Shown one piece after another: positions 1 to 64,000 of a DNA stretch of 64,000 bases; the stretch's first letter is position 1; every line of letters begins with the position of its first letter. The DNA comes from Phoronis australis. Its lineage: Eukaryota; Animalia; Phoronida. The DNA is taken from positions 1-64,000 of the forward strand of contig NMRA01000758.1 of NCBI GenBank assembly GCA_002633005.1, written 5' to 3'. The translations under genes and the position numbers were made by a program. The notes beneath the pieces were generated by a model, which worked only from the letters and a program-made list of their open reading frames with translations, made no database searches and was not told where the DNA came from.

Positions 1-160
1 TTACCCTGAGATAAGTGACACATCTATCTGGAGTAAACTACCTTCCTTTACCCTGAGATAGTGACATCTATCTGGAGTAAACTACCTTCCTTTACCCTGA
101 GATAGTGACACATCTATCTGGAGTAAACTACCTTCCTTTACACTGTGATAGTGACACATC
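1..160. repeat. ~46-bp tandem repeat, ~3.5 copies, truncated by window start
   Basis: Unit TTACCCTGAGATAGTGACACATCTATCTGGAGTAAACTACCTTCCT repeated directly. Confidence 0.9.
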
Positions 161-3147
161 AGGCTCCTAGGTAATAAGCTTGTTAATAACAAGATGGTTT
201 TGTATGAATTATGTTGACCATTAAAAATTCCGATTTGGTTAGAATTCAGAACAAATTATAAGATGAAGTTGAAAGCACTTGCAGAGTGATTCAGACCTCC
301 GCCAAATATTTTTAATGCCTGTACTGTGATTTGATTTAGCAATTCATGCAACACACAGGATCATTAGAACAATGAACATGACTATTGAAGTCTGAAACTA
401 GACGTGGTTTGTTCAAGACTTCGGTAGATCTCACATGAGGACTGCTCCGCAAACCCATTACAGGTGCGAGAAAAGTTTCCTTTTGCATCTAACGCATAGC
501 AATACCTCGCGAAGAAATGCATGATCTTGCATTTTCGATTTAGGCTAAATGCTTTTTCAACCAGCTTGATAACATTTATTACTAAAATAAATACTACAAC
601 TAGGTGGGAAATTCCTAGTGCCATGTTTGCATTGTCAGTGGATTACTTTTTAAGGTAAATATGCAGAGTATGCGATTAAAATTTCAAGAACATGGTAGAT
701 TATGGCCAAGATTACAAAGTACGGAAAAAGTAGGGGCTGAATGCATAAAACCACAAAAGCTAGAATGTCACAAAGACATTCCTTTACTGAAATCTATCTC
801 ATGTTCTTTCCTCCTTAAATTGTTTTGCCAAAGACTCAATATAGTAGGTGCTACTTGGTACTCAATATTTACAGTAAAAATACCCTCATAAAGAATGACC
901 AATTTACAACCTAGTTATTGCCAAATTACACAATAATGCCTCTGTTAAATGGTGGGATTTGTAACAAATGACCCTCTGACTAGACCTAATGATTGAGTGG
1001 ACCTGGTTTAACAGGTTAATACTGTGACCTAGCCACTACTCAGTGCAAGTAGACTAAAATGCCCTGGGGACCTGTCTTGTCACTGATGTACTGGGTACTA
1101 ATGCCATCATATGGATTTTAGTGTTGATTTATGATGAACTAACATTCATTTCATAAGAGCTAATTAAATTCTATGCAGGAACAACAAAGGCTGCGTTCCA
1201 AAAAGCAAGCTTCTAGCGTGATCGCACAACTCTGAGTTCGTACTAGACTTAAATAGCACTTGCTCACTAGTATGTTGTGTTATTGAACAATGGTCAAATT
1301 AGGTTACATTAGTCAACTAAAACCTAGAATAAATATAGGAACAGGAACCATCAGTGGATTCCCGCCTGGTTCACAGTGTAATCATGCAAAATTTTAACTT
1401 TGATAATTTGACTCAACAGAAAATGAGTAGCTTTTGTTTACAATGCTGGCACATGGTTGCAAAAATTGATGCAGTCAAATTTCCTTAACATGACTCAAAT
1501 GTGGAAATGTAAGCCCAAATCTTAAGAAAAACAGCACTTGATGTGACTGAAAAGTACCATGGTTTGTAACAGCTGTCAGAGCTAATGAGCCATTCATCTG
1601 ATGTATGCCACATACCAAATAACTTCCTGCTTTGGTTTTTGTTGCTGGAAAATTTAGAACTTATTGTAGCTTAGTCATTACAAAGTGCAAAGGCACAGTC
1701 CTGAAATGATAGTTCAAACACATTGGAAATGTTGTTTTGTTTACTTTGTCCAAAAATTAACTGAAGTTGGTTTCTTGGAATGGGCCCCTGCCATATAGAA
1801 CGCTTGGTCATGCTATGGAACTACTGAGTGGTGTCAATCTATTCTACACAGCATAGAACTGAACCCCCAGTAAGCTGTTTGTTACATTATAAGCTGAGCA
1901 GATACACCTTGAAGTGTAGGTGCTCAGCTTAATGCCTATTTCAATGTTGAGTTCCCAATTAAGGCCCCTGGGTTGTAACATGGACATGGATTATAATTTC
2001 TTAGGTCTCATGCATACAGTTGTAAAACTTTCAGCAAAATGCATGACTCACATGGGTTTTCTCCAAACACAATTTTAAAACCTCAGCATTTAGTCTTTGT
2101 CTGTAACAACTCTTAACCAGACATTCCTGCTCAATGATGTCAGTTCTGTTGGCAGATTAAGTGTTAAATAATTAAACAAAATACCTGTCACTGTTATTGT
2201 TACAAAACTTCACTGACCCTACTGTGTCTAGGGCTTACACCTTAACTTAACTTTGATACTGTCAAGAACTGGCTAAAACAATGTTTTGGGTTTAGTCTAA
2301 GCATAGTTCAGCAAATGCTCTACGTTGCACCATATTTCACTACATTACTGCATTCCAGCTATGCTGTATACAGAATATGTATCTCCACCATTTGCGCATA
2401 GTGAGTTCACTGCAAAATGACACTAATGATTAGTGTAAGAATGAATTAACTCAATTAAATAACTCAATGAATTAACTCAATGAATCTACGTTAAAAATCA
2501 AGTTGATGACAAGAAATAAGCAGAGAAACAACCAGTCTTCTTATAGGTTCTCCAAGTTTAACAAACAGATGGCGCTGTGTGTCGCTTAAATAACCAGAGC
2601 TCCACCCAAAATTGAGTTCTTTAATGTGGCTGAGGTACAAAAGACATTGTAGTTTTGGACTTGGACATCTATTTTATCTCTATGGATATTTGTTGTGCTT
2701 TTCAAATTGTCCGTTTTCAGAATTTTAACTCATTGAGCCGCTATAGTACCTTATTGGCAATGAAAGATGTAACCTGAAAATAACCTTTACTACAAAATTT
2801 AGTATTGCTCATATTAAACAACATACAGAGATCATTAGCAGCGCAAAAGAGGTTGGAAAAGTACTTAACATATACTATTATGGAAAAATAGCTAGGGTTG
2901 CTACATTTCAAGATGTTGCTATTGTAGAACAAATTTACAAAATTCCCCAGTTTAGAACAGTCTTTTGAATTTGGATGATTTTAACATCAAATACTGTCTG
3001 TTTCTAGAATTTGGGATAAGCTCTGACCTTGAGCAAAATAGTTAAGTTTTCACTGAAGAATTTTTACCATACTAGTGCCATAACAAGATAATCAATATGA
3101 TTAACAAGCCCGTGAACTAATTCTTACTCTCCATTGTCCTATTTCAG

Positions 3148-3456
3148 CCATTTCCGAAGTATACTGCTTCAATTATGTCATAAACATTGACTGCAACAAT
3201 GCTCAACACATCACCATTGTCAGTCTCAACTATGGTAAAGGTAACTGTACCTCAGTGTGTTGCGCACATGACTTTGACTGTGTCCGCCCAGTACAGGATG
3301 TTGAGCTATCCCAGTACAATGCTATCATGGATACATGCCACGGCAAGGGGTCATGCTTTTATAAACTACCACTTGAAGTACCCAGCCTAGACATCGCCTG
3401 CCCACCTTCGTCATCATTCAAGCCTTACCTCCGTTTAACATACAGCTGTACTACAG
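3148..3456 (+). CDS. Gene A exon: SUEL/Gal_Lectin-like domain (10 Cys)
   Basis: tttcag acceptor, gtaagt donor, phase 1-1, open: ISEVYCFNYVINIDCNNAQHITIVSLNYGKGNCTSVCCAHDFDCVRP...CHGKGSCFYKLP...ACPPSSSFKPYLRLTYSCTT; C..L.C..YG..C.GK.SC..YL..Y.C pattern of SUEL domains. Confidence 0.85.
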
Positions 3457-4516
3457 GTAAGTGCCACAACAATTCCAAATGTCGCTCACACACAGGCGTA
3501 CCCTAGCACAAGTTACTGCCACAAGGAGTTGTCGCAAAGTTTGGATGCTGTGTGGACGTTATTTAAACTAGTGTAACTAACTCCACCTTATCGAAGTAGG
3601 GTGACTTGTTCCAGAGTAACTTGTGCCACTTATGAGCGCTGTGTGGCCACCGACCTGGGGCAAGGTGTAAGTTAACTATCAGCTGCGTATTCGCATCGGC
3701 TGTCCATAATCATGAACAGTGCGACAACTTCCACCTTACCCTAGTTATGTGTGTGTGGATGTTTTACTTAAAAGTGGGGTAAGTTGTTTTGGCCTTAACC
3801 CATGCTTATTTCTTATAAGCAGAAACTACTGATACTAAGTCTTTTGACACAATGTTTTCCAAATGATAACGAGTGACAATATACTTAACTGTTTACTATG
3901 AAGGGTCGAGACTAAAAAATAAACTATAAAACACAATACTATACTACTGAAGAATAATAACTATATACGTTCTTGAACTGTCCACATCCAGTCTAAATGA
4001 CAATTCTTGTACTGTATTTATATCGGACAAAGCTTGATCATATAACCACTGTTATGGATTAGGAATTTACACTCCCAACAGTTGTGTGACAATGTGACTG
4101 GCATCCCTACAAAAAATGGAGGGTAGTGAACTTCGCGAAATGCCATGGTTTTTTTTAGGGTCTTCCACATAAGTCACCATATTAATGCAACTTGTAACTT
4201 GATAACTTATACTGAAGCTTGTCAAAAAAGACTACCCATAAAAATTACTTTTTACTTGCGGCAACAAGAACATACTTGACTTGTCTGATGTTGACAATCA
4301 TTGTTGCTTAGTGGAGTAGTCAACTTTCTCCATAATAGTTTACTACTTAACCAAAGTGGAGTGTTCATTTGTGTATTATTATGTATACCTTAACAGTTGA
4401 GTTGAGCAAGGAATACTTGTTGCAAAGATGTAATGTTCCTTTGATTTCACTGCAGTGATATTATACTTTCACTTATGAAAAATTAACAAACAAAAAATAA
4501 ATCAAACTTGTTTCAG

Positions 4517-4684
4517 CCACCACCACTACCACCACCAAACCAACAACTGTGCCACCGACAACACAAAGGCAGAAGACATCACAGCCTGCCATCCTTCCAC
4601 GGACAACAGCGCCACCACCAGGCAGCACAACAGATACAGCTTCTGATGGTGGCAAAAACCAGACTCAAACTGGACTCGGCACAG
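4517..4684 (+). CDS. Gene A exon: Thr/Pro-rich mucin-like stalk
   Basis: tttcag/gtatgg, phase 1-1; ATTTTTTKPTTVPPTTQRQKTSQPAILPRTTAPPPGSTT...GLGT. Confidence 0.85.
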
Positions 4685-5107
4685 GTATGGAGCAGCCATA
4701 GTAGCCATGTGAACTCGGGCTCCAGTGTGGTTTAACAATCAATCATACTATCATTTGATTGGAAACTCTATATTTAAGTTGTTGGAACAAATTTTCTCAC
4801 AGGGAAAAGGAAGTGTTTGGGTATGGAACTTGTGTACTCCTTAACCTACTAACAGTTCAACTGCTTTTGTGCCCTCTTTCACAGTGACTCTGTGAAAGGA
4901 TGATGACCAACGCAGGAATGAGATGGAAAAATAGTGAACCGTTTTGATATTGTGTTTTGACGCCTTGTTATCTTGTGTGTCACATAAGACCGACTGGAAT
5001 GCATCGATTTCAAATAAGTCTTGTTGATGCAGCAGTGGCAAACCATGATAGATTCAGCAGAATGCACTTCTCAACACCAACCAGGTGGAATATTTGAATA
5101 TTACTTT

Positions 5108-5336
5108 CAGGGCTTGGAATTCTCCTTTTTTAAGAGAATTTCCTTTTATCTGATTTCCAATTTCCTCTTTTTCCTCTCTTTTTATCATTATTTTGACTTT
5201 ATTCATGCAAAAACATTTATTTCAATTATAGTTTATAACACAAAACATATTTCTATCACAAAAGCCTATTTACTTTTGGAATGATACGTCACCTGAAAAT
5301 TTTCCTCTTTTTTGTCATTGGTCATACCAAGCCCTG
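5108..5336. mobile_element. Small non-autonomous DNA transposon, 6-bp TSD (hAT-related?)
   Basis: TIR CAGGGCTTGG...CCAAGCCCTG, flanked by TACTTT on both sides; related copy at 15145-15623. Confidence 0.65.
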
Positions 5337-5460
5337 TACTTTACAAGCAACCCAATATCAGAATGTACGGATGTTTCTTTGTTATCACAAACATTTGAAG
5401 TATGGTCTGCTCGCCACCTCCTGGCCACAGGTGGGGGGGGCAGAAATCTTTTTGGACTTA

Positions 5461-6850
5461 CCGTATTCGCCGTAATAACCGCCCATGCCCCTATAAGCGC
5501 CCCCCCACGCGTTTTCAGACTTTGCTGAAATAAGCGCCCAGTCCATGAACGTGTACATGCGAACAATGACGTACCTACATTCCTAAAACTCGGCCACAGT
5601 AACGTTTTCAAAAATTTTTTGCACGGGTCTTCTAGACCACCAGGGGCACTGCTACATTTGTATCTAGCCGTGACTTTACACTTCAAAGTAACGCAGCGCT
5701 TTAAAAAGAACGCAACAGCGTTGCTACGCTCTTGCGACGACCGTGTCCCACTATGGTCTGACCTTTCAGGAGACACATCGACTGTATCATGAATAAAAAT
5801 AATTCTGTGTTAAACGCACGTGGCCAGGAAGCGCGCGCTACATATATGAACCTGTCATCAAAGACATTAGTCGGGAACTATCCATTCATGAAACGGGTAG
5901 CATAGCATCGATAAGAAATAAATATTGGCACTAATTTCCGACAATTTCTAATACTATAAAACATTTTTGTGTTATTTTTGAGACGGATTGTTTGATTAAC
6001 CATAATTGGTGTTTTAAAGCATAATATCCGATAAAATGACAACTGACTGTGAATGCTTACACACCCTTACACCGAAAAGTAACTGTCAGATAGTTATGTA
6101 CGCATCCAGCAACACGGCGACTAATATGGCCTTACCGAGACAAATGTCGAAAGTTTTTAGCACGAGACCGGCAAGTGCTGAATGAAACACGCTCTGGTTT
6201 AGGCTTACTGTTTGTGCAAATGTCTTTAGACACATCTAGCTAGTTAGATTGCATGGCTCTGGCCAAAAGACGGCCTCTGCTTTGGCAAATGAACTCTGGT
6301 GACACGCACGCGCTCGCTTACTCGCAGACGAACTTCAAAACAAACGTCACGTGACAACAACATGTGTGTTCGTCCAGACATTTTTCTCACCGTGTTGCCA
6401 ATCATACATGTAGATGGCACGATGTTGTAGATTTGTACTTAAACCTGCCGTTAATCCAGACTGCACAGGAACTTAAAAAATCTTAGAGACGCTACTTATA
6501 AAAGTTAATGAGGATTTCAAGTAATTTGCTTGAGTCGAAACCATTTTTATTCAAGCATTGAAGTCGCCATATCAAAGACGGCGATTTCGAGGCAGTCAGC
6601 CCTGGGATTTCAGCACAATTTTCTGTAAAATGATTGTAATTTAGCAGCAAAGTTTGATAGCAATGCACCACAGTTTTGTTTACAGTCTTTCATAGATTAC
6701 ATATACGTCACAGAGTATAAATTTGATGAATCTTAGCTTCCGATTACACCCGTTTCGGAGACCGGGTTTCAACCGCCTTGGGTTATAATAAGCGCCCCCC
6801 CTGAACCGAACTTTTCTAAGCGCCCTGGGCAGTTATTACGCCGAATACGG
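5461..6850. mobile_element. Non-autonomous Tc1/mariner-pogo-like element (copy 1)
   Basis: TA flanks; TIR CCGTATTCG(C/G)CGTAATAAC(C/T)GCCCA; subterminal TAAGCGCCC motifs; homologous copy at 60004-61894; no transposase ORF. Confidence 0.85.
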
Positions 6851-7221
6851 TATGTACATTAGGTCACATGATTTGGCCAACATGTGGCGTGCAGAACGGG
6901 CTTAAAATGTTTGTGATCTATGTTTCCATGCCAGTTCACAAGATTTACATATACGTATATAGTTACTTTGTTCTGTTAATTATAAGAAGCCAGGGTATGT
7001 AAGCATTTCATGCTGCTGCTTCTCATAACTTTGAGGAATAATGTAATTGCTTTTTAGTCTGGTGCACAAATGTCACAACCTCCACCACTAAACTCATTGC
7101 ATTCATACCTAGTGTTGTATATCGCTAGTTAGTGCTCTTCTAATACCGTATTAGCCCTAATAAGCGCCCAGGGCACAATGCTTGTGATATCTCCTATTAC
7201 CAGGATTTTTGTTCTTTACAG

Positions 7222-7303
7222 GTGCTCTGATAGGCATTATAGTGGGCAGCGTGTGCGCTGTCATTCTCATCGTGGTGCTTGTCATCATCTTGTTGAAGCG
7301 CAG
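7222..7303 (+). CDS. Gene A exon: transmembrane helix
   Basis: tttacag/gttagt, phase 1-2; GALIGIIVGSVCAVILIVVLVIILLKRR with basic stop-transfer. Confidence 0.9.
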
Positions 7304-8715
7304 GTTAGTGTTAGCAACATCAGTCAGAATGTTGATTAGGACTAGACTTTTATCCATCCATCAAGCATGCAGATATCACAAATGGCTGTCACTGTACTGT
7401 TGCCATGTGTGGTCTAAATGTTGTTGGGAGGTAACTGTCTACATTTTGGAAATTTTTCATATTCCATAAAAACTTAACTGTCCATATGTTTTCTGAAAGC
7501 TCTGATTGAAAAATGTTAGTTTACGCCTCAATTGTCTATAACTACGTGACTCCCATTTTTGTGAAAATTGTCATTTTTGTTTTGAACACAAGTTTCTAAA
7601 AAACTGAACTGCCTGTGACTTACTATACCTCAACGATAGAGATGTTAGCCAAACTTCGTCTCAAGTCTTTATTTTTGACAGCTTACATCTCAGTTTGTAG
7701 TGGATGAGGAAGTCAAACATCTGAGATATGGTTCCCTCAGCCATAGACCTCGAAATAAGGGTAAAAAATTCCATGCTAATCAGCCCACGCATTAACACCA
7801 AATCAATGTTCAAAACTATCATAAGCATCAAAAACCAAAAGGTCTGAAAATAGCTCATAATGACGTGCCACAAAATTGAAATTAATGATCAACCCAAACA
7901 ACTTGTTTATTTGGCGCACAAATAATGTGTTTAGTAAGTGTTATGATCAGGAATGAAAAATATACATATAAATATATTTCAGTGTTAACTAGCTAAAGTA
8001 GACAACATTTCCAGTTACAAAGTAACCTTCAATATCACTTCTTATCAGGCAAATCTACAACCTGTGTTTAACAATATATTCTGAGGCAACTAAATGACCT
8101 TTAAATGACCTCAAGGTCGGATCCCTGATGAGAACAAACAAAATTCTGAATATAGAAACTTTTTAAACTAAATTTGATGTGCTTCACTGTCACGTACATC
8201 ATTGAATTCTGCTTGACAGGACTTTTCTGGATTGATCCATTTGCAATGTGACTGAAATTTGTGTCACAAAATGCAAATGTTAAATTCTATTTAATAGGAT
8301 AAGTAATCCTTTTTGATGTTACTTTTAATATAAAATACAGATCCCTGGTTATCTTGGAGAGCTCGTTTTTGGATTCTGTGGCATGCATTTACTACACCTG
8401 GTACAGTGGAAAGCAACGTAAACATCCCAACAAAGGCCTGCATCTTGGTTTGTCATTCACTTCTGTTGAAAAAAACATGAGTGTCCAGTACATATTTTGT
8501 TCAATAGCCAGTCGGACATTGTGTTTGTTCAATGGCAGTGAAAACAGAACCAAGATATAAGCCTTTTGCTGGACAGTTTGTGTCACTTTCTATCATTTCT
8601 TGGGTAGTAACAGCAATTAAGCAGAAAGGTGTATCTCCAAGATAATCATGGAATTGCATTTTACTAATATTTAAAATGGTTGCATTTTCCTTCAAGTAAA
8701 TATTTTTCACAACAG

Positions 8716-9547
8716 GAGGCAGAGTAAGCCGGAGCAGGCTCAGTTCCCTCCATCCCACTCCGGCCCAGTCACATCAGTGCCAATACAATCAGGTCCTGAC
8801 GAGCTGTATGGCTTCCTGCCTGGGGCAACGGTGGAACCAGACGCCAAGAGAATCAGTCGCATTAAAGAGAGTCAAGCTAATGGTGATAGCAGGACACCTT
8901 ACAAGGACAATTCCGGTGTTGTCATGAAAAACGAAACTAAGGGTGGAAAAAAAAAGTCTAGTAGTTCTAATGGGAAATCCGTCACCAAAAGCAGCGCAAG
9001 CGGAGATAGCAAAAGTCGTCCAAAGTCAACTGGTCTCTCGCGTGAGGAGTCGTTGAACCGCAAGGTTCCCAATGTTCTAGCACCCGGTGAGAGGAGACCA
9101 GCGAGGCCGAAAGAAGTCACTGTGAATCCTCAATATGACTATCCACGGAGCTCGAAGAACATTCAGCCAAGTGAGCCACCAGTTGCTAGTTCAAAAGACA
9201 GTGCAAAAACTAAAGATTTAGACAAGAAAGCTGAGAAAGTTGAGCCTATAAAAGCAAACAAATCTGAAGAGAGTAAACAGAAGGAGAAAGATTTAGACAA
9301 GAAAGCTGAGAAAGTTGGGCCTATAAAAGCAAAAAAATCTGAAGAGAGTAAACAGAAGGAGAATTTGGGTAAATTAGAGCTCAAGGAAACTAAAGACACA
9401 ACCGGTGCTAAATCTCAACCTATTAACCATGAGACAAGTAAAAATGAAGAGCAACCTGCAAGTCAAAAAACAGGGGAGACCATCCAAGGAATACACAATC
9501 CCGCTTTCGATACAGAAGATCACAACCAAGACAGTGATGAATCGTAA
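8716..9547 (+). CDS. Gene A terminal exon: cytoplasmic tail (DELYGF, NPQY, NPAF; Lys/Glu-rich)
   Basis: aacag acceptor in phase 2 joins in frame to ORF 8777-9547; low-complexity hydrophilic tail. Confidence 0.85.
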
Positions 9548-12291
9548 GGCCAAGTAAAAAATAGACAATGGAGATTTAAAAATTCACTAGATGGCGCTAG
9601 TGTAACAATAATCCTTCCTGTAGATATGCATGCATTCAGGTAATCACAGAGGACATTTAACCCATGAACATCCTTATACCAATGAACTGCTTTCTGCTCT
9701 CAATTTATTTTAGTTTCAAAGAGTTTAATCTCCTTTCTTTATCAGCATACTAAGTGTGCATTTGAGTTGTCTATTGTTAGCACAAGATGACAACATTACC
9801 CTTGTCAACTTTTTAGAGTTAGTTTCATGTTTCTGGAATATTATTGTATGTTGTGGTCAACATTCCCCAACAAACCAAAGACTAGAATCGGGTGAATATC
9901 TCAATGACTTATTGTTATGGTATGACTTAATTTCTCTTTCACGTGGGAACACCATTTCCCACTACCAATTTAAGTTTAAGGAAACTTAGAAAATAGGATG
10001 CAGTTAATAAAATGCTATGGATTATTATGACAACATCAGGGTAACATACAGACTCTTAAAAAAGTACGGCATACATTCGGCAGGTGTTTGCCAGGTAGAG
10101 TATTCAAGAATTCAGGAAAAAACAAACAATCAGTATAGGGTTTTTGGTTAAAGTACAAACCCTCGTGTGACATTTCCAACACGGATGCGCAATAAGAATC
10201 ATTTAGAATTTTAGTCAAGTAATGATTGGCATTAGGTAGTCTAGTGGCCACTGTCAAATCGTAATTTGACAGGTTAGCGAACAGGAGAAATGTCTCTAAC
10301 AACAGGAAAAAATCGAAAAACTTAATTCTCGTGCAGGATTTGGTATAACTGTTGTCCTTTTTGTCTGATGTTGTTAAATTGTAGTTATCTCCCACAATTA
10401 ACTATGTCACAAACGTATCAGTACCCAATTTGCAAATGTGTTTGGCAGTGAATGGATAGGTCAGCGAAAGGTGCGTTGCAGTGACTTAAATGTGGGATGA
10501 ACGTCCGATTTTAAAATCCTCAAGGAAATTTTGCCAACAAAGTGGTGCCTAAATTATTGAAATGGTTGCACACATGTGCCAGGTCTTGAACTGTTCATCA
10601 GCAAGTTTCAGTACCTCAAACTGAAGACGATGATCTGTATTAATTGTCACCACGCAGGTAAGTTCACTTTGGGAGTCACTGTGTATGATCCAATTCCCCA
10701 CACGGTACTATCATGTTTTGCTAGTCAGGCCATGTGATCTAGCTAGCTTTAACCAGAATATACTATAGCCCCTAGTTAACATGCCTTGCAAACCAGACCA
10801 CATGATCTGACTAGTCTTCTTTAGCATAAAGACTATCCTCAGGTTTACATGTCTTGAAAGTTCTAATAGTCAATTGAGAACACTTATGTTAACACATTTA
10901 GTGTCTGGCCACTGAGCAAAGCACAATAACTAATAGATTTAGGACCAGTTGTAGAGTAGTATAACTAAGGATTTTCATTGGCAAAGTTCAGACTCTTGCT
11001 ATCAACAAGTTTAGTTTACAAGGCTATTTTTGTAAGGTTTATTCCATAACTGAGTCACCCGGCCAGAGGAAAGAACATATCATTAATGATGTTTTTAACT
11101 ATATATTAATAAAGCACAAAAATATTTCCAGGTGATCAGTGCATTGGGCCCACATGCGCGGCCTGCGCACGTCTGGTACAATGTATACCAGACCATACAA
11201 CGTGTACCAGACCGCCTGCAATTATTTTTTTATGTTTTGTGATATTATGGACATGACTGAGTCATAGTCTGAAACATATAGGTATTGAGGAGCAGAAATA
11301 TGTAATGACATTTTAAAAAAATGCAATTCTATTACTCTCGTTATTTCATTTTCTAGGTTTTTCTCGTGTCATTGTGAAGAAGTCGTATAAAAATGGGATT
11401 TCCAAACTTTATATTCGGTACTAATTGTCACACGCATTTCAAGCATGTAGATTTAAGAAGACAATTGTGAACACGTGTAATGAATTCTGCTCATCAATGA
11501 AACAACTTAAAAACAAAACGTGGTTCCAAAAACTTTTATAGTATGGAGAACAAAACATATCAGCAAACTGTTTTTGTTTATAAGTATCGTTTAACTTTTG
11601 TAAATTGAGTAAACAACGTCCATGTATTTATAGATTTTTGCTTTATTAAATAAAGTATTATGATTTTGTTTTTCTAAATGTCTTGTTATAACATTGTCAT
11701 TTCCTTCAGTCCACTATGTTACCTACCACAGTTACAACCAAAAGTAGACAGTGTCTAAGCACACTCTAAATACTTAAACAAGCAGTAGCATACCATCCCT
11801 AATAGCACACAGATCACAGACATGTCATGTCACAGTCTGTGTTTACACACAGTTCTTTCAACATAACACTGAATGTACCAACTTAAAAGGATGCGGAACA
11901 ATCCTTGTTCCCAGTTGAGTAAAATCTTTGGTTTTGGGTGCAGATTTTGACCAGTAATGGGCGTGTTTATGTAAATACATGCAATTACTAGCACTGATTT
12001 ACATAGATCAAAGGTGCATTTCATCCCGTTGAGATGGCTAAAAAATGAAAATTGACTTCAACTTTCTATACTCTTACAAAGTTGGTTATGTAATGTTCCT
12101 AAGAGTTGCAAATTGGCACATGTAGGGTAGGTACTGTGACATGCCTGCTCGTTCAGCAACAATTCAAGATCGGATGATCGAGGTAATGTTATAAACTTCA
12201 TAGAGCTTCCAGTTAAAAAAAAGCGGTGTAATGCTACCTTAATTAGTCGCACAGCACTTCAAGTTCTCATGACAAAGACCAATCTGAATTA

Positions 12292-15071
12292 CCGTAAACG
12301 TTCGGGTTAACGCCCATGCTCAGTTAACCACCCACCCCCTACTTTAGGTGGATTTTCGATTTAACCGCCCACTGCTCGGTTAACCGCCCATCTGCGATTT
12401 TTGAAGATTTCTAGTTAAGCGCCCACCTCTCGGTTAAGCGCCCATCCCCGACTTTTAAAGATTGAAGATTTTAGCGCCCAGTGCTACGCAAACGCGCGAT
12501 TCCCCGACTTTTAGATCGATGATCACAACTAGAGTGCAACGACGGCCTCCGAGCCGGCGGTTTGGCAACGTGAATTTTAATACAAGTAACGAATTCTTGT
12601 CTCGGGTCATGGATTTACTTCAAAATATAATACTTGAACGTTTTGTCACTTTATTTTCTTCTCATGTTCAAAAAGTTTAAGAACATCGCCGGCGTCAATA
12701 CCTCCGCTTTTAGCGACGCGGTCTGCGGCGCTGAGTTTCTGTCTGCAGTGCACTACATAAAACATGTATTCGAAAAAAATCGGGCCAGAGAAATGTGACA
12801 GTGGTTTTGCCAACCCTTCCAATTCGCTTTTGGTAGGAAGCTCTCGTATCTGGAAGAATTTCCATAACTCACGGAAACATTCAAATTGTCCCGATTTTGA
12901 TGAGTGTAATTGCCAGGTTATCGAGGATGTGTAGCGACCGAACGGACAGTGTACCTCGCTGGCCGATTTGCTGTCTCTCGATATCTGAATTCAAAGGTTA
13001 GCAATACGTTACTGGATGTTTGTGTATCATCTTGAAGAAATAAAAAAGTGCAAGTCAAATTTATTTTGTTTTTCGTTTATTGCATCTCGGGCAAGTTGAT
13101 TCCCCCAAAGTCGCGGGCGGCTCTCTGTAGTACGATTTCTTGCGACAGGCGTAACTATGAATTATCGTATCCACCTAGCGTTTTAGCTTCCCGAATATTT
13201 TTGTTTCTACATTGGGCAGTTTCAGCCTGAACAAAATTCTTACCATTCGAGTCTGAGACATCTACGACGTAACTGATTGGAAATTGGCTTCAGTGACAAT
13301 GACGTGCACGCAGCTAGCTACGGGCATGGAACATCGGGTCCAGGGATCATCGAGCCGGGAAATATTGGAACAGATATGACATTCATGTGTAGTTTTGGGT
13401 TATTTGAACGGAGGAAAATTGTAAAACACTGTTTTTTTGTAACAACAGCTTAAAAGTAGAGAGTCGCGCCGGTGTACTCCTTTACGTAGGGCTATCACTG
13501 TTCTCTTTTGATGTGCAGGCGTGTGAGTTCCCACACTCTGGAGTGCATATTACCTTGACAACAACATATATGATTGACAGGTGACTCATACGTACGCGCG
13601 TGCTGAATCCAGCCGCTGTCTTTTGTCACATAAAACAAGACTCATATTGAAAGAGGCTGTTAAATTACTTGACGGCATTTCCAAGTCCAGTGACGGCATA
13701 TTGTGCGCAAACAGCGGGACCGACCAGTGCCGCAGTGCGATATTGCCGTAGGTGATATTATAATGGGATAATCTGTACATATTGCGTGTAAAATAAATGT
13801 TTTTCGAGTTGCTTTATGTTTGCTAGGTAGGCCTATCTATTTTACCCCCCCCCAAAAAAAAACGGCTCGCGTAGGTTGGAATTTCCCGGTGGCAGGTACA
13901 AAACGTTTATAATCTTGGCTCGCATTTCCAAATTTCAGGTCTCCAAAGCGACCTGCAGTTCGTTATGCCGAGCGCGGAGTCTCGGTTGCAAAACACTGAC
14001 TCGGAAAGGACGCGTTGCTGGTTGAAGCTCTTCACTAATTTAGTCGTATAGCCCCGCAAACCACGGATGCCGGTTACCCGAAGAATTGGGGCTACATCTA
14101 CGAATTGTTTTTTACCGACGTCTATACGTGTACGAACTGGTAATTTTTTCCTCGGACTCTACTGTACGCGCTCACTAGACTCATCCCCAGTCATAGTGTT
14201 AGTAATTTTAAAATAAAATCTTAAGCAAATGCTTGTTTTTGAGTAATGCCTTTGCGGTAACTTTTGGTTGGCGACTGGCTCATGTCCGCTTACCCCCGAT
14301 TCTCATCTTTTTTGCGTGGCATGTTTCACGCAATTGGAAGTGGGCAACGCCGGGCGGTCGAGATAAAACAGCTAGCCGCAGAACCATGCGTTGAAAATGA
14401 GTCACGGAGTGTAATCTAATCTAATCTAATCTCCAACATAAACATCAAAAACACAAAAACACCTGAATTTGTTTTTCAAAATTTTATTACATCATTAATT
14501 TTAAAATTGGTCTTTGACTCGGAACTTGACAGCACCATAAATTTGATGTCTGCTGTGACCTCTGCAACACGTGAAGCTCGCGCCCGCACGCGCGCATTTC
14601 TAAAGTGTCATCGTGTGAGAATAGTTGCAATCCAAGTTATTGTTACTGGTCGTCTGCGCACTACAGCTCTAATACGATCACAATAAGGCACAGGGCTATT
14701 ACTCACCAATTTTGTAAATTTAATTGTGATTGACTAATCTGTGGGCAGCAAAACATTTCTTGGGATCGCCCGCTGTTATGACACTTTTAGCGGTATTTGG
14801 CGACTTGACAATAAAGTTCTTTGAAAAGTTCTACGCGTTCCGAGTACGTGTGTCGTGTGGTAATCTGATCATGAGGTAAGATTAACCGCCCAGGGCGGTT
14901 GTCTGTCGTAATAAGCGCTCATGCTCAGTTTACCGCCCACCCTGGATTTCTTGAAATTTTACGTTTAAGCGCCCATGTCTGGTTAACCGCCCATGTCTGG
15001 TTAACCGCCCACCCCCGATTTTTTGGGTTTGCCAATTTAACCGCCCAGGGCGTTAACCCGAACGTTTACGG
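12292..15071. mobile_element. Non-autonomous pogo/Tc1-like DNA transposon, 2.8 kb
   Basis: TA flanks; perfect TIR CCGTAAACGTTCGGGTTAACGCCC; multiple subterminal TTAA(C/G)CGCCCA motifs at both ends; no long ORF. Confidence 0.9.
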
Positions 15072-15144
15072 TAATACATTGTAACAAACATCTTTGCAGG
15101 TATGTAACTTGTTCTAAATATATGCACCACATTAGGGTTATGTT

Positions 15145-15623
15145 CAGGGCTTGGAATTTTCCGCGGAAACGCGGATTTCCGCTTTTTTCAAATGTTCTGT
15201 CTGCGTATTTTATTATATTTCCGCGTAAAAAAAAATCGGATTTGATATAAAATTTCCGCGGCAAATTTCTTTCTTACAGCCGCGTTGCCGGCGACTTTCA
15301 CCTCGAAAAGCAGAAGTTGTTCTTTATGTTTCGAAGGAACGTAAATTGTCAACACTGCCGGGGCATCTGGGATAGCGTGGTGGATTTCCTCAATGGTGGC
15401 TCGTGTGATTGTAAACCGCGGGACAAATACTACGACTCTGCAGCCAAAAATTGTTTGGAGGTGGCGGACGGCAGACGCACGCTTCTGGAGGTGGCACCTT
15501 TTTTTTTAGTTCTCGATTTTTGTCGGCAAAAGGTCCACACCGACTTTTTCAAGGCTGGCTGCGCGCATGTTTTAAGGCCGTAAAAATTTCAGCGTTTTTC
15601 GCCATTGGTCATTCCAAGCCCTG
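15145..15623. mobile_element. Small DNA transposon, same family as 5108-5336
   Basis: TIR CAGGGCTTGGAAT...ATTCCAAGCCCTG; flanks TATGTT/CATGTT. Confidence 0.7.
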
Positions 15624-15645
15624 CATGTTACAAATAAAAGGATGA

Positions 15646-18401
15646 CCGTGAAAGATTTATAGAGGGTTCAGAGTTTAACCTCCCACCCCAAGCCTTATTT
15701 GAAGACATGACCAAAAAAGCTGCTACTACAACAAAACTGTACCGCTGGTTGAAGGCCAACCTCCATCAACAACATCGTGGGTACAAAAACAAAAACGGCA
15801 CAGCCATCGTGTCTAAACCCCAAGTAAACCAACTTGGAAAAAATGAGGGGGGGGTTCACTCTGAAAATATATTTTTTTGCATTGTGAATTGCTGTTATGA
15901 AAATCAAGGCATTTCGAGTCTTCATGGCTCATCGGCAAAACTCCGGAGATCAATTGTGCGTGCGCTTCCGTCGACACTTCTGAAGTAGCCAAGCATTTAA
16001 ATGGATCCACCGCTGAAAGAGCAGCTCTATAGCTGATTTCTTTAGGTAACTAGTTTCTTTACTCTAACATATGTTTTGATTTGATTAGAGGAAATACTGT
16101 GGTGCCGCAACCCTGATATTCAGGCGAATTGACGTGCAACGTTTTTACCTAATCTGTCATGCCGGGTCATTCTGTTACACCCCACATGTGTGTAACTCGA
16201 ATTTGACTGGTGTATAGTAAAGTTGTCTTGCGCAATATCATACAGTGTACATGTACATGTATTACTTTTGAAAAAAACATTCGTTTTCTGAAGAATTGCT
16301 ATTGTGGCAGGCGCCGTGGTCTGGTCGCGAGTCTGTTTGAAGATGCACTCTAACAAGTTATGTCTATACAAGGAATGACCAAAGGGGACTCACACTGACA
16401 AAGTGAACGCATTCGCGAACAGTGTACAGTACCAGAAATTGCTGGGAGGCTGTATTTTCACAACAAAGTTTTGCGGGACTCGTGCGATGTTCAATAGGCC
16501 TCCTAAGGAGTCCTAGTGCCGACCTCAACATCTACCGTCTTTCTACCTGCAATACGCACCACTGCCGTTTTCTATACTGGAAATTTCCGCCCACCCGACG
16601 AAACGCCCATGCCCTTGGGCATTTATTTGATGTTAGTATTTCGGGTTTCAAGCGTTCAGACATTGGGACGTTTATTTCGAAAATTGCAAGAGATGCAAAT
16701 GGATCCTGGCATACATCGTCAAGGTTTGAAGTAGCCAATGATTAACGGATCAAATTTAGTTGCGCATGCTGTAACTAAGTCTTTTGAATGGACTTGGTAA
16801 TCTCAGGGAGCTTAGTGCCAACTGAGCTGCGAAACGAGATGCTGACATTGTAGAGGCGTACAAGCTCATTGACACAGCAGTTGACGAAGTGCAAGTGTTG
16901 GGAAAAAACGTCGAATATGTCTGAGTAGAATGGTTCCAAGAGGAGCAAACCATTGGATCTGATGTACAGATTCCTCGGCAGTCTAGACAAGAGAAAGATA
17001 GGACCAACGTTCCTGGAGAAACACCCAGGTAATAAGTTTGTAATAATGTCGGTTTTTAATGCTTGTGTACGATGAAAATGAAATAGAAATTATTTTTGGA
17101 CATGCCAAATTTACCCAGTACAGCAGAGGGTAATACGAGCGCACAGAAACTGATTCTGGTTTGTATTTCCACTTGAGTCTATCTGGTTCATATCCAAAAT
17201 CTATTTCACGTAGTGCGTAGTTAAATCTGTACTCAATACTTGTTTCTTCCAGTGAGTACTACAGAACGGTGCAAAAACCCTTTCTAGACAACCTCTTGCA
17301 GCAGTTGACCACCAGATATGTAAACTACATGTATGAGCAACCACTGGGGATTAAAAAGTGTCTAAAGAGAAGTTTTCAATTCAAAATTTTTTGCAAAGTA
17401 CGCTTTAGGTCTCGCGATGGACCAGGCCAGCTTGATTTGTGTAGATATCGAATTTCAGTGTACTTCTGGTCCCTCGGCAAACTAGTCTTGTGATGTTTTT
17501 ACCAAAGTGTGCTTTGTAAAACTATTTATCTCAGCCAGTACTATTTGGTCCCGCGACAGATTGACTATTTTTATAGGGATAATAAGCACAGGTGTACTTT
17601 TGGTCTCGTGACGGACCAGGCCAGAGTTTTTGTGTACTCTCAGTATACAAGTGGTCCCTCTGCGAACTGGTCCTGTATATCTTTTCACCACGGTGTACAG
17701 AATGTTTTGGTTTCATGAAACTGTTTTCAGATTATTTGTTTCATGATACATTTGACGTTTTTCAATTGTTGTCAACGTGATTCAGCTTAATAAAGTGATA
17801 CTAATTATTTATTATCGCTTTTAATAATAGACTATGAGCTGAGAGCACCATCGTTTGTCAGTTTTTCTCGTAACGAGAACGAACACATGTTTATTTCCGG
17901 ACTAAAAGTACAGGTCTTTGTTCTTAAACAGCTTCAGGCTGTTGCGATCATCTGACATTCAAGCTTTTATGACCCGTCGGTGCTCCTTATGCTCTTGAAT
18001 ATTTGGTAGTTGTCTAAACCCCTGTATACACACCACACTTTTTCGTATGCTAAAAAGGTGTGTGTAAGCAGATGTTCCAACAAAAATTTTTGCTGGTGGT
18101 GTGACTCATACCCAGATGTGCACAAATATGGTTTCACGAAACTTAAGAGCCAAGTTCATGTGACGAAATCTAGAAGGGTTTTAATTATCTTAAGAAATAC
18201 TCCAGGGACATGTTAAGTGCAGAAACGTACCAGGATGCATGGAAATTTCACTGTTTGGCTACAAAAACAAAAAAGTTTTCTTACACGGGAGGGGGGTTTA
18301 CCCCCGTCCCGACCTCCCCCCCGCTCGGTGCCATGCGCCTCGGATTCGACCTTTGCGGGAATCCTAAACCCCTCCTTACTGAAAACGTAGATCCGCCACT
18401 G
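15646..18401 (+). mobile_element. Decayed hAT element with PRKRIR/THAP12-like transposase remnants
   Basis: Broken + strand peptides KRDADIVEAYKLID...WFQE...IPRQSRQEKDRTNVPGETP|EYYRTVQKPFLDNLLQQLTTR resemble hAT transposases of the PRKRIR type; right end GTAGATCCGCCACTG is a hAT-type TIR; left end approximate. Confidence 0.7.
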
Positions 18402-18410
18402 GGAGCATCT

Positions 18411-18605
18411 ACACAGTGATGGCAGTGTGTATCAACAGTGACATTAGACCACATCACATCAAGTATGGAACATCCACACAGTGATGCCAGTGTGTATCAA
18501 CAGTGACATTAGACCACTTCACATCAAGTATGGAACAACTACACGGTGATGGCAGTGTGTATCAACAGTGACATTAGACCACCTCACATCAAGTATGGAA
18601 CATCT
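18411..18605. repeat. 65-bp tandem repeat x3
   Basis: ACACAGTGATGGCAGTGTGTATCAACAGTGACATTAGACCACATCACATCAAGTATGGAACATCC, units start at 18411, 18476, 18541. Confidence 0.9.
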
Positions 18606-20840
18606 AACTCCACCTCACTATACGCATGAGGACTGCATCACTAGGTCAACAGTCGACCGGCGTACAACTGACTCTTTGGCTGAAATTTTACATAAGAGGT
18701 GCACCAGGCAAGCCATTTACCTTCAAAGTTGGTGCCTCCACATTACACAACTTTTTGGTCTGCCGTTGGCAATTTGTTTTGTAAAAGTGAAAAGATTCGT
18801 AGTAGCTGGAGTTTTGAAAAACAAAATAGTGCTATTTCTATGATATTAATAGTGATAAACTAATGTCAAGTACAACAATTTTCAACTTTATCAACCAAGG
18901 ACTGCTACATTCCCTAATGCATTCACAAACAACAATTACCAAGACCAAAAATAGACTTTTTGGGGGTGTTACCAACACACAGTAATTGTAGATTTAGTTT
19001 GACAAATATGCAATGTCTATTGATAACTGAAGTGGTTGTGCAACAATTACATTGCTGGTAGTAGAGTGAAGAGAAAGTGACTTCCAGCACAAGCGATGAG
19101 GACATTACAATGGAAGGAAGGGGAGACAACTACAATGCCAAAGTAAACATTGGTCAAAATTAGTACCGTAGTTCTTCATTACCAAAGGATAACTTTATAT
19201 CTTATGCACTCTCATAATTGGATGCTTAGCCCTGATCAATCATCAATTATGAAAAATTTGTCCGATTCCCATTACTAATATCAGGAAGAGATAACCAGGA
19301 AGGGACAACTGTTTTAGCGCATTTTAACGGATATTCAAAAGTGATTTCAACAGTAAATGTTAAAAACGTCTGGAATCCAAGCATTGTGTTCGAAAGCTTA
19401 ACTCTTTAGCTATAAAATGACACCACTTCGGTCCCCAAAGACTGCATATTAATGGCACTAGGATGCTTTGAACATGTCTTGTTTTACCCTTAAAAAGATG
19501 CCTCTTCCCAGGCATGTACTCGGGCATGATCCTCTTTTTTGAACCAACAGATGTCACTTATATATGCAAATGAGGCTCGCATCTCCTACGTCATATGACG
19601 TCATACGACGCGAACTTCCAATTTGAACCATACCGTGCGAATGACTTGAAACGCGGTTCTACCTGATTGGGCAGATCTAAGAAAATTAGGAACTCACACA
19701 AGTCAATGTTCAAAGAACATTGAATGGTTTCACATGAAAATACATTTAATTGTATTTGGATGCGCTTGCATATGTGTAAGCGTGGACTTTGTCATTTTGC
19801 TTAAATCCAGATTTAGAAGCAAGTGTCAGTCAATAAATAAGCTGCTCCCGCCACGGGTGGCAGGTGTCGTGGCGTCCGAGTCGCCGGGAAGTCCGATCCA
19901 TGCATGCGCAATTCGACGAACTAATGCTAGTCGCTGGTCAGCTCCGCTATGATTCATTTGAGACGTGCGGCTTAGCTCGAACCTGTACCCGTGTTCTGGC
20001 TCCAAGGTCGTTCTGTTTGACCCAGTTTCGGGAAAAGTTTATTTTAATACGGTCATTTCCTGAAGATTTTTTTGAAAGATATGATCTCGAAATCCTTGGC
20101 CTATAGAGCTGTTGAAACACAGCCACTGGTCCAGCTTCTGCCGCCGAGCGGCTGGGGAAAATGCTATGGAACGCGTGTCCCAAAAATGCACACACTTCAA
20201 CTCCTGCAGTTCAAGTTCTTTTCCCGTCAATCGCTGTGCGCGGATTCTACGCGGGCAGCCAACACCTTATTTTTAACGTGGGTGCGTCACTGAGTCACGA
20301 CGTGTCCAGCCTTTGCAGTATGCACGGGAATGTCAAGCAAACGATTCGGTTTTAAGGACCTAAATTCATTGCACAATATTACTAGGAACGTACGAGCATC
20401 AAGGAAATGCAAAGACAATCTTTCCAAATTTACGAGCAATGACTTGAATTTCTTTTTTGATCCGATCTACGGTTTGTAAATTTCTTTAGTCTAGTTATTT
20501 TTAAAATTCAATACATTCATGAATATCACTTTTATCGTTTAGAGTCCTTCTTTGCGATATGGTGGTCTGATGATGGTTCGAATTTTTGCAAGTCCGTCCT
20601 TCAGCCTTCAACTAAGTTCAGTGACGCATCGCCATTTCTTACAAGACAGCTCCTGTGCTGTGCACGAATGTTTTGTGTTTTTGATTAATTTGAAATCTCA
20701 ACTTCCCCTCGTGAGTAGTTGGCAGTGTCATGTCGGAGGTGTATAGAGGGCGCAGCACTGAAAAAAGTGGGGGCTAAAGCCCCCTCAGCCCCCCTGCAGT
20801 GCACCGCCTATGGACCACTGAAAAACTTGAACTGAATAAA

Positions 20841-23030
20841 AGGAGAATGCCACCCGATTTAATTAGTCTTTTTTGCCTTATTAATTTGTCTATATCCACA
20901 TCGCCTCGCACACGGTCGACCTTATCTTGCCAAGAGGTGTCTCGTTAACCTGTGAGGAAGGTGAGAAACGGCGCTAGCGACGTCAGTGGTTCATCTGCAC
21001 TAAATGAGAGTGAATGCCGCTATGCTGCGGTGCATCGTTACCGCTTGTGCGAGCTATGCAGGTGCGAGGAAAGCGGGAATATCGTTTTTTCGACTTCAGT
21101 CCTTGAGAGTCCGAAATGTTTAGGAAGTGGATCGCAGTAGCGAAGAATGAAAAGTACGCTGTAAATAGCAAGTATGAGGTCGTGGAACATCTCCTTGTCT
21201 GTGGCCTGCAGTGGTCGACAGCTGCGTGAGTGCCTGACGAATCCCAGCTTGCCAAATAACTATCCCTACGTTCCGTTGTCTGAGCTTGTTCACGGCGCCT
21301 CTTTAGTATTTCTTCATCACTGTATTCCTGTTCGAACTGATAGCCTGTGAAACCTAACGATCCACCTGCGAAGTCTTCGTCGGGACTGATGAGCTCTCGT
21401 CTAAGTCGCGGGGGATTGCGAGTTGCCACGTTGACGTTTATCACTGAGCGTTCTGTTTCAAAATGAATTATTCTCACCCAAACTAATACTTATATAAAAC
21501 TGAAACAAAGTCTGTCTCATTAGATGTAATGCCTTTGGAGTGTTCCTGAGTGCAAACATGATTTGAGAAGCCAGCAATGAATAAATCCCTGCGTTACCGG
21601 CTTTAAGTGCAATAAAACTAATTGACGGGACACCGAGGCCGTGTTGTGTGGAATGAATTGGGAGAGCAAAAGTGATAACTGGTTCGTGTAAGGTTAAAAG
21701 AACAACTGGTTTTATTTGCACGGAAACTACAATATAATAATACAGTCATGCAGCCACGTGTAGTAATCACGTGGTACGAGTAGGAGGAGTTAAACTAACC
21801 AATAGTATTAAACGTGTAGGTGGGCCCAAATAAGGCACAATTCTCAGAACAGATAAAATCATCAAGAAGTCATTCTTGACATGTGTGAGCCCATGCTAAT
21901 TTAGTGTTAGATGGCAGAAACTGTTGTGAAACAACTAGATTTCCATCCCACGGCCAGGTGTTAGGGGAATCTTTATTTATATTTACATTATTCAAATACT
22001 GATTGTCAATGTACAGCTTCTGCCCTGACCATGCGCGCACCCAGGGGGGCTCGAACGAGCTAGGGCAAAGTGGCGAAGTGGACAAAAAGGTCCGCCTGTG
22101 GGAAACAAAAAAGTCCGAGAAAATGAGACTAAAGTCCTCTAAATAAGCACAATCGCGCAGTTCACAATGGTGCCACGTTTTTTTAGCTCACCCGCTTTTT
22201 TGTTACCAAAAGGTCCACAACGTCAGAAATTCGAGCCACACATATTGAAGGCTGGGTGTGAGCATGCTGACGGTGCTGTGGACAAAGCGGAATCTGAATT
22301 CGCGGCCCCGACGAGTAAGTAGGTTTGCAGTTCCGTGGCTATTCACCAACACAATCACGTGCACATTAATTACTTTGGCTCACTAGTATAGTATTTTCCT
22401 GACTACAAGTTTAGTTTCCAACTTTGGCTGGTTTATGGTCGTGATGTCTGATCAGTTTCCGAGCCACTGGTCGGGATAACGAGTCAGTCCGGCCGGCCGC
22501 GACGGGCCTGACCGGGCTCCGGCCGAGCCACTGGCCAGGATAACGAGCGTTTTGCGTGTTTAGAACTCAAAAAATCACAATTCTAAACAACACAGAATAG
22601 GTTCTCCTGTCTGTATCTCACGAAAAATACTTCGAATTTATCTCCGAAAAGACCCCAAACTCCTGCTACCGGACCTTATTGGCCTGCCGAACCGTTGTAG
22701 GCTACGGCCGTGTCCAAATACCAATAAATCCGTAACAGCAAAATAAAACAACACGTTTTTATACGAACTCGGTGTATTTTTAAGGGTTTTACATCGAAGT
22801 TTGATGATTTATTGGTGTAAAACGATGAATTCAAGCGATAAGCTGACACCAGTAACCCGTGTTGTGAACTGCTGAACAGACTCCGTGTGAAACCAATTAC
22901 GTCATTGGATAATTTGAAAACCTCAGTCTGCCGTCAGGTGTTAGGTAACGCAACCGCGCGTGCCGTTATGGAGTAGAACTACTCGATCTAAATTGATACA
23001 AATTAGGTTGTTTTTGGGTGGCAAGCTCCT
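20841..23030. mobile_element. Nested internally deleted Kolobok-like element
   Basis: Ends AGGAGAATGCCACCC / GGGTGGCAAGCTCCT, flanks TAAA/TTAA; decayed THAP (+, from 21022: MLRCIVTAC...GISFFRL...RKWI...VCGL) and - strand GYQFEQEYSDEE (KolX-like). Confidence 0.65.
22030..22266. mobile_element. MITE (~240 bp), second inverted copy at 32268-32509
   Basis: CATGCGCGCACCCAG...CTGGGTGTGAGCATG termini; CTGAC on both flanks. Confidence 0.6.
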
Positions 23031-25430
23031 TTAATACGCTCCGCAAAATTTTTGCTGCACAAATTTTCTCGAATTTTCGAAATACATTTATGAATGGTTA
23101 AGTGCACATTTTTAAGAGCGCTTAGACGACCTATGCTGCAAAAACGGAGACCCTAACAACAATTGTCCTGGTCAGGGCCCTCAAATGGTAAACCATACAC
23201 TGATACCGAGTTTCCAAAGTTCTATTGAGTTTTCACTCTGATCAGTATTCGAAGTCTTTCCTTTTTGTCTTTCCCCATCCCCACACCTTTGTCGGTTGCC
23301 ATCATCATGGTTTAACCCTGAGGCATCCAATTTTTTGGGGGTGGCACTCGCCCTCCCCCCGCTTACTAAGGTCCTGATGCAAGGAGTCCATCGTTGGTCC
23401 AAGGTCAATGTTGTGTTTCAACACGCACTCGTTGTATAGCTTGAGCATTAAATTAAAGGTTTAAGAAATACAGGAGCAGTTTTGCGCATTTAATTGTGCG
23501 TGTAAAAGGTTTTATGGATTCGTACCGAATTTGTTGCTGCAACTTGTCTCATGGGCCTGTACCCGGCGCGTGATCACAAATGTGGACACTAATTCGGCTA
23601 TTGCGCAAGTCGACTGTAGCAAGGTGGCCAGTGAAAATGTAAGGCAGCAGGCCAGTGGGCGTGTGTGCTTTCTAGTCTCTTATTATGAAAACCATTGAAG
23701 GCAATTATCAGCACCTGCAAACAAGAATTTTGAAGTATGGAGAATTTCAACAGGAGTTTGCTGTAGACTTAGTCGCGAAGCTGCAGACATTCCAGCCACG
23801 GTTACTGCCGGTCCTTTGAAGCAATTATAGCACATATATACGATTTTTTAAGAATGGCAAGGGTGCGTTTTGTGTTGACGGAAATGTCCATTGCGTCGAG
23901 GAATCTGAGGCATTTAATGATGAACAACTGTTGTGGCTTAATTTGGAAAAACACTTAGCAAAACTAACTTCCAAGTATGCATACTGTGGCGGAATTAAGA
24001 AATACGATTATGGCAGTGCTAACTGTAGCAGAGCCACAAAGTGTGCTAAAATGGTAGGAAATTAGGCATAACATTTCTGTAGCAGATAAAAGGTTGATTG
24101 GCGCAGGAAAAGGCCGAGGTCTTCAATGCTCAGAAAGATTTCGGCAGGCAAGAGACTTGCCAAGAAAATGACACAGTTGAGTCCGGGCATTCTAAAGGAA
24201 AGAACTGCAGCCAATTCCAGTTACTCGGTGCAACTTCTCTCACCCGACGGCGTTGTTTCACGATACCGCAACCTCAAACAACGTCAAAGAAACGAAACGC
24301 GTAGGGTGAGATATTTCAGAGTATTAATATTTATTCTTGGATACAGGTGTCCACCTCAAAATGAATAACCCACGGTCATTCTTTATGCCGATAGCAATGT
24401 TTTCGCCAACTGAAGAAGAACAGGAATCATAGACATCCCGCGCGCTCCGTCTATGGTTCTGACACTTCAAACTTTCAACACGATAGGTAGCCGCAGAAAG
24501 TTCGATGTTGACCTCATTCTAATCTTCTCTGCAATCCACAGTCTGGGGACGAAAACAATTCAAATCCGCTCCTCGAAATAGGGCTTGCTTAGCTGGAATT
24601 CAGAACTGCGGTCATGAGAGTGTTTTCACCTCCTGATTGCGAAGCGATCGAGTTAGCTGTGGTATCTTCATCAGCGCGTGCTCTCAGCGGGAGGTCACCG
24701 CTTTATGCACTCAAGCGCTCGACAACAACTAAACTGACGAGAGTCTCAGAACTCCCACATGCAAATTTGATATGCAAATGAGGGAGTACTTGACTACTGC
24801 GCCATCTATACATCGACGGAAAAGCTTAAATACCCGTGACTGCGTGTGGGAAATTGCGATTGCGTGCGCTGAAGTCGATATTTTCAAAGTACAATTACAC
24901 CACTGTTTAAGGTTGAAAAGTGAGTTTTTTTGATATCCTTCTATAGAAAAAGCTTAAATCTCTGATAAAATCATCTGTTTCCTTTTAAACGAAACTTAAT
25001 TCCTGAAATTAGTCCGGGGAAGGAGGCCAAAAACGGCGGTTTAGCTAGTTGTCCCTTCCTGGTTATCTCTTCCTGCTAATATTAAGTTTCATATGACTCA
25101 TCTCTTATTAATCTATTAACAACCAATTTTGGTTTCCCAACTAAGGAAATATGAAAGCAAAAGTGATTCTCAGTGGAATGAATACTTGTTTTGAAGGGTC
25201 CTTTTATTGTTAGCGCTTCATTCAGCAGTTCGGAATGTAGATTTCTATTTTCACAAAGCAGACACAATGCTTCAGTTTCGAAAGATGATGCTCAGTTGAA
25301 AATGCTCAATGACAGCATTCCATGACATCCCCTGTGTGTGAATTAAGCAAGAGGAAAAAGAAATATACATGGCCAGACAAGTAGAAACTATTTAATGAAA
25401 ACATTACATTTAACTCTGCAACCTTACACA

Positions 25431-25754
25431 TGGTGCAAGTGCATGTCACGCAGTGATAATGGTAACAATAACACCATGTCGCAGGATCACATGAGTACCA
25501 ACAACCAGGGTGTCAGCACCAAACAACAGGCTTCAGGGACATAACAACATGGTGTGCCAACACCATCATCAACAACAGCTTGTGGTGATGAGGCACTCTA
25601 CCAGTCCCTAAACTGTTCCAACACAGATGGTCAAGTGTATGAAGCACTGCATAATGGACCTGAAGGGATTCCACTTATTACAAACCTCTTATTACACAGG
25701 TTTTTGCAAAAATGTTTAAGCATTTGTAACAAGATTAACATAAAAGTGAATTGA
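25431..25754 (+). pseudogene. Probable decayed cytoplasmic exon of a receptor paralog with ITAM-like motif
   Basis: WCKCMSRSD...QGVSTKQQASGT*QHGVPTPSSTTACGDEALYQSLNCSNTDGQVYEALH; one in-frame stop (25542); no intact acceptor or upstream exons found. Confidence 0.4.
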
Positions 25755-27226
25755 AATCTTTTACCTGAAATGGTAAGGTATATTTGAATAGGCCTATTGT
25801 TGCCAAATGATTCCCAGTCCTGAGAAGTTGACATAGGCCCTAAGCGCCCTGGTCAAGGAAGGGGTTTATTCAATTGGTTTAATCCAGAATTCTCAAAGCA
25901 TGGACCTTCATTGTTAGCCAGGACTAATTATGAAAAAGGATTCCAAAAAGCAGGGAACTCCCCAACCACTGGTGGGTTACCATGGAGCAGTAATTCAAGA
26001 CAATTATAGAAGGCGTAGTCATAAATTTTGCAAGGATTTGACAATCTATCATAGCCAAAACGATCAAACTGTATTTAATGTCATGACCACAAAATACCCA
26101 AGTATTTCCACCAAGTTGGGTTACCAAGGCGACAACTGAAGCATGAGACACATGTACAGGATATTATGAGTGAAATAGCATTGGAATTATCAAGACCTTT
26201 TAAAGTATTCCTAGATATATCCTGCCTCCTACACAGATGTTAGCAAGCTGTTTTGTGTTAAAATTAAGACAACAATATGGGGTTCTCCAGTCAAACTCAG
26301 CTTTCTAACCAAGACTTCAGGACACTGAAACATTCTGATCTGATAACAACAAAAATTACAACTTTACAACTCCAAAAAATATGGACTCAGTCTCCCACAA
26401 TAAATCAGGAATTTTTAGCAGATCACACAATCATGCTTTCGTAAAACCAACAAGAAATCGTCACTTTTCAAAGCTTTAATTTCAACCCCAGCGGAGAAGT
26501 CGAGAACTCACATCCGGGTCACTTTCAAATGAAAACAAAAAGGCAGTGGGTACCAGAAGATATGTCAGCAACAATTGCACTTGAAGTAATACCCTATAAT
26601 CATGGTTTATGGCTATGAAATTGCTAATTACAATTTTTAAAAAAATTTATCGGTCAGACTGTAAATATCTGACCCCAATAAAGCTATTTTGTTGAGTTCA
26701 TCGGGTAGTAAGGGCATCATACTCCACGCCCCGTCCAAGCTGTCTTTTTTTGAAAGGTCGTTAAATGACTACCCGGCTGGTCATCTACATATAATTTTTT
26801 TCAGACTGCTCTAAATTTTAGAATGCTAATGTGACTTAAAGGAACTATGAGTATGCAAGAATTTTAGAGTTTGCTAAAACTTGTTTCCTGGTACAAAAGC
26901 AGCATTGCATATTGATTTTTCAATTCAGTAAAATTTACAAAAAAAGTGCGTGTTCAAAAAATAAGAACACTTCTACAACAGAAAGGCTAGCTTAAACAGG
27001 CTACCCTAGATTGTATTGTTTACAAAAATAACATTCCAAGGTGAACAGGTAAGGTCAGTCAGCCAGTTCCAGTTTCAGAGATGACACTGGCTTTGGGTGT
27101 GTGACAAAAACTGGAGGTGACTTCAAATCCAGAAAAAGATGACTAAGTGATGCAGTCGTAACTTCATGAAATGAAGATCAGCAGACAACAGAGACAGGTT
27201 GAGGGAACATAACACCCTCACAGGAC

Positions 27227-27299
27227 ATGGAGAACTTCAAACTGGCTACATGGGCAGTGCTTGCTACTATTGTACACCATTATGTACGGGTAGAATCAG
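27227..27299 (+). CDS. Gene B exon 1: signal peptide
   Basis: MENFKLATWAVLATIVHHYVRVES then G|gtaagt phase-1 donor; good ATG context (GACATGG). Confidence 0.75.
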
Positions 27300-28039
27300 G
27301 TAAGTTGGGTGAATGGCATGTAGTACTTGAATCTATTTACACATGTGTTATGTTTTGTAAAGGTTTGCAATTTACGGAAATTAGAACTTGCAGTAGAAAT
27401 GTTTGGAAACTTGATGACTTGACATTGCTTACTTTAAGTATGACTTCAGTTTTTCATAACCACAAAGCCACAAACAATACTGTCTAAAAACAAATAAGTG
27501 AAGTGAACGATTCATGAGTTCAAAACTTTACAGAGGTAACAACCTACGGTAGTTGAAATACCATTTGAGAAAAACGCAGATCACATCCACATAATGGGTA
27601 CAGAGCGACACCTGACTGTTATTCAAAATCCAGTCCTAGAGAATACTAGAATCTAAACAACTGGGGAAATGAGTCACCAAGGCAATAACAAATGGTGAAA
27701 ACCCCAAACCACCACTTTTTATTGAATAATAAATTGATACAACACCACCAATAAAGCAGAAATGCCTGAGAGGGCAACATGCCACCCTCCCCTCACCCTG
27801 ACTTTGTGAAAATACTACCAATCCCTCCCATGGCATTGCCAAAGCATAGAAGACAATCATTAATAAATAAGTTTAAAAACACTCATGTGTATAGTGACAT
27901 TTATTAACACTAGAAAGATTATTGTCACGGTGTGACAATGATGGACTCTGCGTGTGCGTATTAAACGAATTGTTATGGGAAGTTACTGACAGCAACCTGC
28001 TAACCAATTTGAAAAGGAATTCTTTAAAATTGTAGGAAA

Positions 28040-31000
28040 AATAACATGTTAATATTTTGATGACCTTTCCACTAATTGACCTCTTTTGGTGCATTATGAG
28101 CCAGTATGAGGGAATAATTGTAAACTCGATTAAAAGTGTGGTTAATGCTAAGAATCACAGATGTTTTACTTTAAGCACTTTAGAATACAACAAGAATGAA
28201 TTGGTCAAACTTTCAGAAGAAAAGTGTACCTAATGACCCAATGGGTGCACCAAATGACCTGATAATTTAGAATTCAAACTCATTTACTAAACAGATATGC
28301 AATTTTGAAGTCACTAGCTCATAATTTTAGTTTGCACTCAATGACCGTCGACCTATTTTTCTGATTGGTTAGGCATATTGCATAGTAAAGTAAGACGTTT
28401 GATTGGCATGGTGACTTACACCAGTATGCTGAACTTGAAAAGAATTCCTTGAAAAATATAGGGGATATAACATTTTGAATGTAGATAACCTTTGCACTAA
28501 TTGACCCTATCCGGTGCATTAGTAGCGTCTTTAGGAGAATCATTGCAAAGCCCATGAAAAATGTGTTTAATGCTGAGAATCACAGTTGTCTATCAGTTGA
28601 CACATCAGAGTACTTGGTGAATGAAAAGGTCAAATTTTCAGAAGAAAAATGCACCTGATGACCCCATGTTTGCACTAAATGACCTGAAACTTTGGATTCT
28701 GAATTGAATTACCTGTGCCAATCAGACCTGTGAATTTGAAGTGTCTAGCTCAAAATCTTAGTTTGCACCTAATGACCTTTGACCTGTTTAACATGATTGG
28801 ATGTCCCAATTACTTAGAAAAGTAATTTTTTAAATGAATAATGTAAGAACGAGCAAATTGAAAAAGTCTGAAATTTAAGAGAAAAGTGCACTAAATGACC
28901 TTAAAGTTGCACCTAATGACCCAAAAGTTTGTGATTGAACTTCCTTTGTGACTGGAAGCCACATGCATGAATATGAAAAGTTTAGCTCAAAAATCACTTT
29001 TGCACTTAATGACCTTTGACCCGGAAACTCAGCTCCCTTGGTTCGATTGGAAATCCGTGTACATTTCTGATGCACTTCTTTAGTCCCTACTTGTGAACAA
29101 AGTTCAAAGAGTCTATATAAAAATCTGCAGAAGAAGCATTTTGACGGAATGCACTTCATGACCTGTTTCAGGTCATTCCAGTGCGTTTTGGGTCAAAAAA
29201 TATAATCAATAAAAATCCCTTAACTATAACAGTGAATATGATTGTTGTAACTGAATCGATGTAAGAGTAATAACAATCTGAAAAGGAAGAATAAGAAGAA
29301 TAAGAATTACACTGCATAAAAGTTGCATCCTTTGTGTGAAAGAGCGCGATGTCCCTGGTAACTATGAAGAGTGAAAAGTAAGAATATCAACGGAGCATTG
29401 CACCAAATAACCCCACAGTTGCACCTAATGACCCCAAAGTTTGTGACTGAATTTCCTTTACGAATGGAAAGTATATGCGTGATTATGTAAGCTCTAGCTC
29501 AAAAATCACTTTTGCACTAAATGACTTTTGACCCGGAACCTCGGTTCCCTAATCCGATTTAAATTCCACGTAAATTTCGAGTGCACTTCTCTAGTATCTG
29601 CTTGTTATCAAAATTCGGAGATTCTAACTAAAAACCTGTAGAAGAAGCAATTTGACGAAATGCACTCTTTGACCTGTTTTGGGTCATTCCGGTTCATTTT
29701 GAGTCAAATCCAAGAGATCAATAGAATTAGATTGCCAATTGCTTGAACCACCATGGATATGAACCCTCTTGATAATGAACAATGTAAGAACGAGAAGAAT
29801 GAAAAAAGTCTGAAATTGAAGAGAAAAGTGCACTTAATGACCCCAAAGTTGCACCTAATGACCCCAAAATTTTTGACTGAGCTTCTTTTGTGACTGGAAG
29901 CCACATGCATGAATATGGAAGGTCTAGTTCAAAAATCACTTTTGCAATTAATGACCTTTGACCCAGAAACTCAGTTCCCTTGGTCCAAATGTAAATTTCT
30001 GATGCACTTCTTTAGTCCCTACTTGTTAACAAAGTTCAAAAATTCTATATAAAAAGCTGTAGAAGAAACATTTTGACGGAATACACCTGTTTCAGGTCAT
30101 TCCGGTGCATTTTGGATCAAAAAACATAATCAATAAAATCCCTTAACTATCGTATCAATCACAGTGAATATGATTGTTGTAAGTAAATCAATGTAAGAGT
30201 AACAGCAATCTGAAAAGGAAGGAAGAAGAATAAGAATGAGAACTAAAACGCAATTGTGTATGCGCACTTACAACTCTGCGCGTGGTGTATGCACGTGCAT
30301 AGTGAAGTATAGGTGCATTACACGGCATAGGAGTTTCATCCTTTGTGTGAAAGAGAGCGATGTACCTGGTAACTATGAAAGAGCAAGAGTGAAAAGAAAG
30401 AATATCAATGGAAAACTGCACATAATGACGCCAGAGTTTCAGCTAATGACCCCAGGGTTTGTAACTGAATTTCCTTTACGAATGAGTGATTATGTAAGGT
30501 CTAGCTCAAAAATCACTTTTGCACTTAATGACATTTGACCCGGAAACTCGGTTCTCTTTATAAGATTTAGTTTCCAAGCAAATTTCGTGGGCACTTCTCT
30601 AGTGTCTGCTTATTATCAAAATGCAGAGAATCTATCTAACACCCTGTAGAAGAAGAAGCAATTTGACAGAATGCAACCCTTTACCCGTAACGGGTCATTC
30701 CGGTCAATAGAATATCATCGGCAGTTTGTTGAACCACCATGAATATGAACGCCCTCACTAATGCATCATGTAAGTACAAGATGATTAAAAAAGTTATACT
30801 AACAAAAAAACTGCACTTAATGACCCCAAAGTTGCACCTTATGACTCCAAAGCTTGTGACTGAAGTTCGTTTGTGAAAGGAAATAATATGCACAATTATG
30901 AAAGGTCTAGCTCAAAAATCGTGCTAGCAATTAATGACCTTTAACCTGGAAACTCGAATCCCATGATCCAATTTAAATTCCAAGTTAATTTCAGATGGAC

Positions 31001-32075
31001 TACTCTAGTACCTACTTGTTATCAAAATCGGGAGAATCTATCTAAAAGCCTGTTGAAGAAGAAGCAATTTGACAGCATGCACTCCTTGACCCGTTTCGGT
31101 CAATCCGGCGCATTTTGAGTCAAATCGATGTGATCAATAGAATTTGATCGGCAATTGGTTGAACCACCATGAATTTGAATGCTCTCCCTAATGCATCATT
31201 CAGGTACAAGCTGATTGAAAAAGTCATAAATTCAACAGAAAACTGCACTTAATGACCCCAAAGTTGCACCTAGTGACCCCAAAGTTTGTGACTGAACTTC
31301 CTTTATGAATGTTAATTATACGAATGATTATGAAAGGTCTAGCTCAAAAATCACTTTTGCACTTAATGACCTTTGACCCGGAAACTCAGTTCCCTTCATA
31401 CGATTGGAAATCTAGGTAAATTTTGGATGCACTGCGTTAGCGCCTACTTACTTACAAAATTCAAAGAGTCTATTAAAAAATCTCTAGAAGAAGCATTTTA
31501 AAGGAATGCACTCCTTGACCTGTTTCAGGTCATTCCGGTGTATTTTAGGTGAAAATATTATCAATAAAAACAATTTCATTATCGTATCAACCACAAAGAA
31601 TATGATTCTTGTTAACGAATCGATGCAAGAGTAATAACAATCTGAAAAGGAAGGAAGAATAAGAATAAGAATAAGAACAATAATAAGAAGACAAAATACG
31701 TAGAACAGTAAAACTCTGCGCTTGCACGCGTAGAGTAACAAGAAGATAAAATACGTAGAACAGTACAACAATGTTTGAACGCGCAGAGTAATAAGAAGAT
31801 AAAATACGTAGAACAGTAAAACTCTGCGCTTACACGTGCAGAGTAATAATAAGAATAATAAGAAGATAAAATACGTGGCACAGTAAAACTCTGCGCTTGG
31901 ACGCGCAGAGTAATAATAATAATTAGAATAATAAGAAGATAAATTACCTAGAACCGTAAAACTCTGCGCTTACACGCGCAGAGTAATAAGAATAAGAATA
32001 CGAATAAGAATAAGAAGAATAAAGAATTTGAAACCCAGGAACAACAGTACTCTGCGCTTGCACGCGCAGAGTAAT
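28040..32075 (-). repeat. Composite repeat: diverged ~430-600-bp tandem units plus hairpin/microsatellite end (HINE/DINE-1-like)
   Basis: Recurrent AATGACCCCAAAGTTGCACCTAATGACC...TCTAGCTCAAAAATCACTTTTGCAC units; (AAGAAT)n tracts; repeated hairpin ACTCTGCGCTTGCACGCGCAGAGT at 31.7-32.07 kb. Confidence 0.75.
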
Positions 32076-32267
32076 AAAACACTTTTACAGCTAATGTTGT
32101 CATCTTTGAGCTACTGCAGAAGGAGAGCTGCAAGCTCAGCTGGCTGCCTCAAGAGGAAGATAGCTCACAAATTGAAGGCCTGAAAATATGACCACAATGT
32201 GCTGGCCTAACTGTTTGAACTTTCTAACAAACCTCAAAAGTAGACTGGACTCAAGCTGGTGAAAACT

Positions 32268-32509
32268 AATGCGCGCACCCAGCCTTCAATATGGGGGGCT
32301 TGAATTCCTGACAATGTGTACCTTTTGGTAACAAAAAAGCGGGCGGACTGAAAAAAAAACGGGGTACCACCGTGAATTGCGTGTTTGTGCTTGTTTCGTG
32401 GACTGTTGTCTCACTTTTTGTTTCTCAGAGGCGGACCAAGTTTTTGCCAACTTCGCCAAATGGGGGGCTCGTTTGAGCCTGACCCGAGCCCCTCTTGGGT
32501 GCACGCATG
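32268..32509. mobile_element. MITE, inverted copy of 22030-22266
   Basis: ATGCGCGCACCCAG...TGGGTGCACGCATG; internal sequence is the reverse complement of the 22 kb copy. Confidence 0.6.
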
Positions 32510-32630
32510 TGTATGTTGCGATTTATTTGAAAATAGACATAACATTTTGGTTACTATAACTTGGTGGTTGCCATTTCATCAATACCTTAAAGCAGCTTTC
32601 TGATAGAGAATGGTTTTTCTTTTCTTCCAG

Positions 32631-32951
32631 ATGAATTACATGCAAATGGCTGCCATGACAAGGGAAGCATCAGACTAGAGTGCAACATAACTGGACAAAC
32701 CATTTTATTTGATTCAATATATTATGGTTGGAATATAAATCCTTCTGTGTGCGACCTGACAGAAAAAGGATGTAACAAAGGCCCATATTTTGGCGGAGTG
32801 ATCATAGAAAACTTTTTGAAATATTTCCATGCTCAATGCACAAATAAAACATCATGCAACATTATAGTACATCAACGAACAGATCTATTTCAAGACTGCA
32901 CGGAAAGTAACAAAACAAAATATGTGGCAATCTTCTATAGATGCATTTCTG
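32631..32951 (+). CDS. Gene B exon 2: SUEL/Gal_Lectin-like domain (8 Cys)
   Basis: ttccag/gtaagt, phase 1-1; DELHANGCHDKGSIRLECNITGQTILFDSIYYGW...CDLTEKGC...CTNKTSCNIIV...FQDCTESNKTKYVAIFYRCIS. Confidence 0.88.
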
Positions 32952-34140
32952 GTAAGTATCACAATCAGGCCTTCTATGAGAAAATTTGTTACTTTATGTC
33001 AAAGCCAAGGTTGTTTTATAAGTCACCTCCCCCACTGCTCTAGGACTTGTGATTGCATTGACTTGTCATTGCTCCGCAAGATCATGGCAATGCATTCATA
33101 TGACTGTGAGTGTCTCATAAGATGGGAGACATTTGTGATAGTCCCAAAAGCAACTACAACTTCAATTTGTTTGGTCACGGCCAAGGGGGAATGCTATATA
33201 AGCCAGTGACTTCAATACCTGTGACAGCACCACAACATATGCCCATCTTATCAACTGTACCCATTATCTTTGCAAACTGATACTCATTAACATAATATTT
33301 TAATTACACATTAAAAGCATCACTATGATTATAGAACAAAATATCATTAAGACTGACAGGGTTTCCTTTTTTCATTTGCCTTCCGTGTTTGCACTCGATA
33401 ACGTCATACGTGAGACCACTGGCTCACACCTGCTGCCATAAGGGGGCAGGTGCCCCTGACCCTACCTTAATCAAGTTACTGTGAAACGTTCACAAAAGAA
33501 GAGTAAGCTGGGCACCAAAAAGTCAATACAACCATGCCCAAAACAGTGAAACATCACTGATTACCCGATGCAGTAAAGATTCTTTGAAGAATTGCTCCAA
33601 TTTCACACAGCGAACCAGTGATATAATTTGCCCACATTGTAATAAACAGCATGTTACCATAGTGGTGATTTTCAGTTTGATGTAATATACTCTGACATCA
33701 TAACCAATTTGAGTACCAGGAATGCTGACCTAACCTGAAAAAAATCATCCGCCATTTGTTAGGCGCTGTTGCTCCCCACTTCATGTGTGCTAAGTTTCTA
33801 AGTTTCAGTCTTCGAGTATGGTAGACAAGCCCACCAAAACCTGTCAAGATGCCTCCATACCTGCGTGCCTGGATGGAGATGCACCTACATATAAATCACT
33901 ACTTTTAAGACTGAGGGCACAGTTGAAAACACTTGAACTTTTTGTTAGAAGACATTTAATAACTACTGCACAGAACTAGTTAGGATATGAAGAGCAATGA
34001 AAAGTTTTGTTTTTTTTTAATTCCAACAACATAAAATTATCCTAGCTGTAACTCCAAGTGTGCTGGAACTTGAAGAATCTTTATTGTAATTCCCTAAATA
34101 CATAAATTTGACCAAGGTACAGCACAAATTTCATTTTCAG

Positions 34141-34407
34141 AAATGAACAGAGCAAGCGACCAACCGCCAACATCGACCATGCCAACATCAACCATGCCAA
34201 CATCAACCACGCCATCACCAAAAACACCATCGCCAACAACACCATCACCAACCATGCCAGATGTCCTTATATCAGGTCGAACACCTGCAGACACAAGTGA
34301 ACCACCAGATGTGAACCCCACAGAGAATAGCACCTCAGACATAGGTGGGCCAGACTTGACCACCAGAGAACCAAGTACAACAACGGGCTCTGCAGAGTCA
34401 CGCGATG
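34141..34407 (+). CDS. Gene B exon 3: Ser/Thr/Pro stalk with pentapeptide repeats
   Basis: ttttcag/gtaggt, phase 1-1; PTSTM PTSTM PTSTT PSPKT PSPTT PSPTM. Confidence 0.85.
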
Positions 34408-34635
34408 GTAGGTGGGTCACATCTTGCACAAAATTAAAATTCAAACAACAAAAATGATCCCAGCTTTAACCACGAAATTTGAAGAAGTACATTTCATGCT
34501 CAGCAAATTGACAACCAATGAGGAAAGCATACAGAAGATAGTTGAGAAAAATTGGTGATGAGGATGGTCAGGAAGATGACCACAATGAAAGCGAGTAATA
34601 CGCAGTGTATGCTTGTAATCCATCACTGTGTTATA

Positions 34636-37600
34636 CGGTAAAGACGTGTGATTTTCGGACGGCCCGCCATTTTCGACCAAGAATAAATATTTCCGAAATG
34701 AATTTTTCATAGTCCACGAAATTCGTACAAGGTCCAAAAACTGTTTTTTAATGATCTTCGAACTTCGGACAATGTCATCAACGTCGGATTTTTGCCCCGC
34801 GACTTTCGGACAAGGAAAATTTTAGAAACGCTAATTTGGGATCGACGCAACTCCCGTGTCACTAAAGCGTTCAACGGATGATTACTACTCTATAAGGCTT
34901 GAATCTGAGAATTGGTGTAACGGGCTTTGTAATTTTTACCTTGTCTTGACGATGTCATGACCGTTACTCGATTGTCTTGCGTTTAGCTTGTGTTTGGCGC
35001 TTTAGCTATGGAAAGAGTCACCGAGTCCCGCATGACGAAAATTTCTGATGAAAATACAAATGGGAAATACACCGAAGGCTGCAGTTTTTCGTTGTAGCGT
35101 AACATGTGCTCTGGTTTAATTAGACCGTGTTGTTCGACTTCGGACTGTGACATTGAACTTGCACGCCTGACATCAACTTGTGTGTTTACGAAACGTTTTT
35201 ATTTTTAAAACGTCCTGGCCTTTGCAAATGCCCTTGTTAGTGGCTAAAATCTCCGGCGACGTGTCCCGATTTTATTCTTGACGTGATGAGAAATATTTTT
35301 TGTTTAGGCCCCCATTCACAATAGGCCACAGCTAAGTCTGTCCGTAGGATATCGCGCGTTCAAAGTAGTGTAGATAGTGAACAGCAGCAGCCGAATGAGA
35401 CGGAGCCAAAGTAAAGCTGGTTAAAAATCAAACATAGTGCAAGGCCCAGCACTCAGAAAGGGGCGCGGCGCACACGCAATTGTTACAGAGACATTGCATC
35501 CCTGTCCTATGTTGTGTAAGCGCCGGTGTGCTATAACACATATCAAAAACTAATGTACATCCACGTAACCACGTTTCATTACCCTTACAAATTGTCTGTT
35601 GCTCTCTGATAAGCATCGCAGATGCAAGAATCTCGCTAAAGAAGATAGTGTGATCGTGTGCTTCGTTTGCAATGCCTCACCAAACGTCTCGACGTCTTCA
35701 GTCTAGCGTGTTCGTGAGATTCTCACCCTTGCGCCCCTGGTCGCAGACTAGGGTAGAGTTCAGTAGCTGTCTTGGGAAATACAAAAATCTAGCCAAAATC
35801 ACGCTTTCAATTCAAAAACACAATACATCAGGTAATTTCATGAATTCTTGCTTTTTAGCGAAGTTCTAGCGTTACGAGCTTTACCCCAGATGTAAACCTA
35901 AAAAAGATTTAACTTGCGGCGACCCAATTTTGCTTGCTCATCCACTGGTCTGTGTACTTGTGGTCTTGTTAATTCACACCCTGTACCGTCTGAGGTACAA
36001 CACCCTGAACTCCATGGTGTCCCGAGATTAAGATGAATCCCGACAAGGACACCGGGACCCTGTGGCACTCTCTGTCTGCGGCGGCTAAGAAAATCCTCCA
36101 CCAATCATTTCGAAAAATGACAAGTCAGTTGAATCAGATTTGGTAGTCGTTGCTTCTTGTGGTCCTAGGGGTAGGCTAACAAGAATACAGGACCTGGAGT
36201 CCGATGCAACGGGCTTGGAACCTGATAAGTGTTTCCGACCCGGAGTTCGATATCTACTTTCCACAGGACCTTGCCTTCTAGTCCATGTTACCGCCTTCAG
36301 TTGATAGTTTTGAGACAAAAAAGAAACGTGATCTTAAACTACAGACCATGTTTTTGTATTACTTAATATAGTTTTAGAGGCATTTCAGCTGTAAGTGTGT
36401 TTAATTGTGTTGACTGTTACATTGCTAATTATTATTGTTCTATTTTTACCCGAGGTGATGCCTTACTTGCAGCAAGGGTAAATAATTTTGGGAAGTATTA
36501 CCAGCGATTTCCGTATATAAGTTGGGGAAACCAAACGTCTTATGTAAAAATACACCAGGGCCTATACTCAGCAATGCCGAATACACGAACACAGTATAAA
36601 TACTGTAGCTCACCCTAATTATATCCTAGTGGGAATAGCATTATTTTTAGATTTCAAGCATGCATTTTTATTCTCAGATATGCATCCTAGGTATATTTTA
36701 GGAAAAAATTTAAGATACGCAAATTGGCCATATTTTCTTCTGGATTTATATACGGAAATTTACGGTGGATCTTCTTAAACCTGTAAACCATGAAAATTTC
36801 ATTGAGACAGTTTTGTTCTACTAACATGTTCAACTAACATTCCGTTCATGCAAGTCGGTCAGTACGTTCGCATTTAAGGCGTTATTGCAACAGGTAAGTG
36901 TTGTTTTGATTTTTGTTTGGTGCTTCCATATTTTATTTTGTTATGTATTCCTGTCTTCAGATAGTCACTGTTATTCTTCAACAACATTTCTGTACTTATA
37001 ATGAGACTTCAGTAAACTCGCGACTGTTCATACTTTAAATGTTAGCAGAAGTGTGTAGTGTCCATCAGCAGAGACCTGTGGGAAGAACTATTTTCCGTAA
37101 CTGTAGCAAATATATGACGCAATGAAATGAAAACGGTCGACATAGATGAATTGTAATTGGTTAAATGTATATTAAGAAAGAAAATTAAGTATATAAATAG
37201 TAGACCGGTTCTTGAATTGCCTGGTTTACGTCCTTCATGAGTTCACCTGTCCCAAATTGAGTGCTTTCGTTTTTCTTTTCAGGTCGTCACTAGTCGATTC
37301 TTCTAACAGTCGTGATCTGCCCAGTAGCCTATTGTATCAACGTGCGCAACAACGGTCTTGGCAGGGGGTTGCACCAAGCAGACTCCCTTAGAATTAGTGG
37401 CACAAAATCGACATTGGTGTGCAGCAGGAGGCCGAGGGGGGGAGGGGTGGCGGCGTAAATTAGTAGTGACTGAGGGAGACTGAGCTGCGCGAAATTGGTG
37501 ATGACCGTGGACGGCGCTAAACTGGTGACGACCAGAAGAAACGGCCCTGTTATCTTCCTCGCAGATTATCAGAAAATGCTAACGATTATCAGTTTCATTT

Positions 37601-38958
37601 CATCCACAAACAGATTTCACAAGTCAGAGTTTTCACTGTGGTTGAAAACGTAAGCGAACCCAGATGTGTTAGGTCACCTCAGTTGCATGAAGACGCGCCA
37701 GTGTATCACTGAGTTAATATCGGGCGTTTCAAAGGCTGTGGATGAGAAAGGTTTTAATTGTAAAAAAACGGTTGGGTGAATTTGATGTTGGTAGCATTTG
37801 AAATTGCATTTGCTTTCTAGTCAACGCCCTTATATATACAATATGTTAGTTAATCGTGTCTTCAGCCGCGCAGCACTGTACTAGTCGACGCATTCCCATC
37901 GTTTGCAGTAGGCCTAAACATGTAGAACGACAGCGCTTCTTCAACAATTCAGACGACTACCAGGACGACAAATGGGGATCACGAGTAGATGAGAAACTAC
38001 TCGTTTTATTATCATGATTGTCTTTTTAATCTGTTTTGGGTAATTGTTCAATCAAAGTTTTTATGTTGAAACTGAGCTTTCAGATAATATGGAAATAAAC
38101 GTGTCAGAGTTAACTTGCGTTTCGGTTTGTAACCAGCAGACAATGCATGGATACGTTTAACAAACATAAATATATGCTATGTTCTTGTCATTGTTCGTCA
38201 CTTTCTTCACTGAACTCGTTCCCACATCCATTACTGTTACGTTTAATGCAAAATTCGTTAAAATTGAGAAAGCGCATGTTTTGATGGTCGGGAACCCTCT
38301 TTGTGCGCCGAATACGCAAGTCCAGCTTTTTATTGGGAAACCATGCGTTGACAGCGCAAACTCGACATTTTTTATTGAGAAAACGCATTTTTACAAAAGA
38401 GAATCGGTTGTCTGTAACGTTTCATGTGCGTCAACAACGCAAACCAGACCCACTCATTGAAAAGCCCATATTTGTCACCAGGAAGACTCTTCACAACGCA
38501 GCCCGGCCGATATTTCAAGTGAGATAGCGCAGTTTTGAAAAGATTCCGTCTCTTGCCGAGAACGGTTTTTGAGCATCGGCAATGCAAGCCGAATATTTCA
38601 TATTGAGAAAGCACATCTTTGAAAAGAAGAACCAACACTTGTTGGGAACGGTCTTTGTGCGTCGACGACGCACATTTCTTATTGGGAAAGCCAGATTTTC
38701 AAAAATTAATCGCTCAGACCATTTGAGTCTCATTTACCTGCAATTATACTGCTATCAAATGACCGAGCCAGCATTGTTGATACTACGACCACTCATCGAA
38801 ATAATGTACACCCACGAAATTCGGACACTAGCGGAAACCCAAATTTGGAGGTCCGCCAAATTCGGACACCACAAAATGATATTTCGCGAGATTCGTCCAA
38901 GAATAATTTTTTCTATTGGAATTAATTTTCAGTGTCCGAAAATCACGCGACTTTACCG
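34636..38958. mobile_element. 4.3-kb non-autonomous TIR transposon (TA flanks) in gene B intron 3
   Basis: CGGTAAAGACGTGTGATTTTCGGAC ... GTCCGAAAATCACGCGACTTTACCG; subterminal TTCGGAC repeats; contains a short LINE-RT-like remnant (LVEDFLSRRRQRVPQG, - strand ~36.1 kb). Confidence 0.8.
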
Positions 38959-40054
38959 TAGTATGATTAAATAAAAGTACTTTAAATTGATCTAATTTCA
39001 TTGTCAAAATAGTGAGAGCTGTTACATTATTAAAAAGTCAAACGGACACAAAAAATATTTTCAAACTGAAGATCATGAAAAAATCAATGAGATAACACTA
39101 AGGATCAAACCCTTGATTTCACGCACAAAACATTAAAGCCATCCGCCATTCCAAGCATTATAAGCGAAGCACACGGCCATCTCGCTAAATTCTTGCATCT
39201 GAGTTTTCAGTAATGTCAGCATGTGTTTACGGACCGACAACCATGGTCGTTTCCGCAACATACCTCAACGTCCAATCAGAACTCGCACAGTATTCACCGA
39301 TTCTCAGTATTGATTCTTTCCCCAAGATTACCTCTTTTCGGATGATAGCTGACTGAAAACTAGTCGGTAATTTTCTCCAGACTACATGTGTCGATTGCAC
39401 TAGCAGACGTCATTTTCTTCTTCAGAGCTGCCTATCCAAAAACTGAGCCTTCAGTACCATTGGGCATTTCTTTCAGTATTTTCTGAAGTTTTTCAGTAAC
39501 AAAGTACGAAGACACAAACATGTAGAGGGGGGGGGGCGCTGAAAAACTTTTATATAGTGCAATATGACTTTTTCTTGAACACTCAAAAGTAAACACAAAG
39601 CCAAACAAACCTTTTGCAGTTATGTTAAGGACTGCGCATAACAAGATTTCAACTCGGCAAGTTGCTTCTTAGAGTAAACCCTAGATTCACATTTACTTCA
39701 TCAAAAAAACAACTTTGGTCCCCGAATGATTGGTAACAGCAACTGCTAGGCAGGCAACACACGCTTTGTCGACGCGGAATTGTAGCCAATGCGCAACATG
39801 CTTTCTGATTATTCTTTAATCTATCCGATAACATAGCTTGTTCTAAACAAAGCAAAGCCAAGCAAAAGCCAAACCCGAGTATCGTTCACGTGATTCAGTG
39901 CTAATGACCTATATTTTCCATGTCACAGATTCAGTTAAATTGTAAATCGACTCGATACGTCAGACAGCAATGTGGACGATGTGATTGGTTAACAATGACA
40001 TGACCCAATAACCAAGCAACAATGCTTGCGATCATTTATGCTTTCGAGGTATCC

Positions 40055-41251
40055 TTGTTACTTGGCGAAATAAATTTTGCCAAGTATGTTGGTCTTCCAT
40101 CAAGTTTTTTTTTGTTTGTTCGCACGATACAGGTCGCAATTTTGTCCGATCATTACGAAATTTACACATAACACGTAGTTCCGGAAGTACTGGAAGCCTA
40201 TTGTTTTTCATCAAAATCGGATCCAAGATGGCGGCTATGGTGGCCATTTTGTTTTCAAAAGCTTCTGGAGGCTACAATTTTTTATGTACAGGTTTGAAAC
40301 TCAGGACCGGATGTGCACCGGAAATTGTTTACTTCCGTTTAAAGATGGCGGAAATATTGGCATTCACGCATGCGCACCTCGATTTTGGGGAAAAAACATT
40401 TTCTCCTGTAAAGAGCACAATATAGGACCAATTCCTTTGAATTTTTGCAGTTATTAGTTTTTATGACTTGCTATTAGACAAAGCCAAAAAACCAGAAGTT
40501 GCTTTCAAGATGGCGGATCTGCCGCATGTTGACCTATTTTCAGTCGTGCTAAGGTGCTATTTATATGGGAGAAGGAAATGACATGAATTTTTGCATGCGG
40601 ATTCTCTAAGGTATACTCTTTCAAATGAACTCTAACAATTTTTTTCTCAGACTTACCGTTTTCGAGATATTTGACTTTAAATTAAAAAAAATGCAATTTC
40701 ATTTTTTTAGAAAAAATTACAAAATTAGGCGATACCATCACTTTAGATAGAATTTTGAACGGGCTTTCAGAAGATGTTTTCCATTTTTCGCTAGGACGTC
40801 TACTTTTCGAGTTATTTGAGATTTTCTGATAACGCTGTTCCTTTGTTGAGCGCTCTTGCAGCATTGATGTTGGTTTAGCTTCTATTGAACTAGACTGTAG
40901 CCTATTTCTTATTGATTTATGACATCTAAGCTCATCATATGAATGTTATGATGTTGTTCATAATCGCCACCACCATCATCATATTCGTCATCTTCGTCAT
41001 CATCTCCGACGTCGTCTTTTCTTCAGTTAATTTCGCCAAGTGTTGCTCAACACTGTAGCCTATTTCTTAGTGATTTCTGACCTCTACGTTCGTCATATGA
41101 ATGATATCATAACTTGCATTGTCCATCATCGCCACCATCGTCGTCATAGCTGTCATCTTCGTCATCATCTCTGTCGTCGTCTTTTCTCATCATCTCTAAC
41201 TTGGTTTTTTGGGTAATTTCGACAAGTGTCGCTCCTCGGAGCGCTTTCATT
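40055..41251 (+). mobile_element. HINE/DINE-1-like (Helentron-associated) non-autonomous element
   Basis: 5' ACTTGGCGAAA...TTTGCCAAGT short inverted repeat, 3' subTIR TTTCGACAAGT followed by hairpin CGCTCCTCGGAGCG; duplicated 3' segment. Confidence 0.6.
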
Positions 41252-41832
41252 TATGATATCGCAACCACAACGACGATGTAAAAGAGAGAATGCCGAATAA
41301 AAGAACAAATTTCAAGAACTTAACAGTTTTATTCTTCTGTACAACATGCAGAGCATTCCGCACTACCATATTTTCAATGAAAATCCGTAATAAATATAAA
41401 GACACTCCCTAGTAGTAGGCAGCTCTACTTCTTGACTTGTGATGCGGAGGAACAACACCTAATATAGATGTCGCTGCCCATCCGATCTCGGAAAGGTCCA
41501 TTGCACAATGCCATTTGAAAAACAACTGTCAGTGCCGTTGTTTAGTAAATTTTGACTCGTATAAAATCCGTTGAATTCAAATCGACAGCCACACAAAATT
41601 GAGACAATACAGAGTATAGCAGAGCCTGCTTAGTGTCAATGTAAATCATGACAATAAGCGGAATACCACATTAAGCTGATTCCGACTTGGCAGCGATCGA
41701 AACCAATGCCTATCATGGTGGAAAATCTATTTAAAGAGCTTATTATTTAAAACGACTTACCGTATTCTTGTTAAAATGACATGGGCAAGAAATTGAATTT
41801 CGGGCCTCAAAAGTGGGGCCATCTTATATTAA

Positions 41833-43773
41833 GGTAGGTGGATACACAAAAAAAAATAATTTTGACTGTTTTTTACATTTTTATGTCATCCTAATCTTTA
41901 ATTTTTGATGCACAGTATAGTGAAGAAAAATAAAATTATTCTGAAAATCCAAAGTTGTTTTTTAATTATATTTCACCAAGATTCAGTAAGTCACATGGCT
42001 TGACTGCTCACCAGCTCAGTAACTGACAAATGGGGCGGATTTATACAAGGACACTAGCTCAAATCTAACCCTGTCAACAAACATTGCGTAACCGGGCAAT
42101 CGAGAGTGCTGTACCACCTGATATAGATGTTGTAGCGAGACCAAGAATAAAATAATTCTATGTTTGACCATGTGAAAGTTGGTGGTGAAATGGTGAGTTC
42201 CTGTTTTAAGCCTGAGCCTGCAAAAAAAATTAAGTTGAGTACGCTAAGTCCTACCGAAGCCATCACTGCACTCAGCTTGAGGAGTCAGTACAGAAAATTG
42301 TGCGTGTGCAAGAGAAGTCGGAAAGGTGAGGTGTCTTGCGAGAGGACGCTGCGAGTCGACGTGGGTGGTGTTGCACGATTCAATGAGAGTGCATGCACGC
42401 GTTGTGAAGACACGCCGCGCGTGCGAGACATGGACAACTACATGCCGTCAGAGTAGAGTTTTTGGAGATAAACCGTGCTTCTGTGCTAGGAACGCGGCGT
42501 GGAGGAACTAGGTGGATTTTTTAACTTGCCGCCAGTCGTAACCCAAAAATTAGAGAAATGACCGAGTGTTCATCATAACAAAATTGATCCAGCGCATATA
42601 TTCAAATGTATCCCTGAATTAAAACTCATGATATACAATTTTAGTGGAAGGCAATATAAGCAACTTTGGTAACTTGCGAATCCCACCCAAGCGACGCTAC
42701 TTGCACAGAAAGTGCCATTTTTTTTTCCCAAAGTCCATTCGGTCAAAATGTTGGCGGTGCAGGCACGTGAAAATGTTGAACCATTATGATTAAAGTAGTT
42801 CTTTATCCTCGTCGCCAATATTCTTATGTAGATAGTAACGCGGCGATTTGATATAACACATATATTGGTGATGAAGAGACAGTAACTACATATAATATTG
42901 GAATACTAACGAACAGGCAAACAGGTCTATGTAATATAGTTAGAGAGTCTTTTACCACAGTGAGTAGAGAGTTCAGATGAATCGCATAAACAATCAACAC
43001 ATGGTTTTAATGATGTATGGTCGGCACACTACCACGACAGACAATAGATCAACGCTAAGCTCCGCCCACATGACAGCCATATTTGTTTTGGTCGTCTGTC
43101 GTGTTTCACAAGTTCCCAAAAATGATTAAAATTATGCTGTAAACAAACAGGTATGTCACATTTTCTAAACATGAAGTGAATATCAGCTTTATTTCTAGTA
43201 CATCAACAAAAATTGGAACATAATGACCGTGCTTTCTGAACGAATTTTGACCTCAAGTGGCAATAGATGCCCGCTTAACTTCAAAGTCGTTTTTCTCGAC
43301 TCTTGATTTCAGGGTAGTGACAAGATTCTTGGGCCTATTTTTCCGCAACACGTGGGTCAATTTTTACGAAACTTACAAATTTGAAATCCTCGAGAACTGT
43401 AGTAAAATCGCATGCCAGGGTTTTTTGATACAAGGACCAGATTTTCAGTTAGACGGAAAGTGACCAAATGACAGAAAGTGGCATGCTTGCCTCAACTCAC
43501 ACACAAAAAATACCACAAAATCAAGATCATGATTTTGTACACTATTTGGTATGGATAAGTAGAATATTGCGTAAGGAAACAGGTGATTATAATCTCTGTG
43601 CATTTTGAAAAAAAATTCGAGGTAAAATTGGATTTTTTGAAAATTTAAAAATTCGATATTTTAAATTTAAAAAAAAAATTTGTCACTTTTAGAATCATTT
43701 CTAACTAGTTTAAACCCCTTTTATACTTATTTTAGATAGGAACCTAGAGATTTGACTAGTGTATACACCCCCC
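41833..43773. mobile_element. Non-autonomous Kolobok-like element
   Basis: TTAA on both flanks; ends GGTAGGTGGATACAC / GTGTATACACCCCCC. Confidence 0.65.
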
Positions 43774-44896
43774 TTAATATAGGTGCCCTGCAGGAAGGCG
43801 GGTGAAGAGCGAAGCCTTCAATATTAATACGGAGGGTCCCTCCTGAATGCAGCCACAGAGCCCCAAATTAAAATTCTTACCAGTATGTAATTTTAGCAAG
43901 AATGAATCATTTTAAATAAGCTGTTTTTAGTGAAATTCAGCTAAACAGGAAATGACCAGTTTTTATCCTGGCGTTCAAAAAGGCAGTTGAACTACAGATG
44001 GTTAGCTTAAAGATAGAAAAGCGAAGGTACATCGTACGCTAATAATAAGTGGGTGGGAACCAATTTTGCTCATTTATAATGACTAATATCTGGAATATAA
44101 CAATAATTCATGACATTATGCTGATTTTTTACACATGGGTTCAATGAAAAATGATTCATTTTTTGACATTTCAAGACAGTGGACCAGAAAAGAAAAAAGT
44201 TATGGCAGGGCAGTATAATATTGGCAATTCTTTACCTAACCCCACAAAATAGTCGGCACGTGAAATTGTATTTTGGAAAATTACTCAGCAAACTTCAAGA
44301 TTAAGTAACTTAAAAAATCATTAGGTCCAACTGTGCTGTGCTGTGAAGTAAAACAACATCAGTATTTGCAGTAAAATGAGTTGCAACTATTTTAGCCAAA
44401 ATACAGATTTCCAGTACCTGGCAAAAATTTGCCAAGTAATTCATACTGTAAAAGAATTTCATTTCTATTAGCTTCATGTCAATAAACTAAATTAAGGGTT
44501 AGCTAAGTGTTAACTAAGGGTTGACTAAGGATTGACTAAGGGTTAACAAAGGGTTGACTAAGAGTTAACTAAAAAAAGTAAAGGCACAGAACTCTGCATA
44601 TGAGTAGATAATTTTGCACGAAAACTTTTGAGATCTTTTCAACGTGTGTGAGGTCAATACAGAAAATTTATGGTTGTCAAGACTTTCAATAAAGATCTTG
44701 TGAGAGCGGGAAATGAACTAGGTGATATCCAGGTCAAATTTCACTACAGAAATTTTGACAGCTGTGTGTAGACCTATTTAATCTAAAAACTTTGACTTGT
44801 GTGCACCAGGGCTAATGTGGATGATGCTTAGCTATTTATTCTATTAGGACTAGTAAACATTTTGTTTACACTTCATATCTCTTTTAAAAATTGCAG

Positions 44897-45005
44897 AATT
44901 AAAAGGCAACAAAGGTGACAACATGACAGCTATCCTTGCTGGTTCCATCACAGGTGCAGTTGTCCTACTAATACTCGTAGCATTAGTGGTGGTTCTGGTT
45001 ATCAG
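44897..45005 (+). CDS. Gene B exon 4: transmembrane helix
   Basis: ttgcag/gtaaga, phase 1-2; ELKGNKGDNMTAILAGSITGAVVLLILVALVVVLVIR. Confidence 0.88.
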
Positions 45006-45560
45006 GTAAGAGATCAAGTGACAACTGTTCAGCTAAGCTTTTTATTACCATACAAGAGTTTTAGAAAACAAAACTATATCTCACATTCACTCAGCAAAGA
45101 CTTACAGTTAGAAAGTTCCACAAGCAAAAATCAAATACAAAGCTTCACAGGATTAAATAAGTTATAACTAAGCTAGGGTTGATTAATTTATCATTTTAGT
45201 TTATTGAGTTTTAATTACGGACGTCAAATTTTAGCGACTCAACTTTGGCACAGCCTCCCACTCAAAAGCTCACTGTATATGGTAAAATATCACCGAAGAC
45301 AAAACTAACAGCCGAATTTTCACTTTTTCATTTTTCAAGGGGTTCTAACATTGTTGAGAATGCTTAAATTTTTTTCAAATACTTTCTATTGATAGGAAAG
45401 CCATGGATAGAGCAAAGCATCTATATGGCACGGTACATCATTCATGAGGGAAATCAGATCTGTTCGCCATATTACATCATAAACTGATGAGATTTTCTCG
45501 GAACTAACTTCATGTATTTGAATTGAGTTTCATCTCAGATATTGCTAAATGTTTTTTCAG

Positions 45561-46320
45561 AAGGAAACGAACAGAGAGAGAACCTGAGAATGGCACACAG
45601 TTACGCAATACCCACGCTGAGGGAACTACTAATCCAGCTTTCACATCGTATGATGAACCATTCAGTAATAATCCGAAGGGGAGTGAAGTCTCCAGCAAAC
45701 AACAACATGACCAAGTGGGAACAGTCCAGGTCACCGATAGAAGAGAGTCCAACACAAGTCACTTGTATGCTGAAGTTCAAGACGTACAGACAGGTAGAGT
45801 CAGGTTACCTACTCTACCATCAGACGAGTATGCAGACGTGTATTATTCTGCTAACAAAATCAACTCTGAAGGGGAACATGCAACACTTCCTCCAGCAGAA
45901 CAGGATCAAAATCACAACAAAGAGCTACCAGTGAGTTGTACTGGTGGAGATTTGTACACACAACCACTGAATCCACACCTTAATAACCATACACATCAGA
46001 GAGAGACAACAAAATCCTCACAGCGTCCCGCCTCTAAGCCAAAACCTCCGCCATTACTCCTTAAACCAGGTCACATCTCAGCATCGTCGCCACGAAATAC
46101 TAAGGGCATTCCACATGAAGATGTTGGTGGCGACCTCTATGCACAACCAGTGAAAGCAGCAGAAAAGTTTGAAATGATGGAAAATGAGATTGAAGAACAA
46201 GCATCACAGCCTAACGACACCAGCAACATTCCACATGAGGAGATTGGTGGCGACCTCTATGCACAACCAGTGAAAGCAACAGAAAAATTTGAAATGACAG
46301 AAAATGAAATTTACGAATAG
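45561..46320 (+). CDS. Gene B exon 5: tyrosine-motif cytoplasmic tail
   Basis: ttttcag acceptor phase 2, RRKR stop-transfer; NPAF, LYAEV, EYADV, 3x GDLY(T/A)QP, PKPPP, C-terminal ENEIYE; joined CDS 1530 nt. Confidence 0.88.
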
Positions 46321-47921
46321 TGACTGAACTTATGAGTATATAAAACCACAATAATAGTTGACAAAATATGCAGCAGTCATTTCATTAACAGCAAATTGCC
46401 CTTATCTTAATATTAAAACTGTACAAAATATTATTAGGATGACAAGTTGGTTGTATTTATGTATGGACACTATTGATTTTAAAAATTTGAAGACGTCTAA
46501 TATTTACTTCTCAATTTTAAAAACAGTCATGTTGGTCGTTTGCCTTACTTATTATTTTTAGACTTTGAAACTGGTTGGCTAAACAGGCGTGTTGTTTAGG
46601 ACAACAATTGTCTCCATCAATACACATTCGGCCATGCCCATGAATAGCGACTATCTCACTCCAATATGTGACAGTGCTATCAAGCCCTTGATGTACCAAA
46701 GACTTGGAGGGATAAACTGGGGTAAACAGTGCATGCCTTTTCGACTAGTCCACTTGCATGCAAATCTTGTTAGCGGAAGATTTGCCTAAGGTAAATTCTC
46801 ACCAATTTAGAACACAATATGGTGAACAAATGAAATTTTGCTTATTGATATTTTTATAAATAGATATTTGTAACTTATCTAAATTAATGCTTTACAGTTT
46901 TCAAGTTCTGCACCATAGCAACCACGAGACATTGTTTTGAACAACTGTGAACATTCACAAAGTTACAACACATTGAAAACTGAAGAGAGGAGACTTTGGC
47001 AATTATTTGTATCCAAAGTTAGTGAGGTTTTACCATCACCAAGCTATATTGGTCCAGTGCACTGAATGGAAGGGAAGAAAGATCACTTTAATTGGTTGAC
47101 TGGATAATTCGAGGATGATTTCAGCAGCTAGTCCACTATAAAAAGACACGTTGTGGGGGACACTAAACCCCTCCATCATATTTAGATGATACCAATTCAA
47201 CTGCATTACAATACACAAAAGTTATGGGTTTAGAAAATCGTTTCAATGAAGTTCATTAAATATCTCAATTTACAATGCTCCATTTGATTTGGTATTCTTA
47301 AAACCCTTGTGCTTTTTCAAAAAAGAACTTCCAATAGCACTGACCGTGAGACAACCACCTGTGATCAATTCAAAAGTGGCAGGTGAAGTTTGTGTTTTAT
47401 AAATATCAAATTACACAGAAAGACTTGACATCCCGCTCAACAGATCACAATAAGGTGAGAAAGAAATACCTTAGTAATTGATCACTTAAGTTGTACAAGC
47501 ATGTGACTGGCAATATTTGGGACAAACCAGGAAATGAAAGATATATATTTAAGGGAAAAAATAATAACAAATCTCCAGTAAGTGCAGTATAGTGGTAAAA
47601 TTTAATTTGAACAATTCAGCACCAAAACATGTAAATCAGTATTTTTTATTTTGTAAAGTTTAGGAGTAAGGCCTGCAACCTTGTTCAGTCCTGATACAAA
47701 ACCAGTCGTGCATTCAGCCACTGAGGTCATTCAGCTGTGAAGCTCAGTATATCATATCCACACTCTGCAATAAATGAATACAAAAGCCCAAATAAAAACT
47801 TCCTCACCACAAATTTGACCTAGACCAACATATTAAGGGCAGTGGATTGGTTTATCAGCAACATGGATGGAGGGTCTCAATATTGGCTCTGAACATATGG
47901 ATCATAACAAAATTTGAAAAG

Positions 47922-47982
47922 ATGGTTTTAATAGAAAACCCTGTGCTGTGGTGTTTCCTAGTAGTGGGAGTCTTAAGTCAAG
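47922..47982 (+). CDS. Gene C exon 1: signal peptide
   Basis: MVLIENPVLWCFLVVGVLSQ then G|gtaaga phase-1 donor. Confidence 0.75.
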
Positions 47983-48597
47983 GTAAGAGTTTGTAGACAG
48001 AATATCAGTTATAACATTTTCATCTTTGAAAAAAGAGCAAACATTACACCATGGCTATGGCAAAGACGACATAACAGACAAATGTAAAAGCAATATCAGA
48101 AATTTTGTTAATTTCTGAACCCAAACATTGAAAATAAATGTTTGCATTCATTTTGGACCACTTGATCAACTTTCATTAGTTTCAACGTAAGATTGGACTT
48201 TAACCAATCTGCAACTATAATTAGGACACGTGACCATGTCTTTTGTGAAAGTAGCAAATAAGAAATGTGCATTCATTGCAAAAGAATCAGTAACAAGACC
48301 ATTTTCATAAAGATAAAACCTTATAAGCCCTGTTACAATAAATTGATGCAACTTCTGTGTTTTTCCATAAAATAATTAAGCCTTAATTTTGATAGCCCCT
48401 TTCACATTTTACTCCCAGGCACAACCCCCCTTATGTAGTTATACAAAGTGAGAAGTTCAAGAATCTGCAAGTTTTTTTACCGAATCTTTTAATAATCAAA
48501 AATAAGGTTGCTTCTTTCCTATTGATGTTTAGGCCTAAAACTGACATTGTACCAACACCATACAGTTCCCTAAAGTGAAAATTTCCTCATATTGCAG

Positions 48598-48918
48598 CAA
48601 AGACATCACTAAGTAAAACATTATATACATGTGCTGGCACCAATCACCTCACACTGGTGTGTAGTCCAGGCTCAGTCATCCAACTTGTCAGTACACTGTA
48701 TGGAGCTCATTACTATCTGCATGACACAAGGTGTCAGTACATTGATGGAGACTGCCTCCATGAGGATAACGTTCAGGGATCAACAGGAAGTGACCAGCTG
48801 GTCAAGGACTGCAATGGGAAAACAACTTGCACTGTTACCATCAAGGGGGCCTATCTGAGCTGTCATTTTGCCCACATTCCCTCAGATTATGTGGGTGTGC
48901 ACTATAACTGTGTGACTG
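48598..48918 (+). CDS. Gene C exon 2: SUEL/Gal_Lectin-like domain (8 Cys)
   Basis: ttgcag/gtaagt, phase 1-1; YTCAGTNHLTLVCSPGSVIQLVSTLYGA...RCQYIDGDC...DCNGKTTCTVTI...LSCHFAHIPSDYVGVHYNCVT. Confidence 0.9.
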
Positions 48919-49687
48919 GTAAGTTACTTTGAACATGGGGGATAGGTCCAATTTGGGCGAGCGTGATCACTCAAGGATGATGGATAATAAGGTAGTTGAC
49001 AAGCAGACTAGAACAACCGTTTAGCCACTTAAGTCCCGTTTAGAATTCAAATTTTGACCCAGCGCAACTGACACGGGGCAAATTGACCCGTGTCAAGCGG
49101 CCGTTTACACACACAACTCACTAACTGTGGCAAGACAGAAATTACAGGCTGAAGAGACTGGATCGCACATGCGCAGGTTAACAAATGACAAGAGTCTCAG
49201 GGACAAAGAACCCGTACATAGGTCATAAGGCAAGCGCAGTAGAGATGATCCTTTCTGCCTTGCCCCATTTTAGCGTTTAGACATGTAATTGACATGGAGC
49301 AAGATGTTCTGGCGCAAATAGCTCTACCTCACAAACGGGTGGCAAAATTTGTCATCGCGGTGTCAATTTGCTCTGTGTCAGTTTACACACTGGAACAACT
49401 GGTTCAGTGTCAGCTGATCTGTGTCAACTTTTGAAGAGTTAAACAGCACTATAGTTATACATAAAGTGTCAAGAAGGAAATGATAACAAGAGTAAAGAGG
49501 GAAGAAGCTAACAAAACTAATTATAGAATGTATATTAACTACATTTTGCTAAAACTATTGTTAAAACGGGTTTGTTTATCAATTTACTCAAGTACAGCTG
49601 CATGTACATTGGGACACAATTTCAAAAACTGATCAAATGATTCTAAATCTGCCGTTCTTGACTAATACAGTTTCAATTTTTATCCAG

Positions 49688-49786
49688 CTCCAACACATTT
49701 CAATTCTGTATCATCATCTGCAGCCGGTATGACCAACGTCCAGCAAACAACACAGAGCCAAGGACCAATACATAAACCTATCAAAG
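49688..49786 (+). CDS. Gene C stalk exon 3a
   Basis: tatccag/gtgaaa, phase 1-1; APTHFNSVSSSAAGMTNVQQTTQSQGPIHKPIK. Confidence 0.7.
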
Positions 49787-50070
49787 GTGAAACTAATGCT
49801 AAAACTAATATTCGGCAAACTGGGGTTCATAAATATTCACCATTGCAGTTATTTCATCTATTTTTGAGGCTTACATCTACTACATGTTCCATAACAGTTG
49901 TCGCAATAATTGTTTGAGACATACATGGCAATAGTGAAGCATTTTGCTAAAATGTATAGTAATAATAGCTACACAACTGCATGTGCATCCTGGCAAATTA
50001 AAAACAAGTGACTCTAAACCATCATTCTTGACTAACAATGCTTCATTCCTGTGTCATCCAACTCCAACAG

Positions 50071-50148
50071 GTGGAGCTTCAGACACTACGACCAACATTG
50101 AACAAGCACGACACGGGACCAATAGACCACGACATGAACCTGTCAAAG
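50071..50148 (+). CDS. Gene C stalk exon 3b (duplicate of 3a)
   Basis: ccaacag/gtgaaa, phase 1-1; GGASDTTTNIEQARHGTNRPRHEPVK. Confidence 0.6.
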
Positions 50149-50644
50149 GTGAAACTTGTTGAAAGTAATATTTTGGAACAGGATACCTAGGTGTTTACTA
50201 CTGTTGTGACTTACCTACTGTAATGCAAAGCAAGCTCAAAAGTTCACTTAAATAGCTAAATGACTATTTTTAGTGAGGTTTTCATCTACGGCAAGTTCCA
50301 TAACAGTTGTCACTCACAATGCTTGAAATGGAAAGTGACTTTCAACCCACAGTTCAACATTCGAGCCTAGCTTTAGTTTAAGACATGTAGGAATTGATGA
50401 AACATTCCTATAGAATGACAATGATGTGACAACTTCAGGAATATGGTATCAGTGATTGTGAAACTAAGCACCAGAAACTCGTGAAAATTACGTTCTTCAG
50501 CCTTAAGCTGGCCATTTGTTTAAAACAATATCTCAGGAAGTTCCAAATCAGCTTCAGATTGCTGATATATCAATATTTCTATAAACTTGAACAATAAATT
50601 TATACATCTGGCATACTTTGTGACTAATTTCTATTTTTTTCTAG

Positions 50645-50750
50645 TTCTGCACACAACAGTGAACTCTCACCATCTGCTGTTGATAATGTGTTTAGTGGCA
50701 GGCTTGGTACTGGTCATTATGATCTACGTACTTGTCTGTGTTGTATCAAA
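50645..50750 (+). CDS. Gene C transmembrane exon
   Basis: ttttctag/gtgagt, phase 1-2; VLHTTVNSHHLLLIMCLVAGLVLVIMIYVLVCVVSK. Confidence 0.85.
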
Positions 50751-51020
50751 GTGAGTATTACATTTGTGAATAGTGCTATATCAAAGTGAGTATCACATTT
50801 GTGTGATATCAAAGAGAGTATCACATTTAAGTGATATTAAAGTGTCATGTTTGTGTGACATCAAAGCGAGTATCGTAGTTATTTGATATGAAAGTGAGTA
50901 TCACATGTGCAATATCAAACTGAGTATCACGTATGTGATATCAAAGTGAGTTTCATATTTGTGTGAGATCAAAGTGAATATAACATTTATGCAATGCCAA
51001 AGTAAATATAACATTGTGAA
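50744..51020. repeat. ~28-bp tandem repeat (~10 diverged copies) starting at the TM-exon donor
   Basis: Unit TATCAAAGTGAGTATCACATTTGTGTGA. Confidence 0.8.
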
Positions 51021-51754
51021 AACGATATCAGTCAAGGAACATGCATGATATTAATTGGATTTCAAAAAAATGTTTCCTAAATCACTTTTTTAAAACAAGG
51101 AAATTTGCACTCACAAGTGAACTATATACGAATCATACAACAGGCATTATTAAAAAAAGAAAGAAATGCCTTATAGGGAAACTGATGCAGTTTTGTGAGC
51201 CAGAGTCTGTTTTTAAATGACAAACTTCGTGAAGAAGTCTTAAAACCATCAGCTCACACCAAAGTTTTATATGTAAGAGAATGAGAATAAGTCAAGACTA
51301 AAGAAAACTGAAGGTGACGACTCAAATGCAGGCTGAGGAGTCAAACAGTGACAAAAAAACAGTACAGTAAAAATCTCCAATTCGAGACATTTTTTAGAAT
51401 TTGGGACACAGAAACTCACGCAAAAATTAAATTTTCTTAATACTAGAATTTGGGACAAGGGCGATTTTCGCATTCCATTATTTCACAAACTTCGGACAAT
51501 GTATTCTTAATCTACATAATGGGTAATTTTGTCGTCTTTCCGGTGCTTCTTGAATTTGAAACAATATTGTCTACTTCAAGAATTTGGGACACATTCCAAT
51601 TTTGAGTAAAATAAATAATTTTTAAGTGCCTCAAACTGAAGAATTTTTACCATAATAGTTTAAAATCCTGGAGAAACTGTTTAATTGATGATACACTTTC
51701 TGATAAATACTCATGTTAAATCTACTGCATTCTGGGCATTTTTCCTCTTATTAG

Positions 51755-52253
51755 ACGCTGTAAACGTAAGAAGGATGAAGAGAACATCAAACTGATCACC
51801 AGCGGAACTCAGACAGAAACTTTATGTCCCGGGGAGTCATCGCCACCACTATACCGCAAACCAGACATCGATGACATCTACAGTGACTTAGACAGTCTGC
51901 AAACAGGACCACCCCCACCCAAACCACCGAGAAGTCCAAGATATGGCGCAGTGCAATCTTGTGACCTAGACACGGCGCAAACAGTTGGCGACACCATCAA
52001 CGAGACCGACGATAAAGACGGTGACAATGAAGAAATAGACGACCTGTATGCATCAGTTGACACACTGCAAAAGACAGAGAGGTCTAACGACACCATGGAT
52101 AACGAAAGAGCGACAGGTGACAGTCAAACAACTAAAGATGCTAGTGTACTACCAACAGAGCCATGTGACACTGAGGAGAGTGATATTCCTCATAAGGAGA
52201 TTGATGGTGATTTGTATGCTTTACCAGTAAAACTGAAGGACAGCACAAAATGA
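51755..52253 (+). CDS. Gene C terminal exon: tyrosine-motif cytoplasmic tail
   Basis: ttattag acceptor phase 2; RCKRKK, LYRKP, DDIYSDL, PPPPKPPR, DDLYASV, IPHKEIDGDLYALPVK; joined CDS 1164 nt. Confidence 0.88.
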
Positions 52254-53222
52254 GCAAAGGAGGTTGTGGTGTATAATGGCTTGGGAAAATTTGGCTAAGG
52301 TTAAATGTAACCAATTCAAATTTTTTTTGAAGACACAGGCTGTGCATGCCACAAAAAAATGAGAGGATTTCAAATAAATATAATTTCAAAGACATGGTAG
52401 CAGTTTACAAAAGAAAAGCAGTGCCATCACTAACACATATGATTATTCACCTACAACCTGTCAATCAAATCTCTGGCCACCAATGTTTTCGCACAATGAA
52501 AAGTCCTGTTGTTTGTCTGACACATACTGCTTTAAATGAAACAGCTGTCGTTTCAAAGTTTCGAAAGATTTTATTCATTTTCAAGTACTTAAGTCAGACT
52601 GTGAAGGAAAAATATGTCAGAGTGCAAGATAAAGATTGCGTGACCTCAATATGGCACTCCCCAGGCATTCGGCAATTTCCGTAATGGAATCTGTCTATAA
52701 GCCAACATGAGTTCACATAACTTTGATGGCAATCCTACCTAGGTTTTGAAGTTTAATCACACAACTCTCCCTAAATATTTCTGTGCATGGTCATTTTATG
52801 CAACTGATTCTGTGATCAACAGCATATGGCCTGTGACTCAGTCGTGAGTCACCTGCTGGATTATTGTACTTTACCTACACTGGTCGGCTCTGGACAAGGT
52901 GTTTCAAGTTTCAGTTTTAAAAAAACGAGTTCTACTATGACAAATTAAGCGTTATTTTGAAAAATTTACTAAAGAGGGAAACACCACAGCAACTACGACT
53001 GAAAAACGTAGTTGGGAGCATAAATTGAGAACAAAACAGTGAGGGTTCGACGGCGTTACAAAATTGCTTTTTTCAGCGAATCACATGTTATTTACCCACA
53101 GTGCCATAAACATCCGTCAGGCACATTTGCTGCCTGATTCTCGTGCCACTGGAGTTGGTGTGTTATTTGTTGTCTGATTCTTAACAAGTTATTTTCGTTT
53201 CATTACTCTATTTGTCCATCCA

Positions 53223-53430
53223 ATGCCAACGAAGTATTACTACTGTGCTGTGGTCTGCAATTGCGACATGAGAAAGTTTGATAAACTGCACAAACACCCG
53301 TGGATGCGGGATGTGAAATTCTTTGCTTTCCTGACATCAATGAGAGACACAGAAATGTGCCCGACTTCCAAAACAAGGTCACGCGATTTCATAACTCAGC
53401 GACAAAGGAGAGTTCTACCGCTGTGTAACT
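53223..53430 (+). pseudogene. Degenerate THAP zinc-finger remnant (transposon-derived)
   Basis: MPTKYYYCAVVCNC...KFFAF...RDF...RV resembles a THAP N-terminus; conserved W and final C/H lost. Confidence 0.4.
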
Positions 53431-56380
53431 TGAGAGGGCCCTATTTTCATTATGATGCTTTGGGCAGTTAGGCAGGTAGAATTTAGGCGGACATCAAAAA
53501 TATACTAAATTTTTTAATTGCCCCCAGGTACCGCAGCATACGTCAAATCCGTCCGAAAACGGGAAGGCGTCATCGTCTCTTAAATAGAAACCTATTTGCT
53601 AAATTTCACGATTTCACACAAATCCATCAAGGAACTCCAGAGATACAGAGGCAATCATAAAATAAAAAAACTAAAATTGTCACTAGGGGACAGAGCTGCA
53701 GTGGAATTGGTTCGCAATTCATGATTGTCTGTTGTCAGCTTCATAGAAATATATCAGTCAAATCTCATTAGGATCCTGCAAGGGGTTTATGAGATTCAGC
53801 CGCGGATGCCACAGGCCCGCACAACTGGACCCCCAGACAGAGATGACGACAATATGCACCCACATATAAATATAATATAATTATCAGTTATGCTGAATAA
53901 ATACATTAATGTAAACACCCATCGACTCTAAATAGCTGTCAACAAATAAAATCTATCGCAGCATTTTGATCAATTGTTATTCTATTTCTTCTGCCAATAG
54001 GATTCTCCACTAACTTTTTACGAGGAATTCAATTTGAGAAGCCAGACAAGTTAAAATTACCAGCTTCTGTCCTTGACATTTCAATTCATTGCAGCCAGTT
54101 TTAATTGCTGTGAAGGCATTGATAATACCATAGCTGCCTTGTACAACAGACTAGGAGATCAACTGTCATGACATCCATGCGGACAGCAACACTGATTTTC
54201 CCCATCCTGGTTGATATAGAAAAACAAGATACCACTGAATGGCCAGTTTCTTAATGGCCAATAGCAGACGAATCTGTTTGAAAATCATTGCCAGCCATAC
54301 ACTTAATTCCCAGTAGAAACAAACATGCCAATTTTCATAACAAACCTTTAAGTGCTTAAGACGATACAGAGGCAGGCGTCAAACTTTAAAACATGGACAC
54401 TAGGTAGCACACAATATACCAAATCCATCCAAAACCATGAAATGGGCGTTGCCCCCTTAATAGACCCATTTGCAAATTTCTTGACAATCCTTCAAGGAAC
54501 TCAAAGTAAAATACAACTAAAATGATATTATCTCTCGTGTCGCTTTTTATTGCCCATCTTTCCAGAGATTATTATTTTATCTTTATGTTATTTGTACACT
54601 CATATTTCTGTACCTTATCAGTCATAATAAATGACCTTATATCGCCTATACACGGTCTCCTTTGTATCTCTGGAAACGGAGCTTGCGACGCACCTATTAT
54701 TTTCGGGACATATTCCGAGCATAAATTGTCACTTGGATGCATACAAAGTGAACAAAGAATGGAAAAATAACCATAGCTTTTTTATAAATTTCATACAACA
54801 ACAATAATAGAAACTAAATGTATCACAGCACAGTTAAGTTGTTGGGCATGACTGCAAACATAAATTCTACAATTAAAAACATCATTACACGCATCTGTAG
54901 TTACATGATACTATTCGTGATATTATGCTCTTTGTAAACTGCAGAATCACTTCATTTGGTGGGTTGCAAAAAACAGCTTCTGCGTCGAAAAGCTGCTCAG
55001 AGAAAATTACTTAGAGAAACAGGAAAAAATTAATATCACCTCAGATTCAAAACTGGACTCATTTAAGGTTGCAAACTTTTTCTCAATACCTCCAATTACT
55101 CGTAACAGAGAACACATTAATGTTCACGAAACCAAACTGCGGCACATTTGAAGCCAAACTTTGACATGAGAAGGTGTCACCATGTCCACTTGCCCACAAC
55201 TTGATGGCAGCTGGAAACTTTTGGCTCTCTTTTCTATGGATAATTTCGTTGTGTTTTGTAAGTAAGCCACAATAGACATACAAGTTGATAGGGGTGTTTA
55301 CAACAGATTAAGCCAGTACCAGATTAGGGTGTCAGTAGCTCTCCTGTGGAGCTAGTCAAATGTGTTACTTTCATATTAGGTAAGCACCAAGAGATTAGCA
55401 TTGTTTACAGCCAAATAATGATCAGCACTAAACACTTCAAGCTCTGTCACTGCAAAACCTGTTGACAGTGGCCTGCTGACCCAGAAGCGTGCAGGTCAAA
55501 CACAATACCCCAATGCCACAGCCACACAGATGTCCTGGAGAGTCTTCATTTGAGACTGGCCCATATACAGCAGAGCAGTGTCCAGTAGAGTAACAGCCAG
55601 AGGTCTACATGACAATTCAGATGTCTGGAGATCAGTGACAGTCCTGTAATATTGTGTTTTAACCACAAAGTGGAGACAGGTAAGAAACACAAACCAACGT
55701 CTATCTCATACAGGTCAATTGTTTTTAACAAAATTGTCAAATTTTGCTGCCATTCTTACAGAGCCAGACTGTAACACATAAATGTATGCTCTTGGCATGT
55801 GGTAATAATTCTTCTCCTGCTGAAATGGAATTCTTACAAATAAAACTTGTGGTCATATGCACCCAGCAGCCTTTTATTTAGTTTCCCTAGCTGCAATGCA
55901 GACTGCTTGGAACAGGTTAGCTCTGGTGAAAATCCAGTGACTACGGAAATTATAATCTTGGTTATTGGCAGTGGCACGGTTTGTAACAGCAGTTGATATG
56001 ACAGGAGTAAAAATACTGAAATGTGTACTGCTTGCACAATTTGATAAAGAGTCAAAAGATACACCAGGATTAAAGCACATGCCTATTCCGAACAAAGGTA
56101 TAAGGTGACACCAGACATAATTGAAACCATCTGTGCCACAGAGACCTTCTATTAGCGGGAGAGACAGACATTATCAGTGATCAGCACTCATTAGATCAAG
56201 ATTTTTTCTAAATGGTCATGCTCAATAATTATAGGCACAAGATAAGAATGTGTGTCTATTTTGCAACAGTTATCAATCGCATCAGTTTGTGTTAAATGAA
56301 GCTACTAACACAAACCATCTTATTCAAGAAAGTGATTTGCATTTCATTGTTGAAGGCAGTTTGAGCATTCCGAGCCTTAG

Positions 56381-56590
56381 GATACACAAGGTGCACAAAG
56401 GTCTCCCACCTGACGTTGTTTAACGGGAGTGTGTACATGACTGTACTCCACGTCACTGATGAGTTGCTAAGATATGACCATGTCTGTAGGACGATGATGT
56501 ATCCAAAAAACTCAACTCAACTGACGATAGGGCCATATGGGATGAACAGTGGGACAACACCACCAGCTGGATCACATGGCAGACACACAG
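56381..56590 (+). CDS. Gene D candidate ectodomain/stalk exon (5' boundary uncertain: 56270 or 56381)
   Basis: Open phase-1 frame YTRCTKVSHLTLFNGSVYMTV...CRTMMYPKNSTQ...GTTPPAGSHGRHT ending at G|gtaaat; upstream extension to 56270 contains two stops. Confidence 0.4.
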
Positions 56591-59383
56591 GTAAATAATA
56601 GGTAATCTATGCAGGTTAGGTAATGAGCAATTTTATAATAGAAAGTTAGGATGCCTTGCAGTTATCACATGCATCTAACTGGTATGGACAAGTCAGCAGC
56701 AACAAAAATGAAGTTAATCAAAGTAAAATAAAGGTGTAAGGCTTGTTAAAAGATATAAAACTGCGTTGAATTCAAGTCTAAGGCTCATGTCAACCAATGG
56801 AACAAGGATCAACAGCAACTGTAAATTCTCACCAATTTCGGACAAAACTAATTGCCAAAATTGCTCTTCTTCATTTTTTCAACACAATTGTCGTGATCAG
56901 CCACATTTTTCACAATGAATGTTGGTAACTACAGTGCACAACTTGAACATGGTAGAACATTATTTTAGTGTTTTATTTTTTAGGAAAAAACAACAAAGTA
57001 AAATTTCTATTGTTCGCAATATTGTGAGATTTTACCTACATTGTTACAGGTTTAAACAATTAGACAGTAACAATTTGAAACAAATTGTTAAAACTAATGT
57101 ATTTGCATTCAGAAGTTATCACATCAAATTTTTTGTATGGATTCCTAACAACCATTTATATGAATCCATATGAATGGAGACATAGATGCTGAATAGTTAG
57201 ATGTAATATTTCATGCAAGGTGTATCATCAATCATGACAATTTATACCATTTCTTATGACTGAGCAATGATAAAGATCAAGATGTTTTTCAGGAAAGGTA
57301 ATATGAATAGTGATGAGACCAAATAATAGATCACCTGATATGACTTAACATACAACAAAATGGAGTGTATATGAAATAATCCCAATAAAAAGAGAATGGT
57401 ACAGTTTCAGTCTACTGGTTCTCTGCATCAGTGTTAAATATAACTGTATAATAATACCCATACTCAAGTATCAGCCAATCAAAGCAGCTGCATTAGAATT
57501 GAGTGAACACTTACGAGTTTGGTTGTTCCAATCCCAGGAATAGGTAGGCATTTATTTGAGTGGTTTTGATGTCCTTGTTGGTATGGTAAGTAGAAAAGGA
57601 AGGAATATTATGAGACTGAGTTCATGAGAGGAAATGGCTTGATTCGATTTTCATTTTTAACCAGGTAAACAGAGCAGCTTTAAAAAATGTGGTTAACATA
57701 CTGATTGCAAAAGTATTGTTTTTCTTATTGGTCCTTGGCAAATTCAGCCTCATGAAGTTTGTTCATGGACTTAGTCCACACTATAAATTTGCTTTGTTAC
57801 TAATATTCTGTCAGTTTGGTTGTTGGTTTTCAGACCCCAAAATATGACTGAGGTGGGACTTAGTCATTATATCATTTTTTGAGTCACGACAATACCAACA
57901 TGTTCAAGTTAGGTTCAAAGTGTATGATTATAGTTTACTTCACACTAAGCTGAACATAACTGGGCTCAATAAATTATTTTGTCTTCATTTTCTTTTTCAA
58001 CTTGGCTAACTTAACCTTACCTCATCTCGTTCACCATTAATGGAAGTGAATTCTGGGATATTCCAGGATGTTCCCTTGAATATTTTAATAACAAAAATCT
58101 TAAATGTGTTCGGTATATTCTTACTGGTCTTTTGAGTTTTATCACAAGTGCTTTATTGTTGTGACAACAAACTTATTCCAAAGGTGAGGGACTAACGAGA
58201 GCATGAGAATGCCAGGATGTGAAAAACCACCGTTACTGAAAACATTACACGAGAAATTAAGTACGTAGCGTTTCAGCAGTTAATCAGCACTAGTCAGCGA
58301 GTCTGACTGTTGGCTAGTGTTGTGATGTTTTAAAATCAGATTTATGAACTAAAACTATTGTAATAAGATACTGTGCGTCAGCCCTCTAGGTTCCCAGGCT
58401 AACTCTCAGCTGTTATGCCTTGAGGTGTTAACTGTTTCGTTTTGTTGACGTCATTATACCACTTTATGCTGATTGGTCAAGAAAATGTTGAACGCACGAT
58501 AGGGACATGGATTTGAGGAGGCGTATGAAATACCTTGTCATTAATTAGTGACAAAGTAAAATGAAATACAAAAATAATTTGTTGTTCAAATATATATGTG
58601 TTAAAAATGCATTTTGTCTATTCTGCATTGGGTTGTCTCCGTTTTTGCCAGATATGGATCATTGTAAAAACTCTGGTTGGAATTCCACAGTCAAAAATAA
58701 AAGACTAATGAGAGAGTTGGTCAAAATCTGTGGCCACATTTCCAAAGTTCCATGTTGTAAATGCAAGCGTGAGCTTGTTATGTTGAGCACTCCTTGGGTC
58801 AGTCATCGACCAGTTTTTAGCCAAAACATTGCAGAGACTGCTCGGAATGGGCAAAAGAACTATGGGTTATACTTTCCGAAAGATTTCATGTTTTGTGGTC
58901 ATACACTGGTGCTTGTTAGTGCAAAATAATTGACAAACGTCATTTGGTTATATCAACGTTATCACACGCTGCACATGTCATCGCTCGGCAACCTTGCCGT
59001 TGGTGCAGTAGTAGTGGTGACTTCCAAACAAGAAGTTCCAGGGATCAAATCATACATTACTTCATTAAGTTTTTAAAAGACATTTAGCGGTGGTCAGTAT
59101 AAAGGTATGAGCAGTCAACATGGAGAACTACTGTTTCTGAAATATGAATTAGAAATCACGTTATATAACAAAAGATCCTGAAACAGATAAATAAGACAAC
59201 ATGAAATAGACCACTTATTGCAACTGTTCAGATTTGATTAGTTTAGATTTGATTAATGGCTACAGGTTTGTACAAGCAACATCTACCAAAAAGAAACTTG
59301 CAATTTGATATGTAATTGTTAATTGATATTTCAATAAACAGGTATATAATGCAAATCTTACCAATGAATACATTCTCTTGTAG

Positions 59384-59471
59384 GAGACAATGGCCTGCTC
59401 ACAGGCCTAGTGTTTGGAGGCATCATTGTTGCAAGTATTCTAATCCGGCTGGCCATTTATATGGCAGAAAG
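59384..59471 (+). CDS. Gene D transmembrane exon
   Basis: ctcttgtag/gtaagt, phase 1-2 like the other paralogs; GDNGLLTGLVFGGIIVASILIRLAIYMAER. Confidence 0.7.
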
Positions 59472-60003
59472 GTAAGTAAAACTGTATCCACTGATGTACC
59501 AGTGATGTATTGTAATGCAGTTGATATGCAGTGATATGGCAACAACGTGCTACAATACAGTCTATATCCACTGATATAACAATGATTTCCAATTCAATTT
59601 ATATCCACTGATATACCAACAGTGTGCTACACTACAGATTAAGGTAATTTTTCAGTTTATTTACACAAAATAAATGAGGAAACAACTGTTCATAATTTTT
59701 TCTAAGGCTGAATGCTATGTTACGAATAATGAAAATTATATAAAATAAATATATATTTAGATCTATAAAATTATTAACTTGGACCATCCTGTTTGACAAA
59801 ATTATGAGAGTTGAATGTATTACATATAATTTTGTGACAGTTGCAAAAAATCAATTATGAAATAAGGCAAGCTGACACTTCAATTTCTATGGTAAAACTG
59901 CAGTTATTTTTGGCTTATATAAACCGCGTCGTTCATATTTTCAATATCTTATTTTGAATCTAACCATTTTTGACTCATCAATACAGTGATCAATATGACT
60001 TTA

Positions 60004-61894
60004 CCGTTTTCGCCCTAATAACCACCCATGCCCCTATAAGCGCCCCCCCACCCACGCGTTTTCAGACTTCGCTAATATAAGCACCCAGTCCATTGAACGC
60101 CGTGCACATGCAAAAAAGGCCTTACCTACAGTTCTAAAATTCTACAGTAACATCTTCAATTTATCAATAATATCCGACAGTCATGAAAGAATCATTGTGC
60201 GCAGAATTTGTAGTCCAAGAGCCTGGCCGCTGTGTCAGTACTTGGATGTGATTATACACTTCAAGCTTTGCTGATCTTGCGAGGAATGTGTCCCACTATA
60301 TGGCCTGGCCCGTCAGAACAGATACAGCATACTTGTCAACGGGATTGTATTGTAGGTATTTCCCGCCCTCAAAAGGAATCCAAAAATTTTTTCGTACATG
60401 TGAAAACCGCAAATCGAAAACTAATAAAAAACTTGGCCAGTGTTAAAAGCACGTGGCCAGGAAGCGCACGCTACATACATGAACCTGTCATCAAAGACAT
60501 TAGTCGGGAACTATATATTCATGGAACGGGTAGCATAGCATCGGCAAGAAATGAATATTGGCACTAATTTCCGGCAGTTTCTAATACTATAAAAATGTTT
60601 GCGTTATTTTAGGAGGGATTGTTTGATTAATCATAATTAGTGTTTTTAAGCCAAATATCCGATAAAATGACCACTGACAGTGAATGCTTACACACCCTTA
60701 CACCGAAAAATAACTGTCAGATAGTCACGTATGCATCCAGCTACACGGCAACTAATATGGCCTTACTGAGACAAATGTCGAACGTTTTTAGCACATGAGA
60801 CTGGCAAGTGCTGAATGAAACATGTTCTGCTTTAGGCCTACTGCTTGTGTTAATTTCTTTAGGTACAATGCACATCTAGCTCGTTGGATAAGGATTGTGT
60901 TTAATCTGGCAAATGAACTCTGGTGACACGCAGGCCTTTATCCAGGATTTCGAAAATAGGGTGTTCAAAATGGGGTTCCCAATATTCCATGGCGTGCATA
61001 ATTTCGACGCGTAACCCCCAACCCTAGCAATCCTCCCAAACACACAGATTTTTTTACAAAAAATGCATAGACCAAGCATTTTTACATCTAAGATTACAAA
61101 ACAGCCTTCTGTAGAGAGCATTTTTACTAAAAAAACTGTAGACCAAGACCAAGTGTGAGCACAGCAAATTGTATATACTTTGTATATATATTCTATATTA
61201 ATTCCTGCTTTGAAAAAAACCCACTTAAAAGGTTCTTGTTGACAGTGGGTGTCTAAATGATACATTGGGTGTCCTTGCCAGGGCGTCTAGATTAGTGCTA
61301 GGGCGTCCATTTGGACGCCCAGGACGGACGCTGCATAAAGGCCTGGTGACACGCACTCGCTCGCTTACTCACACACACAGACGAACTTTACAATAAAAGC
61401 CACGTGACAACAACAATGTTTGTTCAGACATTGTTCTCGTGTTGCCGATCACAGATGGCAAGATGTAGCAGATTTGTACTTAACCTGCAGTTAATCCCGA
61501 CTCCACAGAAACTTAAAAATCTTAGGGACGCTATTTGGAAAAGTTGAGAAGGATTTCAGGTGATTTGCCTGAGTCGAAACTGTATTTTTATTCAAGCATT
61601 CAAGTCGCCATATCAACGATTGCGATGCAGTCAGTTGGCGAGTTTTTGCCCTGAGCACAATTTTCTGTAACATGATCTTAATTTAACAGCAAAGTTTGAT
61701 AGCAATGCACCACAATGTTGAAGAAAGTCTGTCATTGGTTACAGACACGTCACAGAGCGTAAGTATGATGAATCTTGGCTTCCGATTTTCACCCATTTCG
61801 GAGACCTTGTTTCAACCGCCCTGGGTTACAATAAGCACTCCCCCCCTGAAACAAATTTTTCTAAGTGCCCAGGGCTGTTGTTAGAGAAATACGG
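60004..61894. mobile_element. Pogo/Tc1-like non-autonomous element (copy 2 of 5461-6850)
   Basis: TA flanks, diverged TIRs, long internal colinear similarity with copy 1. Confidence 0.85.
60931..61345. mobile_element. hAT-type MITE nested in copy 2
   Basis: TIR CAGGCCTTTAT...ATAAAGGCCTG; 8-bp TSD GTGACACG; empty site present in copy 1 (~6299-6306). Confidence 0.9.
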
Positions 61895-63162
61895 TAAGTG
61901 TTGTTTCAAGACAACTATGCAGTATCGACTATTTTATTGTAGACCCTTGACAAATTCAGGCTCAATTTTCCGATTACTTATCCCCTTTGCAACAGTGGAC
62001 ATGCCTGAACATCTTCACCTAGTTTGGATTGCAATATCAGTAGTCATATGTGTGATCCCTTGTTGTAGACCTTAGAGGCTGTTGACGCAAAAGGCAAAAT
62101 TAACAGGATTAGCCAGCAGATGATGAAAGTTTCAAATACTTGATTCTCCTGTCTTGCGGAACGACGTCAATCAATTTCTCATTAGTAAAATTGCCAAATT
62201 ACTTCACTCAGCTCACCTCTAAACCAGAGTATATTGTAGCTGTTATTCATATCAGCAATACCACAATATACTTGTGTTGACGTTTCATATGAGAGACTAC
62301 TTGTGCGATTATTTGTATGGCTATGTGTGTATACGTATACATATTAAGTGTGTATAACTATGGCATGATTGTATTGTATTGTTTCTATAACAACTCATCT
62401 AGGCAATGTTAATAACGAATTGCCCAGATAAAATGTTAATTTTGATTTATGGGATGTAATGTTATCTAATCTATTTACTTAATACTCATGAATAAAAAAG
62501 TAGAGGAACTTGAGAAACTCAAATCGCAGCTTAGCCTGTGCTAAATAATGTGAGACTTTCAAATAGCAACTTGGCAACAGGTCACCTGGGACCGGATACC
62601 GATGGCCTCTAGAGGATGAGGAGGTACTTTAGAACGCATCACGTCTAAGCATATACATTGTGAATGGGCCTTTTCACAAAGTCGCAGTGGTCCCCTATGC
62701 CACCCGCTGCAAACACATGGTAACTCCTGGTACAACTAGGTGGCGCTATGAGTCACCGGTCCTACGTGATCAGCCCCAATTGCTTTCTGAAAGTCTCCCA
62801 TTGCTGCAGTTAGATAAAGGTTATCACTTTCCAGGGCCCCAAGACCATCAACAACCATTCTTTACTCGAGACTATACTAAAAATTGACTAATCGTATAGC
62901 ATGCTTGAAATGAAGTTTCATATTTCACAGTATGCGATTGGCCAACTTTGTAGTCGAGTCTTCAGAAAAGATGGATGGTCTTGGGCCCATATCACAGTTG
63001 TCCAGGATGGAATATTTACTAAAGCTCCATTCTGGGTAGGCTCTACAAAAAAGAAATGATTCTTTATTCAAACACAGGAAAACTGGTTTACCGTAAATAA
63101 CATGACCAACAACACTCTACGCCTCATTCATCCTGTGACAAAATGTTACATTTTAATTACAG

Positions 63163-63838
63163 GCTGTACAAAAAATACAAGCTGTATGAACCCATCAAAG
63201 CTGACAATGACAAAATGGCATGTAAAACCAGTGATGTGGGATACATTAACCCACTTATGGTCGCTGAATGTGAAGATGTCACCAACAACAGGATTACTAT
63301 AGTCCCAACTGAAGAAACAAATATAACAGAAATCAATGTCAGTGAAAACAATATATCAGCTCTGGACTATGTAAGTTGTAGCCACGACCACCAGAGGGCA
63401 GCACACATTCAGGAGATCAAATCAACACATGAGGAAGAAGAGTGCTTCCAACCTGTTGGCTTCACAACGGGAGGTGTCAAACTTACACACTCCAAGACAT
63501 CCAGTGGCAAGAATAGCCATGACTGCGGCCAAACTGTGCAAGTAAACACTGAGTGCTGTGAAAACTCAGATTTATCAAAATTCACCCATTCTGAATGTAC
63601 CGCGAGTATTCCACAGGACCAAAGTGAGCACGATTGCAAGATCAGTAACAAAGGGACATTTAATCACTTGGTTCACAGGTACTCAAAGAACATTGAGGTC
63701 CCGCTTTGTATTATAACTGATGGTTTCCATGGTGACATATTAGGTCACAAGACTCCTGCAGATAGAGTAGGAAGACACTCCAAGTGGCCACCTTATGCCT
63801 TCGATGGTGTTACAGTCAGTTGTAAAGCTGAAATATGA
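63163..63838 (+). CDS. Gene D terminal exon: cytoplasmic tail (Cys/His-rich; LYEPI, GYINPL, LDYV)
   Basis: ttacag acceptor in phase 2 joins the TM exon in frame to ORF 63143-63838; RLYKKYK basic juxtamembrane segment. Confidence 0.75.
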
Positions 63839-64000
63839 AGAGACTTCATGAAAAAGTAACTCACAACTGGTCATATGGTTTTGTTTGTGAAGACAGATGT
63901 GACTGGATTGTGGTTTCTTCATTTGTGCACAATGGCAAACCGATGAAATCTTATTTTGTTTAATTGCTTAGCAAAAATCTTAAGAAACAGTGGTAGGTCT

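Follow-up and report, generated by a model that had tools for sequence, protein, structure and literature searches.

A cluster of three neighbouring genes, A, B and C, is present on the + strand of the window, the 64-kb stretch of Phoronis australis DNA analysed here. Genes A and C were seen spliced in RNA, and gene B is a predicted third member. Each gene contains a single SUEL/RBL-fold exon, a Ser/Thr/Pro stalk, a transmembrane exon and a tail exon. By analogy with the Alr and PTC loci discussed below, we propose that these genes encode fast-evolving non-self recognition receptors, similarly organised but built on a new scaffold, with tyrosine docking motifs in the tails of B and C. The probability of this reading is estimated at about 0.5. 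New are the loss of the glutamate after the first cysteine in all three domains, the excess of amino-acid differences in the SUEL exons and the skipping of the SUEL exon in gene C.

The cluster is real. When both strands were scanned for open exons with phase 1 on either side, a minimum length of 240 nt and 5 or more cysteines, exactly three were obtained, at 3148–3456, 32631–32951 and 48598–48918 (all features are on the + strand). The intron phases are common to the three genes, with phase 1 flanking the SUEL and stalk exons and phase 2 after the transmembrane exon. A sequence-only reading of this DNA had described three head-to-tail genes with a SUEL-like exon, stalk, transmembrane segment and tail in the same intron phases; the exon scan, the profile matches and the RNA of genes A and C bear this out. 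It had also described pseudogene debris, which was not confirmed: the scan revealed no SUEL exon in the 64-kb window besides the three, and the region of a fourth gene, D, looks decayed and has no SUEL exon. Four RNA runs were used, X1 as assembled contigs and X2, X3 and X4, chosen by species label, as raw reads. The spliced RNA of genes A and C shows that the coding plan ends with one transmembrane exon followed by the terminal tail exon. Mapping of splice junctions, proposed earlier as a check, recovered every junction of gene C and, for gene A, the three that lie within the window. No junction of gene B was among the 15 joints listed (26 more exist), and the RNA comparison covered the part of gene B downstream of 44599.

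Gene C starts with the coding part of a signal-peptide exon (47922–47982), which is followed by the SUEL-like exon with 8 cysteines (48598–48918), two stalk exons (49688–49786 and 50071–50148), a transmembrane exon (50645–50750, phase 1-2) and a tail exon (51755–52253) encoding 165 aa with 5 tyrosines. All of these exons are seen in RNA. The 3′ part of the second stalk exon duplicates the first with 75% identity. The five GT-AG junctions are covered by 9–92 reads each in all three raw-read runs and occur in the X1 contigs as well, and the spliced frame is open over 387 aa. The SUEL exon is alternatively skipped, at times along with stalk exon 1: skipping accounts for 15/55, 13/66 and 17/26 of the exon-1 junction reads in the three raw-read runs, i.e. 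20–65%, and is highest in X4. The SUEL-less transcript stays in frame and encodes a stalk–transmembrane–tail isoform. The SUEL-containing form is the majority in two of the three raw-read runs and the sole form in the X1 contigs.

Gene A comprises the SUEL-like exon (3148–3456, 10 cysteines, phase 1-1), supported by the Pfam match, the exon scan and RNA, a Thr/Pro-rich stalk exon (4517–4684), a transmembrane exon (7222–7303, phase 1-2, seen in RNA) and a tail exon (8716–9547). In RNA the stalk exon is joined at 4520, which shortens it by one 3-nt repeat unit and leaves the frame unchanged. The tail exon encodes a Lys/Ser/Glu-rich sequence of 276 aa with 4 tyrosines, NPQY and NPAF motifs and an internal duplication of 75 nt, and the 3′ UTR extends beyond 10400. 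Each of the three junctions was found in all four RNA runs, with 1–11 reads. The signal exon of gene A sits upstream, outside the window, and the range 3148–9547 does not contain it, contrary to what had been assumed earlier: the RNA contig carries 162 nt more on the 5′ side that were not matched in the stretch compared, and a 17-nt piece of this extension is absent from the whole window.

Gene B consists of a predicted signal exon (27227–27299), the SUEL-like exon (32631–32951, 8 cysteines, phase 1-1) identified by the exon scan and the Pfam match, a predicted Ser/Thr/Pro stalk exon (34141–34407), a transmembrane exon with low sense-strand RNA coverage (44897–45005) and a tail exon transcribed from the sense strand (45561–46320; 252 aa, 9 tyrosines). 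The signal and stalk exons come from the sequence model. The model spanning 27227–46320 is intact, encodes 509 aa and has canonical splice sites. Hydrophobic stretches at 36395, 40930 and 41113 were considered as alternative transmembrane exons and rejected, as they have no splice context; those at 40930 and 41113 form a tandem repeat of 165 nt.

Gene D had been said to keep the transmembrane and tail plan. An open transmembrane-like exon (59384–59471, phase 1-2, with an arginine within the hydrophobic run) and an open tail exon (63163–63838; 224 aa, 7 tyrosines, 11 cysteines, low sense-strand RNA) are indeed present, but no SUEL exon was found for this gene in the window scan and the upstream region is full of stops. 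Its possible decayed front end (55204–56590) starts with a signal-like exon at 55204–55261, followed by pieces that resemble exons and carry cysteines but contain stops in all frames. Pfam gave no match for these pieces and no support for the segment 56365–56590 as half an Ig domain. The gene D tail shows no similarity to the tails of genes A–C. Gene D is a non-SUEL gene and has probably decayed.

The description of the tails as tyrosine-rich was overstated, tyrosine accounting for 1.4% of the residues in A, 3.6% in B and 3.0% in C; the tail of gene A is tyrosine-poor, and repeated acidic-tyrosine motifs are found in B and C. The gene B tail contains LYAEV, EYADV and three DLYxQP motifs and has a duplicated C-terminal unit. 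The gene C tail contains IYSDL, LYASV, LYALP and PPKPPR and shares with that of gene B a C-terminal motif of 26 aa in which 65% of the positions are identical; the E-value of this match within the window is about 1e-5. The tail of gene A displays no homology to either. No match to the ITIM consensus (I/V/L/S)xYxx(L/V/I) or to the ITAM consensus (PMC2194075, PMC9546547) was found in the tails of A, B and C. The similarity of the gene B tail to PAG (atlas score 0.80) is a lead only, since a third of shuffled proteins reach this level.

Differences between the RNA assembly and the window are denser in the SUEL exons than in the other sequences compared. The SUEL exons of genes A and C differ from the X1 contigs at 14 of 310 nt and 12 of 322 nt, respectively, which amounts to 26/632 nt versus 41/3425 nt in the transmembrane, tail and UTR sequences (Fisher p = 3e-6). 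The density of nonsynonymous differences is 3.7% per site in the SUEL exons and 0.2–1.0% in the tails (17 versus 7 changes, binomial p = 6e-6); in synonymous density the two do not differ significantly (p = 0.07). The pN/pS ratio in the SUEL exons is about 0.75, which is below 1, and the synonymous divergence of gene A is 4–5% throughout. The contrast in the ratio of nonsynonymous to synonymous changes is weak: p is 0.057 when gene A is taken by itself, 0.027 when A and C are set against the A tail, and 0.18 with the B tail (5N:2S) included. About 8% of the SUEL residues differ, and loop 2 carries some of the variants. The core cysteine, YG and Y..Y.C positions are untouched by the 16 changed codons; this is weak evidence for the sparing of core positions, because only about two hits are expected by chance. 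X4 shares many of the X1 variants of gene A and is mixed at others, and X2 and X3 mostly match the window, so that the differences behave as alleles would. They are likely alleles, although the contrast is drawn from four RNA runs with one X1 contig per gene, and near-identical paralogues could give the same differences.

The checks of the fold proposed earlier, a HMMER search with PF02140 and an AlphaFold model, both point to a SUEL domain. The Pfam SUEL profile PF02140 matched all three domains over its full length, with E-values of 1e-3, 1e-3 and 2e-5 for A, B and C and with scores of 19.9, 19.9 and 25.3 bits that lie below the gathering score of 31.4. A profile built from the three domains retrieved 12 PDB sequences, all of them RBL/latrophilin lectin domains (best E 1.9e-10, SUL-I). 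The top ten structural matches (VIA) of the AlphaFold model of domain C (pLDDT 88.8) are all RBL/latrophilin, with Z 8.0–8.8 and rmsd 3.1–4.0 over 85–90 residues; the fold of domains A and B was assigned from sequence only. A single-sequence fold model was discarded (pLDDT 40.6). The eight core cysteines, the YG motif and the terminal Y..Y.C pattern are kept in all three domains, whose pairwise identity is only 20–21%.

The glutamate after the first cysteine and a lysine in loop 2 are required for the binding of rhamnose and galactose, and E-to-D or E-to-Q substitution abolishes or sharply cuts sugar binding in mouse latrophilin-1 (PMC2430599). This glutamate is found in none of the three window domains, but occurs in 221 of the 363 other domains that were aligned at this cysteine. 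The loop-2 lysine is present in domain B only; all three domains retain the pocket tyrosine of the YG motif and have lost the PDPCPG loop. None of the three is predicted to be a binder of rhamnose or galactose.

No one-to-one orthologue of A–C was found, the best identities being 28–32%. Word-seeded searches among the longer proteins of the sequence collections yielded no close relative, which is weak evidence, and metagenome scans with domains A and C gave no relative. The combination of one SUEL domain, a transmembrane segment and a repeated-tyrosine tail is absent among the best 150 of 252 profile matches; the two or three single-domain transmembrane proteins among these 150 are EVA-1-like with a weak first domain. 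A quick, poorly resolved tree with long branches (87 of 405 domains) places the window domains outside the EVA-1 and RBL group (SH-aLRT 90, unstarred) and does not group A, B and C together. Sixteen Glu-less single-domain fragments in unannotated assemblies, together with Lingula proteins, suggest that this domain type may be wider than the P. australis genome. None of the contrary outcomes named in the sequence-only reading occurred: splice junctions of A and C are present in RNA, the domains have a SUEL fold and the searches turned up no one-to-one orthologue.

A rather unlikely alternative is that A–C mediate cell–cell recognition of endogenous proteins, for example in adhesion, guidance or the binding of gametes, and that their fast evolution stems from sexual or lineage-specific selection and not from pathogens. 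Reproductive proteins also typically have fast-evolving ectodomains. The top fold matches of domain C are latrophilin lectin domains complexed with TOL-1 or teneurin, and the tails of A–C lack ITIM and ITAM motifs. In RBL domains attached to receptors the sugar residues are often missing, and such domains have been argued to bind non-carbohydrate ligands, EVA-1 being a Slit co-receptor (PMC2430599). However, the quick tree puts the window domains outside the EVA-1 and RBL group, and the EVA-1-like matches are conserved two-domain proteins, whereas A–C have no close relative in the collections searched. Within-species variation would also come at a cost to a receptor whose partner is fixed.

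It is improbable that selection on the ectodomains is relaxed and that they are degenerate lectins on a functional transmembrane segment and tail acting as a membrane adaptor, with the variation reflecting drift in a highly heterozygous animal. The pN/pS of 0.75, the even synonymous divergence of gene A, the lost sugar residues, the readiness with which gene C skips its SUEL exon (as many as 65% of reads, in X4) and the decayed look of gene D would fit this explanation. Against it stand the core cysteines, YG and Y..Y.C patterns kept across domains only 20% identical, the predominance of SUEL-containing gene C transcripts described above and, weakly, the unchanged core codons. Very improbable is a role as glycan receptors of a Siglec- or Dectin-like kind with pockets rebuilt for other sugars, for which the YG tyrosine, the lysine of B and the loop-2 variants speak, but against which stand the lost glutamate, the lysine missing from two domains and the lost PDPCPG loop, like changes having abolished or sharply reduced binding in mouse latrophilin-1.

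If A–C are non-self recognition receptors, they would bind a variable ligand that is probably not a sugar. Ligand binding would cluster the receptor, and a Src-type kinase could then phosphorylate the acidic tyrosine motifs. SH2 proteins might be recruited by the YxxP sites and by the Y-A-x-V sites, which resemble YSSV, the Csk site of Cbp/PAG. The SUEL-less isoform would act as a ligand-blind, PAG-like membrane adaptor tuning the signal, and pathogen or non-self pressure would keep the ectodomain variable. The amino-acid excess in the SUEL exons and the domain-skipping isoforms lend added support to a recognition receptor. The Siglec/KIR/Alr-like logic suggested earlier fits less well: ITIM and ITAM are missing from A–C, the A tail is not of the tyrosine type, tail homology is confined to B and C, pN/pS is below 1, and rhamnose or galactose binding is not predicted.

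In the few invertebrate cases of genotype-specific recognition that have been solved, the trait maps to polymorphic single-pass gene clusters. The Phoronis cluster provides candidates that are expressed and can be tested, on a scaffold for which no such role has been described; the variation appears to centre on a single small domain that folds on its own, and an isoform without this domain occurs naturally. As the domains score below the Pfam cut-off, similar families would escape standard lectin censuses. Only tentatively can a widespread, unannotated superfamily of sugar-blind RBL-fold invertebrate immunoreceptors be envisaged, whose clustered, allelically diverse ectodomains would recognise non-self proteins and whose Csk/SH2-type tyrosine motifs would signal in place of ITIM/ITAM, with tuning by removal of the recognition exon in splicing. 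If true, this would add the RBL fold to Ig and C-type lectin as a third scaffold on which KIR/Ly49-like receptor complexes are built.

A literature search, which most subscription papers lay outside, found no published description of clusters of single-RBL receptors with tyrosine tails, in agreement with the sequence-only reading, which did not recognise the architecture as a characterised family. The domains resemble SUEL/RBL lectins (PF02140; SUL-I 5h4s, CSL3 2zx0, latrophilin RBL 2jx9) in the eight-cysteine pattern, YG, one-exon domain and fold, and differ in the sub-threshold Pfam scores and the lost glutamate (3/3) and lysine (2/3). Instead of secreted tandem repeats or a 7TM receptor, one copy is placed on a stalk with one transmembrane segment. 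Latrophilin (ADGRL) has a GAIN domain and seven transmembrane helices, whereas A and C have one transmembrane exon and then the tail. EVA-1 of C. elegans and EVA1C (C21orf63) are likewise single-pass with RBL domains lacking sugar residues (PMC2430599), but possess two such domains and are conserved across animals. Here there is one SUEL exon per gene in a tandem cluster, with at most about 30% domain identity to EVA-1-like matches, and the gene A contig leaves just 162 nt upstream for any second. The uncharacterised Lingula anatina protein XP_013401280.1 shares Glu-less, Lys-less RBL-like domains, a single pass and a Thr-rich stalk; it has, however, six RBL-like domains with intervening modules in 1489 aa and a tail without repeated acidic-tyrosine motifs. 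In the short CD33 isoform the ligand-binding exon is skipped and a membrane form with its tail remains, as in SUEL-less C (PMC9954446). Cbp/PAG is a transmembrane protein with multiple tyrosine sites including YSSV (PMC3492796), the likeness lying in motifs and a sub-threshold atlas score. The ectodomains of both are unrelated to A–C.

The Hydractinia Alr genes have a similar layout: they are clustered and single-pass, each exon encodes one domain, the ectodomains are polymorphic while the tails diverge, and there are pseudogenes as well as isoforms with altered domain content (PMC9546547). They use Ig and Fn3 folds and several carry ITAM or ITIM, whereas A–C have the RBL fold and neither motif, so that the likeness is one of analogy and not homology. 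Parasite resistance in snails is controlled by polymorphic single-pass gene clusters (PMC7494358). Among these, PTC2 has no known domain reported, up to 85% allelic divergence and a mapped resistance phenotype, compared with about 8% of the SUEL residues differing in the present genes. The Biomphalaria GRC/PTC1 and PTC2 clusters nevertheless resemble the Phoronis cluster: the clustered single-pass genes are divergent from one another, many of the differences between alleles are nonsynonymous, and in both animals synonymous divergence still exceeds nonsynonymous divergence (PMC7494358).

When both strands of the window were scanned for open phase-1/phase-1 exons with a minimum length of 240 nt and no fewer than five Cys, exactly three emerged: 3148-3456 (gene A), 32631-32951 (gene B) and 48598-48918 (gene C). 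The DNA is of animal type, containing introns and repeats, and its GC content is 36-45% in most 2-kb bins. The sequence-only reading had assigned these exons to the SUEL/RBL (rhamnose-binding lectin) domain, and the HMMER check with PF02140 agrees: all three match the full-length Pfam model, though with 19.9, 19.9 and 25.3 bits for A, B and C they stay below its gathering score of 31.4. Pairwise identity among the domains is 20-21%; eight Cys, YG and a terminal Y..Y.C are common to all. A profile built from the three retrieved 12 PDB sequences, every one an RBL or latrophilin lectin domain (best E 1.9e-10). The fold was also borne out for domain C, which was modelled from a 19-row alignment with a pLDDT of 88.8 and has RBL domains as its top structural matches (Z 8.0-8.8); its neighbours in the atlas are "hypothetical protein" clusters that also bear SUEL (0.95-0.96). 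Genes A, B and C belong to the RBL fold superfamily. Of the suggested pseudogene debris, none of SUEL type was recovered: a profile search in all six frames that read through stops gave no fourth SUEL copy or SUEL remnant in the window.

Rhamnose and galactose binding by the RBL domain of mouse latrophilin-1 requires Glu42, the residue after the first Cys, and the loop-2 residue Lys120; even conservative changes at these positions abolish or sharply cut sugar binding (PMC2430599). The Glu is missing in all three window domains and the Lys in two of them; other database domains carry Glu in 221 of 363 cases and Lys in 244 of 294. Neither residue occurs in any of 16 single-domain fragments or 10 Lingula domains, so the window domains look like a Glu-less type that is also found in exon-like fragments of ENA/Logan contigs and in Lingula proteins. 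Rhamnose binding by the window domains is predicted to be absent. In the uncharacterised Lingula anatina proteins XP_013401280.1 and XP_013419491.2, pairs of Glu-less RBL-like domains alternate with another module, and the former ends C-terminally in a Thr-rich stalk and one transmembrane (TM) segment.

Searching 1.84 billion proteins with a profile yielded 252 matches. The best 150 are secreted tandem lectins, two-domain EVA-1-like proteins or single-domain fragments; the full one-SUEL/stalk/TM/tail architecture is present in none of them, and the best identities among the matches listed are 28-32%. In a quick tree of 87 of the 405 domains, A, B and C lie on long branches outside the EVA-1 and RBL group (SH-aLRT 90, unstarred) and are not united with one another. 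We found no published description of such a receptor family, which supplementary gene tables could carry as uncharacterised genes. The membrane RBL proteins enumerated in PMC2430599 are latrophilins, PKD1-like proteins and EVA-1/C21orf63 only, and passages of PMC8878817, PMC5117596, PMC9334734 and PMC13712769 deal only with SUELs that are secreted, with counts or with other lectin domains.

Three raw-read RNA runs (X2, X3, X4) and one RNA contig set (X1) of the same species were mapped to 44600-64000 and 200-10400. Of the three spliced head-to-tail genes proposed, C is confirmed throughout: its six exons are joined at five GT-AG junctions that every raw-read run supports with 9-92 reads apiece, and they encode 387 aa (signal, SUEL, two stalk exons, TM, tail). 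Gene A has three in-window junctions, present in all four data sets (1-11 reads). Its SUEL, stalk, TM and tail stand; the signal exon falls before the window's start, since an RNA contig reaches 162 nt further 5' on sequence absent from the mapped 200-10400 stretch. The model of gene B, 509 aa long, is intact and uses canonical splice sites; sense-strand reads fall on its TM and tail exons. With RNA mapped over B from 44600 only, none of the 15 joints listed, out of 41, belongs to it, and its 10.5-kb stalk-to-TM intron is therefore predicted only. All three genes stand, A and C as expressed genes and B as a predicted one. The fourth gene, D, retains a TM-like exon, which is open, and a tail of 224 aa, and its RNA coverage is low; ahead of these, a signal-like exon is followed by pieces that bear Cys but have stops in every frame, and nothing there matches Pfam. 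D is probably an unrelated receptor gene that has decayed.

Two copies of an element resembling a transposon, with terminal inverted repeats, lie at 5458-6855 in an intron of A and at 60001-61899 in an intron of D; they are 80-85% identical and heavily covered by reads of other copies. Within the first intron of B, 28006-32077 holds long nested direct repeats, whose units of about 450 nt have 70-87% identity, as well as tandem arrays of 55-73 nt. The 17-kb A-B gap (11000-26000) has a raised GC content of 41-45% and repeat or transposon-like sequence; no receptor exons were found in it. A 165-nt tandem repeat at 40894-41187, with long hydrophobic runs on the + strand, was rejected as a TM exon as it has no splice context.

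Of the reads leaving exon 1 of gene C, 15 of 55 (X2), 13 of 66 (X3) and 17 of 26 (X4) omit SUEL, alone or together with the first stalk exon. Both skipped forms are in frame (280 and 247 aa); X1 contigs contain the full form only. The skipping parallels CD33, which has an isoform without its ligand-binding exon (PMC9954446). A tandem repeat of 26-28 nt units (50744-51019) starts at the TM-exon donor of C and repeats the donor sequence about eight times; the first donor is the sole one used among the junctions listed.

The tails had been described as Tyr-rich, yet their Tyr content is ordinary: 1.4% (A), 3.6% (B) and 3.0% (C). Gene B carries the acidic-Tyr motifs LYAEV, EYADV and three DLYxQP, and gene C carries IYSDL, LYASV, LYALP and PPKPPR; YxxP sites are bound by Crk/Nck/Abl SH2 domains. 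A 26-aa C-terminal unit common to both (65% identity) supports their common descent. The tail of A, rich in Lys, Ser and Glu, contains NPQY and NPAF; NPxY/F is bound by PTB proteins. As this tail is unrelated to those of B and C, A probably signals or traffics differently. A consensus scan found no ITIM or ITAM in the three tails (consensus from PMC2194075 and PMC9546547). LYASV (C) and LYAEV (B) are similar to YSSV, the Csk site of Cbp/PAG (PMC3492796). In gene C (50689-50775), Cys residues at and directly after the inner TM end, beside basic residues, may be palmitoylation sites, as in Cbp/PAG. By the features tested, A, B and C are neither rhamnose lectins, EVA-1, latrophilins nor ITIM/ITAM receptors.

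Variants were counted between the window and X1 contigs. The SUEL exons differ at 14/310 nt (A) and 12/322 nt (C), the A stalk at 5/161, the A tail at 7/568 (first part) and 20/1066 (end and UTR), the C tail and UTR at 7/1008 (six listed in the UTR), the C TM at 0/108 and the B tail at 7/675; pooled, 26/632 in SUEL exons compares with 41/3425 in the TM, tail and UTR parts (p=3e-6). In each of domains A and C eight codons change the amino acid, for A on the basis of 13 listed differences out of 14. The SUEL exons reach a nonsynonymous density of 3.7%, compared with 0.2%, at most 0.3% and 1.0% in the A, C and B tails (p=6e-6); their synonymous density is 4.9%, compared with 4.7%, at most 0.9% and 1.3% in the same tails (p=0.07). 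The pN/pS in SUEL exons is 0.75, and p in the N:S tests is 0.057 for A alone, 0.027 for A and C versus the A tail, and 0.18 when the B tail is counted too. Several gene A variants are common to X4 and X1, X4 is mixed at others, and X2 and X3 mostly equal the window, a distribution that agrees with alleles; near-identical paralogues may account for the X1 differences instead. Such variation is compatible with selection on the ectodomain, diversifying or balancing, and also with relaxed constraint.

We give a probability of about 0.5 to A, B and C working like a polymorphic recognition-receptor cluster. Endogenous cell-cell recognition is possible, at distinctly lower odds. Relaxed ectodomains carried on adaptor-like proteins are rather unlikely, and re-tuned glycan binding is the least probable. 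In organisation, the analogues of A-C are the Hydractinia Alr complex (PMC9546547) and the snail PTC clusters (PMC7494358).
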